In this document: one piece after another, positions 1 through 64,000 of the stretch | Numbering within the stretch: the stretch's first letter is position 1 | How the letters are laid out: each line of letters starts with the position of its first letter | NCBI GenBank assembly: GCA_041658185.1 | Contig: JBBAAR010000001.1 | Span: forward strand, 122,400-186,399 | From: Elusimicrobiota bacterium | GTDB taxonomy: Bacteria > Elusimicrobiota > UBA8919 | Length of the DNA stretch: 64,000 nt | Reading direction: 5' to 3' | Notes under the pieces: generated by a model | Databases searched by the model: none | What the model was told of the DNA's origin: nothing | What the model saw: only the letters and a program-made list of their open reading frames with translations | Made by a program: the position numbers and the translations under genes

Positions 1-801
1 CGCATATCCCTCAACGGTCGTGAACATAGGTCCCATTAAATCGGGTGCAACCAGATAAATGAAAAATGACAGCACAAAAGGAAGTAACGCCGTGATAGCG
101 CCCGAAAGTTTTCCCTGGGCGGTTAATGCTTCAATTTTCCCCTGCATCTCGTTTCTTTTTCTCATCGTCTCAGAAAGGGTTGTGAGCGCCTCCGACATAT
201 TTCCGCCGGTTTCTCTTGCAATATTTATTGCCGTCATCGCTATCCTCATTTCTTTGGATTTTTTGAGCCGCTCCGAGAGATTGTTCAACGCCTGCTCCAT
301 TGAAATACCTAATTTCAATTCCTGTGTTACCGTCTGAAACTCCTCCGCCAACGGCACTTGTCCCTGCTGGGCAATTACCTCAATCGCCTGGGCAAATGAC
401 AGCCCGCTTCTTAATGAGTTGGAAATAAGCACAAGCCCGTCTGATAATTGCTTATCAATAAGCCGCAAGCGTTTACTTTCCTCTCGTTTCAGCAAAATTA
501 TCGGGAAGAAAAAACCGAAAATACCGAATACAAGCGTGAAAAAAACATTGGTTGTTAAAATATATCCGCCCAAAAGAAAAGCTCCAAATGACATCATCCT
601 GAATTTCTGCGCCTGACGGCTTTTCGGATTCTCGGCAAATTTCGCGAAGAGTTGTTTTATTGACGGCGCTTTTTTAATCTGGTCGCCGGCAAAATATGTC
701 GCTTCTTTTACTTCGTCGCCAGACAAAAGCCGCATCACGAGCAGAAAGAAAAACCCGAACACGCAAACGATAATCAAAAAAGTAAGAAAAATTATTAGCA
801 T
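1..801 (-). CDS. TadB/TadC-like Flp pilus assembly inner-membrane protein (T2SS-F domain); C-terminus truncated by window start
   Basis: Minus-strand ORF absent from the ORF track because it runs off the edge; ATG at 801..799. My translation (MLIIFLTF...LSDGLVLISNSLRSGLSFAQAIEVIAQQG...KIEALTAQGKLSGAITALLPFVLSFFIYLVAPDLMGP) shows the GspF/TadB-C domain pattern and multiple TM helices. It lies directly upstream of cpaE/F and cpaB. Confidence 0.6.
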   Translation of the reverse strand, partial: MLIIFLTFLIIVCVFGFFFLLVMRLLSGDEVKEATYFAGDQIKKAPSIKQLFAKFAENPKSRQAQKFRMMSFGAFLLGGYILTTNVFFTLVFGIFGFFFPIILLKREESKRLRLIDKQLSDGLVLISNSLRSGLSFAQAIEVIAQQGQVPLAEEFQTVTQELKLGISMEQALNNLSERLKKSKEMRIAMTAINIARETGGNMSEALTTLSETMRKRNEMQGKIEALTAQGKLSGAITALLPFVLSFFIYLVAPDLMGPMFTTVEGYA

Positions 802-807
802 AAATTT

Positions 808-1281
808 CTACTGCCCGCTTCCATTTTCTCTCTCATCGGTATGTGCCAGCAGTACAAAATCCCTGACTGGAATCGTATCGCCGGGGCGGGCATCAATATA
901 TTGACTAATCGGTTCATCTGTTCCAGGATCTTGCGCACCGGTAAAATAATTTCTCTGCGAAAATGCCTGCAGGGTATATTTATCCGCAGAAGCCTTAAAA
1001 CCTATGACCCGGGTCACCTCAATAGAAAGTTCATACAAACCGTTTGCATCCGTCACTGCAGTTTCCGAATGTCCCACGCATCTTACAACTGCATCCCGCA
1101 GAGGACCATCCACAGTATATCTGGTATCTACAATTGCGCCGGTACCATCCGTTATATCCACTAATCGCGCCTGCAAAACTTTTCCCTTAAATTTTACTTC
1201 ATCCTCAAAACAGCCGGTCAATAAAAAAGGTAAAAGTAAAAAAGTAAAAGGTAAAAAGTAACGGCTGAAAGATTTTTTCAT
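808..1281 (-). CDS. small secreted lipoprotein (LLTGC lipobox), beta-sandwich-like, function unknown
   Basis: ORF 808..1293; the likely start is the internal MKKSF (ATG at 1281). Signal peptide plus Cys lipobox. Sits between the TadB-like gene and cpaE/F. Confidence 0.4.
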   Translation of the reverse strand: MKKSFSRYFLPFTFLLLPFLLTGCFEDEVKFKGKVLQARLVDITDGTGAIVDTRYTVDGPLRDAVVRCVGHSETAVTDANGLYELSIEVTRVIGFKASADKYTLQAFSQRNYFTGAQDPGTDEPISQYIDARPGDTIPVRDFVLLAHTDERENGSGQ

Positions 1282-1300
1282 AAACACCCCCAATAAACAT

Positions 1301-1348
1301 CAGAGCGGAGAGCGTAGTTTTCTGTCCTCTATGCTCTATCCTCTGCCT
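1301..1348. repeat. repeat family C (AGAGCrTAG tandem units followed by inverted CTATsCTCT units)
   Basis: cagagcggagagcgtag...tctgtcctctatgctctatcctctgcc in the intergenic region between the lipoprotein start and the cpaE/F stop. Confidence 0.6.
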
Positions 1349-3489
1349 CATCTGAATATTCCCATATCAAAAGATAATCCGTGCGATTTAACCTCGCTGA
1401 TAAATGACGGTATAACTCCCGTCGTACTGAAATCGCCGTCAACCTTACCTGTTGCGTCAATTCCGGTCTGCTTATAGACGAAAATATCCGCTAATGTGAT
1501 TGTATCTTTTTCAAGCCCCGTAATTTCTGTAATGTGCGTGATTTTTCTCGTTCCGTCGGAAAATCTGGATATTTGAACGATAACATCAATAGCGGCGGAG
1601 ACCTGACTTCTTATCGCATGCATGGGTAAATCCATTCCCGCCATAAGAACAAGCGTTTCCAGACGACTCAAACAGTCACGGGGCGCGTTTGCATGCACGG
1701 TTGTTAACGAGCCGTCGTGGCCCGTATTCATCGCCTGCAACATATCCAGCGCCTCGCCGCCGCGGCACTCTCCTACGACAATTCTGTCCGGTCTCATACG
1801 GAGCGAGTTGACCACAAGACGTCTGATGGTAATTTCTCCGGCGCCCTCAATGTTGGGAGGTCTGCTTTCAAGACGAACCCAGTGTTCCTGCGGAAGTTGG
1901 AGTTCTGCAGCATCTTCAATAGTTAAAATCCTTTCGCTTGCGGGAATAAAACTTGCTAAAATGTTCAACAGCGTTGTTTTACCGGAACCTGTTCCGCCTG
2001 AAATAATTATATTTTTCCGCAGTTGGACGCAGATCCTTAAAAACTCAATCATCTCCGGTGTGATAGAACTAAAATTGAGCAAATCCTTGAATGTGAAACG
2101 CTCTTTTGAAAATTTTCTGATGGTGAGGCAGGGTCCCACGAGAGATAAAGGCGGAATAACGGCATTTACCCGGGAGCCGTCTTTTAAACGCGCATCAACT
2201 AACGGAGAGGACTCGTCTATCCTTCTTCCTAAGGGTGTCACGATTCTTTCAATAACATTTAACAACTGCTGGTTAGTCGTAAATTTTTTATTCGTAAGAA
2301 AAATTTTTCCGGCGCGCTCTACATAGATTCTGTCGCGACCGTTAACCATAACCTCGGTGATGGTCGGGTCGCGAAGGAAATCTTCAAGAGGACCCAAACC
2401 GAGCGACTGGTCTAAAACCTCCATCACAAGCCGGACTCTGTCAACACGGGCGGTAAGTTTTTCACCCTCGGAATTTAATATGCGTTCAATCGCTTCCTGA
2501 ACCGTTTGTCTTGTTTCCGCTAATTTTTGTTTATCACCCGACGGCGAAAGTTCTATTCTTCTTTCTTTCATCTCGGCGACCAGTTTGTTGTAGACGCGCA
2601 TTTTTAATTCGTCCGTCGGAGGAAGAAGATTTCCGGAGGAGGATTTTACGGCGACAACCTCTTTTTCGCTTCGGGATGTCCGATGCTCTTTCCTTGTCTG
2701 CTCCATCGCATTTTTAAGTCCGACAAATAACCCGGCGCCTTGTTCTGCGCGGATGGTTTCTTCGGCAATGGTATTGACGATTGAATAAATCCCTCTTGAA
2801 AATGGCGAGCGGGTGGATGCGGTAACGGCGGGAACGCCTCTGTTTATTGACAGAACCGCGGAGTCGGCGTCAAAAGGAATAAGCCATGCCGGTCTCTGCT
2901 TGATGTATTCCGAAACCTGGTCAACGCTCAAACCGCCGGCGATGTCCGCTTTATTTAAAACAACTTTCAGCATCTGAGTCGGATAATGATTTATTATAAA
3001 CTGCTGCCAGACCTTTTTCGCGTGATAAAGAGATGCGAGTTCGGGTGTGGTAACCAGAACAACCATATCTATATTGTCCATAACTGCAATCTGCAAATCG
3101 TTGAAACTTCTGCCGATGTTGACAATAACATAATCGTAGACGGAGCCGAAAAATGAAACCGTTTTTTCCGCATATGACGGAAGGATTTTAACCGAATCGC
3201 CGGATTCTGAAACTGCTGAAAGAAAATCAATTCCCGAGGAGTGTTCTACGACATAACCCTTCAACATCTGGGGCGAAAGTTTATCTATGACGGAAAGTAA
3301 ATCCAATAATGATTTAGTTTGAGGAACTGCTAATAGCAGCGCTATCTCACCCGCCATCGCAAAATTGAAATCCAAAAGCGCCACCCGTTTTTTTGTCTGA
3401 GATTTGAGTGCTACGGCAAGATTAATAGCGACCAGCGTCTGTCCGACGCCGCCCTTTGAACCCATCACAGCAATTATTTTTCCTGACAT
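1348..3489 (-). CDS. fused CpaE/TadZ-like ParA-MinD ATPase domain + CpaF/TadA secretion ATPase (Tad pilus motor)
   Basis: N-terminus MSGKIIAVMGSKGGVGQTL (deviant Walker A of the ParA/MinD/CpaE type). C-terminal half carries the Walker A box IISGGTGSGKTT, then RILTIEDAAEL and VGECRGGEALDMLQAMNTGHDGSLTTVHAN, typical of VirB11/CpaF/TadA. The track ORF starts at 3573 with an alternative codon inside the GTGAA repeat; the ATG at 3489 is preferred. Confidence 0.8.
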   Translation of the reverse strand: MSGKIIAVMGSKGGVGQTLVAINLAVALKSQTKKRVALLDFNFAMAGEIALLLAVPQTKSLLDLLSVIDKLSPQMLKGYVVEHSSGIDFLSAVSESGDSVKILPSYAEKTVSFFGSVYDYVIVNIGRSFNDLQIAVMDNIDMVVLVTTPELASLYHAKKVWQQFIINHYPTQMLKVVLNKADIAGGLSVDQVSEYIKQRPAWLIPFDADSAVLSINRGVPAVTASTRSPFSRGIYSIVNTIAEETIRAEQGAGLFVGLKNAMEQTRKEHRTSRSEKEVVAVKSSSGNLLPPTDELKMRVYNKLVAEMKERRIELSPSGDKQKLAETRQTVQEAIERILNSEGEKLTARVDRVRLVMEVLDQSLGLGPLEDFLRDPTITEVMVNGRDRIYVERAGKIFLTNKKFTTNQQLLNVIERIVTPLGRRIDESSPLVDARLKDGSRVNAVIPPLSLVGPCLTIRKFSKERFTFKDLLNFSSITPEMIEFLRICVQLRKNIIISGGTGSGKTTLLNILASFIPASERILTIEDAAELQLPQEHWVRLESRPPNIEGAGEITIRRLVVNSLRMRPDRIVVGECRGGEALDMLQAMNTGHDGSLTTVHANAPRDCLSRLETLVLMAGMDLPMHAIRSQVSAAIDVIVQISRFSDGTRKITHITEITGLEKDTITLADIFVYKQTGIDATGKVDGDFSTTGVIPSFISEVKSHGLSFDMGIFR

Positions 3490-3510
3490 ATTAGAACCAG
3501 TGATAACGGC

Positions 3511-3590
3511 AGTGAACAAAAGTGGTGAAACAGTGAACGAAAGTGAATTGCACTTCCTCTCACTTCCTTTCACTTTCTTATACTGCCCTA
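3511..3590. repeat. repeat family A (GTGAA-type tandem units followed by inverted TTCAC units)
   Basis: agtgaacaaaagtggtgaaacagtgaacgaaagtgaattgcacttcctctcacttcctttcactttc in the cpaB-cpaE/F intergenic region. Confidence 0.6.
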
Positions 3591-4322
3591 TTTAGAGAAC
3601 ACTCCCATCGTAGTTGCACCGACACCTACGATGTTATGGTCGTTTAATCCGCGCAGCACCAGCCGAATCGTGCCTTTTTCCAAAGCAAGGGCTACCGCCT
3701 GTGCCTCGTAAGGCGAAACAGCCAGCGTGACCGTCGGCAGTATATCTTCCGACGGAGCGGACACATCTGCGATATTGGTAACCGACTGCGTTTTGGCAGC
3801 GGATGCTCCCAGAATATTCTGTTTCCATGCGAGAACAAGGACATTCTGCAAAACCGTTACGGATTTATCCTGCTCGTCAATTGTGCAAATCACATCTACA
3901 TAATTTCCGGGCTTTATCAGTTCCGCAACACCCGAGGCAGAATCAACATTTATTGAAATTGCTCTTTTATTCTCGGGAACAATTATCGCAAGCCCCGTAT
4001 CTTTACCGGGAGTTAAAAGTTTGGTGGAAACAATCTGTTCGCCCTGCATTACAGGAACCGCAGTCGCATAACTTTCATTTATAATTTGCGACACCGAATC
4101 AAGTGCTTTGGGCTGTTTGTACGCAGCGGGAACTTTTATCACATCAACATTATACTCTTTCAGGAGAGTTCCCTCGGCGATATCACCTCTTGCAATAAGC
4201 ACCTCCGTCATCTGAGCACCGCTGCGATATTTTATTTCCATACTGCGGACAAGCATAAATGTTAAGATAACGGCAAACAAACCCATAACGACGGCAATCA
4301 AAAGCACCTTTTTGTTTTTCAT
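3588..4322 (-). CDS. cpaB: Flp pilus assembly protein CpaB/RcpC
   Basis: N-terminal TM anchor, SAF-like region and RcpC-type beta domain. Directly downstream of the CpaE/F fusion. Confidence 0.7.
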   Translation of the reverse strand: MKNKKVLLIAVVMGLFAVILTFMLVRSMEIKYRSGAQMTEVLIARGDIAEGTLLKEYNVDVIKVPAAYKQPKALDSVSQIINESYATAVPVMQGEQIVSTKLLTPGKDTGLAIIVPENKRAISINVDSASGVAELIKPGNYVDVICTIDEQDKSVTVLQNVLVLAWKQNILGASAAKTQSVTNIADVSAPSEDILPTVTLAVSPYEAQAVALALEKGTIRLVLRGLNDHNIVGVGATTMGVFSK

Positions 4323-4430
4323 AAATCAATCCCTCCGACCGAGTATGTCCGCTTTGGCGGAAAACGGTGAAATTCAGTTAGAATTATGATATAAAAAATA
4401 AACGGAAATGTCAAGAAAAAAATAAAAAAG

Positions 4431-4500
4431 AAACCCGACAGGATTTACAGGATAAAACAGGATAAAAATCAGATATTAAAATCCTGTTAATCCCGTCAAA
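4431..4500 (-). terminator. possible rho-independent terminator after the standalone MBL gene
   Basis: On the minus-strand RNA, acaggau...auccugu stems are followed by a U-rich run (cggguuucuuuuuuauuuuuuu). Confidence 0.3.
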
Positions 4501-4506
4501 AAATTT

Positions 4507-5550
4507 TTATCTTTCTGTTGTGATTTTGAGTGAAGTACCGTCGGTAAGAAGCGTAATTGTCCCGTTTTGGTCGGTCCGATAAATGTTTACGTTTCTGTCA
4601 ACAAGTTTTTTTACGGTTTCGTCGGCTGGATGTCCGAAAGTATTGCCCCTTCCGGAAGATATAACGGCGATATCCGGAGATACCCTGTCAAGAAACGGAG
4701 ACGAGGTGGATGTTTTTGAGCCGTGATGGGCGATTTTTAATACGGTGGATTTTAACTCGCCGCGCCAACTGACAAGGTCGTTTTCAGCTTCAAGTTCAAC
4801 ATCGCCTGTAAAAAGAAAGGATACATTTTGATATGTAATCTTTAGGACAATTGAAGAATTGTTCTCGTCGGATTTTGTACCTCTGTATTTACTAAGTGGT
4901 CCCAAAAACTTCATTAAAACACCGCCGCCCAAATCAACCGTTTCACCGACAGTCGGAACAACATATTTCGCCTTGGCATCCTTAACCTGCTGCAAAAATG
5001 TTTCATACAACGGATATGATTTCGGGAAATTGGCGTCATAAACAACTTTCGGAAAAATTTTATTTTCCATAAGCGTAACAAATCCGCCGTAATGGTCTGC
5101 ATGCGGATGGGTGGCGATGAAATAGTCAATAACAAGCGGTAAATGGTAAGTGGTAAGCGGCTGAAGTTCTTTTTGTAAATAAGGAATTATTACATTTTTC
5201 GCAGCATCCTCTTTTTCTTCGCTGGTTCCTTCACTTTCTTCAATAATATATCCTGGCTTTCCGCCGGCATCAATCAAAATTATTTTTTTAGAAGGCGTGA
5301 ATAAAAGCGTTGAGTCGCCCTGTCCAACGTCAAAAAATATAATTTTTAAAACTTTTGAAGGGTCACTGAACTCCTTGGATTTTGAGGACGGTTTAACAGC
5401 AAAGTAAATTGCCCACACAGATATGCACCCGATAAATAAAATAGCGGCGGTGATGTTACCGGCGTTAAAAATCTTTGATTCCTCGCCGGAACGGGCTTTT
5501 TTTGCCTCATCCTGTAATATCTGCCTGTACTTTTTAAATCTTGATTCCAT
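4507..5550 (-). CDS. standalone ComEC-type metallo-beta-lactamase-fold hydrolase, membrane-anchored and exported
   Basis: FFDVGQGDSTLLF...LIDAGG, HPHADHYGG, KIAHHGSKTS motifs of the ComEC/Rec2 C-terminal MBL domain, with an N-terminal TM helix. Start preferred at the ATG at 5550 (MESRFKK), because the track start lies inside a palindrome. Confidence 0.7.
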   Translation of the reverse strand: MESRFKKYRQILQDEAKKARSGEESKIFNAGNITAAILFIGCISVWAIYFAVKPSSKSKEFSDPSKVLKIIFFDVGQGDSTLLFTPSKKIILIDAGGKPGYIIEESEGTSEEKEDAAKNVIIPYLQKELQPLTTYHLPLVIDYFIATHPHADHYGGFVTLMENKIFPKVVYDANFPKSYPLYETFLQQVKDAKAKYVVPTVGETVDLGGGVLMKFLGPLSKYRGTKSDENNSSIVLKITYQNVSFLFTGDVELEAENDLVSWRGELKSTVLKIAHHGSKTSTSSPFLDRVSPDIAVISSGRGNTFGHPADETVKKLVDRNVNIYRTDQNGTITLLTDGTSLKITTER

Positions 5551-5560
5551 TTTAATACCA

Positions 5561-5680
5561 GTGAGTAAGTGAGTAGGAAGTAGTGTAGTTGCCGAGTTTG
5601 CTCGGCTGTTTGTAGTTGCAGACATTATATCTGCATAAAGCCAACCAAGGTTGGCAACTACTACTCGCTACTTACCTGAA
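5561..5680. repeat. complex 120-bp imperfect palindrome (family F) with nested perfect hairpins
   Basis: Outer arms are gtgagtaagtgagtaggaagtagtgtagttgcc and ggcaactactactcgctacttacc. Inner hairpins are gccgag-tttg-ctcggc and ccaacc-aa-ggttgg. Confidence 0.55.
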
Positions 5681-8050
5681 CATCTTCACCAAAAAATACT
5701 TAAACTTTTCCAAGAACCCGACGGCAAAACTTCCTTTATCCAAAAGTTTACCGGGCAAGCAGTTCAAAAATTGAGACGGTTCAAATTGCTGCGGCTTTCC
5801 GTACCACTTTCTTGTATCCGCATATGTAAGAAACAACCGCTCTTTTGCGCGGGTGAGACCCACATAAAAAAGCCGGCGCTCCTCGTCAAGCCGTTTTTCT
5901 TTTTCTTTTTTTGAGATTTTTTCACCGGAAAAATGTTTTATCGGAATTATATTTTCTTCAAGCCCGATAAAAAATACGGCGTTAAATTCCAGACCTTTGG
6001 CGGCGTGCAGCGACATCACATTGACATAATCATTAACCGTTTTCAGCGCCGACTGCTCGGTTGATTTCCCTCGCATAGATATGCTTTCAATAAACATATC
6101 AATTTTCTCGTATAGGGGAAGATTGCCGCCGCGAACCCGCTCAAAATCAGCCGCTTCCTCCTTTACTGCGAGAGCGAATCTTACCGACTCTTTTCCCTGT
6201 TCCGACTGGAATGCGCTTTTCTGATAATAATCCAGATAACCGCCTTTTTCCAAAATATAACCGATTGCATCGGACAAAGACATCTGAGGATTGCTATCTG
6301 CTATGTCCAAAAAAATCTCAAAAAGTTTTAGGAATTTCTTTTTACTACTTTCGTCTATTAAGCGGCGAAGCATATCTTCAAGAACTTTTCCATCGGTAAA
6401 AAGTTTATACGGATGCAAAATATGCGACATTATCTCGTTTTCAATGGCGGAAAATAAAACCGGCGGCAGATAGTAAAGACGCTTAATATCGCCCTCAATA
6501 GAAGAACCTTCAATAACAATCATCGGCATCGGTTCGGTAAAAATTTTTTCATGCAGTTTAATATAAAAGTCTAACACTTTAATGTATGAGCAAATATCCT
6601 GCACCTCTTTTCTCTGCCAGAAATGCGGATTGTATATTATAAATGGGATTTTTTTGCTTTCTAAAATTTTTTTTGCGACTTTTGATTGCTCGTGTGTGCG
6701 GTATAAAATCGCGAAATCATTCCATCTTAAATGCGAATCTTTTTGTTTTATCCGCTCCATTTCAAACACGCAGAAATTGATTTCATCAGTTTCGTCTTTT
6801 GCTTTATAGACGGTAATCGCATCGCCGAAGTCCAAAGAACCGTCATTTTTTCTTTTAACCGGCTCAATCGTTTTAACGAGATGTTTCGGCTTGGACTTTT
6901 TGAACACCTCGTTTGCAGCGGTGATAATTGTTGCAGTGGAGCGGTAGTTTTTTACAAGTTTGATGTTGGTGCAATTCGGGTAGTCCTTTTCAAAAAATAG
7001 AATGTTTCTGATGTCGGCTCCTCGCCAGGCATAGATTGACTGGTCGTCATCGCCCACGACAAAAAGATTTTGACTCTTGCCTACAAGTTTTTTGCAAAGG
7101 GTGTACTGCGCGTAATTTGTGTCCTGATATTCGTCCACAAGAATAAACTTGAACCGACGCTGATACCATGACAGCACCGTCGGGAATCTGTTAAATAAAT
7201 CCACGACAAGCATCATCATATCGTTGAAATCAATAAGCCCCTGCTGTTTCAAAGTATTCTGATACCTTTCATAAACGGGAACGATTTTCTGTTCTTCTTT
7301 TGTTGCCATTTTTCTTAAATTTTCAACATTAATAAGTTCGTTTTTCCAGTGCTCTATTTTCATTACAACGTCGTCGTATTTCACATTCGGGTCGGTTGCA
7401 AACTCCAAATCAAAGCATGGCTTCAAAACCTTGTATGGGTTTTCTAAAATCTTAAATCCCGCAGGCATACCGATCCTCTCTGCATTAAGCCAAGTCCGTC
7501 CGTCGTCGGTAGGAGATTCTTCCTTTAAGATTTTAAGACAAATTGAGTGAAATGTTCCCACCCACATTTTAGAAATCTGTTCAGAAATTGTCAGGTACTG
7601 TTCTTCCGTCATTCCCTCTTTTACAGAGAGAAAAAATCTTTTGATACGGGCACGCATCTCTTCCGCCGCTTTAACGGTAAATGTAAGTGCAAGTATGTTC
7701 TGCGGATTAACTCCGGATAATATAAGGTAAATAATTCTGTATGTAAGGGCGGTCGTTTTTCCGCTGCCGGCGCAGGCAAAAATAAGGAGCGGGCCGCCGG
7801 TTTTATGATTGTGAAAGACCGCCTCTAACTGCTCCGGATTAAGTTGCTGTGAAATTGTCAGAAGTTGTCCCACGCGGGAAGCCGGCTGTCCCGCCCGCAG
7901 GATTACCGCAGAGAGAGCATCATCCAAAATGCTTTTTTGCTTTTCGTTCAAATCTGAAATCCTCAAGTTATACAACCGGGCAACATCCGGCGGTAAACCC
8001 GCGAGCGGGTCAACTTTATTGAAATTATTTATGGCATCAACCGTGTTCAT
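5672..8050 (-). CDS. UvrD/PcrA-family superfamily-1 DNA helicase
   Basis: Walker A CAGSGKTT, ILALTFTVKAAEEM, VDEYQDTNYAQY, a GDDDQSIY-like motif, and a C-terminal UvrD_C region. Confidence 0.8.
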   Translation of the reverse strand: MNTVDAINNFNKVDPLAGLPPDVARLYNLRISDLNEKQKSILDDALSAVILRAGQPASRVGQLLTISQQLNPEQLEAVFHNHKTGGPLLIFACAGSGKTTALTYRIIYLILSGVNPQNILALTFTVKAAEEMRARIKRFFLSVKEGMTEEQYLTISEQISKMWVGTFHSICLKILKEESPTDDGRTWLNAERIGMPAGFKILENPYKVLKPCFDLEFATDPNVKYDDVVMKIEHWKNELINVENLRKMATKEEQKIVPVYERYQNTLKQQGLIDFNDMMMLVVDLFNRFPTVLSWYQRRFKFILVDEYQDTNYAQYTLCKKLVGKSQNLFVVGDDDQSIYAWRGADIRNILFFEKDYPNCTNIKLVKNYRSTATIITAANEVFKKSKPKHLVKTIEPVKRKNDGSLDFGDAITVYKAKDETDEINFCVFEMERIKQKDSHLRWNDFAILYRTHEQSKVAKKILESKKIPFIIYNPHFWQRKEVQDICSYIKVLDFYIKLHEKIFTEPMPMIVIEGSSIEGDIKRLYYLPPVLFSAIENEIMSHILHPYKLFTDGKVLEDMLRRLIDESSKKKFLKLFEIFLDIADSNPQMSLSDAIGYILEKGGYLDYYQKSAFQSEQGKESVRFALAVKEEAADFERVRGGNLPLYEKIDMFIESISMRGKSTEQSALKTVNDYVNVMSLHAAKGLEFNAVFFIGLEENIIPIKHFSGEKISKKEKEKRLDEERRLFYVGLTRAKERLFLTYADTRKWYGKPQQFEPSQFLNCLPGKLLDKGSFAVGFLEKFKYFLVKMFR

Positions 8051-8051
8051 T

Positions 8052-9137
8052 TTATTTTCCCAACTTTTTTATCTGATTTTTTGCCTCCGCATCATACTTA
8101 CTGCCTTTTAGTGCTTCCCACTCTTTTACGGCATCATTTTTGTTATCAAGTTTTTCATACATAACTGCCAGTCGGTGTCTCATATCAATTGCCTGCGGGT
8201 TTGTTTTAACACATTTTTTTAAGATTCCCGCTTCTTTTTTCGGCTCGTCTATTTTATTCCAAATATCCGCCAGACGGCTGTAAAGTTTTACTTCCTTCGG
8301 AAAAACCTTTATCCCGTAATTTAAGTTATCAACGGCTCTATCAAGGAGATTGTCTTTCATATACTCTTCGCTGAGAGTCAGGTAATCGGCAGGAATTTTC
8401 TGCCTCAGTTTCAACATAAGATATATCTTTTCCCGCCAGATAGTGTACCAAACATCCACCGTCTCATTATAGGCGTTTATTATAGAATTTCTTGTAAGTT
8501 TTTCAACCTGCTTTATCTGATTGCCGGGATTGTCAATATATGCATCCGCGATATCTGAATAGTGGTCGTATCCGTATTTTGCATCGGCGGAAAACATCGT
8601 CGGAATATCAGAAATATAGTTAGGTTTCCTCGGGACATATTTTATATTAAGGTCCGCCGCATTGTCCTCATACCTTTGATGAAAAGTATCCTCAAACTGT
8701 CTCTGGTCGCAGTGCAGCGGCTGATTCGCATCGGATATGTAATGACTGATTTTCCCCAAATCCAAAAAAAAATTTTCGTCAGTTTTTCTTTCGGGTTTCA
8801 GAAGTTCATCATTTATTTTTAGAGTCATATACAGACATATCTCTGAATTGTGAGGGCGGATTTCCCCTTCGTCGTAGACATCCGGATAGATGCTTCCCTC
8901 TCTCAATTTTGATTCGTTCTGAATAAGAAAATCCCTGAACTTCGTCGGTAAATATCTGTTTCTTGCCGCCTGGGATGCGATTCCTCTGTGAGTATTGTGA
9001 ATCCAGCCGAAAAGGAAGGTTAAAGGTATAAATAAAAGGTATAAATTAAGGCAAGTAAAAGATAGAAAATTAAAACTAAAATTACGGCAAAATATTTTAA
9101 CCTTTAACCTTAAACCTTTAACCTTTATTGTTTTCAT
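8052..9137 (-). CDS. secreted S1/P1-family zinc nuclease-like domain with C-terminal TPR-like region
   Basis: The predicted mature N-terminus is W-IHNTHRGIASQAA (compare the P1 nuclease W1-GxxGH zinc ligand). HYISDANQPLHCD matches the H..D..QPLH motif. The signal peptide LNLYLLFIPLTFLFG is encoded by repeat family B. Start placed at the ATG at 9137, overlapping the upstream stop as ATGA. Confidence 0.5.
   Translation of the reverse strand: MKTIKVKGLRLKVKIFCRNFSFNFLSFTCLNLYLLFIPLTFLFGWIHNTHRGIASQAARNRYLPTKFRDFLIQNESKLREGSIYPDVYDEGEIRPHNSEICLYMTLKINDELLKPERKTDENFFLDLGKISHYISDANQPLHCDQRQFEDTFHQRYEDNAADLNIKYVPRKPNYISDIPTMFSADAKYGYDHYSDIADAYIDNPGNQIKQVEKLTRNSIINAYNETVDVWYTIWREKIYLMLKLRQKIPADYLTLSEEYMKDNLLDRAVDNLNYGIKVFPKEVKLYSRLADIWNKIDEPKKEAGILKKCVKTNPQAIDMRHRLAVMYEKLDNKNDAVKEWEALKGSKYDAEAKNQIKKLGK
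9013..9130. repeat. repeat family B (AAGGTTAAAGGTATAAAT tandem units followed by inverted TTAACCTTT units)
   Basis: aaggttaaaggtataaataaaaggtataaattaaggc ... ttttaacctttaaccttaaacctttaaccttt. Encodes the signal peptide of the S1/P1-like gene. Confidence 0.65.
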
Positions 9138-17670: not shown

Positions 17671-19256
17671 TTTATCTTTCCCGTTAACAAAAATCTTTTT
17701 GTGTAATCGTCAACCGTCTCCAGATTTATGCGGGGATAATCCACATCCTCTGCGACATGAAAATGCCTGTCTTCAAGGGTGTTTCTTCTCATAAAATACT
17801 GGGCTGAAATATCCCAATCAATAATCCAAATCTTAAAACCCGCACCGCCGGAAACAGCCACCGTCTGGGAACCCTTTCTTGAATAATCCGGAAGATACGC
17901 AATCCCGTACCTGAAAATAAAATCCCTTCTTACCTTATGACGGGCGCCGGCCTGCCAGGACAATGTATCTGCCCACCCGAGGTTTGTCCAGACGCCGCCG
18001 GTAGCTTTCACCCGGGCTGCAGACCACTTTGTGTGAATAAAATCAAATGAAAATGTCGGCTCACTGACACCCGGAAATTTGAAGGTCAACCCGTAAGATA
18101 TCGCCGAAGGATATTCGTATTGATATTTGATATTTGTTAAAGTTGCCGCACCTGATATATTGTTTTCCAAGTTTGTTTTTAACTTATCCTCAATCTCTTT
18201 TTCCGGACGATACGAAACGCCTATTTTAGTTCTCGGGGTTACTTCATATGATGCTCCGATAAGATACAGCGAACCGCTTATTGAATGAGTCGTCGTTGTT
18301 GATATGTCCGCGATTATTTGTCCCCTGTTTGAAAGGAGTGTCCCGTAGTCAATCTCCTCAATTTTGCCCTCCGGCTCACCGTATAAATTCCATAATGATA
18401 TGCCTATTGCAAGAGGTTCAACCGGATAATAATTCAACCCTCCGCCGATTGCATAAATCAACCCCCGGGATGTAATTTTATTTGTTTCGGTGCGCTGGGT
18501 TGACGAGTAATTGTTCTCCTCATAAAAATAGTTGAAATCGCTTAGTTCCGTTTCACACACTGCAACCGAAAGTTTGTTTTTTATTACCGGCTGGGAAATC
18601 CCGATACCTGAAAACCGGCCGAAAGAATTCTTGTTCGGCACGGTGGTACCGGCAGAATCATTTCTAACTTTTCTTCCATAAATTGAAAGAAGACCGCCGG
18701 ATAAAACAAACTGTCCGTTGTCAACGGAAATAGTCGCCGGATTTATAAAGACAGATGCCGGCTCATCATTAACAGAAACAGCAGTGCCGCCGGCCGCCGC
18801 AGATGCCGCCGTAAAACCTACCGCATTATCGCCTAACTGTAAAAACGACCCGCGATAGGTGTAGGAGTAAAGAAAGGTTAAAGGTATAAGGTTTAAGGTT
18901 AAAATTAAAATAAGAGCAGAGCGGATTTTTTTGACGGTAGATGTAAAAATACTTATCAGTTCATCTGTTTCTGCAAACAAGTTTTTTACATCTTCTTTTT
19001 GAACTAATCCAGCACCAAGTAATAATCTTAACCAATATCTTGTTTCATTTGCTTCTTTGCGTGAAATGTTTATACTATGAGAAAAATCCTTTCTTGTTAA
19101 TCCGGAATACGCTTCTTCAATATTCGCTCCGACTGATGTACCTGAGCGAAGTATTTGGTCACCCAAAGTTTTGGCTATCTGGTTTTGGGGTAATTTCTGC
19201 ACCAGTTTTATTATTTGTAAAGCGAATTTATAAGTCCGTTCTTTTAAATTCTGCAT
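17664..19256 (-). CDS. in-frame fusion ORF: N-terminal four-helix-bundle protein (23S rRNA IVS protein family) + FadL/PorV-like OM beta-barrel
   Basis: Residues 1-113 (ERTYKFALQII...SGTSVGANIEEAYSG...RKEANETRYWLRLL) match the TIGR02436/PF05635 four-helix-bundle family. The ORF then continues without a stop into a repeat-B-encoded signal peptide (SALILILTLNLIPLTFLYS) and a barrel with NPATI and a C-terminal ...GKIKW. Confidence 0.55.
   Translation of the reverse strand: MQNLKERTYKFALQIIKLVQKLPQNQIAKTLGDQILRSGTSVGANIEEAYSGLTRKDFSHSINISRKEANETRYWLRLLLGAGLVQKEDVKNLFAETDELISIFTSTVKKIRSALILILTLNLIPLTFLYSYTYRGSFLQLGDNAVGFTAASAAAGGTAVSVNDEPASVFINPATISVDNGQFVLSGGLLSIYGRKVRNDSAGTTVPNKNSFGRFSGIGISQPVIKNKLSVAVCETELSDFNYFYEENNYSSTQRTETNKITSRGLIYAIGGGLNYYPVEPLAIGISLWNLYGEPEGKIEEIDYGTLLSNRGQIIADISTTTTHSISGSLYLIGASYEVTPRTKIGVSYRPEKEIEDKLKTNLENNISGAATLTNIKYQYEYPSAISYGLTFKFPGVSEPTFSFDFIHTKWSAARVKATGGVWTNLGWADTLSWQAGARHKVRRDFIFRYGIAYLPDYSRKGSQTVAVSGGAGFKIWIIDWDISAQYFMRRNTLEDRHFHVAEDVDYPRINLETVDDYTKRFLLTGKIKW
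18872..18912. repeat. repeat family B forward arm
   Basis: aaggttaaaggtataaggtttaaggttaaaattaaaataag. Confidence 0.6.
18915..19256 (-). other. four-helix-bundle (IVS-protein family) module nested between the two arms of a family B repeat
   Basis: Occupies exactly the space between the inverted arm (19258-19305) and the forward arm (18872-18912). Confidence 0.6.
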
Positions 19257-19257
19257 A

Positions 19258-19305
19258 TTTTAACCTTTAACCTTTTATTTATACCTTTTATTTATACCTT
19301 TAACC
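19258..19305. repeat. repeat family B inverted arm
   Basis: ttttaacctttaaccttttatttataccttttatttatacctttaacc, followed by a perfect hairpin ccgacgc-taaa-gcgtcgg at 19306-19325. Confidence 0.6.
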
Positions 19306-19324
19306 TCCGACGCTAAAGCGTCGG

Positions 19325-20566
19325 CTACCATTTATATCCTACCGTTGACAAAAGTTTTAACCGGCTTTCAACCACATCGTCAAATCCGGTTAATTGCTGC
19401 GAAATCCTTTCTTGCGTTGATTGCCTCCACGCATATTCTCCCGCCACATCAACAATAGCCCGTCCCACAATAATTCCCAATCCGAATGAAACGGAAGGCA
19501 GCGCTTCCGACGGATTCGGGTAATCCGGCAGATACGAAAAACCGTACCGTAAAGTTGTTTTTTGCGACGGCGAATGTTCTAATCCCAAATGATATTCCCA
19601 TACATTTTTATACAATGGATTTTTTTTGTCTTTCGTTTGTTTTACATTGTTGAGTTTGGTTATCCAGTATCTGGAATCCCCCCAGTTTGAAAAAATCGCA
19701 TCAAAAGTTATTTTTGAATCGTTACTGTCTTTGAAATTATAATTCGCGCCGAAGCCCAGATTATACGGCATTTCAAATATGGAATCGGTGGCGGTAAAAA
19801 CACTGCCGGTACTGTCTTTATCATTTACTTTCAGAGCAAAATTTGAACGATACGCGAGCCCGAAATTAAATTTATCCTCATATATAAAATTACCGCCGAA
19901 AATGAAACTGTCGCCCGTCAGCGTCTGGTAGTCGGATGTCTTCTTAGGCAAAGCACCCGTCTGTAAGTATGTGTAGTCGGTTAGGTTTTCACCTCTTCCC
20001 CAAAGATATGTAAATCCCATAGATACCCAGTCAGCCATCACCCAATTCATACCCAGCGCCCAATTGTGAAACCCGCCCGCTTTTTCAATTATGTCGTTTG
20101 TACCGGCCGAAGTATCCGCTTCCTCAAAATTGTAGTCGGAGTTCAAGTCGGAAAAAAAGCCGAAACCAAAAACAACATCGTTCCTTTTTGACGCAGACCA
20201 TAAAATTGATGCGGAAGGCATTTGAAAATACAGGTTATCCGTTGTTACATAATCGGTGCTCAAATAAGAATGATTCCTTTTGTCAAAAAACAAAACAAGC
20301 CCCGGCGAAACATTTGCAAGACCCTTTTGCCCGGCGTCAAGTTTCATCAGCGAAGGATTGGCGTATAATGATGAGGATTCATTATTAGAGGCAACACCGG
20401 CGCTGCCAAGTGCTAACGAACGGGCCGAAAGTCCGCGTACCGGCTCACCCAGGTTCCAGTAAGAATCAAGGGAAGAATAGCCGGAAAGGAAGGTTAAAGG
20501 TATAAATAAAAGGTATAAATTAAGGCAAATAACTTTAATAATATGATTTTTAATTTTCAATTCCAT
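19325..20566 (-). CDS. FadL/PorV-like outer-membrane beta-barrel protein
   Basis: Signal peptide LNLYLLFIPLTFLSG (from repeat B), GSAGVASNNESSSLYANPS hatch motif, and a C-terminal ...GYKW. Confidence 0.55.
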   Translation of the reverse strand: MELKIKNHIIKVICLNLYLLFIPLTFLSGYSSLDSYWNLGEPVRGLSARSLALGSAGVASNNESSSLYANPSLMKLDAGQKGLANVSPGLVLFFDKRNHSYLSTDYVTTDNLYFQMPSASILWSASKRNDVVFGFGFFSDLNSDYNFEEADTSAGTNDIIEKAGGFHNWALGMNWVMADWVSMGFTYLWGRGENLTDYTYLQTGALPKKTSDYQTLTGDSFIFGGNFIYEDKFNFGLAYRSNFALKVNDKDSTGSVFTATDSIFEMPYNLGFGANYNFKDSNDSKITFDAIFSNWGDSRYWITKLNNVKQTKDKKNPLYKNVWEYHLGLEHSPSQKTTLRYGFSYLPDYPNPSEALPSVSFGLGIIVGRAIVDVAGEYAWRQSTQERISQQLTGFDDVVESRLKLLSTVGYKW

Positions 20567-20600
20567 AATTTTAACCTTAAACCTTATACCTTTAACCTTT
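20489..20600. repeat. repeat family B copy
   Basis: aaggttaaaggtataaataaaaggtataaattaaggc...ttttaaccttaaaccttatacctttaaccttt. Confidence 0.65.
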
Positions 20601-20605
20601 CCCCT

Positions 20606-22681
20606 CTACCATTTATAATCCACCCTTACTTCCCACTTATTGCCGTAGCCCGGGTCAACCGTATTATAATACTCGTCGTTGAAAAACTCATCCGCCGACC
20701 ACTTGTATTTATCTGTGAACCTCATTTTTATCTTAGCGTATCTTGAAAGTTTGTCGGTTACCTGAAGCCAGAACTGACGGGACTCCTTCCCGCTTTTTCT
20801 TAAATCACTATCGGCAAACTTTAACTCGCCTGCAATTTCAAGGTTTCCTGTTATATCATATGTGGTGCGGGTAGTCACTTCATCCTTTGGAAGATATAAA
20901 GTCGGGGTACCGGCATAATCTTCTATGTATTTGTATTTTATAAGCAAATCGCTTACTTTTGAAGGTCTGAATTTCAACTGGAAATTAGTGGTCACCGTCA
21001 TTTTTTCCGAATACTCCACATTTTTGTAGATGTCCTTGTCTTTCCATTTCCTATCGATTTGAATATTCACTCCCCGTGGGAGTTTCCAATTGTATTTCAG
21101 GTAAATCTCCCTGTCAGTAGTGGGCGTTTCATAGATGGTATAATACAGACCGGTGACCGTATCCTTTTGGGTTTTTGCAATGTGGTTGAACTGGTCAACA
21201 TAAAATTTCAGTTTCATCGTCCGTGTTAGTTTTGAGTTAAACTCAATGTAATCGCCTTGCTCGTCGCGGTCACGGAACCTTGTTTTATCGGTATGTTTTG
21301 AATAACCCCGCGCCCACGGGTTGTAAAAATCAATATCGTAATCACGGCGAGAATAAATCATATCAATTTTGCCCATTTTTTTGAATGTTTTTATGTACCA
21401 GGCATTGCCCCAGCCGTGAACCTTTGCCATCTCGCCCGCTATATTAAAACCCTTGTAACCGGTTACGAAATTAGTTCCATAGACGGCAAACGATTGTTCC
21501 GGCGGCCAGCGCCAAATTTGTATGTCCGTATCGGAAAATGTTGCCTCTCTTTTTGAAGTGTAGACCGTGCCGCCGATATAAGTCGCATCAATATTAGGTG
21601 TGGCATCCGCTAATTTATATGTCAAATTACTTCCCACAAGCGTTTCCTCATAGACATCTTCAAGCGTGACATAATGAAGCGCACCGTCATCCATTTTAAC
21701 ATATGTCTTGAACGCATAACCGCCTTTTGAATAAAACTCCGTCAAATCAAACCGGCCCTGCTTCATCCGTGCGCCGAAGCCCTTTAATTGCTGTTGGGTT
21801 GAACCCAGCGTATATTTGTCTTGTAAGACGATATTACCTCCGGACAAACTGTAAATACTTGTCTGCGTCTCTTTTGAATATGTATCGTCGGGATAAAGTC
21901 CCTGGGGCGATGATTTTCCGGACGTATCAAATACAAGCCGCTGTCCGAAGCCCGCCCGGAAATTGCCGAGATACGCCTGCTCTATAACGGGTCCCTTTTC
22001 ATAGCCGATGTATGATTTGTTGAGACGATAACCGTGTTCAAACTCGCCGCCGGTAATGTCCCTTGTGTAATAATAATTGACGTACCTGACGTCGCCTTCT
22101 ATAATTGCCCCGAAATTCATATATCTTCCGAACTTCAATAGCCGCAGGCGGAACAAGTCATATGTCCTCGGATAGTCGGTCGTTGCCATTTCCACTTCCA
22201 AGTTTGATTTGGTCCTGAACACGATATCCCCTTTTGTTTTTATTTTTTCCGGCTGCTCGGCGGCAATAAAAATTTTTATATTTTCGTAAGCCACGTCGTC
22301 TATAATCTCCGGGTTGATTAAATCCTTTATATCTTTGTAATAGCCGTGTTTTAGACGGTAATTTACTATTTTTGAGGCATCCGGAGCGGTTAAACCTGGT
22401 AACGACTGCAGCTGGAAAACATCGGCAGTATTTATGTCAATTTTGTCGTCATAGATAGCTAAAAGATTCTCATATGTTTCATACTCAATATCTCCGTCCT
22501 GATACGCCTGTTCAATATCCGAGTCGCTTTCCCACTGGGAAGTATCGTCGGGATCATCCTCGGCGGAATGGAGAAAGGTTAAAGGTTTAAATAAAAGGTA
22601 TAAATTAAAGGTATAAATTAAAAGAAGGGAAAAAATTTTAAATCTTGGCGCCGTTTTTTTATTGTTATTTTTTTCGTCCAT
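20606..22681 (-). CDS. large OM beta-barrel protein with N-terminal (periplasmic) ComEA-type helix-hairpin-helix DNA-binding domain
   Basis: After the signal peptide, DINTADVFQLQSLPGLTAPDASKIVNYRLKHGYYKDIKDLINPEIIDD is a ComEA HhH repeat (approx. 22276-22440). About 550 beta-rich residues follow, ending ...VRVDYKW. Confidence 0.6.
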   Translation of the reverse strand: MDEKNNNKKTAPRFKIFSLLLIYTFNLYLLFKPLTFLHSAEDDPDDTSQWESDSDIEQAYQDGDIEYETYENLLAIYDDKIDINTADVFQLQSLPGLTAPDASKIVNYRLKHGYYKDIKDLINPEIIDDVAYENIKIFIAAEQPEKIKTKGDIVFRTKSNLEVEMATTDYPRTYDLFRLRLLKFGRYMNFGAIIEGDVRYVNYYYTRDITGGEFEHGYRLNKSYIGYEKGPVIEQAYLGNFRAGFGQRLVFDTSGKSSPQGLYPDDTYSKETQTSIYSLSGGNIVLQDKYTLGSTQQQLKGFGARMKQGRFDLTEFYSKGGYAFKTYVKMDDGALHYVTLEDVYEETLVGSNLTYKLADATPNIDATYIGGTVYTSKREATFSDTDIQIWRWPPEQSFAVYGTNFVTGYKGFNIAGEMAKVHGWGNAWYIKTFKKMGKIDMIYSRRDYDIDFYNPWARGYSKHTDKTRFRDRDEQGDYIEFNSKLTRTMKLKFYVDQFNHIAKTQKDTVTGLYYTIYETPTTDREIYLKYNWKLPRGVNIQIDRKWKDKDIYKNVEYSEKMTVTTNFQLKFRPSKVSDLLIKYKYIEDYAGTPTLYLPKDEVTTRTTYDITGNLEIAGELKFADSDLRKSGKESRQFWLQVTDKLSRYAKIKMRFTDKYKWSADEFFNDEYYNTVDPGYGNKWEVRVDYKW

Positions 22682-22715
22682 ATTTTAACCTTTAATTTAT
22701 ACCTTTAACCTTATT
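22574..22715. repeat. repeat family B copy
   Basis: aaaggttaaaggtttaaataaaaggtataaattaaaggtataaatt...tattttaacctttaatttatacctttaacctt. Confidence 0.65.
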
Positions 22716-24330
22716 TTATCTCTATATTATCCTTTACTTCATCAATTATATCCGCAGATATGCCCGGAACTTTTTTCAAATCATCTACCGCCGGCATCGG
22801 GCCGTTTTTCTTAATATATCTTAAGATATTTTGTGATTGCACAGTCGTAAATCCCAAATCCCGCAGTTGAGACATATCCGCTTTGTTGATGTTTATCTTC
22901 CCTGACGGAATCGATTCCTCCGGCGCCGGTGCCGGTTCAACTTTCGGTTTCGTTGCCGGAGTAGGTAGAACTTTAGGAGCAGGGGGGACAACCTTTGGCA
23001 CAACCGGGGGCGGTGTCACTTCCGACTTCCCGCCCGCCGCAGGTGCTTCCGGCTCTTCCGCATCCGGCTGGGGCTCTTCATTTTCATCTGAAACGGTCGG
23101 TTTAGCAGGAACTGGTTTTTCACTTTCTTCCACTTTTTCTTCACTTTTTTTCACCGGTTCTTCCTTCTGCCTCTCCTCCACCGTTATCAGTCCTTCAATT
23201 TTTGAATAAACCCTTCTTGACATCCTCGGAACATTTAATATATCCTCAATTGAGTTGAATTGCCCTTTTTCACCGCGGTAATCAACAACCCGTTTTGCCA
23301 TCACTTTGCCCATACCCGGAAGTTCCGCTATCTCATCCGAGGATGCAGTATTTATATTGACTTTTCCGGCAGGACGAACCGCTTCCTCCGTCACCTGTCC
23401 CTCGGCCTTCCGCCCGTCTACCCTCTTCCTGGTTGTCCTTGCCGCCTTTTTCGTCTTCGGAGCATATTTAATGGTCGCCTCTTGCTCGCCGCCCCATTTC
23501 ATAGAAAGTGAAACTACATGCATTGCATCAAGCGTGGCGTGGGAAGAATAGCCGTAATCAAAATAAACCGTTTTATAATTTGTTCCGAAACCAAGAGCAT
23601 ATTTTGAAGGATTTGTCTGAAGACCCGTGCGAAACACGAAAAAATCGGTGAGACGGAATTCCGTTCCGATGTGGACGGCGACCGGTTCGTCTATTATTTT
23701 CTCAAAATCCATCGCAAAATTCAATCCCGGAAGAGGTCTGTAAAAAATCCCGGTTAAAAATTCTTCCGTCAGATTTTCATTCCCTTTTGATATCTCCGGC
23801 TCGTTTATGTTTTTGGCGGAAACACCGAGGGCAAAGTCCCCTGAAACCCTTGCCAGAACGCCCAAATCCAGCCCGAATGCGGAATCACTGCCATATTCCT
23901 TGATTTTTATACCCATTGATTTCAAGTTATATCCGAACATTATTCCTTCCGCCAGCCCGAAGCCGTGAGAAAAAATTAAAACGCTTTCTTTGTATTCGGA
24001 GGGACCGAAATCTGAATATAAAAAACCGATGTCGCCGTAGCCCTGAACGGGAAATGCGAATTTTACATTGGTATAACCCAGCCCTTCAACGCCATAAATA
24101 TTCGTATATGTTGAGGCGAACTGGAACGCGGGTATCAGACGCAATCCCGCCGGGTTATAGTCAATAGCGTTGGTGTCGTTGGAAAAACCTACGAAAGCCC
24201 CGCCCATCCCGATAGGTCTTGCCGAGGCGGGTTTTTGCTCAAAAGCAGGGTAGAGCGGAGAGCATAGAGCATAGAGCATAGTAAAAAAGAGCATAGAGCA
24301 TAGAGCGTAGAAAGATTTTTTTGAAAACAT
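22711..24330 (-). CDS. FadL/PorV-like OM beta-barrel fused to two C-terminal ComEA-type HhH domains separated by a Pro/Lys-rich spacer
   Basis: N-terminal PASARPIGMGGAFVGFSNDTNAIDYNPAGL barrel motif. HhH-1 is VNINTASSDEIAELPGMGKVMAKRVVDYRGEKGQFNSIEDILNVP (approx. 23178-23358). A PVK/E-rich linker of about 90 aa follows (approx. 22905-23177). HhH-2 is ININKADMSQLRDLGFTT...LKKVPGISADIIDEV (approx. 22714-22903). Confidence 0.7.
   Translation of the reverse strand: MFSKKSFYALCSMLFFTMLYALCSPLYPAFEQKPASARPIGMGGAFVGFSNDTNAIDYNPAGLRLIPAFQFASTYTNIYGVEGLGYTNVKFAFPVQGYGDIGFLYSDFGPSEYKESVLIFSHGFGLAEGIMFGYNLKSMGIKIKEYGSDSAFGLDLGVLARVSGDFALGVSAKNINEPEISKGNENLTEEFLTGIFYRPLPGLNFAMDFEKIIDEPVAVHIGTEFRLTDFFVFRTGLQTNPSKYALGFGTNYKTVYFDYGYSSHATLDAMHVVSLSMKWGGEQEATIKYAPKTKKAARTTRKRVDGRKAEGQVTEEAVRPAGKVNINTASSDEIAELPGMGKVMAKRVVDYRGEKGQFNSIEDILNVPRMSRRVYSKIEGLITVEERQKEEPVKKSEEKVEESEKPVPAKPTVSDENEEPQPDAEEPEAPAAGGKSEVTPPPVVPKVVPPAPKVLPTPATKPKVEPAPAPEESIPSGKININKADMSQLRDLGFTTVQSQNILRYIKKNGPMPAVDDLKKVPGISADIIDEVKDNIEIK
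24251..24312. repeat. repeat family C forward arm
   Basis: agagcggagagcatagagcatagagcatag...agagcatagagcatagagcgtag; encodes the YALCSMLFFTMLYALCS signal peptide. Confidence 0.65.
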
Positions 24331-24331
24331 T

Positions 24332-24700
24332 TTAATTCTCCTTCAACTTTTTCGTCATTGAATTTATCAGTCCGTTTAACATCTTGGAAATTTCTTCAAG
24401 TTCTTCATATAATTTTCTAAATTCTTGGTGTTCTAAATACTTTTGACCTAATGCTACTTCAAGCAACGGAACACATTCATATGCAGAACCTTTCGCTATT
24501 CTCAAAAACTGGATATATTCTTTTCTGGAATATCTACCATTACCCTCAGCAATATTTGCGGCAATAGAAACAGATGCTCTCCGAAGTTGGTCGGTTAATC
24601 CGAAACATTCTTTTTTAGGAAAATTTGCAGACACTTTATAAATCTCATTTGCAAAGCTCATAGATTTTTTATATACCGTCAAATTTTCAAAATCAAACAT
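24332..24700 (-). CDS. four-helix-bundle protein, 23S rRNA intervening-sequence protein family (TIGR02436-like)
   Basis: FGLTDQLRRASVSIAANIAEGNGRYSRKEYIQFLRIAKGSAYE matches the family signature. Start preferred at the ATG at 24700 (MFDFENL). The stop codon lies 1 nt from the start codon of the following barrel gene. The gene is nested between family C repeat arms. Confidence 0.7.
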   Translation of the reverse strand: MFDFENLTVYKKSMSFANEIYKVSANFPKKECFGLTDQLRRASVSIAANIAEGNGRYSRKEYIQFLRIAKGSAYECVPLLEVALGQKYLEHQEFRKLYEELEEISKMLNGLINSMTKKLKEN

Positions 24701-24702
24701 AT

Positions 24703-24730
24703 CTACGCTCTGTCCTCTACGCTCTCTGCC
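24703..24730. repeat. repeat family C inverted arm
   Basis: ctacgctctgtcctctacgctctctgcc. Confidence 0.55.
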
Positions 24731-24731
24731 C

Positions 24732-27056
24732 TTACATTTTTCTTCCCACCACAATTCTTTTTGAGGATGTTTTTGCGGCGCCGGTTGTTTTATCCAAGGA
24801 CTCAATGTTGACTATGTAGATACCGGTTCTGACTATGTTGCCGTCATCGTCTTTGCCGTCCCAAGTGACGGTAGCGGCTGCGCCGCCGCCGTCGGAATGG
24901 TCAAGAAGTATCCTAACCTGATGCCCGGAAACATCAAAAACCCTCATCGTTATTTGGCTGTTCGCGGGGACAAGATATGCTATTTTTGCCTGACTGTAAG
25001 TTCCGTCTTTATAAGGTGAAAACGGCGACTGGAAGACCTCCATCGTCTTTGTCGTAGTAATCAGCGTTCCGCCGTAATCGCCGTAGCCGGGAGTTGTTGA
25101 ACTTTCCGACCAGTCGGCTTTTGTATCTGTGTCCATCGGTGCGAGTGTGGCTGTGGTAGCAAGACGGTACATTGATTTTGAAGTTGAACCGCTCCACGCA
25201 AAAGAACCGGCGATATATCCTGCCTCATCCGTTGCCTCCGGCGACCACTTGCCCGCCGTAAAAGCGGCATCATATGCCGCCGTAGCTCCGGTATAACTCG
25301 TATCGCTGTTGGCAAAACTCATAAAATCAACAATCGTATCATCGGCATTTTTTAGCGAGATGTTGTTGTCCGTTCCGGTTAAACCCGGGGACGTCTCGTC
25401 CGAGAATAAATCAATATAGCCGCTGGCGTTTTCGTCGGCAGCCGTTTCGTCGCGGGTCTCACCTCTGATACCTGTCGCGCTATTTCCCTTGGATGCCCAT
25501 AGAACTATAAACTTATCTTTTGCGATAGTTCCCATATCGCCGGGGAATGTCTTAATTAAAGTCGTGCCCTCGTATATTTTTACGCTGCTGACATCAGCAG
25601 AGGCGGCAGTAACAAAAATCTCAATAAAATCACCGCCTGAAATTCCGGGCGCAACTTCAGTAATTTTTCCGGTTATAGAACCTGTTCCGCCGGAGGCGGT
25701 AGCGCTGGAAACAAGCCTTCCCAGATTTCTGTCAGCATACCCCAACCAGTCGGATTTTGCATTTGTTGTATCAACCGGAACGCCGTACTCGCTGGTTCTG
25801 CGATTAAGCGTTATTTTGGTGTCCATTAAACCCGCGGTATTGTCCACGGAATTTACCTCGTGTTCCGACACTGAAGTAGCCGCAGGCACCCACTGATTTA
25901 AAACGACCGCCGCATCATACTCTACGTCATAATCAAACTGACCGTCAACTTTGGCAAAAGGGACAAAATCAATCATTGTGCCGGCGGCATTTTTGAGAGT
26001 TAATGTATTCTCGGTAGCGACAATTGTTATGGCGGAAAAAAAGTCCCATTGCCTGTTTCCAAATGCGTTGATGATTGGAACAGCAGCGTTTGTGCCTGAC
26101 TTAAAATGTGCAATTATGTAATCCCCGGAACTTACTGCCACTGACGGAAAAGTGAAAGTCCCTGAATTTGAAACCGCAATCGCGCAACCGCCGATATTTG
26201 CGGTTGATTCAATAACATAAAGTTCCACCGCATCATAGTCACCGCTACTTGACTGGCCCGCATCTATTTCGGTTATAACCGCTTTTATTGAACCGGTACC
26301 GCCGCCGGCGCCGCCGGTATTTACGGCTCCGGGAGAAGTTGACGGTTGAATAGACCAGTCGGATTTTGCCGTTCCGGTATCGTCAGTATCCGTTGAACTT
26401 GAGTCCCTACCAAATGATTTTCCGACAGCGATACTGCCTGAAGCTACACAATCCGCTTGGCCGCTTCCCGTCCATTGAAATTCGGCGACGGCATTATTTA
26501 ACGCTGTGTTGTTGGCGGTTGTCCAAGTCGCATCCTGGTTGGCAAAAGCCATTGCATCTATCGCATCCGGCGTATTGGCGGCATTTCTTAATGTTAAAAC
26601 AGCATCCGTATTAACCAAACTGGGATCTGCCGTATAAAAATCCCAGACATTGTTTGCACCTTTGCCGGAAATGTCATCTTCGCTATTGCTGGTGCCTTTG
26701 ACGCCAAAATGAAGAAGGATATAATCGCCGACACCCGCCGTAGTAAATAAATTAGGAAATGTTTTATTGGCAACGGTTGCCCCCGTACCAGCTACCACCC
26801 AGGTACTTCCCTGAATTATAGCGGAACCTTCCTGCAACACAAGATTTGAATAATTGCCTGCAACGGCGACATAAAACTCTATCCATTCGGCGCCGGCTGC
26901 TTCGGCCGGTGCGACCTCGTTTATCATTATCGGTGATGCGGAAAAAACGAATCCGCAAATGCCGAGAAATAAGGATAAAGTTAAGATAAAAAATCTCTGC
27001 CCGCCAGAGGCGGATTTCGCCCCACAGGGACTTCCGTTGGTCGCTTTTTTCAGCAT
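24732..27056 (-). CDS. secreted surface protein with three lamin-tail-domain (LTD) repeats and T9SS-type C-terminal sorting domain
   Basis: LTD signatures MINEVAPAEAAGAEWIEFYV, ITEIDAGQSSSGDYDAVELYV and ITEVAPGISGGDFIEIFV. C-terminus ...GIYIVNIESLDKTTGAAKTSSKRIVVGRKM is T9SS-CTD-like. Confidence 0.6.
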   Translation of the reverse strand: MLKKATNGSPCGAKSASGGQRFFILTLSLFLGICGFVFSASPIMINEVAPAEAAGAEWIEFYVAVAGNYSNLVLQEGSAIIQGSTWVVAGTGATVANKTFPNLFTTAGVGDYILLHFGVKGTSNSEDDISGKGANNVWDFYTADPSLVNTDAVLTLRNAANTPDAIDAMAFANQDATWTTANNTALNNAVAEFQWTGSGQADCVASGSIAVGKSFGRDSSSTDTDDTGTAKSDWSIQPSTSPGAVNTGGAGGGTGSIKAVITEIDAGQSSSGDYDAVELYVIESTANIGGCAIAVSNSGTFTFPSVAVSSGDYIIAHFKSGTNAAVPIINAFGNRQWDFFSAITIVATENTLTLKNAAGTMIDFVPFAKVDGQFDYDVEYDAAVVLNQWVPAATSVSEHEVNSVDNTAGLMDTKITLNRRTSEYGVPVDTTNAKSDWLGYADRNLGRLVSSATASGGTGSITGKITEVAPGISGGDFIEIFVTAASADVSSVKIYEGTTLIKTFPGDMGTIAKDKFIVLWASKGNSATGIRGETRDETAADENASGYIDLFSDETSPGLTGTDNNISLKNADDTIVDFMSFANSDTSYTGATAAYDAAFTAGKWSPEATDEAGYIAGSFAWSGSTSKSMYRLATTATLAPMDTDTKADWSESSTTPGYGDYGGTLITTTKTMEVFQSPFSPYKDGTYSQAKIAYLVPANSQITMRVFDVSGHQVRILLDHSDGGGAAATVTWDGKDDDGNIVRTGIYIVNIESLDKTTGAAKTSSKRIVVGRKM

Positions 27057-27173
27057 TTCACCCTCCGAAAACTCTATATATTAAAAAGCAAGTTAAAAGT
27101 CAAAAATCAAAAGCAAAAAACAGTGCATATTTTTCACCTTCAATTTTTAACCTTTAACTTTGAACCTTCTATT

Positions 27174-27791
27174 CTATTCTTCTTCCGATGACTCGCTTGC
27201 GGATGTTTTGTATTTATCCATAAGCGCTTTTTCCACGGCGTCTTTCAGTTTTTTATTTGTGATTAAAATCTGTTTTACCCATTTGCCGCCGCCTTCGGGT
27301 TTTCTTGAAGGCCACGAAATCCAGGGACCTTTTCCGCTTTCCATCAATTTGCATTCAATCCGGACGGCATTATTGAAATCAACCGCAGCAAAAACTTTTA
27401 ACGCTGATGCACGGGTAAATCTTGAATATTTTGATATTTTGTATGAAATTTGTTTTGACGCTTTTGCCGACGGTTTTCCTGATTCAACCGCCTTTTCTAT
27501 CTCGTCCTTCGCCTGTTTCGTAAGCGTCTCAAACTGCGGATATTCTTTGCCTGCTTTTGAAACATATGTCGGATATTTAAGAGAGATGCGACCGCCGACC
27601 TTAATCACCTGAATCTCTTTTACCTTGATGCAGTCGTTGAGAACAATCGTTGCCATTTCCTTTACCGCACCGCCGTCCTCTACCGGCGCCTTTTCAACGC
27701 TGGTTACATAAATTTCGTCAGCCGCAAAAACCGGAACTGCAAACGAAACCGCTAAAAGACAACCCAACAATAAACCAAAAACTTTACGCAT
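27174..27791 (-). CDS. secreted protein with two tandem SpoVG-like domains
   Basis: Signal peptide MRKVFGLLLGCLLAVSFAVPVFA. Both repeats match the SpoVG pattern (repeat 1 IVLNDCIKVKEIQVIKVGGRISLKYPTYVSKAGKEYPQF; repeat 2 AVDFNNAVRIECKLMESGKGPWISWPSRKPEGGGKW). Confidence 0.5.
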   Translation of the reverse strand: MRKVFGLLLGCLLAVSFAVPVFAADEIYVTSVEKAPVEDGGAVKEMATIVLNDCIKVKEIQVIKVGGRISLKYPTYVSKAGKEYPQFETLTKQAKDEIEKAVESGKPSAKASKQISYKISKYSRFTRASALKVFAAVDFNNAVRIECKLMESGKGPWISWPSRKPEGGGKWVKQILITNKKLKDAVEKALMDKYKTSASESSEEE

Positions 27792-27807
27792 TTTTGCCTC
27801 CCCTTAA

Positions 27808-27892
27808 CACCAGCGAATTAGAGAATTAGAGAATTAGAGAATTAGTCAAGCAATATCTAATTCTCTGTCGTTTAAACTAATTCTCTTTCGTA
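27808..27892. repeat. repeat family D copy
   Basis: aacaccagcgaattagagaattagagaattagagaattag...aattctctgtcgtttaaactaattctctttcg. Confidence 0.65.
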
Positions 27893-27896
27893 TAAA

Positions 27897-29447
27897 CTAT
27901 TTTACAACCAACTTCCCTTTTATCTGATTCAATCTTGCAGCAGTAATTCCCTGTACTTCCAATAAATCCTCAACCTTCTCAAATCTTCGGTTTTTTCTGT
28001 AATTGACAATGCTCCTCGCCTGAATCCAGCTGAACCCTGCATCGTGAAGAACATCAACATTCGCAGTATTTATGTCCGTTAGGGACGAGCGGAGAGCAGG
28101 GAGCGGAGTTTCTGTCTTCTGTCCTCTATCCTCTATCCTCTGTCCTTTCATTTTCTGTTTCGCCTGTTCAATCTTATTTTTTGATTCTTTATGGTTCGGG
28201 TCAATTTTCAAAACCTCTTCCCATCCGGCAATCGCAAGTTCGTATTCGCCATTCTGGTAGTGTTTGAACGCGGCATCGTAACGCTGTTTTTTAAACTCCG
28301 ATTTTTCCTGCTCGGTTAATTCTTTCGGTTTTTTCTCTTCCGTAACCGCCGGGGGCTTACTTGTAACTGCCGGCGGACGAACGGGAGAAGGCATCGCCGG
28401 AATAATCATCCCCTCATCTTTTGCCTTTTGCTCTTTCCTCTCTAACTTCTTTTTATCTTTTTTCGGCATTGAATACCTGAATGTCAGAGACAGCCGGTGG
28501 CTTCCTGATGTATCCGCCAATTGCAGCGGGAGCAAAAACGCATAGTCAAGTTGCAACCCGGACTCTTTGAACATTTTATTATACGAAAAACCAAGCGAGA
28601 GTTCCCTGTCGTTTCCGCCGAAACGGGCAGCCCAGGTATTGTAATTAAACCATGTCTCAACACCGCCGGAAATTTTCATATCGGCATCGTTATCGGCAGG
28701 TTTTCTGTAAGAGACATCAACCGTAGGGGTGATATTTTCAAAAAACTTCCAGTCGCCGATGCGATAGGCAGTTCCGAATTTTACAATCATCGGGACTTTA
28801 TCCTCGGTTTTAAGTCCTACATCCGGTTGTAAAATATTTAACGCCGAAAGTCCGAATGAAAAATCGGACGGTTTCAATAAAAATCCTATGTCCGGAGTAA
28901 ATCCGCCCGCGGATGTTTTGTCAAACACCGGGTCGGCGATATTTTTTGTTCTGTCATCAAGCGTATAAGAATGCGTAAGATATTTCAAGTTAAGACCGGC
29001 CATAAACGGAAATCTTATGCCGAGAGAGGAAGCAATATCGCATGAATAACTTGCCGAAATCGTGTTCTCCCTGTAAAATCCCCATAGTGCAAAATCGGTT
29101 ATTGTAAATCCAAAAGCCCCTATTTCCGTCGGATAAACTCCGGCTGCAAACATCTGGGAGAGATTTACATCATCAATTCCCATAAAAAGTTTGTTGTACA
29201 TAAATGTCGTTTCCAGCATTTCAAGTTGAGCAATTCCCGCGGGATTCCAAAGCGTTGCCGCCGGCTCGTTGGCAATAGCGGTAAATGCGTTGCCCATTCC
29301 GCCCGCACGGGTCCCCCAGCCGGTATCCTGGAAAGCGGCAAAAGACAGTGAACAAAAGTGAACAAAAGTGAACAAAAGTGAACAAAAATAAATGCTTTTT
29401 TTCACTTTATTCCAATTATTTTTTCTCTGGTTTAATATTTTAATCAT
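27897..29447 (-). CDS. FadL/PorV-like OM beta-barrel + TPR-like segment + C-terminal ComEA-type HhH domain
   Basis: N-terminal TRAGGMGNAFTAIANEPAATLWNPAGI barrel motif, a TPR-like stretch (YDAAFKHYQNGEYELAIAGWEEVLKIDPNHK), and a C-terminal DINTANVDVLHDAGFSWIQARSIVNYRKNRRFEKVEDLLEVQGI ComEA HhH. A family C repeat lies inside the coding region at 28084-28150. Confidence 0.65.
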   Translation of the reverse strand: MIKILNQRKNNWNKVKKSIYFCSLLFTFVHFCSLSFAAFQDTGWGTRAGGMGNAFTAIANEPAATLWNPAGIAQLEMLETTFMYNKLFMGIDDVNLSQMFAAGVYPTEIGAFGFTITDFALWGFYRENTISASYSCDIASSLGIRFPFMAGLNLKYLTHSYTLDDRTKNIADPVFDKTSAGGFTPDIGFLLKPSDFSFGLSALNILQPDVGLKTEDKVPMIVKFGTAYRIGDWKFFENITPTVDVSYRKPADNDADMKISGGVETWFNYNTWAARFGGNDRELSLGFSYNKMFKESGLQLDYAFLLPLQLADTSGSHRLSLTFRYSMPKKDKKKLERKEQKAKDEGMIIPAMPSPVRPPAVTSKPPAVTEEKKPKELTEQEKSEFKKQRYDAAFKHYQNGEYELAIAGWEEVLKIDPNHKESKNKIEQAKQKMKGQRIEDRGQKTETPLPALRSSLTDINTANVDVLHDAGFSWIQARSIVNYRKNRRFEKVEDLLEVQGITAARLNQIKGKLVVK

Positions 29448-29510
29448 TGTTTCTTAACTTCCTTTCACTTTCTTCCACTTTCCTTCACTTCCTTTCACTG
29501 TCCCATCACT
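29345..29510. repeat. repeat family A copy (arms about 60 bp apart)
   Basis: gtgaacaaaagtgaacaaaagtgaacaaaagtgaacaaaaataaatgc ... cctttcactttcttccactttccttcacttcctttcactg. Confidence 0.7.
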
Positions 29511-32500
29511 TAGCCAACACCACTGCGCCGGTGCGCTTTTCGCCGCTTACCGCTTCAACTTTATAAATATAAACGCCGGATTCCAGGACATTGCCGTCGT
29601 CGTCTTTACCGTCCCAGTCAAGATATGCCTGGTTATTTCCGTCAACAGTTCTAATCTTTTTACCGGTAACATCGTAAATTTCAATTTTAACTATATTGCT
29701 GTCGCATATAAAATGAGCTATATCGTTTTTACCGTCAACGGTAGCGGGAGTAACGAATTTCTCGGATGCCGTAGGTTTAACGGGTATTGCACCCTTCGGG
29801 AAAACCGCGAAAAGTGTGAAGTGGTCCACATAGCCGGAAACGGTATTTTTCACGGTATCAACAGTTCCGCCGATATAACGCCACTCCCAGTTATCCCAAT
29901 AGTATATGCGTAAATTCGTCTCCAAAATGCCGGGACGGTCGTCAATTTCACCGTCGCTGTTCTGGTCAAGGTATCTTATCGTTAAAATTATCGGTTTTTT
30001 GAAATGTGTGTTGTCGGGTGTGAAATCAAAGCAAACAATGGGCGCAGTGCTGACCGATGCAATAGTGGAAGTGTTTTCATTTTTGAAAGCCGAGGGGGGA
30101 GGCGTTAAATCACCGGGGTAACCCTCCTGTAAAATCGCTATAGGAACATTTGTTGCAAGCGCACCGGCTGGAATTGTAACGGACGTTTCACCGTCCGTCT
30201 GGTCGCCGTCGGAAACCGTCAGAGTACCTCCGCCGGCTGTCAGTGTTATAACTGCCGTCTGAGTTTTTACATCAACCGTCGGGGCGGTCGCAGCAGTTTT
30301 TGTATCTCCGTTAATAACAATATACCCGTAGTTTGATGCGACATCCTTTGCCTCAATATAGTATTTGAAATCAACCAGAAACGCCGCACCAATAGGACCT
30401 ATTTTGAAAGTGTAAAGGTCGCCGATGTTGGTCGCCGTTGAGACCTCTATCCAACTGCCGCCGGTCAACTGGTAATAAAGTTTTGCGGATGTAACCGGTT
30501 GAATTGAACCGTTATTATCGGTATCAGTAATGGTAGCGACAAAAATCGCATAGCCGCCTAAAACATTAATTTCTGTTACCAGCGTGTGCGTAACGGTCGG
30601 CGGAACGGTATCGGGATTGGCAACTTTTTCGTTTGAATAAATTGACTCAACACCGTCGGTATCGCGAGTTGTGAGCACATAGTAATATGCTTTCTGAGTG
30701 CGGGGTGAAACAATCGGGTCGGTATAACTCGTTCCCGTAGAAGTTGAACCGGCAAGCGTGTAAGGGCCGCCGGAAACGATTGAATAATAAATTCTGTATG
30801 ACGAGAAATTGCTTGCCGTAAAGTCCGGCGAATGCGTCCAGACAAGATTGATATTACTTCCCGCATAATTCGCCGAAACAAGAACCGGCGGCGCAATAAA
30901 CGGTGCGGTTGAGACGGCAGAGGAATACCCGCTTTCAAGTGCGATTGAATAAAGTCCGTTCAACTGGTCCCCTTTATCAACCGCTACTATTCTGAAATAA
31001 TATGTCACGCCGTTTGTTAAACTTGTTATGTGAAGCGGATTAGAAGAACTGTATAGTGCGGGATAATTTGTTGTAGAACATAACACAACATTACCGTCAA
31101 ATTTTGTAGCAAAAGTGAATGTCGCTCTGTAGACCCAGTATTTTTCTATATCATCATTGCCGGGTTTAAGTGTTGAATTTGTCCACCAGATATTAACGGC
31201 GGTATTTGATGAAACAACAGTCACTGCGGTCGGTTCATTCGGTGCCACATCATATGCGGCGGCATAAGAAAGCGTATTTACAAAAGTTCCCGTTGACCAA
31301 CCCGCCCAGTTGCTGGCAACTTCATCCCTGTATTTCAGCGCAAAATAATATGATGTTCCGGGGTTAAGCCCTGTTACAATAGTAGAATACGGCTCCCGGG
31401 TTACAGTATTTGTTGACACATCAGGACGTATTGTTGCATTACTAAAATCCGTGTCATTTCCTATCGGATTTGTAGAGTACGCCACCCGGTATTCGCCGCC
31501 GGAAACGTTGCCGACTGTTCCGTCGTCGCCGGGAGCCGTCCATCTCAAGTTGACCTCGCCGTCATTTGTTCCGGTTAAAGCAGTCAAGTCGGAAATGTTA
31601 TTCGGCGGTACGGTCTGGACATATGCATATGCGGAGGTGTTTTGTGTAAAAGGTGCATCGGCGGTTGACTTCCACACAGACCAGTTTGTAGAAATTTCAT
31701 CCCGCGCCTTTATCGCAAAATGATAGAGCACATTGTTTCCTAAAAGCCCTGTTACTACTCTTGAACAAGCCGTTAAAGGCAATAGCGAAGAAGTTGATAT
31801 CACGATAGTATTTGCAGCAGACACTGAGCCATAATTTGAATTGCTTATAATATCTGTTGATGAATATTTTATTTCAAATGCCGCATTGTTAAGCGTCCCC
31901 ACAGTTCCGTCATCGCCGGGCGATGTCCACTGCAAAATTATCTGCCCGTCATCGCTCCCGGTTAAAGCGGTCAAATCGGAAATATTATCGGGCGTAACGT
32001 TCACAACGGTTGCATATGCGGAAGTGTTGACGGTTAAATCATTTGCTGATGAAGTCCACACGGACCAGTTTGTAGAAATTTCATCCCTCGTCTTTATCGC
32101 AAAATAATACAGAACGTTGTTACCTAATAAATTATATATGGTAGTTGTACAGGCAGTTAATGGCTGAAGTGAGGTCGTTGTAATCGTAACGGTATAACTC
32201 GGTGCCGGCGGAGAATCGTAATTGGAACTATTTATAATACCTGTTGAAGAGTATTTTATCTCAAAAACGCCGGTAAGATTGCCGACCGTCCCGTCATCGC
32301 CGGGCGATGTCCACTGCAAAATTATCTGCCCGTCATCGCTCCCGGTTAAAGCGGTTAAATCAGAAATCCCGGCAGGCGGAAGGGTATCAGGCGGTTGTTC
32401 CGGCGCCGAAGAAGAGTTTTTGGCAAATCTATAAGTTGAATGAAAAGTGTAATCTGCGTCGTTATTATCAGAATCATAGCCGCATCCGTTTGGCGAATTG

Positions 32501-35500
32501 GGTTTTCTTTCGTAGGATTTTCCGGATGCAAGCCCGCCGGATGAAACCAGGGTTCCTTCAATAGAGTTAACATTCCCGGCATTTTGGGCTATACCGTCAA
32601 TTTTTACACTGGCGGCATCAGTTATCATAACACCGTTTGACACCCCTATACTGGCAGAATATGTTGCATCGGGCGTGGCATTGCCCGCTGGCAGAATGCC
32701 TGCAACAAACAAGAAATACCCATATGCCGGAATAGTTGAGTTTGCCCCCCATGCTATCGTTTTACTTGACAGTACCCCTAAACTGGTTTCAGTTCTCAAT
32801 TTCAATATCCCGCCGGCACTGGGAAGGTTCTTCAAATCAATGTCATTGTTTGTGGGATTGTACAATTCAACAAACTCATTGCCGGCGGCATCCGTACCCG
32901 CGGTTATCTGGCTTATCACTATGTGGTTCGCCCAGGTATTTGATGCCTGAGGCATCGTCATGGTACTTACCGGAGACGCATATGCCGTTTCTATCCGGTC
33001 GCCGTTGTACGCCCACACACTGAAATAGTAAGTTGTGTTAGCGGATAAATAATAGACAATAGTTGTTGTTGCAGTAAGTCCTGACGCAAAATTGACAGCG
33101 GTTGTGGACACATAAAAATCGGTGGCAGTTGCATATTTGACGCCGTATTTTGTCGCCGGGGACGGATTATCATTGGCGTTCCAAGTGAGATTTATAGAAG
33201 TTGAGTTATTTGTCGTCGCTGAAGGACTTGCCGGAGGTGCAGCGGCGGTATATGAAGTTATAGACACAGACCACACACTGCCGTTGGCGTTATTTGCTTC
33301 GGCAAATCTTGTATATTGCGTGTTAGTTGAAAGCCCGACCTCTGCCCAGTAGGTCGTGCCTGTAAATGCGGCATCTGCAAGATTCCCTGAAAGATGCATC
33401 GCAGTATCCGACCCGCTGGACAAATAAAGCCCCGTCTCATTAGTTGAATTATCGTCAAACTGCCAGTAGATTGCGGTTGTACCTCCGAGTAAAGAAGATA
33501 TTTTCAAATTAGAAGGCGCCGTCGGAGGTCCCACTTTCGTTGTTGTGCTTGACTGTATGTATGCCGTCATCGTGGAAACTTCGTTGTATGCCCACACGCG
33601 GAAATAATATGTTGTCTCGGCGGAAAGTCCGAATGCGGTAGTCGTGTTGCCGGTAAAATTATCCGCAAACACTATGAATGTGCTTATGGCAGGCCCGTCA
33701 AATGTATCGGTGGTTGATTTGGCAACGCTGTATCTTGTCCAACTCGGATTGTCGTTGACATTCCACTGAAATGTTGCGCTTGAATAACCCACGCAAGTAT
33801 TTGTAGGGAATACCAAGTTTGTGGGCGGTCGGGCAAGAGTGTATGCGGTCGCTGCATTTGATAACTGGCTTTCGCCTGTAGAATTTGTCGCAACGACAAC
33901 CCTGCAATATGATGAGTTTGCAGATAAAATGTCTTCAATCCAAAATGCGCTGACCGACGGTAAAATTGACGAAACGGCAACGCCGTAAGGCGAAGTTGCA
34001 TACCTCACCCGATAGCCTACTCCCCCGCCGGCATCCGTCCAACTCCACTTTATTGAGTATGTTGACTGTGCAATTCCCGTAAATCCGGTCGGTGCAGAAG
34101 GCGGCGCCAGCCACGGTATCGTGCTTACCTCAACCACCGAAAAACTTTCTTTCGGAACGCTGTAAAGCCCTTGCCCCTGGTCGCCTTTATCAAAAAGTGA
34201 AATGTGATAATAATATGTTGTAAGATTTGTAAGCCCGATATCAACAAACGAGGTAGTCGGATAACCAAGCAGATAAGTGAATGTTGCGGCAACATGAACA
34301 TAACCGCTATCATTTCTTTCCGGCTCGGTAAATGAGGCACTGGACCGATAAACCCAGAATTTGTCGTAATCGTTGACGCCGGCTGGCACCGCGGGATATG
34401 TCCATGTAAGCGAAATGAATGTGTCCCCTCCGACGGCGGTTGATGTAACAACGGCATTCGGTAATAAATCCTGCGCGGCGGAGGTAGAGGCGGTATTTGT
34501 GTAAGTCCCGGTTGACCAACTCGCCCAGTTGTTTGATTCATCTCTATATTTCAATGCGAAATAATATGATGTTCCGGGATTAAGTCCGGTAACCGTTAAC
34601 GAATACGGTTGACTGGGCACGGTCTCGGTCGGTTTCACAATTCTGTAATTTGCCGGTATATTTGAGAAATTGGTTTCGTTTCCGATGGCATTTGTTGAAT
34701 ACCTCAAATCATACTGCCCGCCGGAAATGTTACTTGTCATACCGTCGTCGCCGGGCGCCGTCCAACTCAAAATTACATCCCCGTCGTTTATGCCGGTTAA
34801 ACCCGTCAAATCCGAAATCGCCGCCGGCGGAGTGGTATCTACAGCAGAAGTAAGATTCCCAATAGCCATATCAAACGACTGTCTTGTGGAAAGCGAGTTG
34901 GTTTCTACTGTGGTTACAGCACCCCACGAAGCGCCGCCCCACTTCTGCCATCTGACGGAACTATCGGCACCGTTTGCTATTAGATATATGTCGTCGCTTG
35001 TTGCAGAAACCTCTCTTACAAGACGATACCACTGCCCCTGCGCACCGGCTCCAAAGTCGGTAGCCTGTGCAACGTTGGAAAAAGTCAATCCTCCGGATGC
35101 TCTCGTTGCATATGAAGGCGGTGTAAAAGTGGAAGACGAAAATGCGATAAGACAATCTCCGCTCTGTCTTTCGTAATTTATATCAAATCTTTGTTGAGAA
35201 GAACCTGTTGTATTCCCGGAAATAAAGGCACCGTTTCCCCATGTTGTGCCATCCCAAATTGCAACAGCAAGTTGCGGTGTAGTACTGCCGGGTTTGAAAT
35301 AGTTAAACGCAAGTTGTATTTCGTTAGCGTTTGGTTTTGTGACAAGCCGTACCCACTGTGACCTTGTTGAGTAAGTAACGCTATACCCTACACTCATAGG
35401 AGATGCCGCCCAATCGCCCGCGGCGGTCCACGTTGAATAACTCAAAGAAGTCGCGTTGTTCGTATCAACCCAAACAGCCATCGCTTTTCCGGAATTTTCC

Positions 35501-36378
35501 ACTGCCAAATCAAAGCTACGCGCCATTGTTGTGCTATCGGGCGCAGTTGCGTCTCCCAACACTTTTTCTGCCCCCCAAGTTCCAGTATCCAAATCAAACA
35601 CAGCAGAAATTATACGCTGACCGGCAGTCGCGGAAAGTGCGACGAGAACAACTTTATTTGTACCGGGTATGGGCTCGAGGCGAATCCACCGGTACGTTCT
35701 CGCGCCCATTCCAGTATCTCTATCAACGTTGTCTATAGTGCCGGCGGTTGAATACCATATTCTGTATGCAACCTGCGGGGCGGAGCTTCTATAATAAACT
35801 GCGATTCCCCTCTTATATGTGGAATCGTTGGCAAAATATGTGAAATCGAAGTGCTTCACACCGGCCGCACCGGTACCTGCTTTCCAGCAAGCCGTAGAAC
35901 CGGTAATCTGCCATGAAGTTCCATTCCAATACTGGGTCTGATAAATACTACCGGAGCCGCTAAATGTCATTAAAAAGGATTCTGTTGTATTAGGGTTATG
36001 ACTGACTAACCAATGACCTGTCTGGTCAACACCTGCATATTGAGGCGTTGCCATTGAAAGTTTGGTTTCGGTGCCATCAAAACCACTTGCTGTTGATGTA
36101 GAATATGAAGGCGGGAATGGACCGGAACCAGTTGAGGAACTGAAATACACCATTGCACCTTCAGTGGCATTCAAAACAACCGGAGTTGATAAAATTAAAA
36201 TAATGGGGACAGAGGAAAGTAAAAAGACAGAGATTAAAAGATTACGAGATTGAGAGATTAAAAACCGGCGTGAAATAAATACAGAGATTGCTTCGGCGAC
36301 GCCTCGTAACGGCACTTTCAAAAAAGGGACAGGTACTTTTTTTATTGCATCAAATATGGTGTTAGACTTTAATTTCAT
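29506..36378 (-). CDS. giant (2290 aa) secreted surface protein with FN3-like repeats, a lamin-tail domain and T9SS-type C-terminal sorting domain
   Basis: Internal repeated modules (DNISDLTALTGSDDGQIILQWTSPGDDGTVG x3-4); LTD motif VISQITAGTDAAGNEFVELYNPTNNDIDL; C-terminus ...SGVYIYKVEAVSGEKRTGAVVLAK. The N-terminus carries a hydrophobic signal-like region. Confidence 0.65.
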   Translation of the reverse strand: MKLKSNTIFDAIKKVPVPFLKVPLRGVAEAISVFISRRFLISQSRNLLISVFLLSSVPIILILSTPVVLNATEGAMVYFSSSTGSGPFPPSYSTSTASGFDGTETKLSMATPQYAGVDQTGHWLVSHNPNTTESFLMTFSGSGSIYQTQYWNGTSWQITGSTACWKAGTGAAGVKHFDFTYFANDSTYKRGIAVYYRSSAPQVAYRIWYSTAGTIDNVDRDTGMGARTYRWIRLEPIPGTNKVVLVALSATAGQRIISAVFDLDTGTWGAEKVLGDATAPDSTTMARSFDLAVENSGKAMAVWVDTNNATSLSYSTWTAAGDWAASPMSVGYSVTYSTRSQWVRLVTKPNANEIQLAFNYFKPGSTTPQLAVAIWDGTTWGNGAFISGNTTGSSQQRFDINYERQSGDCLIAFSSSTFTPPSYATRASGGLTFSNVAQATDFGAGAQGQWYRLVREVSATSDDIYLIANGADSSVRWQKWGGASWGAVTTVETNSLSTRQSFDMAIGNLTSAVDTTPPAAISDLTGLTGINDGDVILSWTAPGDDGMTSNISGGQYDLRYSTNAIGNETNFSNIPANYRIVKPTETVPSQPYSLTVTGLNPGTSYYFALKYRDESNNWASWSTGTYTNTASTSAAQDLLPNAVVTSTAVGGDTFISLTWTYPAVPAGVNDYDKFWVYRSSASFTEPERNDSGYVHVAATFTYLLGYPTTSFVDIGLTNLTTYYYHISLFDKGDQGQGLYSVPKESFSVVEVSTIPWLAPPSAPTGFTGIAQSTYSIKWSWTDAGGGVGYRVRYATSPYGVAVSSILPSVSAFWIEDILSANSSYCRVVVATNSTGESQLSNAATAYTLARPPTNLVFPTNTCVGYSSATFQWNVNDNPSWTRYSVAKSTTDTFDGPAISTFIVFADNFTGNTTTAFGLSAETTYYFRVWAYNEVSTMTAYIQSSTTTKVGPPTAPSNLKISSLLGGTTAIYWQFDDNSTNETGLYLSSGSDTAMHLSGNLADAAFTGTTYWAEVGLSTNTQYTRFAEANNANGSVWSVSITSYTAAAPPASPSATTNNSTSINLTWNANDNPSPATKYGVKYATATDFYVSTTAVNFASGLTATTTIVYYLSANTTYYFSVWAYNGDRIETAYASPVSTMTMPQASNTWANHIVISQITAGTDAAGNEFVELYNPTNNDIDLKNLPSAGGILKLRTETSLGVLSSKTIAWGANSTIPAYGYFLFVAGILPAGNATPDATYSASIGVSNGVMITDAASVKIDGIAQNAGNVNSIEGTLVSSGGLASGKSYERKPNSPNGCGYDSDNNDADYTFHSTYRFAKNSSSAPEQPPDTLPPAGISDLTALTGSDDGQIILQWTSPGDDGTVGNLTGVFEIKYSSTGIINSSNYDSPPAPSYTVTITTTSLQPLTACTTTIYNLLGNNVLYYFAIKTRDEISTNWSVWTSSANDLTVNTSAYATVVNVTPDNISDLTALTGSDDGQIILQWTSPGDDGTVGTLNNAAFEIKYSSTDIISNSNYGSVSAANTIVISTSSLLPLTACSRVVTGLLGNNVLYHFAIKARDEISTNWSVWKSTADAPFTQNTSAYAYVQTVPPNNISDLTALTGTNDGEVNLRWTAPGDDGTVGNVSGGEYRVAYSTNPIGNDTDFSNATIRPDVSTNTVTREPYSTIVTGLNPGTSYYFALKYRDEVASNWAGWSTGTFVNTLSYAAAYDVAPNEPTAVTVVSSNTAVNIWWTNSTLKPGNDDIEKYWVYRATFTFATKFDGNVVLCSTTNYPALYSSSNPLHITSLTNGVTYYFRIVAVDKGDQLNGLYSIALESGYSSAVSTAPFIAPPVLVSANYAGSNINLVWTHSPDFTASNFSSYRIYYSIVSGGPYTLAGSTSTGTSYTDPIVSPRTQKAYYYVLTTRDTDGVESIYSNEKVANPDTVPPTVTHTLVTEINVLGGYAIFVATITDTDNNGSIQPVTSAKLYYQLTGGSWIEVSTATNIGDLYTFKIGPIGAAFLVDFKYYIEAKDVASNYGYIVINGDTKTAATAPTVDVKTQTAVITLTAGGGTLTVSDGDQTDGETSVTIPAGALATNVPIAILQEGYPGDLTPPPSAFKNENTSTIASVSTAPIVCFDFTPDNTHFKKPIILTIRYLDQNSDGEIDDRPGILETNLRIYYWDNWEWRYIGGTVDTVKNTVSGYVDHFTLFAVFPKGAIPVKPTASEKFVTPATVDGKNDIAHFICDSNIVKIEIYDVTGKKIRTVDGNNQAYLDWDGKDDDGNVLESGVYIYKVEAVSGEKRTGAVVLAK

Positions 36379-36464
36379 TGCGGGTTTCTTAAAACGACAA
36401 TTTATATTTTTGTGCTTTTTTACTTTTTCCGTTTTTCACTTTACCGTCGGTAGAACAAAACCTA

Positions 36465-36525
36465 TTCAACTGGTTTCGCAACTACGGAAGTAGTTGAATA
36501 CTGACTCAAAAAAAATATAGCGCAA
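36465..36525. repeat. REP-like palindromic element (GTAGTTGAAT family)
   Basis: aacctattcaactggtttcgcaactacggaagtagttgaatactg, with a caactac-GGAA-gtagttg hairpin; just downstream of the 36593..37582 gene. Confidence 0.6.
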
Positions 36526-36592
36526 AGAACCAATCACATTTTTATTATTTTGCTTTTGCCAAAATTAAGTATACCATAAAAATCCAATCTTG

Positions 36593-37582
36593 TCAAGGGT
36601 TTTTTTCGGTTTCAATAATAAATTTTTTACCGTCGGTTCTAACGGTAATGTTCCCGTCTTCATCCGTCCTGTAAATACTTATATCCGCATCCTGCAATTT
36701 TGCGAGAACTCCGGAATACGGATGCCCGAAATTGTTTCTTGCACCGACGGAAATAACAGCAATTTCCGGATTAACCGCTTTTAAGAATTTTCCAGATGTT
36801 GATGTCGCGGAACCGTGGTGGGCAACTTTCAATATATTTGATCTTATTTTGTCACCATAAATTTGGAGTACATTATCCTCCGCTTCATATTCCATATCTG
36901 CCGTAAAAAAGAAACTTACATCTCCATAAATAAGCCGGATTATTACAGAATTGCTGTTTTCTCCCTCAAAATAAAAATCCTTCGGCGGAGCAAAAACTTC
37001 AAACTTTACCGACGGGTCTACGTCAATAACATCTCCCTGCCTGACAACAGCAGTAACTATTTTTTTCTCTTTTATTACGGCGTGCATTCTTTCATTTTCA
37101 GGCGAGTCGGATTCAATGCCGTTTTCGTAAAGAACCGTCACCGGAAATCTTCTTAAAACCGCGGGCATCCCGCCGATGTGGTCGCCGTCGGGATGGCTTG
37201 CAACCACAAAATCAAGTCGCTTCACATTATGGCTTTCCAAAAAAGGAACGACTATTTCTTCGCCGGGTTCTGCCGACGCCGGACTCCAGTAGGGAGTGCC
37301 GCCGGTATCAATTAAACCGTTTTTTCCGTCCGGAGTTTTTATGAAAATCGAGTCGCCCTGACCGACATCAATAAATGTAACAACAAGTTCCGGGACTCGC
37401 GGTTTATATTCATTCGCCGGAACTTCAAGATATACCTTCGGTTTTGGCGGTTCTTTCGGAAGTGTCGTACACCCGGTAAAAAAACAATTGAAAATTGAAA
37501 ATTGAAAATTGAGAATTAAAATCAAACATATACCATAATTCTTAATTCTTAATTTGTAATTCTTAATTGTCTCTATATTCAT
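36593..37582 (-). CDS. standalone ComEC-type MBL-fold hydrolase, lipoprotein
   Basis: FIDVGQGDSIFIKTPDGKNGLIDTGG, ASHPDGDHIGG and KVAHHGSATS motifs. The signal peptide is encoded by repeat E (ILILNFQFSIFNCFFTGC). Confidence 0.7.
   Translation of the reverse strand: MNIETIKNYKLRIKNYGICLILILNFQFSIFNCFFTGCTTLPKEPPKPKVYLEVPANEYKPRVPELVVTFIDVGQGDSIFIKTPDGKNGLIDTGGTPYWSPASAEPGEEIVVPFLESHNVKRLDFVVASHPDGDHIGGMPAVLRRFPVTVLYENGIESDSPENERMHAVIKEKKIVTAVVRQGDVIDVDPSVKFEVFAPPKDFYFEGENSNSVIIRLIYGDVSFFFTADMEYEAEDNVLQIYGDKIRSNILKVAHHGSATSTSGKFLKAVNPEIAVISVGARNNFGHPYSGVLAKLQDADISIYRTDEDGNITVRTDGKKFIIETEKNP
37487..37565. repeat. repeat family E copy
   Basis: aattgaaaattgaaaattgaaaattgagaattaaaat...ataattcttaattcttaatttgtaattcttaattg. 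Confidence 0.65.
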
Positions 37583-38496
37583 TTCTTAAATCCCAGCGAT
37601 TTGACCGTGTATGTTTCGCCGTCGGTTGAAATAAAAATCGTTCCCTCTTTGTCGGTTCTGTGAAGTTCAATATTAAAATCATTAAATCGTCTCACTGTGT
37701 CCGGATGCGGATGTCTGAATCTGTTGTATCTTCCGCAGGAAATAACGGCGATTTCCGGATTGACCGCATCAAGAAAATACTCGGTTGAAGATGTTTTTGA
37801 GCCATGATGCGGAACTTTTAATATAACGGACGAAACTTCCGATTTTTTATAATTGCCTATCAGCTCGTCTTCCGCAATCGCTTCCGCATCGCCGGTGAAT
37901 AAAAAAGATATATCTTTATATGTAATCTTTAACACTATTGAATTATTGTTAGGGTCTTCAAATAAATGGTCTTTCCTCGGCGATAAAACTTTTACGGTTA
38001 AATCCGGGTCCCAGTTAAGAATATCGCCCTGCTGAGCAATCTTATACGATATTTTTTTCAATTTTATTATTTGAAGAAATTTTTCATATATAGGCGAGGA
38101 GTATGAAAATCCGGAATCGTAGACAATACCCACTGGAAACTTTTTCATAACGCTTAGCAGACCGCCGATGTGGTCCGCGTGTGCGTGAGAGGCAACGACA
38201 TAATCAATTGTTGTGATATTTTTTTTGACTAAAAAAGGAATAACTATTTCTTTACCGGCATCAAATTCGTCGTCGCCGACGGCACATTGCCCGGCATCAA
38301 TAAGAATGTTTTTGCCGTTAGGCGTTCTTATAAATGCGCTGTCGCCTTGACCGACATCAAGAAAATATACATACAGATTCTTTGCGGGATGTCCCTGTTG
38401 ACCGTAAAAAACTTGTATATTTAATGCAGTTATTGCAGTGACAAAAAGTAATAAAACTCTTGGTTTTGATAATTTTGATAATAATGTTTTTTTCAT
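37579..38496 (-). CDS. standalone ComEC-type MBL-fold hydrolase, secreted
   Basis: YFLDVGQGDSAFIRTPNGKNILIDAG, ASHAHADHIGG and KVPHHGSKTS motifs, with a signal peptide. A 4-nt overlap with the upstream paralog suggests translational coupling. Confidence 0.7.
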   Translation of the reverse strand: MKKTLLSKLSKPRVLLLFVTAITALNIQVFYGQQGHPAKNLYVYFLDVGQGDSAFIRTPNGKNILIDAGQCAVGDDEFDAGKEIVIPFLVKKNITTIDYVVASHAHADHIGGLLSVMKKFPVGIVYDSGFSYSSPIYEKFLQIIKLKKISYKIAQQGDILNWDPDLTVKVLSPRKDHLFEDPNNNSIVLKITYKDISFLFTGDAEAIAEDELIGNYKKSEVSSVILKVPHHGSKTSSTEYFLDAVNPEIAVISCGRYNRFRHPHPDTVRRFNDFNIELHRTDKEGTIFISTDGETYTVKSLGFKK

Positions 38497-38505
38497 TTAT
38501 AGTCG

Positions 38506-38605
38506 GTAAAACAAAACCTATTCAACTACTTTCGTCCCTAAAGGGATTTCCTTCGGTCACAACTACGAAACTACGGAAGTAGTTGAGTGCTTATTAAAAA
38601 AATTA
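38506..38605. repeat. REP-like palindromic element (GTAGTTGAAT family, with CCCTAAAGGGA and CTTCGGTC submotifs)
   Basis: aacctattcaactactttcgtccctaaagggatttccttcggtcacaactacgaaactacggaagtagttgagtgc. Confidence 0.65.
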
Positions 38606-39532
38606 AAATCTCACGCCGATGCTTGCCTTATTTGAATAACCCAAATCTCCGGCATTTGAAAACGCATAATCAAATATAAAATCCTGTTTCTGGCTATAGA
38701 CAATACCGAAACCGAATGTTAAAGGTTCAATACCCGTTAAATCATCCCGGAAAAGTTTATAGCCAAGTCGTAACACAAAAATTTCTGATAACATATACTC
38801 AAAACCTATGCCTGCCGTCATATCGGATATAAACGGATAATCCACTTCGGTATTTACCGTCACTTTTTCTTCAAACAATTTCAAAGAAAAACCTGCCTTT
38901 AATTTTTTAGGCAAATCAGATTTATCTCCGGGTCCCATACTCCCGCCGAGATTCAAAAGAGAAATACCGAAATTCAAAGGCATATCATTTATCTGGGTCA
39001 TATACAAACCGCCAAGGTCCGCGGCAAAACCCGTCCCGGATTCCGAATCAATTTTTTCAGATAAATATTTTAGCGAAACGCCCAACGAAATATTCTGAAA
39101 AAATTCGGCACCGTAACCGACATTTAAACCGATGTCCTTCACGTCATAACTTCCGGCTTCCTCTTTCGTCTCTTCTCTTTTTGTAATGCTTCCCGAATTG
39201 AGATACATAATTCCCACGCCCAAACTTCCTGTTTGGCCAAACGGCATCGCATAACTCAAACTTCCGACCTTTATATCCTGTATCCATGAATTATAAGAAG
39301 CCAGCAATTCATTCCATGTTACGAGTGATAAACCCGCGGGATTCCAGAAAATTGCCGATGAATCATTTGCAATTGCCACATAAGTTTCACCGAGCGAGGA
39401 AGGACGGGTGCCATATGAAAGTTTAAGAAATTCAGCGGAAGTTGTACCTGCCGGTTTCGCGTATAAAATGTAAAACTGTCCTATAAATATCAACTGATAT
39501 AAAATTATTTTAATAAATTTTCTATATTTCAT
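38603..39532 (-). CDS. FadL/PorV-like outer-membrane beta-barrel protein
   Basis: TSAEFLKLSYGTRPSSLGETYVAIANDSSAIFWNPAGLS motif; C-terminal ...SIGVRF. Confidence 0.6.
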   Translation of the reverse strand: MKYRKFIKIILYQLIFIGQFYILYAKPAGTTSAEFLKLSYGTRPSSLGETYVAIANDSSAIFWNPAGLSLVTWNELLASYNSWIQDIKVGSLSYAMPFGQTGSLGVGIMYLNSGSITKREETKEEAGSYDVKDIGLNVGYGAEFFQNISLGVSLKYLSEKIDSESGTGFAADLGGLYMTQINDMPLNFGISLLNLGGSMGPGDKSDLPKKLKAGFSLKLFEEKVTVNTEVDYPFISDMTAGIGFEYMLSEIFVLRLGYKLFRDDLTGIEPLTFGFGIVYSQKQDFIFDYAFSNAGDLGYSNKASIGVRF

Positions 39533-39544
39533 TTTTTCTATTTT

Positions 39545-39652
39545 GTATCAGTAAAACAAACCCTGAAGGGACTCCCTTCGGTCGCTACTTTCGTCCCTAA
39601 AGGGATTTCCTTCGGTCACAACTACGAAACTACGAAAGTAGTTGAATGGTTA
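39545..39652. repeat. REP-like palindromic element (same family)
   Basis: aaaccctgaagggactcccttcggtcgctactttcgtccctaaagggatttccttcggtcacaactacgaaactacgaaagtagttgaatgg. Confidence 0.65.
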
Positions 39653-39985
39653 TTTCTCAATTCTTTGATTATGTTTTTCTACCGCTAAAAAATACGGCTT
39701 AAGAACTTTCAATAAATCAACCGGCATTCTTCTTTCCCGTTTTGTATCTATTATTGAATAATAAATCCGGTTTTTTTCCCGCCTGTATTTTACTATATGT
39801 GCATTTTTTAATACGGTTAGATGTCTTGAAACAAGCGGCAAATTTACCCGCAATTCATAAACAATTTCAGAAACACTTGCCTCTTTTTTCTTGTACAGAA
39901 ACTTCAAAATTTTCAAACGAACAACGGAGCCCAATGTAGTAAATAATCTTGCATAATTCAAAGCATTCCTGTCAACCGTTATCAT
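39650..39985 (-). CDS. ArsR/SmtB-family winged-helix transcriptional regulator
   Basis: LKILKFLYKKKEASVSEIVYELRVNLPLVSRHLTVLKNAHIV has the HTH pattern of ArsR-type regulators. A 4-nt overlap with the upstream nuclease gene. Confidence 0.6.
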   Translation of the reverse strand: MITVDRNALNYARLFTTLGSVVRLKILKFLYKKKEASVSEIVYELRVNLPLVSRHLTVLKNAHIVKYRREKNRIYYSIIDTKRERRMPVDLLKVLKPYFLAVEKHNQRIEK

Positions 39986-41430
39986 TTTTCCCCCTTTATA
40001 ACCGCGAACTTTTCAATCGCAAAAAATGTTTTATCGGAGGTGGCCGCCTCAATTTTTAATATGTACAGACCGCTTGCAACTTTTTCACCGTCATCATTAT
40101 CACAATTCCACAAAACCTCATTATAAACACCGGGAGTTACTACCGGTGTAATTTCTCTTGCAATTTCTCCGGAAAGAGTATAGATTTTTACCGTTACCGA
40201 CGTTACATCCGAAGAAATTTCAAAACCGATTGCAGTTCTATTTTTTGCAGGCGACGGATAAACAACAACTTTATCAACCGCTTTTTTTGACGGGGTGGAA
40301 ATTGGCCCGACATTTTTGTAAATTCTCTGAAATTCCTCGTAGTACTCTTTTGCAATTCCAGTTGAATAAATTACAAGCGTATTTTCATCATTAAGTGTAT
40401 TGGCACTGTTGGACCAGTTGTGAGAACCGGTTATAACCTTTGCATTCGTAGTAAAAGGGTCAATCACTCCGAATTTGTGGTGAAGATTATAATTTATGTT
40501 GCTGGCATCGGCATTATAGGTAACATACGCGCCGGTCGAGCGAAGTTTTGCATATGTGGACTGGCTGTCGGTTTGCGTAATGTCAAAAATACCGTAGACT
40601 TCCACCCCTTGTTTCATAACATCAACAAGCGAATCGTATATTTGTGAATCATCGGAATTGGTTGTAAAACTGAACAGACAAAAACTAACTTTTTCTTTGG
40701 CACCCTGAATACTTTTTGTTCCTCCTGTTCCTTTTATTTCATTTGCAATTACTTTATTCGTTCCGCCTGTAACGGGAGTACTATATGGCGAAAAATAAAT
40801 TTTGACCTTAACACCGTTGACATATTCCGTTTTCCCGTTGTTTGATGTATTAATTACGTTAACCGCTTTTGAAGAACCAAAATGAGAAAAACCCGTTCTT
40901 AACGGCGTCCCATACATTTCAACAAATTCATTTTTGTAAATTTCAGCAACGGCAGTTGAACGAATTACAACAACATTATTATTATTTTGATATGTGTCAT
41001 TATTCGTAGGATTCCACGAACCCGTCCAGACAGACGAACCCTCAATTACACAAAATTTGTTATGAACTTGACTGCCCGATGAAGTGCGTATCTTATAAGA
41101 TGTTGTAATACTACTGGTAAATATGCTTGCATTTGTTGCATCGGCATCGCAAATAAAATAAACGGTACAGCCGCGATTTAATGCGGAATTCAAAGCGGCA
41201 ATTGCCGTTGAATTATCTATATCATAAAAAGCAGCATAAATTATTTTATTGTTTACCGAAGCCAGATAGTTTTTGAAACGGAAATCAAGTCCCGGACTGT
41301 TTGCATCGCTGGTACCGGTCGGTTTATTAAAATAGACCTCAAAACCAGGCGGGATTTCACAAAAAAGATTGGTGAAAGGAAAAAAGTAAAAGATAATAAG
41401 TAGAAAAATACTTAAAAATTTAATTTTCAT
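39982..41430 (-). CDS. secreted phospholipase-D-family (two HKD motifs) nuclease-like protein with T9SS-type C-terminal sorting domain
   Basis: HKD motif 1 is HNKFCVIEGSSVWTGSWNPTNN; HKD motif 2 is HHKFGVIDPFTTNAKVITGSHNWSNSA. Signal peptide present; C-terminus ...SGLYILKIEAATSDKTF. Confidence 0.6.
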   Translation of the reverse strand: MKIKFLSIFLLIIFYFFPFTNLFCEIPPGFEVYFNKPTGTSDANSPGLDFRFKNYLASVNNKIIYAAFYDIDNSTAIAALNSALNRGCTVYFICDADATNASIFTSSITTSYKIRTSSGSQVHNKFCVIEGSSVWTGSWNPTNNDTYQNNNNVVVIRSTAVAEIYKNEFVEMYGTPLRTGFSHFGSSKAVNVINTSNNGKTEYVNGVKVKIYFSPYSTPVTGGTNKVIANEIKGTGGTKSIQGAKEKVSFCLFSFTTNSDDSQIYDSLVDVMKQGVEVYGIFDITQTDSQSTYAKLRSTGAYVTYNADASNINYNLHHKFGVIDPFTTNAKVITGSHNWSNSANTLNDENTLVIYSTGIAKEYYEEFQRIYKNVGPISTPSKKAVDKVVVYPSPAKNRTAIGFEISSDVTSVTVKIYTLSGEIAREITPVVTPGVYNEVLWNCDNDDGEKVASGLYILKIEAATSDKTFFAIEKFAVIKGEK

Positions 41431-41454
41431 TTTGATACCTTTCCAACTATAATT

Positions 41455-41530
41455 TCAAAACTACTTTCGTACTTTCGCAACTACGAAAGTAGCGACCGTA
41501 GGGAGTCCCTTTAGGGATTGAATACCTTTT
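41455..41530. repeat. REP-like palindromic element (same family, inverted orientation)
   Basis: aaaactactttcgtactttcgcaactacgaaagtagcgaccgtagggagtccctttagggattgaatacc. Confidence 0.55.
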
Positions 41531-41538
41531 TAAAAAAA

Positions 41539-41772
41539 TTATTTTTTGTTTGAGCGACTTAACAATTCTTGCTGCAATTTTTTCACCCTATCAAGCGATT
41601 TTGACTCTGCTTTTTTGTTCGGATTAAACTCAACATCAAGCCACATGCCTTCATGCAATTTGAACTTAAACTGTTTTACCGGAATTATCATTTCGCCGCC
41701 GCCTACTATTAAAACGGCTGTTTTTCCGTCTTCTATCCTATCTATTACCGCCCGCATAAAATCCTCCGGCAA
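41539..41772 (-). CDS. small hypothetical protein (DUF3006-like)
   Basis: 77-aa ORF; AVIDRIEDGKTAVLIVGGGEM resembles the DUF3006 pattern. The match is weak. Confidence 0.3.
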   Translation of the reverse strand: MPEDFMRAVIDRIEDGKTAVLIVGGGEMIIPVKQFKFKLHEGMWLDVEFNPNKKAESKSLDRVKKLQQELLSRSNKK

Positions 41773-41787
41773 TATTTTTAAATACGA

Positions 41788-42975
41788 TTATCTGTTGCTA
41801 AATATTTGCTTGGCGTATCCGCGATAAAATGCAGAACGCTCTTCTTCGTTCGGTATTTCCTTCCTCGGAATAATTACTGCATTCTCGTTTTTTGGCACAT
41901 CAAATGACTGCTCAACAAAAAGTTTCACTATAGCGGCTGGGACCGAATAAAGCACATCAAATTTGTCTTGCTGTTTTTTACCGTTTGTAATCTCTTCCGT
42001 CCTTGTTAAAGTTCTCTGAAAATTATTTTTTATAAGTTCTATTATTTTTGCAACATTCGGCGACAATAGTGTAATGTCAATTTTGTCTACGGGAGTTGCC
42101 CAAAGATTTATGGACTTCAACTCTTTCAATTCGGCAGGGGATAATTTTACGGGTGGTTCAAAATATACAAGTTTGATTTTATACGGAATTCCCAAATATA
42201 ACGGGTCGGAATTTTCCATAGTTATCGGCGAACGATATTCCATATCTGTATTGACACCGTTATAGAAAACACTATATCCATTGTTGAGATAGCTGTCAGT
42301 CAGTTGATTAACCGACCACCAGGCAAGACAACTTTCCCAAGAACTGAAACAGGGTCCGAATTCCTTAAAAAGAAGATACCGCACATTATCGCAGGAAATA
42401 TTTATTACATTTGAAAGTTCTCTGTAAAAAGTTGATTTTCCTCCTCCGGCAGCACCTATCGGAATTATTAGAACGGGACCTTTACTGATAAGCGTTTTTT
42501 CATCCCAGTTGGAGTTATTTTTCAGAGAATATTTGATGAAATTCTCTATGTGTTTTTTCCCTTCTTCATACAATTTTGCCAAATCAAAACCGGTTATCTG
42601 TGCTTCAATAATTGCAAGGAAAGTGTTTATTATGCTATATGGATTAAGATGAAAACAATTAGAAAAATCTTTCATCCGTAAAATCGCTTCTTCAAAATCC
42701 GGCTTGTTTTTTATTAGAAAAATTCCTTTCTGAGAATTTACGGCAAAAATGGGAGAGTTGTAAAGATTTTTGGCCAGGCGCAAATTTTCAAGAATATCAC
42801 CGGAAGTAAGCGAAGCGTCAATTATATTATGAAGACATATATAAACATCTTTTTCATACAGGAGGGAGTTGTCGTTTTCAACAACATCTAATAACTTTTT
42901 AAGACCGTATCTATCGGCAACTTTTTTCAATAAATTCCTGGTTTCACTGTGTCTCTTAAATTCTCTTTTTTCCAT
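41788..42975 (-). CDS. P-loop NTPase/kinase-family protein with N-terminal domain of unknown function
   Basis: Walker A box IIPIGAAGGGKST in the C-terminal half. No close family is recognisable by eye. Confidence 0.4.
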   Translation of the reverse strand: MEKREFKRHSETRNLLKKVADRYGLKKLLDVVENDNSLLYEKDVYICLHNIIDASLTSGDILENLRLAKNLYNSPIFAVNSQKGIFLIKNKPDFEEAILRMKDFSNCFHLNPYSIINTFLAIIEAQITGFDLAKLYEEGKKHIENFIKYSLKNNSNWDEKTLISKGPVLIIPIGAAGGGKSTFYRELSNVINISCDNVRYLLFKEFGPCFSSWESCLAWWSVNQLTDSYLNNGYSVFYNGVNTDMEYRSPITMENSDPLYLGIPYKIKLVYFEPPVKLSPAELKELKSINLWATPVDKIDITLLSPNVAKIIELIKNNFQRTLTRTEEITNGKKQQDKFDVLYSVPAAIVKLFVEQSFDVPKNENAVIIPRKEIPNEEERSAFYRGYAKQIFSNR

Positions 42976-43149
42976 TTAATCTCCCCCCAATCTTTATATT
43001 AAAATTTATTTTCAAGCGAACGAGCGAAAAGTAAACTTATTTGTTTTTCGAGCGACCGCAAGAAGTCCCTTCAGGGGCGAGCGCTGAAAACAAAGGGTTT
43101 AATACCCTTTATAAAAAACCAAAAATCAATAAAATCAAAAATTACAATT

Positions 43150-43215
43150 ACCGATGATAAAACCCTAAACTACTTTCGTAGTTGCGTAGTTGCGAAAGTA
43201 GTTGAATAGTTTTTA
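43150..43215. repeat. REP-like palindromic element (same family)
   Basis: aaaccctaaactactttcgtagttgcgtagttgcgaaagtagttgaatag. Upstream, at 43040-43120, are the additional palindromes cccttcagggg and aaagggtttaataccctttat. Confidence 0.6.
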
Positions 43216-43221
43216 AAAAAA

Positions 43222-44256
43222 TTATTCCCCTATTTTCAGCGCATTGATTTCTGTTTTAAATATCTTGTTCAACTCCGCCTTATTTTTGTCCGGAATAAAC
43301 AGGGCATTAATCCCATTATGTATTATTTTTATCAAATCGGATACATCAAAACCAAGACGGTTAACCGCCACATTATATTCATTTGTAAGGTCAATTCCGC
43401 TAACCGATCTATCATCGGTATTTATAGTAACTATTACGCCGTTATCATAAAATTTTTTTATAGGATGGCTTTCAAAATCAGCGACAACATGCGTTTGAAT
43501 ATTTGATGTAATACACATTTCAAGCGGGATTTCTTTTTCTTTTATTTCTTCCATAAGATTTGTGTCATCTATTAAATGTACGCCGTGACCTATGCGGCTT
43601 GCCCCAAGTTCCACTGCTTCTCTTATACTTTCGGCACCGGCTGATTCACCAGCATGCACGGTAAAAGGAATTTTATATTTTTTAGCAAGGACAAACGGCT
43701 CGGCGAAATCCCTTGTCGGATATCTTGTTTCATCACCCGCCAAATCCAGCGCAACAATACCGTAATCTGCGTATTTTTTTGCCAATTCTACCGTTGTGAT
43801 ATTCGCTTCTTCAGGATTTGAACGATAACAGCATAAAATCAAGCCGACGCCAATTTTGAAATCACGGCTGCCTTGACGTAATCCGTCAAGGCAAATTTTT
43901 ACGACATCGGTTATCTTAAAATTTTCGGATGCCTGAAGAAACGGTGCAAAACGCACTTCAAGATATTTAATGTTTTCAGAAGCGGCATCTTCACAAAGTT
44001 CATAACCGATTTTTTCCACAGCGTACGGAGTTTGCAAGAGCGGGTAAAAAAATTCAAACGCCTGCAAAAAATCGGTTAAACTCCGGCAATCAGGGGATAC
44101 CTGAACATACTTATTCAATTCTTCAACATTTTCCGTCGGCAGTTTTACCTTTTGCTTTTTGGCAAGTTCTAAAATGGTTGATGTCCGAACGGAACCGTCC
44201 AAATGACAATGCAGTTCAACTTTCGGAATTTTTTTAAGAACTTCTGTTGATACCAT
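43222..44256 (-). CDS. add: adenosine deaminase
   Basis: LHCHLDGSVR N-terminal signature, HAGESAG, and a C-terminal INTDD-type motif (VTINTDDRS). Confidence 0.85.
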   Translation of the reverse strand: MVSTEVLKKIPKVELHCHLDGSVRTSTILELAKKQKVKLPTENVEELNKYVQVSPDCRSLTDFLQAFEFFYPLLQTPYAVEKIGYELCEDAASENIKYLEVRFAPFLQASENFKITDVVKICLDGLRQGSRDFKIGVGLILCCYRSNPEEANITTVELAKKYADYGIVALDLAGDETRYPTRDFAEPFVLAKKYKIPFTVHAGESAGAESIREAVELGASRIGHGVHLIDDTNLMEEIKEKEIPLEMCITSNIQTHVVADFESHPIKKFYDNGVIVTINTDDRSVSGIDLTNEYNVAVNRLGFDVSDLIKIIHNGINALFIPDKNKAELNKIFKTEINALKIGE

Positions 44257-44258
44257 TA

Positions 44259-44942
44259 TTATTCCTCGTCATCCGGCTCGGGCAAAGCCTCTTCCGTTTT
44301 TGGAGATTTTTTCTTTTTTATCGTCTCTTTTTTATCTTTCGTTTCAACCTTTTGACCTTTCAATTTAGCAATTTTTTCTTTTGCATTTTCTGCTTTTTTG
44401 GAATCAGGGAAGTTATTTATAACTTTCTGATATTCCTCTATCGCCCTTTTATTATTTTTTATTTTTTCATAGCAATCACCTAACTCAAACTGTGCATTAG
44501 CCGCTTTTTTTGAATCAGGATATTTATCTATGACGGTCTGGTATGTTTTAATCGCACTCTCATATTTCTTCTGTTTTTTCTGGTAAATACCGCCAATCTG
44601 CAAAATTGCATCAACTGCTTTTTTTCTTTCCGGAAATTTATCTATCACCAGTTGGAACTCCTTAATTGCAACATCATAATCTTTCATTTTTGAATAACAG
44701 GTCCCTATATTATACTGCGCATCAGACGATTCTTTCGCTTCGGGATATTTTTTCAAAAAATTCTGATATGTTTTTATGGCTTCCGAATACTGCTTTTCTT
44801 TCTGCATCGCTTTTGCTTTCTGAAACAAATCATCTGTTTCGCAAAACAAAATGCCGCAGGAAAAAATTGCCAATACCAACCCTGCCAAATACTTTTTTCC
44901 GCACAAAGCGGATTTCACTTCGCTCAACACCGCGTTCAACAT
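44259..44942 (-). CDS. tetratricopeptide-repeat lipoprotein (YbgF-like TPR), Lys-rich C-terminal tail
   Basis: Signal peptide plus Cys, four or five TPR-like repeats (AQYNIGTCYSKMKDYDVAIKEFQ...), and a KKKKSPK tail. Confidence 0.55.
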   Translation of the reverse strand: MLNAVLSEVKSALCGKKYLAGLVLAIFSCGILFCETDDLFQKAKAMQKEKQYSEAIKTYQNFLKKYPEAKESSDAQYNIGTCYSKMKDYDVAIKEFQLVIDKFPERKKAVDAILQIGGIYQKKQKKYESAIKTYQTVIDKYPDSKKAANAQFELGDCYEKIKNNKRAIEEYQKVINNFPDSKKAENAKEKIAKLKGQKVETKDKKETIKKKKSPKTEEALPEPDDEE

Positions 44943-44944
44943 TT

Positions 44945-45592
44945 TTACCTCCCGTCCCGCTTCAGCGAGATCACTTTTTTTATTTCAAACATGATTTTTT
45001 CTATCTTGGGAATAAGATGGTCTATGCCCGGAGCATCGGTATCTATAACGAGGACCGGTATTTTTGATTTTTTCAATAACTCGTCTTTATCATCGTGAAG
45101 ATATGTTTTTTCCATTTCCTCCCGGGAAACCAGATGGTCGTCGGTACCCTTGGCAAGAGCTGCCTTATGCCTTGCAACATTTCTCTCCCAACAGGTCTCA
45201 AATGAACAATCGGAATAAATAATTATTGCATTGTCCAGGATTTTTTCTGAAAAATTTTTCATCGACGCCGCATAATTCGGACGGGAAAACTCTATGAAAA
45301 CAACGCGTTCATCTTTTTGCAACCCGCGAACATCCTTATCAACCTGCCGTAAAATTTCATCCCAAATACTATTATCGGTTACTAAATATCCGCCGTCGGG
45401 CGTTTTGCGGCATCTTTTCCATTTGCCTGTTTTTTCATCTTCCTGAAAAATATTCCACAACTTCGGAAAATCGTCAACTCTTAAAAAATCGTTGCAGATT
45501 TTTTCCTGACTTAATTTAGCGGTTATCCGGCGAAAGATTTCCGATTTGCCGCAGCCCGGCCGACCTAAAAGAAAAACATTTAAACAATTCAT
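44945..45592 (-). CDS. P-loop kinase-like ATP-binding protein (paralog of 48814..49446)
   Basis: Walker A FLLGRPGCGKS at the N-terminus; about 210 aa; its start overlaps the stop of the downstream TIM-barrel gene. Confidence 0.5.
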   Translation of the reverse strand: MNCLNVFLLGRPGCGKSEIFRRITAKLSQEKICNDFLRVDDFPKLWNIFQEDEKTGKWKRCRKTPDGGYLVTDNSIWDEILRQVDKDVRGLQKDERVVFIEFSRPNYAASMKNFSEKILDNAIIIYSDCSFETCWERNVARHKAALAKGTDDHLVSREEMEKTYLHDDKDELLKKSKIPVLVIDTDAPGIDHLIPKIEKIMFEIKKVISLKRDGR

Positions 45593-46560
45593 TAACCCAT
45601 AACCTCCCTTACATATTCCGCTTCCTTTTCCATTAACTCCCTTGTATTTAATAGTTCGTCAACTTCTCTCACCGCCGTTTCCATCACGACAATCTCAACT
45701 TTTTTGTGTCTAAAAATCTCAAAAAGTTTTTTAAGATTTTCTTTTTTGAGAAGGCCCGCCTGATAATGCAAAGGCGGATGAAATTTTTTAACCACGGGTA
45801 TATAATCGTTAAGATGGACCTGAGAGATATATTTATCGGGGATAGTCTCCATTATTTGCTCCGGCGGATTGGGGACTTGCTTGCCAAAATCTGCCCGAGT
45901 GAACCAGTGACCTATATCAAAACAGAATTTTACATTTTTTCCTTTCGGATCTATCATCTCAAGAATTTCAAGACATTCTTCAACATCAACCAGAATTGAA
46001 TCAAATGCGGTATTATTCTCAAGATGAAACATTATTCCCTTTTTTTGTGCGTACGGCACAAGTTCTTTGAGAGAGCGGATAAGGTTTTCTCTGACCAGTT
46101 TCCTGTAAAGTCCGACTGCCTGATAAAAAGGAACGGAACCGGGGTGCATAACGACATTTATACAGTTCAATTTCGCGGCAAAATCAATATATCTCTTTAA
46201 TAAATCAACCGCCATCTCACGGTCCTCTTTCTGAAATGCGCAGACGGCACTGCCGATATATGTGTACGGAAGATGGAAAGAAAGCGTGATATTTCTTTTT
46301 TCTGCTTCTTTTTTTGCTTTGGAAATTTCGGATGACGGCATTTGAAGATACGGATTTGGAATTCCTCCGTCCAACTCAACATGGTCAAGTGAAACCTCCG
46401 ACGCAACCTTAACCTGGTTAATAATATCCTTTTTGGCTTTATCCTGCACTTTGGCATCCATATCGGCGACTGTAAGCGTACCGGCTTTCAACTGCTTTTT
46501 TTCGGCTTCTGTTAAAAACGATGTGTTCAACAAATTTGTGAAATCTCTTCCTATTCTCAT
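45592..46560 (-). CDS. xylose-isomerase-like TIM-barrel protein of the endonuclease IV (AP endonuclease family 2) type
   Basis: Motifs in Nfo-like order: LSFHLPYTYIGS, VVMHPGS, MFHLENN, FCFDIGHWF, VHLNDY. Confidence 0.5.
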   Translation of the reverse strand: MRIGRDFTNLLNTSFLTEAEKKQLKAGTLTVADMDAKVQDKAKKDIINQVKVASEVSLDHVELDGGIPNPYLQMPSSEISKAKKEAEKRNITLSFHLPYTYIGSAVCAFQKEDREMAVDLLKRYIDFAAKLNCINVVMHPGSVPFYQAVGLYRKLVRENLIRSLKELVPYAQKKGIMFHLENNTAFDSILVDVEECLEILEMIDPKGKNVKFCFDIGHWFTRADFGKQVPNPPEQIMETIPDKYISQVHLNDYIPVVKKFHPPLHYQAGLLKKENLKKLFEIFRHKKVEIVVMETAVREVDELLNTRELMEKEAEYVREVMG

Positions 46561-46624
46561 AATACCTCCGTTAATTTTTTTCTGGATTTATTAAATCCGG
46601 CAATCGGCAAAAACCATGTTTCTG

Positions 46625-46690
46625 ACGGTAAAATCAATTCTATTCAACTACTTTCGTAGTTGCGAAACTAGTTGAATACCTTAAAAAAAT
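46625..46690. repeat. REP-like palindromic element (same family)
   Basis: tctattcaactactttcgtagttgcgaaactagttgaatacc, with competing caactac/gtagttg and tattcaact/agttgaata stems. Confidence 0.65.
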
Positions 46691-47547
46691 CAAATGTATT
46701 TTTCAACCAATAATTCAAGTTTTTTCTTTGTTTTCGGATTTATCGCTTTTGGGGACGTCATTATAGCATATTTTAGCGCATCTTTGCAAGAACAATTTCT
46801 TTCGCCCTGTAATTTTACAATAACACTCTTCACAAGTTTTTTTACATTTGTCGTTAAAACTTTCATATTCGCCATAACCTTTTCCGCCGAGACCTCTTCG
46901 CCCTCTTTCCAGACATCGTAATCGGTCGCCAAAGAAACGGTAGCAAAACATATTTCGGCTTCACGGGCAAGTTTTGCCTCGGGCAAATTTGTCATCCCTA
47001 TAACTAAAAAACCGAGCGAGCGATAAACTTTTGATTCCGCTTTCGTAGAAAATTGAGGTCCCTCAATACAAACATAGGTGCCGCCGTCATGAACTGGAAG
47101 GGCAAGCGATTTCGCCGTTTCAATTAAAATTTTTCTTAACTGCGGGCAATACGGTTCGGCAAAACCTACATGCGCAACAATACCATCGCCGAAAAATGTA
47201 GAAGGTCTTGATTTTGTCCTGTCAAAAAGTTGGTCGGGAATAACAAAATCCCTCGGTTTTATTTCTTCTCTCAGCGAACCGCAGGCGGAAATGGATATAA
47301 TTTTTTCAACTCCGATTTTTTTAAGAGCAAAAATGTTGGCCCGCGAGTTCACTTCCGACGGCATAATTTTGTGTCCCACGGCATGACGCGGAAGAAACGC
47401 AACTTTCACGCCTTCAAGTTCGCCGATACGAATTTTATCGGACGGCAAACCGAAAGGAGTTTTTATTTCCAGCTCTTTCAGTATTTTTATTCCTTCAATT
47501 TCGTAGACACCGCTTCCGCCGATAATTGCGATTTTTACTTCATTCAT
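46690..47547 (-). CDS. mtnP: S-methyl-5'-thioadenosine phosphorylase / purine nucleoside phosphorylase
   Basis: VKIAIIGGSGVYE, LPRHAVGHKIMPSEVNSRANIFALKKIGVEKIISISACGSLREEIKPRDFVIPDQ: strong match to the MTAP/PNP family. Confidence 0.8.
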   Translation of the reverse strand: MNEVKIAIIGGSGVYEIEGIKILKELEIKTPFGLPSDKIRIGELEGVKVAFLPRHAVGHKIMPSEVNSRANIFALKKIGVEKIISISACGSLREEIKPRDFVIPDQLFDRTKSRPSTFFGDGIVAHVGFAEPYCPQLRKILIETAKSLALPVHDGGTYVCIEGPQFSTKAESKVYRSLGFLVIGMTNLPEAKLAREAEICFATVSLATDYDVWKEGEEVSAEKVMANMKVLTTNVKKLVKSVIVKLQGERNCSCKDALKYAIMTSPKAINPKTKKKLELLVEKYI

Positions 47548-48827
47548 TACTTTTTACCTCCGGTAAGATTTGAATAAACTTCAAAAAAATCCTTCATAGT
47601 ATTAAAAAGTGAAACACCCGAAGATCTAGTTCTAAACTCTGCCGCCATCGGGTGACCGCCGCCGGAAATTATACCTTTATTGCCGAATTTTGAAACAAGT
47701 TTTTCAGTCATCTGCGAAGCAATATTGCCGCAGTGAATTTTATCGGTGTTTGCGCGGAAAGAAATATGTACGCCGTTTTTTTCGCCGAGCCAGTTAAACA
47801 TAATAAGTACCGCCGGATTGCCCAGTTCGTAAAGTTTTACCGAGCCGACCATCGGCATCAAGGAGACATTGCTTCCCATAAAAATATACACACCGGCACC
47901 GTCAACTTTGTCCAGAAGCGCCGCATTATCAAACATATTTTTTGATTTATTCCAGTCATCAAGAAAACATTGATATATTTTCCCGGCCAAATCTTTACGG
48001 GGCATTTGTCCCACAAATTCGTCAAGCGAACCGTAATCTTTTGCGTTGAGAGCAAGAAGCGTTTCAAATGCAAAGTTAACCTGTTTTTTGTTTTTTAATT
48101 CGGGGATATTATCGTTATAAAAATACTGAAATCCGCCTCCTGATAGTGCAAAATAAAATTCTCCTATCTGGTTTAATGCCGTTGTTTTTTCTCTCTGATT
48201 AACTTCAAACATCGTCGGACGGGATGATATTTTTTTTACAAGGTTCGGAAATTTTTTTGCCGCTTCGTCATAAAACTGTTTCGCCAGCGGCGCTACAATA
48301 TCGGTCGCCGGTTCAATCGCCCAATCGCCTTTTAATCCTATAAGCGTCAAAAAATCATCAAGGTCTTCTCTTAAACCAAGCGCCTCGGATATCATATTGC
48401 ATAAAATCGCAGCCGAGCAAAAAGTGTAATTCGGCACGGAAGGATTGAGAATTACGCACCTTTCAGGCAACGCCCCTATTAAAGGATGATGGTCAATAAT
48501 AACGACATCTTTTATCAAATCCACATATTCGTTGTAATAGCCCATTGTTGCCTTATCAATTATAAAAAGTATGTCATATTTTTTTTGTTTGAGTTCTTCT
48601 TCAATGCGAAATTTTTCTAATTCCATAGTTTCGGGAATTTTTACGGTTATATCGGCACCGAGTTTTTTCAGCATTCTAAAGATTATTGCACCGGATGTCA
48701 GCCCGTCCGGATCATCGTGAAAAAAAACAAGGCATTTTTTGCCTTTTACATTTTTCAATAATTCAACCGTTTTTTTGAAACCTTCCGATTTTTCCAATTG
48801 CTCTTTTACAAATTCAGAATAACTCAT
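47547..48827 (-). CDS. DHH/DHHA1-family phosphoesterase (NrnA-like oligoribonuclease/pAp phosphatase or RecJ-like)
   Basis: VFFHDDPDGLTSGA, IIDHHP (DHH) and ISGGGHPMAAEF (DHHA1 GGGH). Confidence 0.7.
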   Translation of the reverse strand: MSYSEFVKEQLEKSEGFKKTVELLKNVKGKKCLVFFHDDPDGLTSGAIIFRMLKKLGADITVKIPETMELEKFRIEEELKQKKYDILFIIDKATMGYYNEYVDLIKDVVIIDHHPLIGALPERCVILNPSVPNYTFCSAAILCNMISEALGLREDLDDFLTLIGLKGDWAIEPATDIVAPLAKQFYDEAAKKFPNLVKKISSRPTMFEVNQREKTTALNQIGEFYFALSGGGFQYFYNDNIPELKNKKQVNFAFETLLALNAKDYGSLDEFVGQMPRKDLAGKIYQCFLDDWNKSKNMFDNAALLDKVDGAGVYIFMGSNVSLMPMVGSVKLYELGNPAVLIMFNWLGEKNGVHISFRANTDKIHCGNIASQMTEKLVSKFGNKGIISGGGHPMAAEFRTRSSGVSLFNTMKDFFEVYSNLTGGKK

Positions 48828-49446
48828 TTATCACCTCTTTTTCAATCTGCTTTCTTAAATTTTCCATACCAGTTTTTCCGGAAACGGTACTGTCAATAAC
48901 AATCGTTTTCGCCGGAACAATTTTCATTAACTCTTTTTCTGATTTTAGATATACCTGCTCATAATCGTCGGTTTTGTAATATGTTTTCATCAAATCCAAC
49001 GGAACTATATGGTCGTCGTGCCCGTCCTTTTTTGCTTTCTGAAATCTTGCGACATTTCTTTTGTAACATTCCTCTAAAGTGCTGTAAAGATACAGGATAA
49101 TGGAATCATCCAGAACATCTTTTGTGAAATTTTCAAATGCATGTTGATAATTATCACGCGCAAATTCTATGAAAATAATTTTTTTGTCAGCTTTTTCTTT
49201 TTTTACCAATTTACACAAATCACTAAGCGCCTCGTCAACAACCGTCCAGTCGGTAACCGCGAAACCTCCGTCTTTCAGGATATGCCTTTTGAACTCTTTG
49301 TCTCTGGCAAGAATTTCTTTAAGCGTTAAAAAATCGTCAAGCCGCGGGGCATAAATTTCTTTTTTTTCCAAAATTTCTTTTATTATTTTATAAACCACAG
49401 ATTTTCCGCAACCCGGTCTGCCCAATAAAAAAACAAAATGTTTCAC
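48814..49446 (-). CDS. P-loop kinase-like ATP-binding protein (paralog of 44945..45592)
   Basis: FLLGRPGCGKS Walker A; same length and architecture as 44945..45592; overlaps both neighbours. Confidence 0.5.
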   Translation of the reverse strand: MKHFVFLLGRPGCGKSVVYKIIKEILEKKEIYAPRLDDFLTLKEILARDKEFKRHILKDGGFAVTDWTVVDEALSDLCKLVKKEKADKKIIFIEFARDNYQHAFENFTKDVLDDSIILYLYSTLEECYKRNVARFQKAKKDGHDDHIVPLDLMKTYYKTDDYEQVYLKSEKELMKIVPAKTIVIDSTVSGKTGMENLRKQIEKEVINELF

Positions 49447-50429
49447 TTAAAAATCTCCTTTACATATTTCATCTCTGCATCTATTATGTTTTTTCTGTCT
49501 TTTACCTGTTCAAGCATTTTGAATGCCGTTTCAAGTAAAATTAATTCCGGATTTTTCGTTTTAAGAATTTTCCAGTAATTCTCAAGATTTTCTCTCTTTA
49601 AAGGACCTTTCGTTTGATTCAAGGGCGGGTGGAATGTGAACTGCTTCTGCGGGTCCCATGATGACGGAACAAAATCGTTCAGGTGAACCTCGCATATAAA
49701 ATCATCGGGAATAATTTTGAGGATTTCTTCCGGGTTTTTGGGAATTTCTTTGCCTTTTTCGGCGCGGGTGAACCAGTGACCGATATCAAAATTAAAATAA
49801 ATTTTAGCACCGTTGGAACGCACCGCTTTTACAACTTCTATGCAATCTTCCGGCTCAACGAATAAACTATCAAATGAAACATTATTTTCAATGTGGAGTT
49901 TAAGCCCTTTATCATTGGCATATTTTCCGATCTCCGTGAACGATTTTACGACCGAGTTAAAAAACTGTTTCATGTAAATATCTGAAATCATATAAAACGG
50001 AGCGGTGCCGGGATGCATTACAAGATATTTGGCACCGACATCAGACGCAAAATCAACATAAACATTTTGGAGTTTTACGGCGCACGAACGGTCCAATTCC
50101 TGCAAACTTGAAATAGAAGAACCGGCATTGGAATAAGATAAATGAACCGACAGTGAAATACCGTTATCCTCGGCGAATTTTTTTATTTTTTTCCGGCTCT
50201 CTTTTGAAAACTCCGGATACGGGTTCGGCACGTCGCAGTCAAGTTCTACATGGTCAAGACCGAGTTCTTTCGCTTTTTTTATCTGAAACTCAACATTTTT
50301 CTTGAACTTAACAAGCCCGAGCGCGTTCATAGAAAAAAGCGACAAAGTTCCGTTTAGGATTTTTTCCTGCTCCCCTTTTTCCAGCACATCAAATACAAAA
50401 GTGTTAGTAAAGTTTCTGCCGATTTTCAT
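49443..50429 (-). CDS. endonuclease-IV-like xylose-isomerase-fold TIM-barrel protein (paralog of 45592..46560)
   Basis: LSVHLSYSNAGSS, LVMHPGTAP, LHIENN, FNFDIGHWF and VHLNDF, the same motif series as its paralog. Confidence 0.5.
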   Translation of the reverse strand: MKIGRNFTNTFVFDVLEKGEQEKILNGTLSLFSMNALGLVKFKKNVEFQIKKAKELGLDHVELDCDVPNPYPEFSKESRKKIKKFAEDNGISLSVHLSYSNAGSSISSLQELDRSCAVKLQNVYVDFASDVGAKYLVMHPGTAPFYMISDIYMKQFFNSVVKSFTEIGKYANDKGLKLHIENNVSFDSLFVEPEDCIEVVKAVRSNGAKIYFNFDIGHWFTRAEKGKEIPKNPEEILKIIPDDFICEVHLNDFVPSSWDPQKQFTFHPPLNQTKGPLKRENLENYWKILKTKNPELILLETAFKMLEQVKDRKNIIDAEMKYVKEIFK

Positions 50430-50513
50430 TAGGACTCCTTAACTATATTTTTATTTTTTTGACAACTTTTTCACTACTGAAAAAGTTACGATTTTTGAAT
50501 TTTAACAAATTTA

Positions 50514-50542
50514 TTTGATAAAGTCAAGTTTTTTTAGTAAAA
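50514..50542 (+). promoter_or_regulatory. candidate sigma70-like promoter for the second comEC (TTGATA-17-TAAAAT)
   Basis: ttgataaagtcaagtttttttagtaaaat lies 11 nt upstream of the ATG at 50554, in a divergent intergenic region. Confidence 0.25.
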
Positions 50543-50553
50543 TATATTATATT

Positions 50554-52746
50554 ATGAAAAAACCGCTGATAGCAATAACAGTTTCCTACATACTAATTAT
50601 CGTGCTTATGGAAATGCTCGGTATTCTTAATAAAATTCCTGCCGGCAATATCGCAAGACAATCAACCGGAGACACCGCAGTTATCACAGGTAAAATTATA
50701 TCCGAGCCGGAAGAAAGCGACAGTAAAACATCTTTTATTCTAAAGACAACAAAAATTAACGGCACAGACACGAAAGGTAATGTTTTGGTGAATTATTATG
50801 CTGAAGAAAATAATTTTTCCTACGGCGATATCGTTGAAATAACCGGAAAATTTTTCAGACCGGATACGCCATCGGTTCCAGGAACTTTTGATTATAAAAA
50901 ATATTTATTCAGAAAAAGAATTTATGCATTGTTGTCGGTTTTTAAGAATTATGACATTCAGATTATAGACAGAAAACCGTTTTTTATCCGGCAGTTATCA
51001 TTGAAATTGCGGCAACAGATTCTTGAATCTTATAAAAAAAATCTCCTTCCGCAACAAGCGGCAGTTTTATCCGGCATAACTATCGGGGAAAAATCCGGGC
51101 TTACAACTTACATCCAGAAAATTTTTATTGACGCGGGCGTAATGCATGTCCTGGTGGTCAGCGGTTCAAATGTGGCATTCGTATCGGTAATTTTTTTCTG
51201 GATATTCAGAAGTATTCTACGGTTAAAAAAGAAAATCTCACTCGGCCTTTTAATCCCCATTATCCTGCTTTATGCGATGATTACCGGCGCCAATCCTCCT
51301 GTTTTACGGGCAACAATAATGACGCTTATCGTTATTTTTGCCCTGCTTTTATCAAGAAACGCCGATATTTATCAGGACATATTTTTGGCGGCGCTTATAA
51401 TTTTGATTTACAATCCGCTTACATTATTTGAAGCCGGTTTCCAGATGTCTTTTGCGGCAACACTCGGTATAATTTATTTTTTTCCGATTTTTCAGTCGGC
51501 TATGAAAATTCACAAACTTCCGAAATTTTGCAACTGGTTTTTAAGCGTTTTTCTCGCCTCGTTTTCCGCACAAATTGCAATCGCACCGTTACTGGCTTAT
51601 TATTTCAACAAGGTATCCTTAATAGCGCTTGTCTCAAATCTTGTGATATTGCCGATGATCGGGATTTCGCTCGGCGCAGGTTTTGCTTTGTATTTTGCAA
51701 GTTTAATCGGAACGCAGTTGTTATTTATCGTATCAAAACTTACGGGTGGAGTGGTGTCTGTTATAACATATCTGGTTGATATGTTCGCAAATGTTCCTTA
51801 TTCAACGGTAAGAATACCCACGCCCTCAATATATTTTATACTGCTTTTTTACATAATCGTCGTCGGGCTTCCGAAAATTAAAAATTATATCTGGAAACGA
51901 ATCGTTATTTTGTCATTCGGAATTTTGATATTCCTGCCTGTATTGAATTATTTTTCAGAAAATAAAAAAAATCTGGAAATTACATTTATAGATGTAGGAC
52001 TTGGCGATGATGTCTTGTGCGAATTTCCCGACGGCTCAAATATGCTTATTGACGGCGGCGGCGATTGGGGAGCAAAATATGATATCGGTGAAACGGTTAT
52101 TTCTCCGTTCTTGTGGAATAAAGGCATTATGAAAATTGACACCATAGTCCTTACCCATCCGCATATCAACCATTTTCAGGGACTTATTGCTGTTTGTAAT
52201 AATTTCAAAATTAAAAAATTTATTACGACCGGTGAGGTTTCCAAAGAAGACGAATATCTGGAATTGATGAAAATTTTAAGAAAAAAGAAAGTTATTGTTG
52301 AAAAAATATCTGCAGGTGTTCATTTTAATATCGGAAATATATCTGTTGATGTCTTAAATCCTGAAAAGATTCTGCCGGAAACCGACGACAACTCAATAGT
52401 TATGAAACTTTCGTATAATGATTTTTCAATTTTATTCTGCGGCGACATTACCCGAAAAACACAAAACATTCTTACTGAAAAAAATATTAATTCAACTGTT
52501 CTGTTTGTTCCAAGCCATGGAAAAAAGAAACTGCTTTTGGATTTCTTGTTAACAATTTCCCCGGAATATGCTATAATATCAACCGATATGCCGGCATCAT
52601 CAGTCCTTGAACAACTTAACTGGTGTAAATTGTTCACCACATCCGCATCGGGGACTTTAACCATTTACACCAACGGACGATATTGGAAAATAAGGGAAAC
52701 GATTAAAGATATACCCATGGATATGATAATTCTGGATTGGGAGTAA
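50554..52746 (+). CDS. comEC: second ComEC/Rec2 DNA internalization channel (full length)
   Basis: DUF4131-like N-terminus, GVMHVLVVSGSNVAFV competence motif, and C-terminal MBL domain (ITFIDVGLGDDVLCEFPDGSNMLIDGGG, THPHINHFQG). The track start at 50515 is TTG; the ATG at 50554 (MKKPLIAI) is preferred. Confidence 0.8.
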   Translation: MKKPLIAITVSYILIIVLMEMLGILNKIPAGNIARQSTGDTAVITGKIISEPEESDSKTSFILKTTKINGTDTKGNVLVNYYAEENNFSYGDIVEITGKFFRPDTPSVPGTFDYKKYLFRKRIYALLSVFKNYDIQIIDRKPFFIRQLSLKLRQQILESYKKNLLPQQAAVLSGITIGEKSGLTTYIQKIFIDAGVMHVLVVSGSNVAFVSVIFFWIFRSILRLKKKISLGLLIPIILLYAMITGANPPVLRATIMTLIVIFALLLSRNADIYQDIFLAALIILIYNPLTLFEAGFQMSFAATLGIIYFFPIFQSAMKIHKLPKFCNWFLSVFLASFSAQIAIAPLLAYYFNKVSLIALVSNLVILPMIGISLGAGFALYFASLIGTQLLFIVSKLTGGVVSVITYLVDMFANVPYSTVRIPTPSIYFILLFYIIVVGLPKIKNYIWKRIVILSFGILIFLPVLNYFSENKKNLEITFIDVGLGDDVLCEFPDGSNMLIDGGGDWGAKYDIGETVISPFLWNKGIMKIDTIVLTHPHINHFQGLIAVCNNFKIKKFITTGEVSKEDEYLELMKILRKKKVIVEKISAGVHFNIGNISVDVLNPEKILPETDDNSIVMKLSYNDFSILFCGDITRKTQNILTEKNINSTVLFVPSHGKKKLLLDFLLTISPEYAIISTDMPASSVLEQLNWCKLFTTSASGTLTIYTNGRYWKIRETIKDIPMDMIILDWE

Positions 52747-52751
52747 AAACT

Positions 52752-53537
52752 ATGAAAAATATTTTTATTATTGCAAACAAGGAAAAACCGAAAGCCGTTG
52801 AATTTTCAAAAAAAATATCCGGATGGCTTAAAAAACAAAAAATAAAAACGGATGAAAAAATCGCCATTGTCTTAGGCGGCGACGGAATGATGCTTAAGTC
52901 CGCACGGGAACTGTCACCAAAAAATATTCCTTTATTCGGGGTCAATCTCGGAAAACTGGGATTTCTCGCGGGAACCGATTTGAAAAATGTTTTTATATCT
53001 GTTAAAAAAATTATTAAAGGCATCTACAAAATTGAAGAAAGGAGTATGCTGAAAATAGAAATACTTCGGAACAAAAAAATAATAAACAATTTTATTGCCT
53101 TGAACGATGCCGTTATAAAAAACGGCAAAACTGCAAGAGTTATAAACTTAAATCTCAATATCAATAATAAACAGGTCACGGAAATAACCGCCGACGGACT
53201 GATTATTTCAACCCCCACCGGTTCAACCGCTTATTCGCTGGCGGCAAACGGGCCTATTGTTCATCCAAAAACACAAAATATAATCATAACGCCCATTGCC
53301 CCGCACACTTTAAGTCAAAGACCAGTAATTATTCCGGATAATTTTATAATAGATGTAAGGGTAAATTCTAATCATACCGATGTGATTTTATCAATCGACG
53401 GACAGATTGACTTGACGCTTTCTGCCGGCGATATTGTAAAAATACAAAAATATAAAACGCCCGTGAAACTGATTACCGTAGGTAAGAATGATTATTTTGA
53501 GGTTTTGCGGAAAAAACTTAACTGGGGAAACAGATAA
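52752..53537 (+). CDS. nadK: NAD(+) kinase
   Basis: GGDGMML, NDAVI, and DGLIISTPTGSTAYSLAANGPIVHP. Confidence 0.85.
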   Translation: MKNIFIIANKEKPKAVEFSKKISGWLKKQKIKTDEKIAIVLGGDGMMLKSARELSPKNIPLFGVNLGKLGFLAGTDLKNVFISVKKIIKGIYKIEERSMLKIEILRNKKIINNFIALNDAVIKNGKTARVINLNLNINNKQVTEITADGLIISTPTGSTAYSLAANGPIVHPKTQNIIITPIAPHTLSQRPVIIPDNFIIDVRVNSNHTDVILSIDGQIDLTLSAGDIVKIQKYKTPVKLITVGKNDYFEVLRKKLNWGNR

Positions 53538-55219
53538 TGCTGGACACATTCCTTATAAAAAACTTCGCCATTATTGATGACATAACAATTGATTTTGGTA
53601 CGGGCTTGAATATACTGACGGGCGAAACGGGTGCCGGAAAATCTATAATTATAGATGCTCTTGGACTAATACTCGGCGACAGGGCAAACACAAAAATTGT
53701 AAGAAAAAATGCACAGAGTTGCGAACTGACCGCAAGTTTTAACATTGAAAATCTTAAATCGTTGAAAAAATTACTGGCTGAAATAGGTGTCCCGCAGGAA
53801 GACACACTTATTATCAAACGGGAAATAACCGCCGACGGAAAAACCAAATGTTTCATAAACGGTTCCATTGCATCGGTAGGGATGTTGCAGACAATCTCAT
53901 CCGCACTTGTGGATATACACGGCCAACACGAGCACCAATCGCTTATTAAACCCGACAACCAAAGAGATATGCTTGACAGATACGGAAACCTTGAAAAATT
54001 AAAATTGGAAATAGCGAATGTTTTCGGCAAATTCACATCGCTTAAAAACCAGTTATATGAACTGAAAAATTCGGAAAAAGACCGCATCCAAAAACTTGAC
54101 CTCTACAAGTATCAACTCAAAGAAATTGAGGAAGCAAAATTATTTGAGATGGATGAAAACGGCCTGGAAAATGAAATTAACCGTCTGAATAATGCCGAAA
54201 AACTTTTTAATTATGCGAACGATATCTATTCGCTCCTATACGAGTCCGACGGGTCGGCGGTTGAAAAACTGGGCATTGCAAAAAAACATATAGAAAATCT
54301 TGCGGCAATAGACAGGCAGGAGTTTGAAAACACTGCAATCATCAACCGGACAGTTGAAGATGTAAAATCTCTCGCAGATACATTCCGTCAATATAAGGAA
54401 TCCGTTGAATTTAACCCAAAACGGCTGGAAGAAATTATTGTAAAAATTGAACTTATAAAAAAACTGAAAAGAAAATATGCACCGACTGTAAAAGAAATTC
54501 TTGATTACGCAGATAATATAAAAAAGCAAATAAACTTTTATGAATTAGCGGACGAAAACATCGCTAAACTTGAAAAAGACGGAAGAGCGGCAGAGTCAAA
54601 ACTAAAAGAAATATCTATTGAACTTTCGGAAAAGCGGAACGCGGCAGCAAAAAAACTTTCAAAAGGAATTGAAGCGGAACTTGCAGAATTAGGAATGGCA
54701 AAATCAAAATTTTTTATTTCTGTTGAAAAGGAAACTGATGAAAACGGGGACTATCACTTTAAGTCATCGGGAATTGACAGAATAGAATATAAAATTGCAG
54801 CAAATGTCGGCGAGGACTTAAAGCCGCTTAAAACGGTTGCATCGGGCGGTGAGATGTCGCGGGTTATGCTTGCCATAAAAACGGTGCTCGCAAAAGCGGA
54901 TGATACTCCGACTTTGATTTTTGATGAAATAGATGCCGGGCTTTCGGGACCGATGGGACAGGTAGTCGGAAAAAAATTAAGCGTTCTCTCCAAAAACCAT
55001 CAGATACTTTGCATTACCCATCTGCCTCAACTTGCGGCATTTTCATCGGAACATTTTCATATATCAAAAATTACGGACGGCGGAAAGACGAAAACATTGG
55101 TTTCTAAACTTAACGCGGGTGAAAAAGTTACAGAATTATCACGAATGCTCGGCGGTGGCATTGAATCCGAAACATCAATAAAACATGCTAAAGAACTTAT
55201 AAAACAGACAAGAAAATGA
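53537..55219 (+). CDS. recN: DNA repair protein RecN
   Basis: MLDTFLIKNFAIIDDITIDFGTGLNILTGETGAGKSIIIDAL N-terminus, coiled-coil middle and SMC-like C-terminus (LIFDEIDAGLSG). Confidence 0.85.
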   Translation: MLDTFLIKNFAIIDDITIDFGTGLNILTGETGAGKSIIIDALGLILGDRANTKIVRKNAQSCELTASFNIENLKSLKKLLAEIGVPQEDTLIIKREITADGKTKCFINGSIASVGMLQTISSALVDIHGQHEHQSLIKPDNQRDMLDRYGNLEKLKLEIANVFGKFTSLKNQLYELKNSEKDRIQKLDLYKYQLKEIEEAKLFEMDENGLENEINRLNNAEKLFNYANDIYSLLYESDGSAVEKLGIAKKHIENLAAIDRQEFENTAIINRTVEDVKSLADTFRQYKESVEFNPKRLEEIIVKIELIKKLKRKYAPTVKEILDYADNIKKQINFYELADENIAKLEKDGRAAESKLKEISIELSEKRNAAAKKLSKGIEAELAELGMAKSKFFISVEKETDENGDYHFKSSGIDRIEYKIAANVGEDLKPLKTVASGGEMSRVMLAIKTVLAKADDTPTLIFDEIDAGLSGPMGQVVGKKLSVLSKNHQILCITHLPQLAAFSSEHFHISKITDGGKTKTLVSKLNAGEKVTELSRMLGGGIESETSIKHAKELIKQTRK

Positions 55220-56550
55220 ACTATAAAAAAACTTTTGGACCTATAATTATTCTTTTTACTTTTTTAACAATTACCGTGCTTTCGTTTGTTTTCAAAAATA
55301 ATTTTGTCGGCATGTTTGCGTTGTTTTTTGTTTTGATAATAATTTCGCCGGCGGCAGTATCTGAACTTCTGATAACAGATTTGATTGCTCTTTTAGTGAG
55401 TTTGACGGGACTTATTGGAATGAGTTTTACCGACGGCGTTGAAAGATTTTTTCTTTTGGGCGAAATTGCTGCCGTCTGGGGTTTTGTTTGGATTATTCAT
55501 CTGTTTAATGACAGGGCAAAGTATCGGGAAGCAGAAAATAAAAACAAATTAACCGATATGGCGGCGGAAATTGAAAAAACAAAAAAGGAATTTTTTGCCA
55601 ATAAAATTAAATTAGAAAAAATTTCATTGCGGATTGCACAATACAAAAATTTGACTTTTGCCACAAAAGAAATAACAAAAACCGATAATTTGCAGGAATT
55701 GAAGGAAAAACTAAAAGATATAACAAAACGGATATTAAAATGTGATAATGCACGGCTTACAACTTTTCTTCCGACCGACGACAGGCCGCCGGATATTTTT
55801 GACGCATGGGTCGTGCAGAAACAGTCGCCGCTTTTAATTGCGAATACACTGCGTGATTATCGTTTTGATTATTCTTCCATTCCAAAATCAATAAAATCAA
55901 TAATAGCCGTTCCTATTTTTCACAACAAAAATATAATCGGCATTATAAGATTAGATTCGCAGGAAGAAAACAGATTTTTGCAGGAAGATATGGTCGTCGT
56001 CAACTTACTCGTGGGTGTGGCGGAAATGACGGTTGAAAATATAACACTGCTTGAAAAAACAAAAGACCTTTCAATTATAGACGGACTGACCGGTGTTTAT
56101 GTACGGAAATTTTTTGATGAACGACTACACCAAGAAATAACAAGGGCTTCCCGGTTCAAAACCCCTCTTTGCGTAATACTTTCCGATATTGACCATTTCA
56201 AAAAATTCAACGATACATACGGCCATCAGCAGGGTGACGAGGCGTTGAAAAGATTTTCACAGATTTTAAAAAATAATTGCCGTGAAATGGATATCGTGAC
56301 AAGATACGGCGGCGAGGAATTTGCGGTAATACTGCCGGAGACATCAAAGAATGAATGTATGGAAATTGCCGAAAATATACGAAATAATTTTCAAAATGAA
56401 ATCATTAACGGACAGCATATCACCGTATCTATCGGCATATCCGCATATCCCGACGACGCTACGGAACACAGCCAACTTATACGAAAATCCGACGAACGAC
56501 TCTACATTGCGAAGTCAACGGGACGGAACAAAATTGTATGGAAAAATTAA
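55216..56550 (+). CDS. membrane-anchored GAF-GGDEF diguanylate cyclase
   Basis: N-terminal TM helices, a GAF-like region, and GGDEF with RYGGEEFAVILPE. Confidence 0.75.
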   Translation: MNYKKTFGPIIILFTFLTITVLSFVFKNNFVGMFALFFVLIIISPAAVSELLITDLIALLVSLTGLIGMSFTDGVERFFLLGEIAAVWGFVWIIHLFNDRAKYREAENKNKLTDMAAEIEKTKKEFFANKIKLEKISLRIAQYKNLTFATKEITKTDNLQELKEKLKDITKRILKCDNARLTTFLPTDDRPPDIFDAWVVQKQSPLLIANTLRDYRFDYSSIPKSIKSIIAVPIFHNKNIIGIIRLDSQEENRFLQEDMVVVNLLVGVAEMTVENITLLEKTKDLSIIDGLTGVYVRKFFDERLHQEITRASRFKTPLCVILSDIDHFKKFNDTYGHQQGDEALKRFSQILKNNCREMDIVTRYGGEEFAVILPETSKNECMEIAENIRNNFQNEIINGQHITVSIGISAYPDDATEHSQLIRKSDERLYIAKSTGRNKIVWKN

Positions 56551-57749
56551 TTATTTTTTCACCTTTAATAACATTTATTATCGGATATAATGCCGGAATA
56601 AATTTTTCCCGTATATTCGCGGTATTATTTTCCGTTTGTGCGGTAATTTTCCCGAAGGCTTCGTATCTTGAAGGTGTAGTCACGATTTTGGCATTATTTT
56701 TAACGGAATTTTTTCTTGAAAAATTTTACAGGAATATGAAGTCATTAAGACGGCTTTTTAACGATAAACTTAGGGATTTGGTGGACGAACTTTCATCGCT
56801 TAAAAAAGATTCTGATACGACGAAACTGGTACTTGTTCGTAACGAAAAGGTTATTAAAAATATTCTGCACATTTACGAACTTTCAAAAGACATTGCATCT
56901 TACGTTGATTTAGAAAAAATGTTTTTACTTATTGTTCAGTCGCTGGACCAGCAGTTCACCATAAAAGATGTCGTTATGAAAATATTTGACGGCAATAAAA
57001 TTTTTTCCAAAGGGGTCTATTCGGACAAAAAAGGCGCATCTTTTGATATTGATGAAACCGCCAAGATTCTTAAAATTTCAAAAAATATAATTCATCTTCC
57101 GATGAATATCGGCGATAAATACTTCGGGGTTATCTCGGCAAAAATTCCTCCTCTATTTGAAAAAGATGCTGAATTTGTGAACGAAATATCTGCATTTGTT
57201 GAAGAACTTAATCCTGCCGTACAAAGAGCAATCCTCTACTTAAAAGTGGAGGAAATGTCACGCACCGACGGACTAACGGGACTTTACAGGCGGGGATATT
57301 TTAATGAACGGCTTAAAGAAGAGGAACTGCGCGCAAAAAGGTCAAACGGCAGATTTTCAATTCTTATGACGGACATTGACCATTTCAAAAAAGTTAACGA
57401 CACCTACGGTCATCAGGCAGGAGATATGGTGCTTAAAACGGTGACAGAAATTCTGAAAAATTCTATTTATGAGACGGATTTTGCGGCACGATACGGGGGC
57501 GAGGAATTTGTCGTGATTTTTCCAAAAACGGACCCGGAAGGTCTGAAAATCAAGGCTGAAAAAATCCGCCGAAAAATAGAGGAAACGGAAATTACCGTCG
57601 GACTTGAAAAAATAAAAGTGACCGCCTCATTCGGTATAGCCCATTATCCGAAAGACAGTCAAGTCGCAGAAGAAGTTTTACGCTGTGCCGATATGTCACT
57701 TTATAAATCCAAACAAACTGGCAGAAACAAAGTAACGGAATTTGAATAA
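56538..57749 (+). CDS. GGDEF-domain diguanylate cyclase
   Basis: RYGGEEFVVIFPK and a conserved DxD region; the N-terminal sensor part is of unknown type. Confidence 0.75.
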   Translation: MEKLIIFSPLITFIIGYNAGINFSRIFAVLFSVCAVIFPKASYLEGVVTILALFLTEFFLEKFYRNMKSLRRLFNDKLRDLVDELSSLKKDSDTTKLVLVRNEKVIKNILHIYELSKDIASYVDLEKMFLLIVQSLDQQFTIKDVVMKIFDGNKIFSKGVYSDKKGASFDIDETAKILKISKNIIHLPMNIGDKYFGVISAKIPPLFEKDAEFVNEISAFVEELNPAVQRAILYLKVEEMSRTDGLTGLYRRGYFNERLKEEELRAKRSNGRFSILMTDIDHFKKVNDTYGHQAGDMVLKTVTEILKNSIYETDFAARYGGEEFVVIFPKTDPEGLKIKAEKIRRKIEETEITVGLEKIKVTASFGIAHYPKDSQVAEEVLRCADMSLYKSKQTGRNKVTEFE

Positions 57750-57765
57750 TATCGGAAAGATAATT

Positions 57766-59037
57766 TTAAATCTTTCTTTTCATCGCGCAGAATTCCCCGC
57801 ACATTGAACAGACATCTTTGCTTTTTGCAGAAATCCGTTTTTCAAATTCAGAAGGATTTATTGAAAGCGCTTTTTGTTTTTTCCAGTTAAAATTTTTTCT
57901 CGCCTTTGAAAGTTCATAATCCATCCGGAGCGAATTTTTATAACCCCTTGCAATTTCAGCAGAATGAGCGGCTATCCGGGAAGCAATAACGCCGTTTTTT
58001 ACATCTTCTAAATCCGGTAATGTTAAATGTTCGCTGGGTGTGACATAACACAGAAAATCGGCGCCGTAATAACCGGCCAAAGCACCGCCGATGGCAGAGG
58101 TAATATGGTCGTAACCCGGTGCAATATCCGTCGTTAACGGTCCTAAAACATAAAAAGGCGCGTTATGGCAGTATTTTTTTTCAAGTTTGATGTTTTTTTC
58201 AATCTGATTCAGTGGAACATGACCTGGACCTTCAATCATTGTCTGAACATTTCGCACTATCGCATATTTTTGTAATTTGCCGAGTGTTTTTAATTCTTCT
58301 ATCTGGGCGGCATCGGTATTATCAGCGATACAACCGGGACGCAACCCGTCGCCCAGAGAAATTACTGCATCATATTTTTTTGCAATATTTAAGAGTTCGT
58401 CAAAATTTTCATAAAACGGATTTTCTTTTTTATTGTGAAGCATCCACTCGGCGAGAAATGAACCGCCGCGCGAAACAATTCCGACAAGCCGTTTTTTCTT
58501 TTTAAGAATTTCAAGGGCTTTAAGCGTCAAGCCGCAATGCAACGTTACGAAATCAACACCATCGGAAAGTTGTTTTTCTACTTCTTCCAACATCTGTCCG
58601 GCGTTTGCACTTTCGGCAAATCTTTTTTTTCTGTGCGACAATTCGCATATCAATCCGTAGAGCGGAACTGTACCGACGGGCACGGATGACGTTTCAATAA
58701 CCATTTTTCTTATTTTTGAAATGTTGCCGCCCGTTGATAAATCCATAACGGCATCCGCACCGTATTTTATAGCGGTTAAAACTTTTTGTTTTTCATAACG
58801 GATGTTGACATTCATCGGCGAGGTCCCTATGTTCGCGTTGACTTTTATTCTAAGATTTCTGCCGATGCCGACGATACGGAATTTAGTATTTGATTTTCGT
58901 CTGTTATTTTTTAAAATAACTATTCTTCCGTTAATAACACTTTTTTTAATAAATTCGGCGGGAACTTGCTCATATTTAGCGACTTCCCGCATTTCACGCG
59001 TTGTAATATTTTTTTTAGCAGATTCTATCTGTGTCAT
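57766..59037 (-). CDS. thiC: phosphomethylpyrimidine synthase ThiC
   Basis: Radical-SAM-type C-terminal CSMCGEFCAMK cluster and overall ThiC-like sequence (about 420 aa). Confidence 0.75.
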   Translation of the reverse strand: MTQIESAKKNITTREMREVAKYEQVPAEFIKKSVINGRIVILKNNRRKSNTKFRIVGIGRNLRIKVNANIGTSPMNVNIRYEKQKVLTAIKYGADAVMDLSTGGNISKIRKMVIETSSVPVGTVPLYGLICELSHRKKRFAESANAGQMLEEVEKQLSDGVDFVTLHCGLTLKALEILKKKKRLVGIVSRGGSFLAEWMLHNKKENPFYENFDELLNIAKKYDAVISLGDGLRPGCIADNTDAAQIEELKTLGKLQKYAIVRNVQTMIEGPGHVPLNQIEKNIKLEKKYCHNAPFYVLGPLTTDIAPGYDHITSAIGGALAGYYGADFLCYVTPSEHLTLPDLEDVKNGVIASRIAAHSAEIARGYKNSLRMDYELSKARKNFNWKKQKALSINPSEFEKRISAKSKDVCSMCGEFCAMKRKI

Positions 59038-59432
59038 ATTATTTTTTTTACAATTTCTTTCTCTATATCGTAAACCGTAAATCTTATTTTTTTAAATTTT
59101 GAACCGGCAGAAGCAGAAATAATTTTTGAGAATTCCTCAAGCACCCGCAGGGATTCTTCGGCCCTTTTTATATTTGAGACGACGACAGAAAAACTATTTT
59201 TTTTACGGGGCTCTTTTGTCCGGCGGAAAACATCGTTTTTACTGTCCCGGGATGAAACTAACTGCGGATAAACAGTTCTTGCTATTTTGTCAATCTTATG
59301 TCTTTGTTTTTTTATTACCGACGCCAAATTCTCATCAGACATTACAAATCTTGAAAAGTCCTCTATAACCCGCAAACCCTCTCTTGACCTGTTCAGGTTA
59401 GCATCAATAATTCTTAATATATTTTTTCTCAT
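59034..59432 (-). CDS. hypothetical protein, translationally coupled to thiC
   Basis: 132-aa ORF overlapping thiC by 4 nt. I cannot assign a family. Confidence 0.3.
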   Translation of the reverse strand: MRKNILRIIDANLNRSREGLRVIEDFSRFVMSDENLASVIKKQRHKIDKIARTVYPQLVSSRDSKNDVFRRTKEPRKKNSFSVVVSNIKRAEESLRVLEEFSKIISASAGSKFKKIRFTVYDIEKEIVKKII

Positions 59433-59433
59433 T

Positions 59434-59904
59434 TTAGAGATTTTTCAGTTTTTCTATGATTTTGGTCGTGGAGCGGCCTTTTGCAAGCGGGATTCTTACA
59501 ACCTTTTTTGCGAATTCACTGCCGACGATTTTTTCGCTTTTCCAATCGGCGCCTTTCACTAAAACATCAGGCATGATTTTTTTTATAAGTTCGTAAGGTG
59601 TGGGTTGCAAAAATTTCACTATGAAATCAATTGAAGATATGGCTGAGAGAACTTCTGCTCTTTCATTTTCGGAAATTATCGGACGGTTTTTGTCTTTTAT
59701 TTTTTTTACGGACGAATCGGAGTTTAACCCGACTATTAAAATATCCCCGAACGATTTCGCTTTATTAAGGAGACGGGTATGACCTATATGAAGAATATCA
59801 AAACATCCGTTAGTAAAAACAATTTTTTTGCCGGATTTTTTTAATTTTCTGACGATTTCGGAAATTTGATTTTGGGATTTGATTTTAGAAAATTTCATCT
59901 TCAA
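59434..59904 (-). CDS. D-glycero-beta-D-manno-heptose 1-phosphate adenylyltransferase (RfaE domain II / HldC-like cytidylyltransferase fold)
   Basis: VFTNGCFDILHIGHTRLL...IVGLNSDSSVKKIK matches the HldE C-terminal domain. Adjacent to gmhA. Confidence 0.7.
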   Translation of the reverse strand: MKMKFSKIKSQNQISEIVRKLKKSGKKIVFTNGCFDILHIGHTRLLNKAKSFGDILIVGLNSDSSVKKIKDKNRPIISENERAEVLSAISSIDFIVKFLQPTPYELIKKIMPDVLVKGADWKSEKIVGSEFAKKVVRIPLAKGRSTTKIIEKLKNL

Positions 59905-60448
59905 CCAGTTTGCAAATAATATGCCCGACGGTAATATGCACTTCCTGAATTCTCGCGGTTATGTTTGACGGAACTTCCAAAGTTATGTCACAAACATTTT
60001 TTAATTTACCACCGGAAGAACCTGTAAGTCCCACCACAACCGCACCCTGTTTTTTTGATTGTTTTGCTCCCTCTACAACATTTTCCGAATTTCCGCTGGT
60101 GGAAATCGCAATCACTACATCTTTTTTTTCAACCGTTGATTCAACCTGTCTTGAAAAAATTTTATTAAAATTGTAATCATTCGCAATTGCGGTAATTGCG
60201 GATGTGTTTGTCGTAAGTGCAACCGCATTAAGTGATTTTCTCTCTTTTTCAAAACGGCTCACAAATTCCGTTACTATATGCTGGGCATCAGCAGCGGAAC
60301 CTCCGTTTCCGAAAATAACAACTTTTCCGCCGGTGCGGTAACATTTTATTATCTCTTGAGTAATTTTTTCAATAGTGCCGGAAAGTGATTTTGATTTTTC
60401 TTTTACGGCAATGCTGTCATTGATAATTTGTAAGATTTTCTGTTTCAT
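59885..60448 (-). CDS. gmhA: phosphoheptose isomerase (SIS domain)
   Basis: VVIFGNGGSAADAQHIVTEF and DVVIAISTSGNSENV SIS motifs. Confidence 0.75.
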   Translation of the reverse strand: MKQKILQIINDSIAVKEKSKSLSGTIEKITQEIIKCYRTGGKVVIFGNGGSAADAQHIVTEFVSRFEKERKSLNAVALTTNTSAITAIANDYNFNKIFSRQVESTVEKKDVVIAISTSGNSENVVEGAKQSKKQGAVVVGLTGSSGGKLKNVCDITLEVPSNITARIQEVHITVGHIICKLVEDEIF

Positions 60449-60469
60449 TTTTTTACTCTTTACGCGGAG

Positions 60470-60575
60470 CGAAGCAAGAAATTTCTGCAGGTTTTGAATT
60501 TGCGACCTATACCCTGCAGGAGCAAATTCTTTAAGCGACTACAAAAGAGCGACCAAAGAAATTTGCTTGCGAGCG
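60470..60575. repeat. about 100-bp imperfect palindrome downstream of accC (GAGCGACC-containing)
   Basis: gcaagaaatttct...ctgcagg...cctgcagg...agaaatttgcttgcgagcgacc; shares the GAGCGACC motif with the element at 43040-43060. Confidence 0.4.
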
Positions 60576-60580
60576 ACCTT

Positions 60581-61930
60581 TTATTTCTCATTATAAATCC
60601 TTTTTTGAATGAAATTCGTATAAATCTCTCCTTTCTTAAAATAGTCATTCGCCAAAGTCGTCTTGTGGAAAGGAATGGTTGTTTTAATTCCGGTAATTTC
60701 AAATTCCGAAAGTGCGCGTTGCATCCTCGCAATTGCTTTTTCTCTTTTCGTGTCTATAACCAATAATTTTGCTATCAAACTGTCATACGCAGACGGCACG
60801 GTATAGCCGTTATAAATATGAGTATCTAATCTTACGCCGGGACCGCCGGGAAAAATTACCGATTCAATTTTGCCGGGGCTCGGGATAAAATCTTTTTCCG
60901 GGTCTTCCGCATTAATTCTGCATTCTATAACATGCCCTTTAATTACCACGTCATCATAATCATATCCCAACTGTTCGCCGCTAGCCAGACGAATCTGTTC
61001 TCTAACAAGGTCAACTCCGGAAACCATTTCCGTTACCGGATGCTCAACTTGAATGCGAGTGTTCATTTCCATAAAATAAAAATTTTCTTTTTTATCAACT
61101 AAAAACTCAATCGTGCCGGCGGTAAAATAATCAACGGCTTTTGCGGCAAGCCGAGCATAATGTCCCATCTTTTTTCTCAATTTCGGTGAAATGTTAGACG
61201 GCGATTCCTCAATCAGTTTTTGATGGCGTCTTTGAATTGAGCAGTCCCTTTCCGGATAAGATACTACATTCCCTTTTATATCGCCTAAAATTTGAAACTC
61301 AATGTGCTTCGGTTCTTCAAGATATTTTTCGAGATAGACGTCCCCGTTTCCGAACGCCGCTTTCGCTTCCGTCTGTGCGGTAATGATTGCATTTTTAAGT
61401 GCGTCCTCCGACGGGACAATACGCATCCCTTTACCGCCGCCGCCGGCAGATGCTTTTACAATTAAAGGATACCCTATTTTTTTTGCAATCTTAAAAAGTT
61501 TCGGGGTTTCGGCGGTGATACATTCTTCCGTTCCGGGAATAGTCGGAATTCCAGCTTTTTTCATCGTCTTCTTCGCCGTTGATTTATCTCCCATCTGCTG
61601 AATTGTGGTTTTGGTGGGACCTATAAATTTTATATTGCACGACTCGCAGACATCGGCAAAATATGTATTTTCCGATAAGAAACCGTAACCGGGATGAATC
61701 GCATCGGCGCCGGTTATTTCCGCGGCGGAAATTATATTTGCAATGTTCAGATAACTTTCCGAAGATTGTGCGGGACCGATACAAACCGATTCATCGGCAA
61801 ATTTTACATGAAGGCATTCGGCGTCAATATCGGAATGCACGGCGACAGTTCTTATGCCCATCTCCCGACAGGCACGGATAATCCTTACCGCTATTTCGCC
61901 TCTGTTCGCTATTAAAATTTTATTGAACAT
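60581..61930 (-). CDS. accC: acetyl-CoA carboxylase biotin carboxylase subunit
   Basis: [34 protein letters not shown] and the ATP-grasp motifs; 449 aa. Confidence 0.9.
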
Positions 61931-61942
61931 AATTCTGTGTAA

Positions 61943-64000: not shown

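What the first reader, a model, noticed from the sequence alone, without database searches (positions are those of the whole stretch)
1..50430. About 50-kb co-directional island combining a Tad pilus, two ComEC, ComEA-barrels, secreted nucleases and nucleoside salvage: candidate eDNA capture, uptake and catabolism system
All genes from 1 to 50430 are on the minus strand. They assemble pieces that normally belong to different systems:
- a Tad-type pilus (TadB-like, CpaE-CpaF fusion, CpaB);
- two full ComEC and three exported ComEC-MBL domains;
- barrel-ComEA fusions;
- secreted S1/P1-like and PLD/HKD nucleases, a Cas4-like membrane nuclease and a UvrD helicase;
- LTD surface proteins, an M6 protease and a tandem SpoVG-like protein;
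- adenosine deaminase, MTA/purine nucleoside phosphorylase, a DHH phosphoesterase and Endo IV-like plus kinase pairs.

Established knowledge: Tad pili, not only type IV pili, are needed for transformation in Micrococcus luteus, and the ComEC MBL domain is a nuclease. Inference: the island encodes DNA capture at the surface, degradation of one strand or excess DNA, import through ComEC, and nucleoside salvage. No secretin, prepilin or prepilin peptidase lies inside the window; they may lie upstream of position 1.
Basis: partly seen in the sequence, partly recalled or inferred. Interest (0 to 1): 0.8.

Follow-up and report, generated by a model that had tools for sequence, protein, structure and literature searches.

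The report
Composite DNA-uptake gene cluster in Elusimicrobiota
A groundwater Elusimicrobiota genome carries a conserved gene cluster that fuses outer-membrane barrels to DNA-binding ComEA domains and pairs them with exported nucleases and a ComEC channel whose own nuclease domain is dead, most likely a variant DNA-import machine, whereas the Tad pilus and nucleoside-salvage genes beside it are only local neighbours.

Summary
All genes from 1 to 50429 are on the minus strand, and most domain calls pass profile searches. The second full ComEC is the exception. It lies outside the block, on the plus strand (50515-52746).

The 50 kb is not one conserved unit. Relatives with 29-72% protein identity keep a smaller set together:
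- a triad of PD-(D/E)XK nuclease, a small membrane protein and a long ComEC with a dead MBL domain, found even in Lindowbacteria;
- in Elusimicrobiota, also a PorV-like 14-strand barrel with two ComEA domains, a ComEA domain fused to a roughly 26-strand barrel, more PorV/FadL-like barrels, a CTD-tagged protease, LTD and SpoVG-like proteins, a PLD nuclease and stand-alone ComEC-type MBLs.

Tad and UvrD are adjacent only in relatives at 87% identity or more. The nucleoside-salvage genes were found in none of 91 related loci.

Best reading: a variant envelope machine for DNA capture and import, with nucleases acting in trans. I rate it a new variant of a known kind. All function is inferred from sequence.

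The parts
1..807 (-). N-terminal part of a TadB-like (T2SSF) platform protein. The gene runs off the window. A neighbour, not part of the conserved cluster.
   Evidence: Translation. The full 291-aa T2SSF gene, followed by a second T2SSF gene, is on the source contig.
808..1281 (-). 157-aa lipoprotein with no family match, between CpaF and TadB.
1348..3468 (-). Fusion of a ParA/CpaE(TadZ)-like domain and a CpaF-type Tad ATPase (706 aa as called on the contig).
   Evidence: Pfam T2SSE 207 bits plus ParA/CbiA. PDB CpaF E 5e-126, and ParA 3ea0 for the N-terminus.
3588..4322 (-). CpaB/RcpC.
   Evidence: Pfam RcpC 88 bits.
4507..5625 (-). Membrane-anchored exported ComEC-type MBL with an intact motif II (THPHADH). 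Its ortholog sits next to the long ComEC in distant relatives.
   Evidence: Orthologs in L014 (38%) and L015 (44%).
5672..8050 (-). UvrD/PcrA-type helicase, probably housekeeping. Adjacent only in close relatives.
8052..9137 (-). Exported protein of the Zn-dependent PLC / P1-nuclease superfamily with C-terminal TPRs. Nuclease assignment not established.
   Evidence: Pfam Zn_dep_PLPC 38 bits. No PDB sequence hit. The mature N-terminus would be W-x4-H, read.
9134..9882 (-). Cas4-like PD-(D/E)XK nuclease, apparently split: a 49-aa ORF (9733-9882) carrying the N-terminal Cys motif, and a 201-aa ORF (9134-9739) with a TM segment, the RecB motifs and CxxCx5C.
   Evidence: The same split layout occurs in L010. 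Relatives carry 576-655-aa double PDDEXK_1 proteins in this neighbourhood.
9979..12867 (-). Long ComEC paralog (962 aa): OB/DUF4131, competence channel, and an MBL-like domain with a destroyed metal-binding motif II (SPETGN).
   Evidence: 0 of 120 homologs keep motif II.
12957..13280 (-). Small single-TM protein with a conserved SNAxYYP motif. It always sits directly upstream of the long ComEC, including in Lindowbacteria.
13359..14444 (-). PorV/PorQ-family 14-strand outer-membrane barrel.
   Evidence: NCBIfam PorV_fam 137.8 bits against a cut-off of 90.
14441..16333 (-). Secreted M6 metalloprotease with a T9SS-type C-terminal domain. In relatives the slot is filled by S8 or C1 proteases.
16327..17670 (-). 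FadL/PorV/BamG-like outer-membrane barrel.
17664..19256 (-). Read as one ORF: a 23S_rRNA_IVP four-helix-bundle ORF (about 18918-19256) followed by a FadL-like barrel with its own signal peptide.
19325..20566 (-). PorV/FadL-like barrel, paralog of the two preceding barrels.
20606..22681 (-). Signal peptide, ComEA-type HhH domain (residues 79-139), then a roughly 26-strand outer-membrane barrel (151-689). Candidate outer-membrane DNA conduit.
22711..24330 (-). Signal peptide, PorV/FadL-type 14-strand barrel, then two ComEA HhH domains on flexible periplasmic linkers.
24332..24700 (-). 23S_rRNA_IVP four-helix-bundle ORF lying in the loop of a 45-nt inverted repeat. An insert, not part of the machine.
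24732..27056 (-). Surface protein with LTD, TP_1001-type domains and a CTD.
   Evidence: Orthologs in L007, L008, L017 and L021.
27174..27791 (-). Exported protein with two SpoVG-like domains.
   Evidence: Pfam SpoVG 51 bits, two stretches. Signal peptide read. Orthologs in L007 and L008.
27897..29447 (-). PorP/PorV-like barrel, TPR and a C-terminal ComEA HhH domain.
29506..36378 (-). 2290-aa surface protein with fn3 repeats, an LTD-like segment and a CTD.
   Evidence: Partial ortholog in L008.
36593..37582 (-). Lipoprotein ComEC-type MBL with motif II HPDGDH.
   Evidence: Orthologs in L008 and L021.
37579..38496 (-). Exported ComEC-type MBL with motif II HAHADH.
38603..39532 (-). PorV/PorQ-family barrel.
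   Evidence: PorV_fam 188 bits against a cut-off of 90. Orthologs in L008 and L021.
39650..39985 (-). ArsR-family regulator, overlapping the stop codon of the PLD gene.
39982..41430 (-). Secreted two-HKD PLD (Nuc/Zucchini-like) with a T9SS-type CTD.
   Evidence: Pfam PLDc_2 127 bits. PDB MitoPLD, Nuc and PG93 CTD. Ortholog in L008.
41539..41757 (-). Small DUF3006 protein.
41788..50429 (-). Lineage-specific neighbour block: P-loop protein (41788-42975), adenosine deaminase (43222-44256), TPR protein (44259-44942), kinase plus AP_endonuc_2 (44945-46560), MTA/purine nucleoside phosphorylase (46690-47547), RecJ-like DHH protein (47547-48827), kinase plus AP_endonuc_2 (48814-50429).
   Evidence: No homolog in 91 related loci.
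50515..52746 (+). Canonical three-domain ComEC, divergently transcribed. Motif II reads HPHINH (Asp replaced by Asn). A ComEC of this type ends the cluster in GCA_964476445.1.

Best explanation
The window holds a conserved envelope gene cluster of Elusimicrobiota for capturing and importing extracellular DNA. It is flanked by two lineage-specific neighbours: a Tad pilus locus and a nucleoside-salvage operon.

**Proposed mechanism.** Steps marked [shown] rest on sequence or structure evidence obtained here. Steps marked [inferred] do not.

1. Surface proteins carrying a T9SS-type C-terminal domain are displayed on PorV-family barrels: the LTD/TP_1001 protein, the 2290-aa fn3 protein, a Nuc/Zucchini-type PLD nuclease, and an exchangeable protease. 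[Domains shown; display, DNA binding and cutting inferred.]
2. DNA or DNA fragments cross the outer membrane. The best candidate conduit is the roughly 26-strand barrel with an N-terminal ComEA domain (20606-22681). It is always paired with the PorV-like 14-strand barrel that dangles two ComEA domains into the periplasm (22711-24330). [Architecture and conserved pairing shown; conduit role inferred. The nearby Tad/secretin system could do this step instead.]
3. The outer-membrane-tethered ComEA domains and the exported tandem SpoVG-like protein hold incoming DNA in the periplasm, as ComEA does in known systems. [Inferred.]
4. Three exported stand-alone ComEC-type MBLs with intact metal-binding motifs degrade one strand or trim the DNA. 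They work in trans, because the long ComEC has lost motif II and the canonical ComEC carries an Asp-to-Asn change. [Motif states shown; trans action inferred. Streptococcus pneumoniae EndA is the precedent.]
5. The long ComEC and its conserved single-TM partner pass single-stranded DNA into the cytoplasm. A PD-(D/E)XK (Cas4/AddB-like) nuclease encoded beside it processes that DNA. [Conserved triad shown; activity inferred.]

I lean towards DNA being imported mainly as a nutrient through the long ComEC, with the canonical ComEC available for transformation. In this lineage the RecJ-like DHH protein, adenosine deaminase and MTA/purine nucleoside phosphorylase next door would finish the breakdown.
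For: **Organism and source.** Elusimicrobiota metagenome contig.

**DNA theme.**
- Two ComEC genes and three further ComEC-type MBL domains.
- A PLD whose nearest solved relatives are MitoPLD/Zucchini and Nuc.

**Architectures.**
- AF2 model of 22711-24330: a 14-strand barrel at pLDDT above 90, best PDB match PorV in the T9SS complex (8gl6_F), then FadL. Two HhH domains follow on disordered linkers.
- AF2 model of 20606-22681: HhH domain plus a roughly 26-strand barrel, pTM 0.74. Nearest solved barrels are FimD/PapC ushers, MtrB and LptD.

**Conserved linkage.**
- The two ComEA-barrel genes are adjacent in five lineages at 29-54% identity (window, L005, L007, L008, L022).
- GCA_964476445.1, at about 35% identity, keeps these genes on one strand: fn3 protein, PorP-like barrel, SpoVG, PLD+CTD, PorV, MBL, LTD/TP_1001, both ComEA barrels, FadL/PorV-like barrels, CTD protease, small protein, long ComEC, PDDEXK, MBL, SLBB and a second ComEC. 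The PLD-PorV-MBL module sits at a different position there, so proximity survives rearrangement.
- The triad of PDDEXK, small TM protein (SNAxYYP) and long ComEC recurs in L014, L015 and a Lindowbacteria genome.

**Dead nuclease domain.** 0 of 120 homologs of the long ComEC retain motif II. The stand-alone MBLs do retain it.

**Protease slot.** The slot is filled by M6, C1 or S8 enzymes with the same CTD. This is non-orthologous displacement, implying selection for the function.

**Precedents.** ComEC with an inactive MBL plus a separate nuclease, EndA (PMC8579336, PMC12455585). The ComEC MBL domain is a nuclease (same papers).
Against: - No experiment exists. Every function is inferred from domains and gene order in uncultivated organisms.
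- PorV/PorP-like barrels with CTD-tagged proteins could simply be a surface-protein sorting cluster.
- No DprA, ComF, ComM or pilin gene lies in the cluster.
- The PD-(D/E)XK gene in this window is short and split, and it is not a detectable sequence ortholog of the large ones in relatives.
- GCA_040757695.1 lacks the MBL and PDDEXK genes next to its long ComEC.
- Synteny rests on about eight informative contigs.
- The nutritional reading relies partly on the salvage block, which is not conserved with the cluster.
Confidence: 0.55

Rival explanations
1. One reading: the whole 50 kb is one integrated system. Tad pili capture DNA, nucleases process it, ComEC imports it, and the salvage enzymes catabolise it, all as a single co-inherited island.
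For: - All parts are adjacent and co-directional here and in the 91% relative L010.
- Tad pili are needed for transformation in Micrococcus luteus (PMC4322843) and for DNA uptake 'for food' in Liberibacter (PMC8513845).
- An LTD+TPR protein and a secretin lie in the Tad-downstream operon.
- A palindromic element is shared by six intergenic gaps linking the nuclease/MBL/PorV genes and the salvage genes.
Against: - Tad genes are absent next to the cluster in three more distant genomes.
- Salvage genes are absent from all 91 related loci.
- No pilin or prepilin peptidase was found within the window plus 9 kb.
- GC3 shifts at 36.4 kb, so the block is compositionally mosaic.
- Co-orientation follows the replication bias and extends beyond the block.
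Confidence: 0.15
2. The barrel-rich part is a T9SS-like cluster for sorting and anchoring surface proteins. PorV/PorP-like barrels would carry CTD-tagged adhesins, a protease and a nuclease, serving adhesion or binding of matrix eDNA in biofilms. In this reading DNA import is not its function, and the ComEC genes are merely adjacent.
For: - PorV_fam hits are above cut-off for two barrels, and PorV is the best structural match for a third.
- CTD hits occur on four proteins, including similarity to the Porphyromonas gingivalis PG93 CTD.
- A giant fn3 adhesin-like protein is present.
- LTD nucleases such as ExeM act on matrix eDNA (PMC6085458).
Against: - The ComEA domains follow an even-stranded barrel, or precede one directly after the signal peptide. 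They are therefore predicted to be periplasmic, where only incoming DNA would be a ligand.
- The long ComEC, its small partner and ComEC-type MBLs travel with the barrels in several lineages.
- No T9SS core gene lies in the window.
Confidence: 0.15
3. Chance juxtaposition of unrelated systems on the leading strand: an adhesion pilus, outer-membrane proteins, competence genes, repair genes and salvage genes, with no functional unit larger than ordinary operons.
For: - Negative GC skew across the whole window, and continuation of the same strand beyond both ends of the claimed block.
- UvrD, Tad and salvage genes are not conserved neighbours.
- PADLOC hits are generic superfamily matches only.
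Against: - A colinear set of about 20 genes is kept at about 35% protein identity in GCA_964476445.1, and subsets are kept in five further contigs.
- The DNA-related domain content is far denser than in flanking DNA.
Confidence: 0.1

Closest known systems
Canonical diderm competence machinery (type IV pilus with PilQ secretin, periplasmic ComEA, inner-membrane ComEC; Vibrio, Neisseria, Thermus)
   Same: ComEA-type HhH DNA-binding domains are predicted to be periplasmic. ComEC has OB and channel domains. An MBL-type nuclease activity is associated with ComEC.
   Different: - ComEA domains are fused to outer-membrane barrels rather than being free or anchored to the inner membrane.
- The conserved cluster holds no pilus genes.
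- The main ComEC has a dead MBL domain, and separate exported MBLs are present.
- It also includes PorV/FadL-type barrels and CTD-tagged surface proteins.
Streptococcus pneumoniae ComEC with the EndA nuclease
   Same: The ComEC MBL domain has substituted metal ligands, and a separate membrane-bound nuclease degrades the non-transported strand (PMC8579336, PMC12455585). This parallels the dead MBL plus trans-acting MBLs seen here.
   Different: The trans nucleases here are themselves ComEC-type MBL domains, not EndA-type. There are three of them. The organism is a diderm.
Type IX secretion PorV/PorP barrels and CTD cargo (Bacteroidota)
   Same: A 14-strand FadL-like barrel whose best structural match is PorV (8gl6_F). 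PorV_fam HMM hits. Cargo-like proteins with Por_Secre_tail/CHU_C/FlgD_ig-type C-terminal domains.
   Different: - Some barrels carry periplasmic ComEA or TPR extensions.
- No SprA or PorKLMN genes are seen in the window.
- The phylum is outside Bacteroidota.
- The barrels are linked to ComEC genes.
Tad (Flp, type IVc) pilus-dependent DNA uptake in Micrococcus luteus and Liberibacter crescens
   Same: CpaF, CpaE-like, CpaB, TadB and TadC genes lie next to competence genes in this genome. These pili support transformation or DNA uptake for food in those species (PMC4322843, PMC8513845).
   Different: The adjacency is confined to close relatives. No Flp pilin or TadV was found locally. There is no experimental link here.
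Helicobacter pylori two-step uptake (ComB type IV secretion system at the outer membrane, ComEC at the inner membrane)
   Same: It is a precedent for a DNA route across the outer membrane that does not use type IV pili, combined with a ComEC lacking the MBL domain (PMC12455585).
   Different: No T4SS genes occur here. The candidate outer-membrane component is a single large barrel fused to ComEA.
eDNA-foraging gene sets (Shewanella ExeM-type LTD nucleases; marine sediment DNA degraders)
   Same: LTD-bearing surface proteins, secreted nucleases, nucleoside phosphorylase and adenosine deaminase (PMC6085458, PMC8289736).
   Different: Those sets are not described with ComEC/ComEA-barrel machinery. 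Here the LTD proteins carry no recognised nuclease domain.

Membership tests
Tad (type IVc) pilus | CpaF/TadA-type ATPase | tested here: met
   Pfam T2SSE 207 bits. PDB CpaF 8rkd, E 5e-126.
Tad (type IVc) pilus | Two platform proteins, TadB and TadC | tested here: met
   TadB N-terminus at 1-807. Two 291-aa T2SSF genes on the contig.
Tad (type IVc) pilus | CpaB/RcpC and a CpaE/TadZ ParA-like protein | tested here: met
   RcpC 88 bits. The ParA-like domain is fused to CpaF.
Tad (type IVc) pilus | Secretin (RcpA/CpaC) | tested here: met
   307-aa Secretin-domain protein (135.7 bits) about 6 kb beyond window position 1. It is short and lies outside the window.
Tad (type IVc) pilus | Flp prepilin and TadV/CpaA prepilin peptidase | tested here: not met
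   No prepilin-type motif in six-frame translations of the window and 9 kb beyond it. None appears among the called genes. They may lie elsewhere in the genome.
ComEC/Rec2 | OB fold (DUF4131) plus competence channel domain | tested here: met
   Both 9979-12867 and 50515-52746 have them.
ComEC/Rec2 | C-terminal MBL nuclease domain with metal-binding motif II (H-x-[HD]-x-D-H) | tested here: not met
   The long ComEC reads SPETGN, and 0 of 120 homologs keep the motif. The canonical ComEC reads HPHINH (Asp to Asn), so its activity is uncertain. The Asp residues are needed for activity (PMC8579336, PMC12455585).
ComEA | HhH (HHH_3 / TIGR00426) DNA-binding domain | tested here: met
ComEA | Free periplasmic or inner-membrane-anchored protein, with an SLBB or N-terminal domain in many | tested here: not met
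   The HhH domains are fused to 14-strand or roughly 26-strand outer-membrane barrels. A separate SLBB protein is seen only in relative L014.
ComEA | Binds double-stranded DNA | not testable with these tools
   Needs EMSA or similar. The LPGIG hairpin motif is present in the family consensus.
T9SS PorV/PorQ/PorP barrels | FadL-like 14-strand barrel matching the PorV_fam model | tested here: met
   13359-14444 scores 137.8 bits and 38603-39532 scores 188.2 bits against a cut-off of 90. The fusion proteins score 56-65 bits, below cut-off, but PorV 8gl6_F is the best structural match.
T9SS PorV/PorQ/PorP barrels | T9SS core (SprA/Sov, PorK/L/M/N) in the genome | not tested
   None in the 64-kb window.
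S1/P1 nuclease | Match to the S1-P1_nuclease family | tested here: not met
   Only Zn_dep_PLPC (38 bits) was hit. No PDB sequence hit. It belongs to the same structural superfamily, so nuclease activity is not excluded.
PLD/HKD nuclease (Nuc/Zucchini type) | HKD domains closest to known nucleases | tested here: inconclusive
   PLDc_2 127 bits, two stretches. Best PDB hits are MitoPLD/Zucchini (E 3e-9) and Nuc (E 1e-4). The substrate was not tested.
Nucleoside salvage enzymes | Adenosine deaminase and MTA phosphorylase equivalog models above cut-off | tested here: met
   TIGR01430 scores 333.7 against 216.6. TIGR01694 scores 325.8 against 274.9.
Endonuclease IV | nfo family model above cut-off | tested here: not met
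   TIGR00587 scores 33 bits against 129.7. Only a generic AP_endonuc_2 TIM barrel is supported. The nearest PDB entry is MJ1311, of unknown function.
RecJ | RecJ equivalog above cut-off | tested here: not met
   59 bits against 360-397. Only the DHH and DHHA1 domains are supported.

The most novel reading that the evidence does not exclude
The roughly 26-strand barrel fused to a ComEA domain, with its obligate partner the PorV-like barrel carrying two ComEA domains, would be a previously unrecognised route for DNA across the outer membrane that needs neither pilus nor secretin. It would feed a nuclease-dead ComEC paralog specialised for importing DNA as food. The barrel family has at least 399 representative clusters in metagenomes, and one member is annotated from a Deltaproteobacteria MAG. 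If true, this would be a third kind of outer-membrane DNA uptake, after type IV pilus/PilQ and the Helicobacter ComB system.
Probability: 0.2. Interest if true: 0.85.

Novelty: new variant of a known kind. Interest (0 to 1): 0.62.

Why it matters
How DNA crosses the outer membrane is known for only two machine types, and uptake by uncultivated phyla is inferred almost entirely from type IV pilus plus ComEC gene counts.

This cluster points to a different layout:
- DNA-binding ComEA domains are built into outer-membrane barrels.
- The ComEC nuclease activity is moved onto separate exported proteins.
- A widespread ComEC paralog with a dead nuclease domain is paired across phyla with a PD-(D/E)XK nuclease and a tiny membrane protein.

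If the reading is right, it provides concrete proteins whose DNA binding, conductance and nuclease activity can be tested. It also provides a marker set for DNA-scavenging lifestyles in groundwater bacteria.

It is also a caution. A striking 50-kb co-directional "island" broke down into one conserved core plus unrelated neighbours once relatives were examined.

Tried and rejected
**Anti-phage defence island.** PADLOC gave only generic superfamily hits (UvrD to GajB/RTasHel, Cas4, MBL, PLD to DrmC) and no complete system. Rejected.

**Known structured RNAs.** No Rfam family reached its gathering score in the window.

**Pilin search.** Regular-expression scans for type IV and Flp prepilin motifs in six frames of the window and L096 found nothing.

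**Phase variation at the 5' tandem repeats.** The only independent assemblies of the same strain (L002, L004) are 100% identical, so there is no evidence either way.

**The palindromic element at 36.4-46.7 kb as terminator or promoter.** The T-run precedes rather than follows the hairpin on the sense strand. The sigma-70 scan was not above background (56 found, 42 expected). Its role is unresolved.

**Searches that fell short.**
- The genome-contig scan with the long ComEC returned only relatives at 90% or more.
- The metagenome scan with the barrel-ComEA alignment was dominated by generic ComEA hits. Seven of the 80 loci covered the barrel (L016-L022), of which two (L017, L022) were long enough to show gene neighbours.
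- Two exact look-ups of the CpaF fusion failed because of start-codon choice.
- The afdb50 fold library was unavailable.

**Horizontal transfer of 1-36.4 kb.** GC3 is higher there (0.40-0.47 against about 0.36). I could not test the cause.

Full report
**Source and organism**

The window is part of a 197.6-kb metagenome contig, ENA ERZ27247322 k141_333455. It corresponds to record positions 11317-75316, reversed. Source databases name identical or near-identical proteins as Elusimicrobiota. The closest genomes, at about 90% protein identity, are groundwater and Crystal Geyser Elusimicrobia MAGs.

**Checking the observation**

All substantial ORFs from 1 to 50429 are on the minus strand.
- Tad genes: TadB-like N-terminus (1-807), ParA/CpaE-CpaF fusion (CpaF, E 5e-126) and CpaB.
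- DNA enzymes: UvrD, a Cas4-like PD-(D/E)XK and a two-HKD PLD.
- A ComEC (9979-12867) and three exported stand-alone MBLs.
- Three barrel proteins carrying ComEA-type HhH domains.
- Surface and exported proteins: M6 protease, LTD proteins and a tandem SpoVG-like protein.
- Salvage-type genes: adenosine deaminase, MTA/purine nucleoside phosphorylase, a DHH/DHHA1 protein and two AP_endonuc_2 plus kinase pairs.

Five points need correction:
- The second full ComEC lies at 50515-52746 on the plus strand, outside the block.
- The 'S1/P1-like' protein matches Zn_dep_PLPC only.
- The 'Endo IV-like' proteins are generic TIM barrels, far below the nfo cut-off.
- The Cas4-like gene is split into two frames, in this window and in a 91% relative.
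- The co-directional run does not stop at position 1. It continues through TadB, TadC, sCache, TPR, LTD+TPR, DUF192, a 307-aa secretin, a PilB-like ATPase, an HD-GYP protein and NadA.

GC skew is negative over the whole window, so co-orientation partly reflects the replication strand bias.

**Is the block conserved?**

I anchored on the barrel-ComEA protein and on the long ComEC, and read the neighbourhoods of homologs at decreasing identity.

*GCA_964476445.1, about 35% identity.* These genes sit on one strand, followed by housekeeping genes:
- a giant fn3-like protein, a PorP-like barrel and a SpoVG-like protein;
- PLD with CTD, PorV and an MBL;
- an LTD/TP_1001 protein;
- the barrel with two HhH domains and the HhH-large-barrel protein;
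- FadL/PorV-like barrels and an S8 protease;
- the small protein, the long ComEC and a 616-aa PDDEXK protein;
- an MBL, an SLBB protein and a second ComEC.

The PLD-PorV-MBL module sits at a different place than in the window, so the genes stay together despite rearrangement.

*GCA_040757695.1, 72% identity for the long ComEC.* It keeps the run from SpoVG through to the long ComEC. ClpB and housekeeping genes follow directly.

*Other contigs.*
- L005 keeps the stretch from the barrel-ComEA gene to the protease, preceded by DnaE.
- L022 (29%) keeps only the pair of ComEA-barrel genes.
- L017 keeps the LTD protein and the barrel-ComEA gene next to CinA.
- L015 (41%) and a Lindowbacteria genome, L097 (34%), keep only PDDEXK, the small protein and the long ComEC. 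L015 also has an MBL.

A tblastn of every window protein against the 91 foreign loci summarises the picture:
- Tad genes occur only in the 91% relative L010, and UvrD only in the 87-90% relatives L010 and L011.
- The genes from 41788 to 50429 have no hit anywhere.
- The core genes recur.

The 50 kb therefore breaks down into three parts: a conserved core (about 4.5-41.4 kb plus the canonical ComEC), a Tad neighbour and a salvage neighbour.

**What the core looks like**

*The long ComEC.* It has the OB fold and the channel domain, but its MBL-like domain reads SPETGN where H-x-[HD]-x-D-H should be. None of its 120 best homologs, from several phyla, retains the motif. Mutating those residues abolishes nuclease activity and impairs transformation (PMC8579336, PMC12455585). 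The canonical ComEC reads HPHINH.

*The stand-alone MBLs.* All three keep the ligands: THPHADH, SHPDGDH and SHAHADH. They carry a TM anchor, a lipoprotein signal and a signal peptide respectively. The ortholog of the 4507-5625 MBL sits beside the long ComEC in L014 and L015. This mirrors Streptococcus pneumoniae, where a ComEC with substituted ligands works with the separate nuclease EndA (PMC8579336).

*The small partner.* A single-TM protein with a conserved SNAxYYP motif always precedes the long ComEC, even in Lindowbacteria.

*The barrels.* Seven genes encode paralogous 14-strand PorV/FadL-type barrels, 24-34% identical to one another.
- The AF2 model of 22711-24330 shows a confident 14-strand barrel. 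Its best PDB match is PorV in the T9SS complex, then FadL. A disordered linker, an HhH domain, a proline-rich linker and a second HhH domain follow. With an even strand number, the C-terminal domains should be periplasmic.
- 27897-29447 is a similar barrel with a TPR and an HhH domain.
- A full HMMER search found 399 representative clusters at E ≤ 1e-30, and nearly all of the best 150 listed match over their full length. The few with source names are annotated only as hypothetical or HhH-domain proteins, and one comes from a Deltaproteobacteria MAG.

*Surface proteins.* Four proteins carry T9SS-type C-terminal domains: the protease, the LTD protein, the giant fn3 protein and the PLD. The PLD tail resembles the Porphyromonas gingivalis PG93 CTD. 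The protease slot is filled by M6 here, a papain-like C1 enzyme in the 91% relative, and S8 elsewhere, always with the same tail.

**Mechanism**

Putting this together, the proposed order of events is as follows.
1. CTD-tagged surface proteins, including a nuclease and a protease, engage extracellular DNA.
2. DNA crosses the outer membrane, through the large ComEA-fused barrel or through a pilus/secretin system.
3. Outer-membrane-tethered ComEA domains and the exported SpoVG-like protein retain it in the periplasm.
4. Exported ComEC-type MBLs cut it in trans.
5. The long ComEC and its small partner import a single strand.
6. A PD-(D/E)XK nuclease processes that strand in the cytoplasm.

Domain identities, architectures, motif states and gene linkage are shown. 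Every activity and the order of events are inferred. I lean towards a nutritional role for the long-ComEC branch because it is tied across phyla to a nuclease rather than to DprA or ComF. This is weakly supported.

**The neighbours**

*Tad.* Tad systems are known in Elusimicrobia (PMC6668835). Tad pili support transformation in Micrococcus luteus (PMC4322843) and DNA uptake for food in Liberibacter (PMC8513845). Cooperation is therefore plausible, and an LTD+TPR protein sits in the secretin operon. The adjacency, however, is recent.

*Salvage block.* It shares a palindromic intergenic element (TATTCAACTACTTTCG...CGAAAGTAGTTGAATA) with the MBL, PorV, PLD and giant-protein genes. The element occupies six gaps between 36.4 and 46.7 kb and occurs nowhere else in the window or the fetched loci. 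An ArsR-family gene lies in the middle. This hints at local co-regulation but is untested.

**Comparison with known systems and novelty**

The cluster works like a competence and DNA-uptake apparatus and uses ComEC and ComEA modules. It fails two defining features of the canonical parts: an active ComEC MBL domain, and a free or inner-membrane-anchored ComEA. It also borrows PorV/CTD elements otherwise tied to type IX secretion.

Full-text searches found no paper on ComEA joined to PorV-type barrels and none tying Elusimicrobia ComEC to such a cluster. I rate it a new variant of a known kind.

The boldest reading not excluded is a pilus-independent outer-membrane DNA channel. I give that about 0.2 probability.

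**Limits**

- Synteny rests on about eight informative contigs.
- I could not inspect the rest of the genome for pilins, PilQ, DprA, T9SS core genes or nucleotide biosynthesis.
- Structure models were built from 18-sequence alignments.

Noticed in passing
window 3469-3587, 5580-5665, 9010-9130, 12870-13361, 14302-14450, 17545-17660, 22570-22715, 27783-27900, 29320-29510, 37480-37575; L010 1290-1395, 2610-2715, 5522-5670, 6630-6710, 11065-11170: Most cluster genes start inside a long hairpin made of two complementary tandem-repeat tracts with units of 7-13 nt. The purine-rich arm lies in the 5' UTR. The pyrimidine-rich arm is translated as the hydrophobic core of the signal peptide. RNA folds give z of -3.4 to -5.8 for 10 of the 12 tested (one further at -2.4, one not significant) and -5.4 for 29320-29510. 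The 91% relative L010 has hairpins at the orthologous gene starts but built from different repeat units, so the structure is kept while the sequence is replaced. The housekeeping part of the window has none. The cause is unknown. Candidates are translation control, RNase III processing, slipped-strand phase variation or a repeat-generating DNA process.
   Followed up: partly
window 18863-19299 and 24288-24725; also 12877-13361; L007 9716-10254: Two 23S_rRNA_IVP (four-helix-bundle, bAvd-like) ORFs each sit in the roughly 350-nt loop of a 43-45-nt inverted repeat, as in ribosomal intervening sequences. The 3' arm doubles as the signal peptide of the next barrel gene. The small ComEC-partner gene is bracketed the same way. 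One IVP ORF reads through in frame into the FadL-like barrel ORF, in this window and in GCA_040757695.1.
   Followed up: partly
window 36459-36511, 38521-38600, 39599-39659, 41458-41492, 43165-43219, 46637-46689: A palindromic intergenic element (TATTCAACTACTTTCG ... CGAAAGTAGTTGAATAGGTTTTGTTTTACCGAC) occupies six gaps upstream of the giant-protein, MBL, PorV, PLD, P-loop and TIM-barrel genes. Some copies hold a nested CCCTTTAGGG-type palindrome. It is absent from the rest of the window and from all 96 loci fetched up to that point. An ArsR-family gene (39650-39985) lies in the middle. It may be an operator or a local REP-like element.
   Followed up: partly
window 1-36400 versus 36600-64000: There is a compositional step at the end of the giant gene. 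GC3 is about 0.40-0.47 to the left and about 0.29-0.42 (mean near 0.36) to the right. The close-relative bins are labelled 38% GC. The left part (Tad to giant protein) may have a different history or expression level.
   Followed up: partly
window 9134-9882; L010 10307-11066: The Cas4-like nuclease is split. The first Fe-S cysteine motif lies in a 49-aa ORF in another frame, and the main ORF starts with a TM-like segment. The same layout appears in an independent 91% relative, so it is probably not a sequencing error. Relatives carry 576-655-aa double PD-(D/E)XK proteins instead.
   Followed up: partly
window 14441-16333; L010 3927-5513; L005 17728-19482; L007 13878-15617; L008 16294-17910: The same cluster slot holds a secreted protease of three unrelated catalytic classes: M6 metallo, C1 papain-like and S8 subtilisin. 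All carry a similar C-terminal sorting domain. This is non-orthologous displacement, present even between 91% relatives.
   Followed up: yes
window 20606-22681: The protein family with a ComEA HhH domain and a large barrel is much larger than the word-index search suggested: 17 hits there, against 399 representative clusters at E ≤ 1e-30 in a full HMMER search. Nearly all of the best 150 listed are 600-810 aa and match over most of the profile. Available names are only 'hypothetical' or 'helix-hairpin-helix domain-containing', and one is from a Deltaproteobacteria MAG.
   Followed up: partly
window 50515-52746: The canonical ComEC has Asn in place of the second motif II aspartate (HPHINH). The organism may therefore have no ComEC with a fully canonical nuclease site.
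   Followed up: no
window 55216-57749; L096 19091-20245: Two tandem GGDEF diguanylate cyclases lie just beyond the canonical ComEC, NadK and RecN genes. A GAF plus HD-GYP-type protein follows the PilB-like ATPase beyond position 1. This suggests possible c-di-GMP control of the pilus or uptake genes.
   Followed up: no
L096 14506-17113 (beyond window position 1): An LTD+TPR protein, a DUF192 protein and a short 307-aa secretin follow TadC, and a PilB/MshE-type ATPase follows them. The pilus region therefore mixes Tad and type IVa/T2SS-like parts and again contains an LTD domain.
   Followed up: partly

What the first reader, a model, noticed from the sequence alone, without database searches (positions are those of the whole stretch)
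18872..19305. Four-helix-bundle (23S rRNA IVS-protein family) genes nested exactly in the loop of inverted tandem-repeat elements, twice
Most gene junctions carry forward repeat units, a 30-100 bp loop, then inverted repeat units. In two places the loop is about 340-370 bp instead and is filled exactly by a TIGR02436/PF05635-type four-helix-bundle gene.
- The first copy is 18915..19256, between family B arms at 18872-18912 and 19258-19305.
- The second copy is 24332..24700, between family C arms at 24251-24312 and 24703-24730.
- In both cases the next gene downstream is a PorV/FadL-like barrel. It starts 1 nt after the stop in one case and is fused in frame in the other.

Established knowledge: this protein family is named for being encoded inside stem-loop intervening sequences of 23S rRNA. 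Finding it again as cargo inside a stem-loop-like repeat element, here in mRNA leaders, suggests the four-helix-bundle gene travels with or depends on a hairpin host structure. It may be a mobile or RNA-processing-associated module.
Basis: partly seen in the sequence, partly recalled or inferred. Interest (0 to 1): 0.8.

Follow-up and report, generated by a model that had tools for sequence, protein, structure and literature searches.

The report
Four-helix-bundle genes inside repeat hairpins
Two small "23S rRNA intervening-sequence protein" genes sit between inverted arrays of short tandem repeats at the start of outer-membrane protein genes, and sampling 160 other loci suggests this hairpin-plus-gene layout is the usual packaging of the whole gene family across bacteria, which I did not find described in the literature I could search.

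Summary
All genes concerned are on the minus strand of an Elusimicrobia contig. Two PF05635/TIGR02436 ORFs (18924..19256 and 24332..24700) each lie between a purine-rich tandem array that abuts their ATG and a complementary pyrimidine-rich array that encodes the signal peptide of the next beta-barrel gene. One ORF has no stop codon and is fused to the barrel. The other stops 1 nt before the barrel's ATG.

In 80 loci from many phyla, 51 four-helix-bundle genes had 7-9-nt tandem arrays on both sides. In 44 of the 80 the two flanks were inverted repeats (control 0 of 80). None of 40 loci checked lay in rRNA. A 93% identical copy of the first gene sits before a different host gene with the same arm family. 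Orthologous operons lack the insert or carry a different one.

Best reading: these are mobile, sense-oriented cassettes of the intervening-sequence (IVS) type, made of ORF plus foldback arms, living inside host operons. ORF-less hairpins of the same families occupy neighbouring junctions. RNase III processing and the transfer mechanism are inferred, not shown. Arm mismatches show no RNA-wobble bias.

The parts
19257..19310 (-). 5' arm of cassette 1. Purine-rich family-B array (GGTTAAA / GGTATAAATAAAA units) that abuts the ATG of 4HB#1.
   Evidence: TRF array 19259-19306. It is a perfect 30-nt inverted copy of the 3' arms of the empty elements at 9017-9046 and 20491-20520.
18924..19256 (-). 4HB#1. 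A PF05635/TIGR02436 four-helix-bundle ORF of 111 codons with no stop codon.
   Evidence: PF05635 82.7 bits and TIGR02436 97.3 bits. The alignment shows a full-length domain ending ...TSTVKKI. It is 93% identical to the stand-alone protein P0017.
18868..18915 (-). 3' arm of cassette 1. Pyrimidine-rich family-B array, read in frame as the hydrophobic signal-peptide core LILILTLNLIPLTFL of the barrel.
   Evidence: TRF array 18873-18903. It is a perfect 36-nt inverted copy of the 5' arm at 20566-20601. It pairs with 19257-19310 in the MFE and centroid folds.
17664..18923 (-). FadL/BamG-like outer-membrane beta-barrel, fused in frame behind 4HB#1.
   Evidence: PF03349 Toluene_X 33.5 bits, above the 29.7-bit cut-off. 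Orthologs at 74-87% identity are 418-443 aa and unfused.
24701..24732 (-). 5' arm of cassette 2. Family-C array (AGAGCGT / AGAGGAC units) filling the spacer between the stop of the 774-aa gene and the ATG of 4HB#2.
   Evidence: Direct repeat D4 at 24702-24729 and inverted pairs I1 and I3. Fold.
24332..24700 (-). 4HB#2. A PF05635/TIGR02436 four-helix-bundle gene of 122 aa. Its stop TAA lies 1 nt before the next ATG.
   Evidence: PF05635 140.9 bits and TIGR02436 135.8 bits. PDB 2GSC at E 6e-17. An identical protein occurs on 4 contigs.
24248..24315 (-). 3' arm of cassette 2. TAGAGCA x 8.6 array (on the + strand) encoding YALCSMLFFTMLYALCSPLY of the next protein's signal peptide.
   Evidence: TRF array 24251-24311. 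It pairs with the 5' arm in the MFE and centroid folds.
22711..24330 (-). PorV-like barrel plus ComEA helix-hairpin-helix protein (539 aa), translationally coupled to 4HB#2.
   Evidence: HHH_3 106.6 bits. PorV_fam 56.4 bits, below its cut-off. Orthologs P0009 and P0010 have no 4HB upstream.
20485..20605 (-). Empty family-B hairpin enclosing the ATG and n-region of the 413-aa barrel gene. Its arms are the inverted counterparts of cassette 1's arms.
   Evidence: Fold z -4.62. Matches.
22570..22712 (-). Empty family-B hairpin at the start of the 691-aa gene.
   Evidence: Fold z -3.51. Inverted pairs I6 and I8.
9015..9135 (-). Empty family-B hairpin inside the 5' end of ORF 8052..9155.
   Evidence: Fold z -3.76. 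Matches.
16215..16320 (-). Empty family-C hairpin lying wholly inside the signal-peptide coding region of gene 14441..16333.
   Evidence: Fold z -3.97. Shares units with cassette 2's arms.

Best explanation
Each of the two sites holds a cassette of the intervening-sequence (IVS) type. A PF05635 four-helix-bundle ORF is bracketed by inverted arrays of a short tandem unit, with the purine-rich arm 5' and the pyrimidine-rich arm 3'.

Shown here:
- This 'array - ORF - inverted array' layout is the common packaging of PF05635 genes in many phyla, outside rRNA.
- The cassettes lie in the sense orientation inside host operons and fill the intergenic spacer.
- ORF and arms stay together when the cassette appears at different host genes.
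- In this lineage the cassette is present, absent or replaced at the same operon position.
- ORF-less hairpins of the same arm families occupy neighbouring gene starts. Their arms are exact inverted copies of the cassette's arms.

Inferred:
- The cassette has no promoter of its own. It is transcribed with the host operon and translated from the start position the host gene would otherwise use.
- The barrel gene behind it is then expressed by translational coupling (TAAaATG) or as a fusion whose internal hydrophobic arm still acts as a signal sequence.
- On the transcript the arms close the ORF into a roughly 340-370-nt loop with a long, register-tolerant stem. This is the geometry that RNase III cuts in 23S rRNA IVSs.
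- Spread between sites occurs at the DNA level. Likely routes are recombination, gene conversion or template switching between arrays of one family, or an unidentified trans-acting enzyme.
- The window's [R]-ORF-[Y] layout (R = purine-rich arm, Y = pyrimidine-rich arm) derives from the [R-Y]-ORF-[R-ATG-Y] layout seen in L173 and L006. The change is loss of one arm of each flanking hairpin. At site 1 this loss also removed the stop codon and the host ATG.
For: Identity and anatomy.

Arms pair.

Generality.
- Set 2 (80 loci from GTDB species genomes, many phyla): arrays cover 27.0% of bases near the ORF against 2.4% elsewhere. 51 loci have arrays on both sides, 23 on one side, 6 have none.
- Inverted flanks occur in 44 of 80 loci against 0 of 80 controls.
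- Units are 7 nt (75 arrays), 8 nt (26) or 9 nt (9).
- The upstream and downstream units are reverse-complement rotations with at most 1 mismatch in 29 of 41 loci (control 4%).
- The gap from stop codon to downstream array has a median of 14 nt.
- 0 of 40 loci lie in rRNA.
- The upstream neighbour is on the same strand in 68 of 77 loci and the downstream neighbour in 62 of 77. Median gaps are 84 and 46 nt.
- Set 1 (80 metagenome loci): arrays cover 11.0% against 1.8%. 47 of 80 loci lie 115-260 nt behind a same-strand tRNA or tmRNA gene.

The module moves as a unit.
- 4HBs at least 70% identical that lie behind different tRNA types share the spacer hairpin in 92-98% of pairs.
- P0017 (93% identical to 4HB#1) lies before a TPR gene with the same family-B arms. 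Homology starts at the R arm and ends after the Y arm.
- Homologs at 67-69% identity lie between motA and motB, and between nuoK and nuoL.

Insertion polymorphism.
- L005, L008, L169/170 and L172 are empty.
- L006 is filled with a 33%-identical 4HB.

DNA-level copying of arms: perfect 30-nt and 36-nt inverted matches to empty elements.

The fusion is a recurrent state: PF05635-TPR fusions of 370-388 aa, and the P0018 ORF reads through its Y arm.

IVS parallel: the Coxiella IVS has tandem heptamers of variable copy number before its S23p ORF, a 28-bp terminal stem and RNase III cleavage (PMC4990558).
Against: - No transposase, integrase or reverse transcriptase lies beside either cassette. No target-site duplication could be defined.
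- Arm mismatches show no excess of G:U-compatible changes (36 against 46 of A:C type, plus 121 transversions). Selection on an RNA stem is therefore not demonstrated.
- The local arm-to-arm match at site 1 (15-18 nt perfect) is poorer than its match to arms of other elements.
- The 3' arms have an evident host function as signal-peptide coding sequence, and most hairpins in the window carry no ORF. The hairpins could therefore predate the cassettes.
- In set 1 only 9 of 76 loci have arms on both sides of the ORF. There the whole hairpin lies upstream.
- Coxiella S23p appears not to be expressed (PMC4990558).
Confidence: 0.6

Rival explanations
1. Cognate-partner model, analogous to RAYT/REPIN or TRAP. 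The four-helix-bundle protein is a trans-acting, oligomeric nucleic-acid-binding protein that recognises the tandem units of its own arm family. Its gene sits inside a copy of its binding array, which would allow autoregulation. The ORF-less hairpins of the same family at other gene starts are the sites it regulates or helps to propagate.
For: - Each 4HB is flanked by arrays of a family that is also dispersed at other junctions.
- Flank sequence tracks protein identity even across different host sites.
- The flanking unit recurs elsewhere in the same 6-kb locus in 7 of 47 cases, against 0 for control units.
- The family has invariant polar residues (Q, R, S, N, E, E) across phyla, which implies a conserved molecular function.
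- The solved relatives 2GSC and 2RLD each have 5 chains. The homolog bAvd binds nucleic acids (PMC10053308, and my own knowledge).
Against: - No binding data exist.
- Array families A, D and E have no 4HB gene in the 64-kb window.
- Covariation of protein and arms is equally expected if they simply descend together as one cassette.
- Coxiella S23p is reported as probably not expressed.
Confidence: 0.25
2. Coincidence of position. The hairpins are host regulatory and coding elements present at most secreted-protein gene starts in this lineage. Any small selfish ORF landing just upstream of such a start codon would look 'nested'. There would be no functional link between 4HB and hairpin.
For: - Roughly 19 of about 27 gene starts in the first 43 kb carry such hairpins without an ORF (my reading; folds).
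- The 3' arms encode signal peptides.
- A non-4HB 107-aa ORF is also bracketed by same-family arrays.
Against: - The association holds in two independent samples from lineages where arrays are otherwise rare (2.4% and 1.8% background).
- Arms accompany the ORF to unrelated host genes.
- The 107-aa ORF is flanked by two complete hairpins, not by a split one.
Confidence: 0.07
3. Contingency-locus model. The arrays are slippage-prone simple-sequence repeats in the signal-peptide region, with units that are not a multiple of 3 nt. They would switch outer-membrane protein genes on and off, as the CTCTT repeats do in Neisseria opa genes. The 4HB ORF would be incidental.
For: - Units of 7, 8, 10 and 13 nt lie inside coding 5' ends of outer-membrane protein genes.
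- Heptamer copy number varies between Coxiella strains.
- Signal-peptide regions differ completely between orthologs that are 74-87% identical.
Against: - A second strain that differs by 3.6% nearby has identical arrays at site 2.
- Units within an array are imperfect.
- The model does not explain the inverted symmetry or the link to 4HB genes in intergenic spacers of other phyla.
Confidence: 0.08

Closest known systems
ORF-bearing intervening sequences of 23S rRNA (Leptospira; Coxiella burnetii IVS with S23p)
   Same: Same protein family (PF05635). The ORF is enclosed by terminal inverted repeats that form a long stem. Tandem heptamers lie directly upstream of the ORF, and their copy number varies between strains. 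It is a sense-oriented passenger of a host transcript (PMC4990558).
   Different: The window's copies are not in rRNA or any other stable RNA (no Rfam hit in the window). They sit in a protein-coding operon. The 3' arm doubles as signal-peptide coding sequence, and one ORF is fused to the host gene. RNase III excision is shown for the IVS and only inferred here.
REPIN / RAYT systems
   Same: A protein gene is flanked in inverted orientation by the same short repeat family that is dispersed as ORF-less hairpins through the genome. Different paralogs go with different repeat families.
   Different: RAYTs are HUH Y1 transposase homologs. The four-helix-bundle protein has no recognisable catalytic domain (only PF05635). 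The arms here are tandem arrays of 7-13-nt units rather than a fixed palindrome.
Dispersed heptamer tandem arrays (Xanthomonas GGGAATC, Nostoc GGGGAYT and STRR, Beggiatoaceae TAACTGA)
   Same: Intergenic tandem heptamers are often found as convergent inverted pairs (70-75 pairs in Xanthomonas). Their function is unknown (PMC4692102, PMC4679880). By eye, the Nostoc loci L106, L112 and L146 carry STRR-like units beside 4HB genes.
   Different: Neither paper mentions PF05635, S23 or IVS proteins (0 occurrences). Here the arrays are tied to a specific ORF.
DGR accessory protein Avd
   Same: Homologous four-helix-bundle fold. bAvd Pfam model E 1.2e-8; NF033474 at 37.2 bits.
   Different: The score is below the Avd model's cut-off of 80. 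No reverse transcriptase, template repeat or variable repeat lies nearby.
Correia/NEMIS MITEs of Neisseria and eukaryotic foldback elements (from my own knowledge)
   Same: Inverted-repeat elements that are co-transcribed with neighbouring genes and form hairpins. NEMIS hairpins are RNase III substrates. Foldback elements have terminal inverted repeats built of short tandem units, sometimes with a central ORF.
   Different: No sequence or protein relationship to either. These are analogies only.

Membership tests
PF05635 / TIGR02436 four-helix-bundle (23S rRNA IVS protein) family | Score above the curated cut-off of the family models | tested here: met
   PF05635 scores 82.7 and 140.9 bits against a cut-off of 33.8. 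TIGR02436 scores 97.3 and 135.8 bits against a cut-off of 24.
PF05635 / TIGR02436 four-helix-bundle (23S rRNA IVS protein) family | Conserved core motif (Q..R...S...NI.EG ... E) and a solved four-helix-bundle relative | tested here: met
   Invariant P, Q, R, S, N, I, E and E columns in the 10-sequence alignment. PDB 2GSC at E 6e-17 and 2RLD at E 1e-8. The single-sequence AF2 model shows four helices but with low confidence, pLDDT 64.
23S rRNA intervening sequence (IVS) | Located within a 23S (or 16S) rRNA gene | tested here: not met
   No Rfam family reaches its gathering score anywhere in the 64-kb window. Both flanks are protein-coding genes.
23S rRNA intervening sequence (IVS) | Terminal inverted repeats forming a stem that encloses the ORF | tested here: met
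   The arms pair across the ORF in the MFE and centroid folds, with z -4.56 and -3.15. Inverted pairs are listed.
23S rRNA intervening sequence (IVS) | Excision from the transcript by RNase III | not testable with these tools
DGR accessory variability determinant (Avd) | Score above the NF033474 cut-off, and an adjacent reverse transcriptase with template and variable repeats | tested here: not met
   NF033474 scores 37.2 bits against a cut-off of 80. Called genes within about 6 kb on either side carry no RT domain.
REPIN/RAYT-type or MITE/transposon-type mobile system | The same arm family is dispersed as ORF-less copies in the genome, and the protein gene is flanked by it in inverted orientation | tested here: met
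   Family-B and family-C arms occur at other junctions, including perfect 30-36-nt inverted matches.
REPIN/RAYT-type or MITE/transposon-type mobile system | The encoded protein is a recognisable transposase or recombinase | tested here: not met
   The only domain found is PF05635, with a weaker bAvd match.
REPIN/RAYT-type or MITE/transposon-type mobile system | Target-site duplication at the element ends | tested here: inconclusive
   L006 shows a direct duplication of about 75 nt of the host gene's 5' end around the 4HB. Window site 2 has only an ATGTTT microhomology. No clean pair of empty and filled sites without hairpins was available.
Phase-variable simple-sequence-repeat contingency locus | Repeat copy number differs between closely related strains and shifts the reading frame | tested here: inconclusive
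   Only one comparison was possible. Strain L003 is 96.4% identical over 1.9 kb and has identical arrays at site 2.

The most novel reading that the evidence does not exclude
PF05635 four-helix-bundle genes are the protein-coding core of a ubiquitous, undescribed class of bacterial foldback elements. The 23S rRNA IVSs, the copies that trail tRNA and tmRNA genes, and the operon-internal cassettes are all instances of this class. The enigmatic dispersed inverted heptamer arrays (cyanobacterial STRRs, Xanthomonas GGGAATC pairs, ORF-less IVS hairpins) are its ORF-less derivatives. Each 4HB paralog recognises and maintains its own unit family, in a RAYT/REPIN-like partnership. In this Elusimicrobia lineage the arms have additionally been exapted: the purine-rich arm supplies the charged n-region of outer-membrane protein signal peptides and the pyrimidine-rich arm supplies the hydrophobic h-region.
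Probability: 0.3. Interest if true: 0.9.

Novelty: new variant of a known kind. Interest (0 to 1): 0.8.

Why it matters
The PF05635/TIGR02436 family is one of the large multi-copy protein families of bacteria with no known function outside DGRs. It has been a puzzle since ORF-bearing IVSs were found in 23S rRNA.

The results here suggest three things:
- The rRNA IVS is one special case of a general 'inverted tandem array - ORF - inverted tandem array' cassette.
- The cassette lives inside operons, tRNA and tmRNA trailers, mRNA leaders and even coding sequences.
- ORF and arms move together.

This gives the family a concrete, testable genomic behaviour. It also links the family to a second old puzzle, the dispersed heptamer repeats. 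For annotation, it explains unexpected small ORFs, and N-terminal PF05635 fusions, in front of membrane and secreted proteins.

Tried and rejected
- **Genome scan with the 691-aa protein between the two sites.** It found no relative, so synteny was recovered through protein searches instead.
- **Test for an RNA-level stem.** I compared G:U-compatible with A:C-type mismatches in the arms and found no bias (36 against 46). I therefore do not claim selection on RNA pairing.
- **Phase variation.** The only second strain available has identical arrays.
- **rRNA or other known RNA.** Nothing in the window. None of 40 sampled 4HB loci lie in rRNA, and none of the 11 outlier loci of set 1 do.
- **DGR Avd.** Below the model cut-off, and no RT nearby.
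- **Structure prediction.** The single-sequence model was of low confidence (pLDDT 64), so no fold search was run. The PDB sequence match was used instead.
- **Remnants of the 4HB ORF in the loops of empty family-B hairpins.** None seen by eye. The empty loops hold the host ATG and n-region codons.
- **Set 1 flank test.** It gave a median z of +0.26. This first suggested no general association. The reason was that in that subfamily the whole hairpin lies upstream of the ORF.
- **Literature.** I found no paper in the held library that links PF05635 genes to tandem arrays, apart from the Coxiella IVS paper. Subscription-only literature was not searchable.
Full report
**What is at the coordinates.**
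All genes in the first ~50 kb of the window run on the minus strand. The ORF 17664..19256 (530 aa) begins with a full PF05635/TIGR02436 four-helix-bundle (4HB) domain. It scores 82.7 and 97.3 bits on residues 5-111. It then continues without a stop codon into a FadL/BamG-like beta-barrel (Toluene_X 33.5 bits). The ORF 24332..24700 (122 aa) is a second 4HB gene (140.9 and 135.8 bits). Its TAA is followed by one base and then the ATG of a 539-aa protein made of a PorV-like barrel and ComEA helix-hairpin-helix repeats. The two 4HB proteins are only 27% identical. They are the only PF05635 ORFs in the window. The lineage is Elusimicrobia, judged from the names on homologous MAG proteins. The same contig was recovered from several assemblies, and the 530-aa fused product is called on two of them.

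**The arms.**
In gene orientation, a purine-rich tandem array abuts each 4HB start codon. These are 19310..19257 ('...ggttaaaggtataaataaaaggtataaataaaaggttaaaggttaaaatATG') and 24732..24701 ('gggcagagagcgtagaggacagagcgtagatATG'). A complementary pyrimidine-rich array follows each ORF, at 18915..18868 and 24315..24248.
- The flanks are more complementary than dinucleotide shuffles (z -3.1 and -4.9).
- In folds of the complete 446-nt and 491-nt regions, the arms pair across the ORF in both the MFE and the centroid structure (z -4.56 and -3.15).
- The 3' arms are coding. They specify the hydrophobic cores of the barrel signal peptides.

**Context in the window.**
Paired arrays in inverted orientation occur at most gene starts between 0.8 and 43 kb. 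By my own reading of those sequences, about 19 of roughly 27 starts carry one. Seven that I folded are strong hairpins (z -3.4 to -5.6). They fall into unit families. I call them A (AAGTGAACA-like), B (GGTTAAA / GGTATAAATAAAA), C (AGAGCRT / AGAGGAC), D (AGAGAATT) and E (AATTAAG).

In secreted-protein genes, the purine-rich arm lies in the leader or encodes the Lys/Arg/Glu-rich n-region. The pyrimidine-rich arm encodes the Phe/Leu/Ser/Thr-rich h-region.

The arms of cassette 1 are exact inverted copies of arms of empty family-B elements. Its 5' arm matches the 3' arms at 9017-9046 and 20491-20520 (30 of 30 nt). Its 3' arm matches the 5' arm at 20566-20601 (36 of 36 nt). Its two own arms match each other over only 15-18 perfect bases. 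So cassette 1 is an empty-type family-B element in the opposite orientation with a 4HB in the loop, and the arms are copied at the DNA level.

A third wide inverted pair (12877-12948 / 13298-13360) encloses a non-4HB 107-aa ORF. It consists of two complete family-D hairpins, one at each junction.

**Orthologous operons.**
The barrel behind 4HB#1 has orthologs of 74-87% identity that are 418-443 aa long and unfused. Each carries a different repeat family in its signal-peptide region.
- L005 (87%) and L008 (74%) have no 4HB. There the barrel overlaps the preceding gene by 7 nt, and both arms lie inside the coding sequence.
- L006 (79%) has a 4HB at the same position, but it is only 33% identical to 4HB#1. 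It sits between two copies of the host gene's 5' hairpin, a direct duplication of about 75 nt.
- For site 2, the orthologs P0009 (70%) and P0010 (68%) have no 4HB upstream. L172 keeps the order LTD protein then PorV-like gene, with an 8-nt gap.

The inserts are thus presence/absence/replacement polymorphisms.

**Do the arms travel with the ORF?**
The closest relative of 4HB#1 is P0017, at 93% identity and with a normal stop codon. It lies before an unrelated 457-aa TPR protein (L173) and is flanked by the same family-B arrays. In a DNA alignment, homology begins at the purine-rich arm, runs through the ORF and ends after the pyrimidine-rich arm.

L173 has two extra segments. One is 59 nt before the ATG, and is the pyrimidine arm of an upstream hairpin. 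The other is 70 nt after the ORF, and holds the stop codon, a purine arm, the host ATG and the n-region. So L173 and L006 have the layout [R-Y]-ORF-[R-ATG-Y], and the window has [R]-ORF-[Y]. The fusion at site 1 corresponds to loss of the stop codon, the R arm and the host ATG.

More distant relatives sit in other operons.
- P0018 (69%) lies between motA and motB. Its arms are related to family B, and its ORF reads through the Y arm (...KKCRASLIIILTLNFLLLTCS*).
- A paralog in the same loci is fused to a TPR protein (370-388 aa).
- P0019 (67%) lies between nuoK and nuoL, with 19-nt inverted arms of a different sequence.

Fusion to the downstream gene is therefore a recurrent state and not an assembly artefact.

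**Is this general? First sample.**
I collected 80 metagenome loci with 4HB#2-like genes (46-54% identity).
- Short-period arrays cover 11.0% of bases within 120 nt of the ORF, against 1.8% elsewhere in the same loci.
- In most of these loci the complete hairpin (purine heptamers, then complementary pyrimidine heptamers) lies upstream of the ATG. For that reason a simple upstream-versus-downstream test was weak (median z +0.26; 6 of 75 loci with z below -3).
- Forty-seven loci have a tRNA gene (Pro, Gln, Glu, Arg, Asp, Ala) or a tmRNA gene on the same strand, ending 115-260 nt upstream.
- 4HBs at least 70% identical that lie behind different tRNA types share the spacer hairpin in 92-98% of pairs. 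Hairpin and ORF therefore disperse as one module.

**Second sample.**
I collected 80 loci from GTDB species genomes, found with a 10-sequence 4HB alignment. They span Acidobacteriota, Bacteroidota, Cyanobacteria, Planctomycetota, Verrucomicrobiota, Chloroflexota, Proteobacteria, Campylobacterota, CPR, Gemmatimonadota and Bacillota.
- Arrays cover 27.0% of bases within 120 nt of the ORF, against 2.4% elsewhere. 51 loci have arrays on both sides, 23 on one side and 6 have none.
- The upstream flank aligns to the reverse complement of the downstream flank (score at least 30; median 34 nt) in 44 of 80 loci. The control with mismatched loci gives 0 of 80.
- Units are mostly 7 nt (75 arrays), then 8 nt (26) and 9 nt (9).
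- The two units are reverse-complement rotations with at most 1 mismatch in 29 of 41 loci (control 4%).
- Arrays start a median of 14 nt after the stop codon and end a median of 33 nt before the ATG.
- The 5' arm is purine-rich in 36 of 59 loci and pyrimidine-rich in 1.
- Examples are ATTGGGG x 9 / CCCAATC, AGGAGTTAA / TAACTCCTA, GCGGGCAT / ATGCCCGC and GAACAAT x 10 / TTCATTG x 29.
- None of 40 loci checked lies in rRNA. One (L096) follows a T-box leader.
- Neighbours are co-directional (68 of 77 upstream, 62 of 77 downstream) with short gaps.

The window's architecture is therefore the common one for this family.

**Link to the classic IVS.**
The Coxiella burnetii 23S IVS carries an S23p (PF05635) ORF preceded by two or three tandem GACAGAT heptamers, whose number varies between strains. 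It lies within a 28-bp terminal inverted-repeat stem that RNase III cleaves. Its authors cite older proposals that IVSs are remnants of mobile elements (PMC4990558).

Dispersed heptamer arrays, often as convergent pairs, are described in Xanthomonas, Nostoc and Beggiatoaceae. No function is assigned and IVS proteins are not mentioned (PMC4692102, PMC4679880). I found no paper in the searchable library that describes the general 4HB-array association.

**Mechanism: what is shown and what is inferred.**
Shown:
- the anatomy of the cassettes;
- the complementarity of the arms;
- the generality of the layout across phyla;
- sense orientation inside operons;
- joint movement of ORF and arms between host genes;
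- insertion polymorphism at the same operon position;
- DNA-level copying of arms;
- recurrent read-through and fusion into the 3' arm.

Inferred:
- expression from host promoters;
- use of the host start region;
- coupled or fused translation of the barrel;
- formation of the stem on the transcript and its cleavage by RNase III;
- spread by recombination, gene conversion or template switching between same-family arrays, or by an unknown enzyme.

A mismatch-spectrum test gave no support for selection on RNA pairing (36 G:U-compatible, 46 A:C-type, 121 transversions). The purine-first polarity does not depend on which strand is read. It may simply ensure a Shine-Dalgarno-like sequence before any loop ORF, and charged-then-hydrophobic coding in signal peptides. 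That point is my own inference.

**Rivals.**
The main alternative is that the 4HB protein is a trans-acting binder of its own unit family, as in RAYT/REPIN or TRAP systems. It fits the family-specific dispersal, the conserved polar core and the five-chain crystal forms. It has no direct support and is not exclusive of the cassette model. Pure coincidence of position is contradicted by the two external samples. A phase-variation role for the arrays is possible, but it does not explain the inverted symmetry. It also found no support in the one strain comparison available.

**Verdict.**
The elements fail the defining test of an rRNA IVS, which is location in rRNA, and they are not DGR Avd genes. 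They work like, and are built like, ORF-bearing IVSs. I rate this a new variant of a known kind, with high interest. The reason is that the same packaging appears to apply to the whole PF05635 family, and it connects that family to dispersed heptamer repeats.

Noticed in passing
window 1300-37600, e.g. 14315-14450, 16215-16320, 17550-17662, 20485-20605, 37480-37575: Signal peptides of many secreted and outer-membrane proteins are encoded by the two arms of a hairpin. The purine-rich arm gives the K/R/E-rich n-region and the complementary pyrimidine-rich arm gives the F/L/S/T-rich h-region. Orthologs that are 74-87% identical in the mature protein carry entirely different repeat families there.
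   Followed up: partly
L009-L088 (e.g. L011 2455-3357, L017, L037, L061): A 4HB subfamily lies 115-260 nt behind a same-strand tRNA gene (mostly Pro) or tmRNA gene in 47 of 80 metagenome loci. A heptamer hairpin occupies the spacer, and the same hairpin+ORF module follows different tRNA types.
   Followed up: partly
L009 2499-5798 (also L078, L085, L013): A 4HB ORF with inverted AGGGAYG / CRTCCCT arrays lies inside a 1099-aa DUF1156 DNA-methyltransferase ORF. The host reading frame stays open through the ~450-nt insert. Further heptamer arrays are read in frame (VVPHPSPLNPHPSP).
   Followed up: partly
L096 2651-3381: In a Dehalococcoidia MAG, a 4HB cassette (GCGGGCAT / ATGCCCGC arrays) sits directly after a T-box leader, that is, between a riboswitch-like leader and its gene.
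   Followed up: no
L174 6030-7196, L175 6083-7194, L176 4034-5200, L178 4771-5937; L174 4001-4390: Elusimicrobia loci encode PF05635-TPR fusion proteins of 370-388 aa. They also hold a 4HB between motA and motB whose ORF reads through its pyrimidine arm (C-terminus LIIILTLNFLLLTCS). Another homolog sits between nuoK and nuoL (L180, L181).
   Followed up: partly
L173 4434-4835: A PF13366 (PDDEXK_3) gene lies 3 kb from the 4HB#1-like cassette. From my own recollection (not checked here) this is the GxxExxY family, also reported in rRNA IVSs. Repeated CACAGA / TTCAGTG motifs lie downstream of it.
   Followed up: no
window 12877-13361: A conserved 107-aa membrane-protein ORF (12957..13280) is bracketed by two complete family-D (AGAGAATT) hairpins. 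Their outer and inner arms are 88-91% complementary across 349-420 nt.
   Followed up: partly
window 36400-43200 (upstream of genes 29506..36378, 37579..38496, 38603..39532, 39982..41430): A different intergenic repeat family ('tcaactacttccgtagtt...gacgaaagtagttga', with 'gaccgaaggaaatccctttaggg' hairpins) recurs at several junctions. It looks REP-like rather than array-like.
   Followed up: no
L089-L168 arrays (e.g. L013 3378-3455, L100 2814-2881, L112 2841-2917, L131 3369-3442): Many heptamer arrays show a 21-nt (three-unit) higher-order period. The 5' arm is purine-rich in 36 of 59 loci against 1 pyrimidine-rich, a polarity that is the same on both DNA strands.
   Followed up: no

What the first reader, a model, noticed from the sequence alone, without database searches (positions are those of the whole stretch)
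20606..29447. Three outer-membrane beta-barrels fused to periplasmic ComEA-type DNA-binding domains
Seen in sequence: three of the eight FadL/PorV-like barrels carry unmistakable ComEA helix-hairpin-helix modules (INTAxxxxLxxLPGxGxxxAxxIVxYRxxxGxFxxIEDL).
- Gene 20606..22681 has one module at the N-terminus, directly after the signal peptide.
- Gene 22711..24330 has two modules at the C-terminus.
- Gene 27897..29447 has one module at the C-terminus.

Both termini of an even-stranded OM barrel face the periplasm, so these would be OM-tethered periplasmic DNA-binding domains. Established knowledge: ComEA is normally a free or inner-membrane-anchored periplasmic protein that ratchets DNA in through the PilQ secretin. 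I know of no barrel-ComEA covalent fusion that has been described. Inference: these proteins could be the outer-membrane DNA entry point, a FadL/PorV-like lateral-gate barrel standing in for the secretin, handing DNA to the two ComEC channels in the same island.
Basis: partly seen in the sequence, partly recalled or inferred. Interest (0 to 1): 0.9.

Follow-up and report, generated by a model that had tools for sequence, protein, structure and literature searches.

The report
Outer-membrane barrels fused to ComEA DNA-binding modules
In an uncultured Elusimicrobiota bacterium, three outer-membrane barrel proteins carry ComEA-type DNA-binding modules and sit in a conserved gene cluster with nucleases, lamin-tail surface proteins and the ComEC DNA channel, which suggests (untested) a way of taking DNA across the outer membrane without the usual free ComEA protein, and possibly without a secretin.

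Summary
Genes 20606-22681 (A), 22711-24330 (B) and 27897-29447 (C), all on the minus strand, each combine a signal peptide, a beta-barrel and ComEA-type HHH_3 modules. There are four modules, all above Pfam's cut-off, and no others in the 64 kb.

The fusions are not assembly chimeras. The same architectures recur in many independent assemblies down to 22-35% identity.

One correction. B and C are small PorV/PorP-type barrels; B models as 14 strands and best matches T9SS PorV and FadL. A is a different, uncharacterised barrel of about 26 strands.

A's architecture (N-terminal HhH plus large barrel) is a conserved family in Elusimicrobiota, Myxococcota and Bacteroidota. It is encoded next to multi-LTD proteins (Myxococcota, Elusimicrobiota) or a PorV-like barrel (Bacteroidota, Elusimicrobiota).

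In Elusimicrobiota the cluster SpoVG-like / LTD or TP_1001 protein / B / A / further barrels / peptidase / ComEC is kept even where B is only 34% identical; that distant locus also carries a PLD nuclease and an MBL gene.

Best reading (about 0.5): outer-membrane-tethered ComEA equivalents in a DNA capture and uptake apparatus. A is the candidate conduit; B and C are anchors, not channels. No function was tested. I found no published description in the library searched. Interest 0.72.

The parts
20606..22681 (-). Gene A (691 aa): signal peptide, acidic stretch, one ComEA-type HhH module, then a large outer-membrane barrel of about 26 strands ending ...DYKW
22265..22447 (-). A: HhH module (residues 79-139)
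20609..22231 (-). A: large barrel domain (residues about 151-691)
   Evidence: About 26 strands in the DSSP string of the model. No Pfam or NCBIfam family. 128 cluster representatives found.
22711..24330 (-). Gene B (539 aa): signal peptide, 14-strand PorV/FadL-type barrel, basic linker, HhH 1, 91-residue proline-rich linker, HhH 2
23497..24231 (-). B: PorV/PorQ-family barrel (residues about 34-278)
   Evidence: NCBIfam PorV_fam E 3.6e-15, below the curated cut-off. 14 strands in the model. Foldseek top hits 8GL6_F and 6H3I_F (T9SS translocon entries) and FadL.
23182..23367 (-). B: HhH module 1 (residues 322-383), canonical GxG first hairpin
   Evidence: (aligns to ComEA 8DFK and 8DSS and to EEPD1 9YI2).
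22906..23175 (-). B: disordered proline-rich linker (residues 386-475, 24% Pro)
   Evidence: pLDDT below 50. Composition.
22717..22899 (-). B: HhH module 2 (residues 478-538)
   Evidence: Second HHH_3 stretch. pLDDT above 90. Local HMM E 3.6e-27.
27897..29447 (-). Gene C (516 aa): signal peptide, PorP/SprF-PorV-type barrel, charged linker with one TPR-like unit, one C-terminal HhH module
27909..28076 (-). C: HhH module (residues 458-513)
   Evidence: HHH_3 42.7 bits, E 6e-11.
28476..29336 (-). C: barrel (residues about 38-324)
   Evidence: Pfam PorP_SprF 45.2 bits against a 22.3-bit cut-off. PorV_fam E 8e-18.
24732..27056 (-). Secreted LTD (lamin-tail-domain) protein with a T9SS-type / FlgD-Ig C-terminal domain. 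It is the conserved neighbour of the B-A pair.
   Evidence: Pfam LTD and FlgD_ig. Conserved in L007 and L008. A related TP_1001_2nd protein holds this position in L047. LTD proteins flank A-like genes in Myxococcota.
27174..27791 (-). SpoVG-like protein with a signal peptide and an LLGC lipobox-like motif, next to C
   Evidence: Pfam SpoVG, two stretches. Conserved in L007 and L047. N-terminus.
9979..12867 (-). ComEC 1 (962 aa: DUF4131/OB, Competence and metallo-beta-lactamase regions), at the downstream end of the barrel cluster
   Evidence: Same position in L007 and L047.
13359..20566 (-). Cluster partners: PorQ-like barrel (13359-14444), M6 peptidase with T9SS-type C-terminal domain (14441-16333), and three paralogous FadL/BamG/PorV-like barrels (16327-17670, 17664-19256, 19325-20566)
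   Evidence: The same order follows A in L003 and L007, and a similar run of barrels and a peptidase in L047.
29506..41430 (-). Upstream partners: giant FN3/LTD surface protein with T9SS-type C-terminal domain (29506-36378), two exported MBL proteins (36593-38496), PorV/PorQ barrel (38603-39532), ArsR-type regulator (39650-39985), and a secreted PLD-family enzyme (putative nuclease) with T9SS-type C-terminal domain (39982-41430)
   Evidence: PLD, MBL and SpoVG genes also sit in the distant cluster L047.
50515..52746 (+). ComEC 2 (743 aa, full three-domain ComEC)

Best explanation
A, B and C are outer-membrane-anchored equivalents of the periplasmic DNA receptor ComEA. They belong to a conserved Elusimicrobiota envelope gene cluster that captures, processes and imports extracellular DNA.

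Proposed path (every step is inferred):
1. Surface proteins carrying LTD domains and T9SS-type C-terminal domains (24732-27056 and 29506-36378), together with secreted or exported hydrolases (PLD-type 39982-41430; exported MBL proteins), bind and cut DNA at the cell surface. The small PorV/PorQ-type barrels hold these C-terminal-domain proteins on the surface.
2. DNA crosses the outer membrane through the barrel of about 26 strands in A. The HhH module at A's periplasmic N-terminus grips the incoming strand.
3. B is encoded next to A and is related to PorV, the partner of the large T9SS translocon barrel. B docks near A and offers two further HhH modules on disordered tethers. One tether is a 91-residue proline-rich spacer, long enough to cross much of the periplasm. 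C offers another module. Binding by these tethered modules rectifies DNA diffusion, as free ComEA is thought to do, and passes DNA toward ComEC (9979-12867).
4. ComEC imports single-stranded DNA. The fate may be recombination or nutrition; the adjacent genes for adenosine deaminase, nucleoside phosphorylase, a kinase-like P-loop protein and a DHH phosphoesterase favour a nutritional use at least in part.

Shown here: domain content, fold class, conservation of the architectures, and gene neighbourhoods.
Inferred: periplasmic orientation, DNA binding, passage through A, and contact between A and B.
For: (1) Four ComEA-type HHH_3 modules above Pfam's threshold sit on three different barrel proteins, and there is no free ComEA in the 64 kb.

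(2) The modules were fused to two unrelated barrel types, at the N-terminus in A and at the C-terminus in B and C. These are independent fusions of one domain to outer-membrane anchors within one cluster.

(3) The cluster that ends in ComEC is conserved. L007 keeps C, SpoVG x2, LTD, B, A, three barrels, a peptidase, PorQ, orf107 and ComEC. L047, where B is only 34% identical, keeps SpoVG, PLD with a C-terminal domain, MBL, a TP_1001 protein, B, A, further barrels, a peptidase and ComEC.

(4) A's architecture is a family, found with the barrel alone as query: 128 representatives. At least 85 of 116 full-length ones have an N-terminal HhH by a narrow HMM, and more by a motif search. hhalign of the A profile gives E 2e-77 to a Paraliomyxa miuraensis protein and E 9e-23 to a Bacteroidales protein, and both alignments cover the HhH and the barrel.

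(5) In Myxococcota the A-like gene lies beside a multi-LTD protein in 10 of 10 loci tested with Pfam plus L009, and in about 17 loci by phmmer. In single loci a PLD-family protein or an MBL protein lies nearby. LTD domains are known to accompany extracellular nucleases (ExeM, PMC6085458; a large nuclease protein in a DNA-degrading bacterium, PMC8289736).

(6) In Bacteroidota a PorV-family barrel lies directly upstream of the A-like gene in 8 of 10 loci, the same pairing as B-A.

(7) A has about 26 strands in 547 residues, so there is no room for a large plug domain. Its nearest solved folds are polymer- or protein-conducting barrels: ushers, MtrB, LptD, AlgE.

(8) C's barrel family carries interchangeable C-terminal tails (TPR, LysM, FN3, HHH_3). 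This fits a barrel used as an anchor for periplasmic modules.

(9) Context from the literature. The Endomicrobium study lists comEC, comF, comM, dprA and recA in Elusimicrobia, never mentions comEA, and states it is unclear how DNA crosses their outer membrane (PMC8809381). Riemerella needs a beta-barrel outer-membrane protein, a surface protein and an HhH protein for transformation, and the screen recovered no type IV pilus genes (PMC8459023).
Against: - No experiment of any kind. DNA binding, orientation and channel function are all inferred.
- The HhH hairpins are partly degenerate. Only B's first module has a canonical GxG, and A's second hairpin has lost its glycines (alignment). HhH-like folds in PsbU and GspK do not bind DNA.
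- In Myxococcota and Bacteroidota no ComEC lies within 10 kb of the A-like gene. In Bacteroidales the pair sits among housekeeping genes (FtsH, CdsA, Psd) with nothing DNA-related nearby.
- The model coordinates could not be inspected. Pore width, gating, and whether A's HhH sits below or inside the barrel are unknown.
- One Elusimicrobia B homologue (P0015 on L008) lacks the HhH tail, as do the Bacteroidota partners. B's modules are therefore dispensable in some lineages.
- Tad-pilus genes begin at the left edge of the window, so a pilus and secretin route cannot be excluded for this genome.
Confidence: 0.5

Rival explanations
1. The cluster is a T9SS-like secretion and anchoring apparatus. 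A (large barrel) with B (PorV-like) forms a translocon/shuttle pair analogous to SprA-PorV. It exports the neighbouring LTD, PLD, peptidase and giant proteins, which carry T9SS-type C-terminal domains, and holds them on the surface. The HhH modules are periplasmic docking or regulatory modules, or they bind DNA only incidentally.
For: - Four cluster proteins carry FlgD_ig / CHU_C / Por_Secre_tail-type C-terminal domains.
- B's best structural matches are chain F of the T9SS translocon entries (PorV by my assignment). C passes PorP_SprF. Other barrels hit PorQ/PorV/BamG models.
- A large barrel next to a large secreted protein (A-like plus LTD protein in Myxococcota) resembles two-partner or usher-type export pairs. 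Ushers are A's top Foldseek hits.
Against: - It gives no reason why a ComEA-type module is kept at A's N-terminus across three phyla and added independently to B and C.
- It does not explain ComEC, the exported MBLs and the SpoVG-like protein being kept in the same cluster at 34% identity.
- Bacteroidota already have SprA/PorV yet keep the pair.
- All fold matches for A are generic (TM 0.3-0.4).
- The two readings are not exclusive: PorV-like barrels may anchor the surface proteins while the HhH modules handle DNA.
Confidence: 0.2
2. The HhH modules are structural or protein-binding domains that do not bind DNA, as with the HhH-like folds of PsbU and GspK. The barrels are ordinary envelope proteins whose tails contact peptidoglycan or periplasmic partners.
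For: - Weak secondary Pfam hits to PsbU and T2SSK on the same residues.
- Degenerate hairpin glycines in A, B2 and C.
- C's barrel relatives carry TPR or LysM tails instead.
- The Bacteroidales pair lies in a housekeeping neighbourhood.
Against: - HHH_3/ComEA scores are far higher than the PsbU/T2SSK scores (106.6 vs 28.9 and 25.9 bits for B).
- The best sequence and structure matches are bona fide ComEA DNA-binding domains.
- The neighbourhoods are persistently nucleic-acid-related: ComEC, PLD, MBL, LTD, SpoVG.
Confidence: 0.12
3. The modules are exposed on the cell surface (the barrels expose a terminus, autotransporter-like). They tether extracellular DNA as a biofilm matrix anchor or as the first receptor, rather than acting in the periplasm.
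For: - Long disordered linkers (B 386-475, C 326-453) resemble surface stalks.
- The cluster is rich in surface proteins that plausibly touch extracellular DNA.
Against: - Known 14-strand FadL/PorV barrels and large BAM-assembled barrels keep both termini in the periplasm (established knowledge).
- A 14-strand lumen that already holds the N-terminal segment cannot easily thread a folded tail.
- C's relatives carry TPR tails, which are typical of periplasmic scaffolds.
Confidence: 0.08
4. The fusions are assembly or gene-calling artefacts (chimeric contigs or merged ORFs).
For: - The source is a metagenome-assembled genome.
- One neighbouring ORF (17664-19256) does merge a four-helix-bundle gene with a barrel gene in frame.
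Against: - An identical B protein is on contigs from independent assemblies.
- Dozens of diverged full-length homologues with the same domain order come from NCBI, JGI, ENA and Logan sources.
- The ORFs are uninterrupted.
Confidence: 0.01

Closest known systems
ComEA (periplasmic DNA receptor of natural transformation: V. cholerae ComEA, PMC3879209; B. subtilis and Geobacillus ComEA structures 8DFK and 8DSS, PMC9747964)
   Same: The same HHH_3 DNA-binding module. The same presumed compartment and the same genomic partner (ComEC). The proposed role is also the same: bind incoming DNA and bias its movement inward.
   Different: ComEA is a small soluble or inner-membrane-anchored protein. Here the module is covalently attached to outer-membrane barrels: N-terminal on a barrel of about 26 strands, C-terminal on PorV/PorP-type barrels, and twice on B with a proline-rich spacer. 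The Gram-positive oligomerisation domain is absent. Only B reaches NCBIfam's cut-off for the ComEA HhH region.
T9SS outer-membrane components PorV / PorQ / PorP-SprF and the SprA-PorV translocon (PDB 6H3I, 8GL6)
   Same: B and C belong to the same barrel superfamily. B is encoded beside a much larger barrel, as PorV partners the large SprA barrel. The cluster encodes several proteins with T9SS-type C-terminal domains.
Riemerella anatipestifer transformation genes (PMC8459023): beta-barrel outer-membrane protein RA0C_RS04915, surface protein RA0C_RS04920, HhH protein RA0C_RS02645, ComEC, ComF, DprA
   Same: The concept matches: an outer-membrane barrel, a surface protein and an HhH protein are needed with ComEC, and the screen recovered no type IV pilus genes. 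That paper also only proposes, without showing, that DNA passes through the barrel.
   Different: In Riemerella the parts are separate proteins. The barrel there carries a carboxypeptidase-regulatory-like domain rather than an HhH. The surface protein is choice-of-anchor J / DUF5689, not LTD. I could not obtain those sequences, so homology to A, B or C is untested.
PilQ secretin with type IV competence pilus (the canonical outer-membrane DNA entry route)
   Same: The proposed function: outer-membrane passage of duplex DNA upstream of ComEA and ComEC.
   Different: PilQ is a multimeric secretin, not a monomeric barrel, and it needs a retracting pilus. No secretin or type IV pilin genes lie in this window; only Tad CpaE/F and CpaB sit at its edge.
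Large substrate-conducting outer-membrane barrels (MtrB 6R2Q_B, FimD/PapC ushers, LptD)
   Same: Barrel size class (24-26 strands) and the best structural matches for A. All of them pass or house a polymer or protein.
   Different: No sequence relationship. TM-scores are only 0.3-0.4. None has an N-terminal HhH domain.

Membership tests
ComEA (TIGR01259 comE; TIGR00426 ComEA HhH repeat region; Pfam PF12836 HHH_3) | HHH_3-type double helix-hairpin-helix DNA-binding module | tested here: met
   PF12836 is above the gathering score in A (48.4 bits), B (106.6, two copies) and C (42.7). Matches to solved ComEA domains.
ComEA (TIGR01259 comE; TIGR00426 ComEA HhH repeat region; Pfam PF12836 HHH_3) | Score above NCBIfam's curated cut-offs for ComEA proper | tested here: not met
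   TIGR01259 (cut-off 152 bits): A 29.4, B 81.4, C 21.4. TIGR00426 (cut-off 53.1): only B passes at 79.1; A scores 26.6 and C 32.3.
ComEA (TIGR01259 comE; TIGR00426 ComEA HhH repeat region; Pfam PF12836 HHH_3) | Small soluble periplasmic or inner-membrane-anchored protein | tested here: not met
   All three are proteins of 516-691 aa whose major part is an outer-membrane barrel.
ComEA (TIGR01259 comE; TIGR00426 ComEA HhH repeat region; Pfam PF12836 HHH_3) | Sequence-independent binding of double-stranded DNA and a requirement for DNA uptake | not testable with these tools
   Needs gel-shift assays and genetics.
PorV/PorQ family (NF033709) within the FadL-like 14-strand barrel superfamily | 14-stranded barrel with an N-terminal segment of the FadL/PorV type | tested here: met
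   B: 14 strands (residues 70-278) preceded by short helices at 28-65. Top Foldseek hits are 8GL6_F, 6H3I_F and FadL. C was not modelled.
PorV/PorQ family (NF033709) within the FadL-like 14-strand barrel superfamily | Score above the curated family cut-off (90 bits) | tested here: not met
   B 56.4 bits, C 65.0 bits, A no hit. For comparison, the neighbours 13359-14444 (137.8 bits) and 38603-39532 (188.2 bits) pass.
PorV/PorQ family (NF033709) within the FadL-like 14-strand barrel superfamily | Binds T9SS C-terminal-domain substrates and partners SprA | not testable with these tools
   C-terminal-domain proteins are encoded nearby, but no interaction data exist.
PorP/SprF (PF11751, TIGR03519) | Pfam gathering score reached over the full-length model | tested here: met
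   C: 45.2 bits against 22.3, model positions 18-273 of 273. It is below the NCBIfam TIGR03519 cut-off (49.7 against 90.55). A and B have no hit.
FadL/TodX (PF03349) | Sequence match to the Toluene_X model | tested here: not met
   No hit for A, B or C. Only the neighbour 17664-19256 passes (33.5 against 29.7 bits).
Secretin (PilQ/RcpA) DNA-uptake route | A secretin gene associated with the competence genes | tested here: inconclusive
   The Pfam scans of the window's main ORFs returned no secretin family. A few shorter ORFs were not scanned, the rest of the genome is unavailable, and Tad genes sit at the window's edge.
HhH-large-barrel family (uncharacterised; defined here around A) | N-terminal HHH_3-type module followed by a barrel of about 550 residues with the conserved FRAGFGQRL motif, and a terminal aromatic residue in A and in the family consensus | tested here: met
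   A is the query. 128 representatives. HhH in at least 85 of 116 full-length ones. The pattern [FY][RC]AGFGQ[RG]L retrieved 40 loci in three phyla. hhalign E 2e-77 and 9e-23.

The most novel reading that the evidence does not exclude
The A-type protein (a periplasmic ComEA-type HhH module fused to an outer-membrane barrel of about 26 strands), together with a PorV-like partner barrel and/or a multi-LTD surface protein, is a previously unrecognised outer-membrane DNA translocon that needs no secretin or pilus. It is shared by Elusimicrobiota, Myxococcota and Bacteroidota. In Elusimicrobiota it has been elaborated with extra outer-membrane-tethered ComEA modules (B, C) that hand DNA to ComEC.
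Probability: 0.25. Interest if true: 0.9.

Novelty: new variant of a known kind. Interest (0 to 1): 0.72.

Why it matters
How DNA crosses the outer membrane is understood only for secretin/type IV pilus systems and the Helicobacter ComB system. Whole phyla lack an explanation, among them Elusimicrobiota (stated as unclear in PMC8809381) and Bacteroidota (an unusual machinery inferred genetically in Riemerella, PMC8459023).

A covalent link between a ComEA-type module and outer-membrane barrels names concrete candidate proteins for that step, and the claim is testable. The modules can be expressed and assayed for DNA binding. The A-like and PorV-like pair also exists in at least one cultured organism (Paraliomyxa miuraensis).

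If A is a DNA conduit, it would be a new class of nucleic-acid channel. It would also change how competence potential, or the use of DNA as a nutrient, is predicted from genomes and MAGs. [quoted passage not shown]

If the modules prove not to bind DNA, the result is still a defined and widespread uncharacterised outer-membrane protein family linked to LTD proteins.

Tried and rejected
- The AlphaFold-database fold search (afdb50) was not available, so only PDB libraries were used for A.
- Only two structure jobs were allowed, so C was not modelled. Model coordinates are not exposed, so I could not measure pore size, count strands beyond the DSSP string, or locate A's HhH relative to the lumen.
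- Pfam could not scan the 122-member alignment A3 because it was too large. I used a home-made HhH HMM and a regular expression instead. A second small HMM was too narrow for the Myxococcota sequences, so HhH presence there rests on the motif search, weak Pfam/NCBIfam hits and hhalign.
- A3 had no conserved stretch usable for the genome scan. A1 worked.
- The listing of cluster members returned no organism names for the distant A relatives. Taxonomy came from the genome scan.
- Greedy ORF picking in high-GC Myxococcota loci first selected antisense ORFs (for example L025 5054-9079, no Pfam hit). phmmer cross-hits on both strands exposed this, and Pfam on the sense ORFs showed LTD repeats.
- I could not retrieve the Riemerella proteins (RA0C_RS02645, RS04915, RS04920), so any homology to A, B or C is untested.
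- Net charge and pI of the modules were computed but do not discriminate, because genuine ComEA domains are also acidic overall.
- The assembly-chimera explanation was rejected.
- Rfam and tRNA scans of the window were empty.
- Seven literature searches found no description of a barrel-ComEA fusion. The library misses most subscription-journal papers, so absence is not proof.

Full report
**1. What is in the sequence**

Pfam finds the ComEA-type module HHH_3 (PF12836, gathering score 27 bits) in all three:
- once in A (residues 79-139, 48.4 bits);
- twice in B (106.6 bits; residues 322-383 and about 478-538);
- once in C (residues 458-513, 42.7 bits).

**2. The barrels: one correction**

B was modelled with 19 homologues (mean pLDDT 77, above 90 over most of the barrel and both HhH modules). 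The model has these parts:
- a signal helix;
- short N-terminal helices at residues 28-65;
- 14 strands at residues 70-278;
- a basic disordered linker;
- HhH 1;
- a 91-residue linker with 24% proline;
- HhH 2.

Its best matches in the PDB are chain F of the type IX secretion translocon entries 8GL6 and 6H3I, which I take to be PorV (the output gives only entry titles), and FadL (E about 1e-10 to 1e-11). C passes Pfam PorP_SprF and hits the PorV/PorQ family model.

**3. Not an artefact**

The exact B protein is on contigs from independent assemblies (ENA ERZ27247322, Logan SRR8449812). Full-length homologues keep the same domain order:
- B down to 34-35% identity;
- A down to 22% identity;
- C down to about 32% identity.

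Sources name the organisms Elusimicrobiota. [quoted passage not shown]

**4. The A architecture is a family in three phyla**

Searching 1.84 billion cluster representatives with A's barrel alone gave 128 hits. Most are 600-800 aa, with the barrel starting after an N-terminal extension. A narrow HMM finds an HhH module at about residue 50-90 in 85 of the 116 full-length hits. A motif search adds more (consensus VDLNRASRDELYDLPGL).

A scan of one genome per GTDB species found 40 loci:
- Elusimicrobia;
- many Myxococcota (Haliangiales, Kofleriaceae, Nannocystaceae, Sandaracinaceae, and the cultured Paraliomyxa miuraensis);
- Bacteroidota (Paludibacter, Bacteroidaceae, Prolixibacteraceae and other Bacteroidales).

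Profile comparison confirms homology over both the HhH and the barrel: E 2e-77 to the Paraliomyxa protein and E 9e-23 to a Bacteroidales protein.

**5. Neighbourhoods**

- *Elusimicrobiota.* The order B, A, three paralogous barrels, secreted peptidase recurs in L003 and L007. L007 has the whole series C, SpoVG x2, LTD, B, A, barrels, peptidase, PorQ-like, orf107, ComEC, as in the window. In L047, where B is only 34% identical, the cluster still reads SpoVG-like, PLD with a T9SS-type C-terminal domain, MBL, TP_1001-domain protein, B, A, FadL-like barrel, further proteins, S8 peptidase, ComEC.
- *Myxococcota.* The A-like gene lies next to a protein with two to five LTD repeats in all ten loci tested with Pfam, plus L009, and in about 17 loci by phmmer. 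One locus has a PLD-family protein directly downstream (L023), and one an MBL nearby (L005).
- *Bacteroidota.* A PorV-family barrel of about 285 aa without an HhH tail lies directly upstream of the A-like gene in 8 of 10 loci. The surroundings are otherwise housekeeping genes.

Two gene links therefore persist across phyla: A with an LTD protein, and A with a PorV-like barrel. The link to ComEC is seen only in Elusimicrobiota.

**6. The island as a whole**

The genes from 50429 down to 1348 are co-directional and rich in envelope and nucleic-acid functions:
- two full-length ComEC genes (the second, 50515-52746, lies just beyond this run on the plus strand);
- three exported or membrane-anchored MBL proteins;
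- a secreted PLD-family enzyme;
- two LTD surface proteins;
- a SpoVG-like protein with a lipobox-like signal;
- a Zn-dependent PLC / S1-P1-type protein;
- a Cas4-like PD-(D/E)XK nuclease beside a UvrD/PcrA helicase;
- adenosine deaminase, a nucleoside phosphorylase, a kinase-like P-loop protein with a weak deoxynucleoside-kinase match, a DHH phosphoesterase and two AP-endonuclease-2/xylose-isomerase-type proteins.

This argues for handling of extracellular DNA. It leaves open whether the DNA ends up in recombination or in nutrition.

**7. Mechanism proposed**

Shown: domain content, folds and conserved linkages.

Inferred:
- The HhH modules are periplasmic. This rests on the established rule that BAM-assembled barrels keep both termini in the periplasm, supported by the TPR and LysM tails on C's relatives.
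- A is the outer-membrane conduit. It has about 26 strands and short loops, leaving no room for a plug domain.
- B docks beside A, by analogy with PorV and SprA.
- The tethered modules act as a Brownian ratchet like ComEA (PMC3879209) and pass DNA to ComEC. B's proline-rich spacer lets one module reach toward the inner membrane.

**8. Comparison with what is known**

Within the library searched I found no paper describing a barrel-ComEA fusion. The nearest precedent is the Riemerella transposon screen. It found that a beta-barrel outer-membrane protein, a surface protein and an HhH protein, all separate, are essential for transformation, and it recovered no type IV pilus genes (PMC8459023). 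For Elusimicrobia, the Endomicrobium study lists comEC, comF, comM, dprA and recA, never mentions comEA, and says outer-membrane passage is unclear (PMC8809381). LTD domains accompany extracellular nucleases, but their role is unresolved (PMC6085458, PMC8289736).

**9. Caveats**

- Nothing here tests DNA binding, orientation or transport.
- Several hairpin glycines are lost, most clearly in A's second hairpin.
- The A-like genes of Myxococcota and Bacteroidota are not near ComEC.
- One Elusimicrobia B homologue and all Bacteroidota partners lack the HhH tail.
- Tad-pilus genes start at the window's left edge, so independence from a secretin is not established.

The main rival is a T9SS-like export and anchoring apparatus for the proteins that carry T9SS-type C-terminal domains. 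It explains the PorV-like barrels well but not the retained ComEA modules. The two readings can coexist.

**10. Verdict**

I rate it a new variant of a known kind: DNA-uptake machinery with outer-membrane-tethered ComEA modules, plus a new large-barrel family. Confidence in the DNA-uptake reading is about 0.5, and about 0.25 that A is a genuine secretin-independent DNA translocon. Interest 0.72.

Noticed in passing
window 29345-29494, 17545-17680, 22575-22715, 14300-14445 (minus strand); repeat families at 9092-9129, 19255-19292, 20566-20617, 22680-22717, 27128-27179, 12856-12903, 13269-13316, 27783-27846, 36459-46679: Many exported-protein genes, including A and C, start inside a long hairpin built from short tandem repeats (periods 8, 10 and 14 nt). 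The purine-rich 5' arm covers the upstream region; for C it includes the likely Shine-Dalgarno sequence. The pyrimidine-rich 3' arm encodes the hydrophobic core of the signal peptide (for example FVHFCSLLFTFVHFCSL, NLYLLFIPLTFL). RNA folds are much more stable than shuffled controls (z -3.8 to -5.2). This may be translational control of envelope proteins, or a repeat-borne signal-peptide cassette.
   Followed up: partly
window 24332-24805 and the first ~115 codons of ORF 17664-19256: Two four-helix-bundle genes (23S rRNA intervening-sequence protein / bAvd-like, TIGR02436) are inserted in the barrel cluster. The second runs in frame, with no stop codon, into the signal peptide of the FadL-like barrel. 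The relative L003 has a 440-aa barrel there and no such gene.
   Followed up: partly
window 27174-27791; L007 1594-3382; L047 3580-4692: A SpoVG-like protein (two SpoVG stretches) with a signal peptide and an LLGC lipobox-like motif is conserved next to C and the LTD gene. SpoVG is normally a cytoplasmic nucleic-acid-binding protein, so an exported version is unusual.
   Followed up: partly
window 43222-50429: A co-directional run of likely nucleoside-salvage and related genes lies just upstream of the envelope cluster: adenosine deaminase, a TPR lipoprotein-like gene, a P-loop protein with a weak deoxynucleoside-kinase match, two AP-endonuclease-2/xylose-isomerase TIM barrels, a PNP/UDP-type phosphorylase and a DHH/DHHA1 phosphoesterase. 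This hints that imported DNA is used as a nutrient.
   Followed up: partly
window 4507-5625, 36593-37582, 37579-38496; DNA repeat family D9: Three stand-alone metallo-beta-lactamase proteins carry a membrane anchor, a lipobox-like FTGC signal and a plain signal peptide respectively. They share a conserved DNA stretch with the region encoding ComEC 1's C-terminal MBL part (10874-10947). They may be exported ComEC-type nucleases.
   Followed up: partly
window 5672-9739: Directly downstream of ComEC 1 lie a Cas4-like PD-(D/E)XK nuclease (9134-9739), a Zn-dependent phospholipase C / S1-P1-type protein with a TPR-like tail and the repeat-encoded signal peptide (8052-9155), and a UvrD/PcrA helicase (5672-8050).
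   Followed up: no
window 1348-4322: Tad-pilus genes sit at the window's edge: CpaB/RcpC, and a 741-aa fusion of a ParA/MinD-like (CpaE-type) domain with the CpaF ATPase. No secretin gene lies between them. The rest of the locus is outside the window.
   Followed up: no
homologues of C (P0072-P0119, P0104, P0116, P0126-P0128): C's PorP/SprF-like barrel occurs with interchangeable C-terminal tails: long TPR arrays (most common), LysM, FN3 or HHH_3. This looks like a modular 'barrel anchor plus periplasmic tail' family, named as Elusimicrobiota/Endomicrobiales or simply 'bacterium' where a source gives any name.
   Followed up: partly
window 55216-57749: Two adjacent GGDEF diguanylate-cyclase paralogues (one with a GAF domain) share a 146-nt stretch at 71% identity (56185-56330 and 57372-57517).
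   Followed up: no
window 13359-14444: The PorQ-like barrel ends in a strongly acidic, proline-containing tail (...EEEELPEQKEETAPEESTDTEQDRE) after its last strand. It is another small barrel in this cluster with a C-terminal extension, though not an HhH one.
   Followed up: no

What the first reader, a model, noticed from the sequence alone, without database searches (positions are those of the whole stretch)
22883..23209. About 90-residue Pro/Lys/Glu-rich spacer between the two ComEA domains of the barrel protein 22711..24330
The linker (KEEPVKKSEEKVEESEKPVPAKPTVSDENEEPQPDAEEPEAPAAGGKSEVTPPPVVPKVVPPAPKVLPTPATKPKVEPAPAPEE) resembles the TonB/TolA type of extended periplasm-spanning spacer. 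It would let the distal HhH domain reach from the outer membrane to the inner-membrane ComEC. This supports a relay or ratchet model rather than a compact accessory domain.
Basis: inference. Interest (0 to 1): 0.5.

Follow-up and report, generated by a model that had tools for sequence, protein, structure and literature searches.

The report
Variable floppy tether between DNA-binding domains
The proline-rich stretch is a real, disordered leash joining two ComEA-like domains that hang from an outer-membrane barrel protein, but relatives vary its length from 3 to 127 residues or lack it, so it is a loose tether, not a measured bridge to the inner-membrane DNA channel.

Summary
Gene 22711..24330 (minus strand, 539 aa, Elusimicrobiota MAG) encodes a signal peptide, a 14-strand PorV/FadL-like barrel, a basic 41-aa linker, a first ComEA-type HhH domain, a 92-aa Pro/Glu/Lys-rich linker (residues 385-476, window 22903..23178) and a second HhH domain. 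This linker is the most Pro-rich stretch in the window. AlphaFold2 scores it below pLDDT 50. It evolves fast but stays in frame and under mild constraint.

Among orthologs with both HhH domains the spacer is 34-127 aa. Among 48 barrel+2xHhH proteins in the wider family it is 3-127 aa (median 43). Two syntenic orthologs lack it: one ends after the first HhH domain and one is barrel only. None of the TonB/TolA features tested (inner-membrane anchor, motor genes nearby, TonB-type C-terminal domain) is present. The distal HhH domain lacks the lysine critical in ComEA.

The best reading is an OmpA-hinge-like flexible periplasmic tether of unconstrained length.

The larger story is the context. The gene belongs to a conserved cluster with an HhH-bearing barrel of about 26 strands, LTD surface proteins, a PLD nuclease, MBL proteins and a dedicated long ComEC.

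The parts
22711..24330 (-). [quoted passage not shown]
24247..24330 (-). Signal peptide (residues 1-28). Its coding DNA is a degenerate 7-bp tandem repeat (TAGAGCA x8.6, 24251..24311).
23491..24246 (-). N-terminal plug segment (conserved AFExKP...GMGGAF...NPAGL) plus a 14-strand PorV/FadL-like beta-barrel (residues 29-280).
   Evidence: AF2 model, (14 strands, 68-280). Foldseek: FadL 3e-10, PorV 8gl6_F 3.3e-10. NCBIfam PorV_fam 3.6e-15, sub-threshold.
23368..23490 (-). Linker L1 (residues 281-321): disordered and strongly basic, with a PK.KK.PR..RKR motif partly conserved in orthologs.
   Evidence: pLDDT<50; net charge about +5; identity 0.35, dN/dS 0.32-0.38
23179..23367 (-). HhH1 (residues 322-384): ComEA-type HHH_3 domain with basic hairpins (LPGMGKVMAKR; VPRMSRRVYSK).
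22903..23178 (-). Linker L2, the subject of the finding (residues 385-476, 92 aa). The N-terminal half is acidic and the C-terminal half is Pro/Val/Lys-rich. It is predicted disordered.
22714..22902 (-). HhH2 (residues 477-539): conserved but atypical 'GF-type' HHH_3 domain (L-GFTTVQ; VPGISADIIDE), net charge about 0.
22883..23209 (+). Antisense 108-aa TTG ORF whose limits equal the finding's coordinates. It gives a Gly/Ser/Phe low-complexity product and is not a gene.
   Evidence: The sense-frame constraint argues against it being coding.
20606..22681 (-). Adjacent, always co-occurring partner gene. It has an N-terminal helical segment and a ComEA-type HhH domain (residues about 53-138) followed by a beta-barrel of about 26 strands (151-689).
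   Evidence: synteny
27897..29447 (-). Paralogous design: a PorP/SprF-like barrel, then a basic/Pro-rich linker, TPR-like helices, and a terminal GF-type HhH domain (34% identical to HhH2).
24732..27056 (-). Upstream LTD (lamin-tail-domain) protein with a FlgD_ig/T9SS-like C-terminal domain. A surface-type protein (LTD or TP_1001_2nd) with this kind of tail sits upstream of the barrel gene in most related loci examined (not in L011).
9979..12867 (-). Long ComEC paralog (962 aa) at the downstream end of the cluster. It is orthologous to the ComEC at the end of the distant cluster L012.

Best explanation
Residues 385-476 are an intrinsically disordered, proline-rich, net-acidic tether. It connects two ComEA-type helix-hairpin-helix domains that hang from the periplasmic C-terminus of a 14-strand PorV/FadL-like outer-membrane barrel.

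The design is OmpA-like: a barrel, then a Pro-rich hinge, then periplasmic domain(s). The spacer works as a leash of unconstrained length. It decouples the distal 'GF-type' HhH module from the proximal, basic, probably DNA-binding HhH1, and it enlarges the volume the distal module can sample beneath the outer membrane. It does not act as a stiff, length-calibrated or force-transmitting span.

The protein is one subunit of a conserved gene cluster for handling extracellular DNA. The cluster holds a surface LTD protein, this barrel, a barrel of about 26 strands that also carries an HhH domain, a PLD nuclease, MBL proteins and a dedicated long ComEC. In this setting the tethered HhH domains most plausibly hold incoming DNA, or a partner protein, close to the outer-membrane entry site. 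That would make an outer-membrane-anchored version of the ComEA ratchet.

**Shown here:** the domain layout, predicted disorder, composition, the rate and length variability of the linker, synteny, and the ComEC linkage.

**Inferred:** the periplasmic location (from fold homology and loop parity), DNA binding, and the role in uptake.
For: - **Architecture.** Two HHH_3/ComEA matches plus a PorV-family barrel. The AF2 model has 14 strands and a FadL/PorV-like N-terminal plug segment. L1 and L2 have pLDDT<50 and both HhH domains about 90. Foldseek best matches are FadL and PorV.
- **Topology.** The strand count is even. Odd-numbered strand connections are longer (2, 4, 3, 16, 5, 2, 5 residues) than even-numbered ones (3, 2, 2, 2, 4, 2), as expected if both termini are periplasmic (derived).
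- **Linker evolution.** Identity to the window protein is 0.22 for L2, against 0.66-0.67 for the barrel, HhH1 and HhH2. dN/dS is 0.28-0.58 for L2, against 0.09-0.24 for the domains, and all indels are in frame.
- **Length.** 34-127 aa in orthologs. 3-127 aa, median 43, in 48 barrel+2xHhH family members.
- **Modular tail.** The family sample holds 48 barrel-only proteins, 42 with one HhH and 48 with two. Many barrel-only members end exactly at the last strand with ...KF...NF or ...RF, the classical outer-membrane-protein C-terminus.
- **Complete orthologs without the spacer** are verified on long contigs.
- **HhH2 conservation and type.** HhH2 is as conserved as HhH1. It is closer to the terminal HhH of the PorP-like paralog (34% identity, E 2e-12) than to HhH1 (25%).
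- **Cluster conservation, including the long ComEC.** A 34%-identical ortholog locus keeps the cluster: ComEC 37% identity (E 6e-105), PLD 36%, MBL 42%, PorV-like barrel 37%.
- **Precedent for flexible ComEA linkers** whose length can be changed with graded effect: PMC9747964, PMC13168374.
Against: - No experiment locates the tail or shows DNA binding.
- Within the window protein's own clade every ortholog with both HhH domains keeps a spacer of at least 34 aa. Some minimum length may therefore matter locally.
- An acidic patch (EDEEPQPDAEEPE) is conserved in the close clade. Nearly all long linkers are net acidic (-2 to -33). This hints at a function beyond passive tethering.
- HhH2 lacks the key ComEA lysine, so describing the tail as two DNA-binding domains may be wrong.
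- The AF2 model is built from a shallow alignment of 19 sequences (pTM 0.49 for the whole chain).
Confidence: 0.6

Rival explanations
1. The spacer is a TonB/TolA-like extended polyproline span. It lets the distal HhH domain cross the periplasm from the outer membrane to the inner-membrane ComEC and hand DNA over (a relay).
For: - The Pro-rich C-terminal half has PxP/PxxP spacing typical of PPII. It follows an acidic half, like the E. coli TonB charge pattern (PMC12204202 for TonB features).
- The contour length is sufficient: 92 aa gives about 28 nm as PPII, and L1 plus the two domains add more.
- A dedicated long ComEC is a conserved member of the cluster.
- HhH2 is strongly conserved (dN/dS 0.10-0.24). 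A related GF-type HhH sits at the end of another long linker in the PorP-like paralog, as if both reach for one target.
Against: - Length is unconstrained: 34-127 aa in orthologs, 3-127 aa in the family.
- Syntenic orthologs lack the spacer and HhH2, or both HhH domains.
- The expected relaxed end-to-end distance of a 92-aa coil is about 6.6 nm. Typical diderm periplasms are about 20-25 nm wide (own knowledge).
- There is no inner-membrane anchor, no motor genes nearby and no TonB-type C-terminal domain.
- HhH2 has Gln, Asp and Glu at ComEA positions K164, K193 and K197, so its DNA carriage is doubtful.
Confidence: 0.15
2. The spacer is an acidic regulatory IDR. It folds back electrostatically on the basic L1/HhH1 segment (a DNA mimic giving auto-inhibition), or it repels the anionic envelope. 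This would tune DNA affinity or release rather than distance.
For: - Charge segregation along the tail: L1 about +5 and HhH1 +2, followed by L2 at -9, with the first 46 residues at -10.
- Nearly all long linkers in the family are net acidic, from -2 to -33, whatever their Pro content (2-35%).
- An acidic island is conserved while its flanks drift.
Against: - Short-linker family members (3-17 aa) have no acidic bias and presumably still work.
- AF2 shows no confident contact between L2 and HhH1.
- Acidic bias is common in periplasmic disordered linkers generally (own knowledge).
Confidence: 0.15
3. The stretch is not a real protein feature. It would be a low-complexity assembly artefact, a frameshifted junction of two genes, or the antisense ORF 22883..23209 would be the true gene.
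For: - The coordinates coincide with an antisense ORF.
- GC content is 52% in the stretch against 41% in the window.
- A weak 21-bp repeat lies at 23114..23163.
Against: - The same reading frame continues into a conserved HhH2 in 16 of the 19 aligned homologs from independent assemblies, and in 48 family members in all.
- Indels are multiples of three, and dN/dS is below 1 in the sense frame.
- The GC excess follows from Pro, Ala and Glu codons.
Confidence: 0.02

Closest known systems
ComEA (competence DNA receptor; TIGR00426/PF12836 HhH domain)
   Same: - Both C-terminal domains match ComEA HhH models and the solved ComEA structures 8dfk and 8dss.
- They are probably periplasmic and are genomically linked to ComEC.
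- Gram-positive ComEA also carries its HhH domain on flexible linkers, and that linker length can be altered with graded effects (PMC9747964, PMC13168374).
   Different: - Known ComEA is either a free single periplasmic domain (Gram-negative bacteria) or is anchored in the inner membrane by an N-terminal TM helix with an oligomerisation domain (Gram-positive bacteria).
- Here two HhH domains are fused to the C-terminus of an outer-membrane beta-barrel, and there is no oligomerisation domain.
- HhH2 lacks the conserved Lys (K164 in B. subtilis, K63 in V. cholerae), which is Gln here.
- Scores are below the NCBIfam full-length ComEA cutoff (81 bits against 152).
OmpA-type architecture (N-terminal barrel, Pro-rich hinge, periplasmic C-terminal domain)
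   Same: An outer-membrane barrel is followed by a disordered, Pro/Ala-rich hinge and then a globular periplasmic domain. The barrel's closing strand, which is the C-terminus in barrel-only relatives, is internal here.
   Different: - The barrel here is a 14-strand FadL/PorV type, not an 8-strand OmpA barrel.
- The periplasmic domains are HhH modules, not the peptidoglycan-binding OmpA_C domain.
- The hinge is about 5 times longer than the roughly 15-20-aa hinge of E. coli OmpA (own knowledge).
TonB/TolA domain II (periplasm-spanning Pro-rich or helical spacer)
   Same: It is of similar size (about 100 aa) and Pro-rich, and in this protein an acidic segment precedes a Lys/Pro segment as in E. 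coli TonB (PMC12204202).
   Different: - It is anchored in the outer membrane, not the inner membrane.
- No N-terminal TM anchor for an SHLS motif to sit in, no ExbBD/TolQR genes nearby, and no TonB_C or TolA_III domain. A motor box was not searched for.
- Its length is not conserved.
- The resemblance is compositional, not homologous.
PorV/PorQ (T9SS) and FadL family barrels
   Same: It is a 14-strand barrel with an N-terminal plug-like segment. Foldseek gives PorV 8gl6_F E 3.3e-10 (TM 0.59 on the target) and FadL E 3e-10. Neighbouring genes encode proteins with T9SS-like C-terminal domains.
   Different: - The match is below the NCBIfam PorV_fam cutoff (56 bits against 90).
- The barrel is smaller (about 250 aa) with very short loops.
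- No PorV in the searched literature carries HhH domains.
- No core T9SS genes (SprA, PorKLMN) were seen in the window.
Riemerella anatipestifer transformation genes (outer-membrane barrel RA0C_RS04915, surface protein RA0C_RS04920, 3xHhH protein RA0C_RS02645)
   Same: The parts list is similar: an outer-membrane barrel, a surface protein and a multi-HhH protein act together with ComEC, and no pilus gene was among the essential hits of that screen (PMC8459023).
   Different: - In Riemerella the HhH protein and the barrel are separate polypeptides.
- The phylum is different.

Membership tests
ComEA-type HhH domain (PF12836 HHH_3 / TIGR00426) | Sequence match above the curated threshold to the ComEA HhH repeat region | tested here: met
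   PF12836: 106.6 bits against a cutoff of 27, two stretches. TIGR00426: 79.1 bits against 53.1, two stretches. PDB ComEA 8dss/8dfk: E 1e-9 for HhH1 and 3e-4 for HhH2.
ComEA protein (functional DNA receptor, TIGR01259) | Full-length ComEA architecture and score | tested here: not met
   TIGR01259 scores 81.4 bits against a cutoff of 152.35. The architecture is an outer-membrane barrel fusion, not a free or inner-membrane-anchored protein.
ComEA protein (functional DNA receptor) | Conserved DNA-contact lysine in the first hairpin (B. subtilis K164 / G. stearothermophilus K166 / V. cholerae K63) | tested here: not met
   By the HMMER alignments this position is Gln in HhH2 (GFTTVQ; Gln in 15 of the 16 aligned homologs that have HhH2) and Met in HhH1. 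HhH1 does have K342, K346 and R347 flanking the position. Residue roles are from PMC9747964.
ComEA protein (functional DNA receptor) | Binds dsDNA non-specifically in the periplasm | not testable with these tools
   This needs EMSA and localisation experiments.
TonB/TolA periplasmic force transducers | N-terminal inner-membrane TM helix with an SHLS motif that binds an ExbBD/TolQR motor | tested here: not met
   The N-terminus is a cleavable-type signal peptide followed by an outer-membrane barrel. No ExbB/ExbD/TolQ/TolR Pfam hits appear among the window ORFs scanned. Feature list from PMC12204202.
TonB/TolA periplasmic force transducers | Globular TonB_C / TolA_III C-terminal domain | tested here: not met
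   The C-terminal domain is HHH_3, with no TonB_C or TolA hit at E<=0.01.
TonB/TolA periplasmic force transducers | Domain II long enough to span the periplasm, with length maintained | tested here: not met
   The spacer is 34-127 aa in orthologs and 3-127 aa in the family, and it is absent in syntenic orthologs.
PorV/PorQ family (NF033709) / FadL-like 14-strand barrels | 14-strand barrel fold with an N-terminal plug | tested here: met
   The AF2 model has 14 strands. Foldseek: FadL 3e-10, PorV 3.3e-10.
PorV/PorQ family (NF033709) / FadL-like 14-strand barrels | Sequence score above the curated family cutoff | tested here: not met
   PorV_fam: 56.4 bits against a cutoff of 90. Pfam TraF_2: 25.2 bits against 25, borderline.
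PorV/PorQ family (NF033709) / FadL-like 14-strand barrels | Works with a T9SS translocon and binds cargo C-terminal domains | not tested
   Neighbouring proteins have FlgD_ig/Por_Secre_tail-like C-terminal domains. No SprA or PorKLMN was seen in the window, and the rest of the genome was not available.

The most novel reading that the evidence does not exclude
The linker is a minor part of an undescribed Elusimicrobiota apparatus for taking up extracellular DNA.

The proposed parts are as follows. Surface LTD/TP_1001-type proteins with C-terminal sorting domains and a PLD nuclease capture and cut DNA. A barrel of about 26 strands with an N-terminal ComEA domain serves as the outer-membrane DNA conduit, in place of a secretin and pilus. 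A PorV-like barrel tethers one or two ComEA-type domains beneath it as an outer-membrane-anchored ratchet. MBL nucleases and a dedicated long ComEC paralog then complete import, possibly for nucleotide salvage as much as for transformation.

In this reading the variable spacer sets how far the distal GF-type HhH module can fish for DNA or for a common partner.
Probability: 0.3. Interest if true: 0.75.

Novelty: new variant of a known kind. Interest (0 to 1): 0.35.

Why it matters
Taken alone, the spacer is an ordinary disordered hinge, and showing that its length is unconstrained removes a tempting 'molecular ruler' story.

The architecture it belongs to is more informative. The ComEA forms described in the papers read here are either free in the periplasm or anchored in the inner membrane. 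An outer-membrane-barrel-anchored, sometimes tandem, ComEA would be a third solution to the same problem of keeping DNA from sliding back out.

This gene always pairs with an HhH-bearing barrel of about 26 strands, and it is linked across deep divergence to a PLD nuclease, MBL proteins and a dedicated ComEC. No pilus or secretin gene lies inside the core cluster, although two Tad-type pilus genes lie just downstream of it. Together these features point to a candidate DNA-uptake route in an uncultivated phylum that does not depend on a secretin. That is testable by heterologous expression and by structural work.

Tried and rejected
- **Assembly artefact or antisense gene.** Rejected. The frame is kept across independent assemblies, indels are in frame, and dN/dS is below 1.
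- **TonB/TolA membership.** Rejected. The anchor, nearby motor genes and C-terminal domain are all absent, and the spacer length is not kept.
- **Length conservation as evidence for a ruler.** Tested and failed.
- **Truncated orthologs as contig-end or frameshift artefacts.** Checked at the DNA level. P0017 has a clean stop after HhH1, and the next ORF is an unrelated coiled-coil protein. P0015 stops after the barrel and overlaps the start of the next gene.
- **Literature search for a described PorV-ComEA or barrel-ComEA fusion, or for Elusimicrobia competence.** Nothing relevant was found.
- **Genome-contig scan.** It gave only 5 loci, of which 3 were useful.
- **The listing of cluster members for taxonomy of the distant family members.** It returned almost no names. 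Only Elusimicrobiota was confirmed, for P0041.
- **Foldseek on the ~26-strand neighbour.** It gave only generic large-barrel matches (ushers, MtrB, LptD) with TM 0.3-0.43, so no family could be assigned.
Full report
**1. The observation**

The ORF 22711..24330 on the minus strand encodes 539 aa, and the quoted peptide is present. The finding's coordinates, 22883..23209, correspond to residues 374-483. They coincide exactly with a 108-aa antisense TTG ORF on the plus strand. That ORF is a by-product of the Pro/Glu/Lys codons and not a gene.

The layout of the protein is as follows.

| Residues | Window coordinates | Element |
|---|---|---|
| 1-28 | 24247..24330 | Signal peptide |
| 29-280 | 23491..24246 | Plug segment and barrel |
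| 281-321 | 23368..23490 | Basic linker L1 |
| 322-384 | 23179..23367 | HhH1 |
| 385-476 | 22903..23178 | Linker L2, the subject of the finding |
| 477-539 | 22714..22902 | HhH2 |

- Pfam HHH_3 matches twice (E 7e-31), and NCBIfam's ComEA HhH models match twice.
- The barrel gives a sub-threshold PorV/PorQ-family match and a borderline TraF_2 match.
- The two HhH domains are 25% identical to each other (E 3e-8).
- Both HhH domains hit the solved ComEA structures 8dfk and 8dss.

L2 contains 24% Pro, 23% Asp+Glu and 13% Lys+Arg, and it has no aromatic residues. It is by far the most P/E/K-rich and most Pro-rich 90-residue stretch among the 45 large ORFs of the window. Given the local 3.9% Pro background, the probability of 22 or more Pro in 92 residues is about 7e-12.

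**2. The linker is real, coding and disordered**

The protein is 100% identical to an NCBI Elusimicrobiota MAG protein, and 20 further homologs were found.

- In 16 of the 19 aligned homologs the reading frame continues through a variable linker into a well-conserved HhH2.
- Codon alignments against three close orthologs from independent assemblies (L008, L009, L010) show only in-frame indels.
- dN/dS is 0.28-0.58 for L2 and 0.32-0.38 for L1, against 0.09-0.13 for the barrel, 0.16-0.17 for HhH1 and 0.10-0.24 for HhH2.
- Mean identity to the window protein is 0.22 for L2, against 0.66-0.67 for the three folded parts.

AlphaFold2, run on the 19-sequence alignment, gives pLDDT below 50 for almost all of 386-475 and for 284-320. 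It gives about 90 for both HhH domains and for most of the barrel. An assembly artefact and an antisense gene are therefore excluded.

**3. Where the tail sits**

The model has 14 strands (residues 68-280), preceded by the conserved N-terminal segment AFExKP..GMGGAF..NPAGL. The best structural matches are FadL (E 3e-10) and the T9SS protein PorV (8gl6_F, E 3.3e-10, TM 0.59 on the target).

An even strand number puts both termini on the same side of the membrane. In FadL and PorV that side is the periplasm (established knowledge for that fold). The odd-numbered strand connections (2, 4, 3, 16, 5, 2, 5 residues) are longer than the even-numbered ones (3, 2, 2, 2, 4, 2). This is the usual pattern of long outside loops and short periplasmic turns when the N-terminus starts in the periplasm (derived).

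The periplasmic location of the tail is therefore inferred, not shown.

**4. Test of the 'periplasm-spanning ruler' idea**

They do not.

- Among the 16 aligned homologs with both HhH domains, L2 is 34-127 aa.
- A profile search of 1.84 billion representative proteins found 1,583 hits at E<=1e-30.
- I classified the best 150 of these, plus the first set, with local HMMs for the barrel, HhH1 and HhH2. The result was 48 barrel-only proteins, 42 with one HhH and 48 with two.
- In the 48 two-HhH proteins the inter-domain spacer runs continuously from 3 to 127 aa (median 43, interquartile range 13-70). The window's 92 aa is the third longest.
- Many barrel-only members end precisely at the last strand with ...KF...NF or ...RF, the classical outer-membrane-protein C-terminus. 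The HhH tail is therefore an optional add-on.

Two syntenic orthologs on long contigs were checked at the DNA level.

- P0017 (L001, 61-kb contig) has a clean stop five residues after HhH1. It is followed by an unrelated coiled-coil ORF.
- P0015 (L002, 22-kb contig) stops after the barrel, and its stop overlaps the start of the next conserved gene.

Polymer estimates give the physical picture.

| Quantity | Estimate |
|---|---|
| L2 fully in PPII form (contour) | about 28 nm |
| Whole tail (L1 + HhH1 + L2 + HhH2), contour | about 40 nm or more |
| L2 as a 92-residue disordered chain, end-to-end | about 6.6 nm |
| Typical diderm periplasm width (own knowledge) | about 20-25 nm |

Reaching the inner membrane is therefore possible only near full extension. 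Orthologs with spacers of 34-47 aa would have far less reach.

**5. Comparison with TonB/TolA**

The defining features listed in PMC12204202 are:
- an N-terminal inner-membrane helix with an SHLS motif that engages ExbBD or TolQR;
- a motor box;
- a domain II of about 100 residues;
- a globular TonB/TolA C-terminal domain.

Here the anchor is an outer-membrane barrel and the C-terminal domain is HhH. No motor genes appear among the window ORFs scanned. I did not search for a motor box.

The acid-then-basic Pro-rich pattern does recall E. coli TonB. The same paper notes that this pattern is confined to a few proteobacterial orders. The resemblance is compositional only.

**6. What the distal domain might do**

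HhH1 carries net charge of +2 to +6 in most homologs and has basic residues around both hairpins (LPGMGKVMAKR; VPRMSRRVYSK). HhH2 is neutral to slightly acidic in most homologs (-3 to +1) and has the conserved hairpins L-GFTTVQ and VPGIS.DI(V/I)DE.

I mapped both domains onto the lysines tested in ComEA (PMC9747964), using the HMMER alignments.

| ComEA lysine (B. subtilis numbering) | HhH2 | HhH1 |
|---|---|---|
| K164, essential and the most conserved | Gln | Met |
| K193 | Asp | Arg373 |
| K197 | Glu | Lys377 |
| K199 | Lys | Glu379 |

HhH1 has Met at the K164 position, but Lys342, Lys346 and Arg347 flank it. HhH2 is nevertheless as conserved as HhH1.

HhH2 is more similar to the terminal HhH of the PorP/SprF-like paralog 27897..29447 (34% identity, E 2e-12). 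In that paralog the domain also sits at the end of a long basic/Pro-rich linker.

A 'GF-type' distal HhH module is thus a recurring unit in this locus. Whether it binds DNA or a protein partner is open.

**7. Context**

The gene order is conserved across six loci from other assemblies (L001, L002, L005, L008, L010, L012). L009's contig ends just past the barrel gene. L011 keeps the barrel pair and the downstream barrels but has a DnaE gene upstream in place of the surface protein. In the direction of transcription the order is:
- an LTD (or TP_1001_2nd) surface protein with a FlgD_ig/T9SS-like C-terminal domain;
- a small variable insert (23S-rRNA-IVP four-helix protein, Y1 transposase or GIY-YIG);
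- the barrel-HhH gene;
- a 670-720-aa protein;
- FadL/BamG-like barrels.

The 691-aa neighbour (20606..22681) was modelled with AF2 (pLDDT 77, pTM 0.74). It has an N-terminal helical segment and an HhH domain, followed by a barrel of about 26 strands. Foldseek finds only generic large translocation barrels: FimD/PapC ushers, MtrB and LptD, with TM 0.3-0.43.

A distant ortholog locus, L012 (P0019, 34% identity), keeps the wider cluster:
- an fn3/LTD-like giant protein;
- a PorP-like barrel, here without an HhH domain;
- SpoVG;
- a PLD nuclease with a C-terminal sorting domain (36% identity to the window's copy);
- a PorV-like barrel (37%);
- an MBL protein (42%);
- a surface protein;
- the barrel-HhH-L2-HhH gene;
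- the HhH-bearing large barrel;
- a FadL-like barrel;
- a protease;
- a long ComEC.

That ComEC is orthologous to the window's 962-aa ComEC (37% identity, E 6e-105). It is only 27% identical to the canonical ComEC at 50515..52746. The link between these HhH-bearing barrels and a dedicated ComEC is therefore conserved, which supports a DNA-handling role.

The window also holds nucleoside-salvage genes: adenosine deaminase, purine nucleoside phosphorylase and a DHH phosphoesterase. No pilus or secretin gene lies within the core cluster. A Tad-type ATPase and a CpaB homolog lie downstream of it, at 1348..4322.

**8. Most likely mechanism**

L2 is a flexible, disordered periplasmic tether of the OmpA-hinge kind. 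It links a probably DNA-binding proximal ComEA domain to a conserved distal HhH module, and its length is free to vary.

It most plausibly increases the search volume and the independence of the distal module beneath the outer membrane. That would make the protein an outer-membrane-anchored counterpart of the ComEA ratchet, working beside the ~26-strand barrel. Confidence is about 0.6 for 'loose periplasmic tether, not a ruler'.

The rivals are:
- an acidic regulatory or auto-inhibitory IDR (0.15), suggested by the near-universal net negative charge of long linkers (-2 to -33) opposite a basic L1/HhH1, and by the conserved EDEEPQPDAEEPE island;
- an artefact (0.02).

**9. Known relatives and novelty**

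Flexible linkers next to ComEA domains are known. Their length has been manipulated in B. subtilis: a shortened linker reduced transformation 220-fold and a doubled linker 3.2-fold (PMC13168374).

In the ComEA literature read here, ComEA is free in the periplasm in Gram-negative bacteria and anchored in the inner membrane in Gram-positive bacteria (PMC9747964). I found no paper describing a ComEA domain fused to an outer-membrane barrel.

The nearest functional precedent is the Riemerella transformation gene set of an outer-membrane barrel, a surface protein and a 3xHhH protein (PMC8459023). In Riemerella these are separate polypeptides, and no homology was tested here.

The linker itself is ordinary. 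The architecture is a new variant of a known kind.

**10. Verdict**

Interest is 0.35 for the finding as posed. The surrounding cluster deserves more attention. The novel reading is a secretin-independent DNA-uptake apparatus, with probability about 0.3 and interest about 0.75 if true.

Noticed in passing
window 24251..24311; 16224..16308; 1325..1345; 28122..28135: A 7-bp tandem repeat (TAGAGCA, 8.6 copies at 24251..24311) forms the signal-peptide coding region of the barrel-HhH gene. It recurs at the 5' end of the M6 protease gene and at two other sites (12 matches against 0.25 expected). The unit length is not a multiple of 3, so this is a candidate slippage or phase-variation tract.
   Followed up: partly
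window 22579..22623 and 22690..22708; 20494..20525; 19272..19303; 9020..9051: A 13-bp tandem unit (AAAGGTATAAATT) encodes the hydrophobic core of several signal peptides ('FNLYLLF'). A perfect 19-nt inverted copy lies in the intergenic DNA between the two barrel genes and brackets the start codon of 20606..22681 (10 matches against 0.12 expected). It may form an RBS-sequestering hairpin or act as a phase-variation element.
   Followed up: partly
window 20606..22681 (-): This 691-aa protein has an N-terminal ComEA-type HhH domain followed by a predicted beta-barrel of about 26 strands (AF2 pLDDT 77, pTM 0.74). It lies next to the barrel-HhH gene in every related locus whose contig extends that far. 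Structural matches are only to generic large translocation barrels (ushers, MtrB, LptD). It is a candidate outer-membrane DNA conduit.
   Followed up: partly
window 9979..41430 (-) and locus L012 1..20907: A cluster of about 30 kb is conserved with a 34%-identical relative. It contains a PLD nuclease with a C-terminal sorting domain, a PorV-like barrel, MBL proteins, LTD/fn3 surface proteins, a PorP-like barrel, SpoVG, the barrel-HhH pair, FadL/BamG-like barrels, a protease with a C-terminal sorting domain, and a dedicated long ComEC (37% identity, E 6e-105).
   Followed up: partly
window 9979..12867 (-) and 50515..52746 (+): There are two ComEC paralogs in one window. One is a 962-aa form with no Pfam Lactamase_B hit. 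The other is a canonical 743-aa form with DUF4131, Competence and Lactamase_B domains.
   Followed up: partly
window 24332..24805 (-); 17664..19256 (-): 23S-rRNA-IVP four-helix-bundle proteins occur here. One is a small ORF wedged between the LTD gene and the barrel gene, and its TTG start overlaps the end of the LTD gene. The other is fused (or mis-joined) to the N-terminus of a FadL-like barrel. In orthologous loci the same intergenic slot holds an IVP gene, a Y1 transposase or a GIY-YIG gene, so it behaves as a variable insertion hotspot.
   Followed up: no
window 27897..29447 (-): This PorP/SprF-like barrel carries a basic/Pro-rich linker of about 60 aa, a TPR-like helical pair and a terminal GF-type HhH domain that is 34% identical to HhH2. 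Its distant ortholog in L012 (316 aa) has the barrel only.
   Followed up: partly
window 23368..23490 (-), residues 281-321: The proximal linker L1 is strongly basic, with a partly conserved PK.KK.PR..RKR motif (identity 0.35, dN/dS about 0.35). It could itself contact DNA or the inner leaflet of the outer membrane.
   Followed up: no
window 43222..50429 (-): A set of nucleoside and nucleotide salvage genes lies next to the cluster: adenosine deaminase, purine nucleoside phosphorylase, a DHH/DHHA1 phosphoesterase and two AP_endonuc_2 TIM-barrel proteins. This suggests that imported DNA may be used as a nutrient.
   Followed up: no
window 1348..4322 (-): A Tad/Flp-type secretion ATPase fused to a ParA/MinD-like domain, and an RcpC/CpaB homolog, lie downstream of the ComEC, UvrD and PD-(D/E)XK genes. 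These are the only pilus-related genes seen in the window.
   Followed up: no
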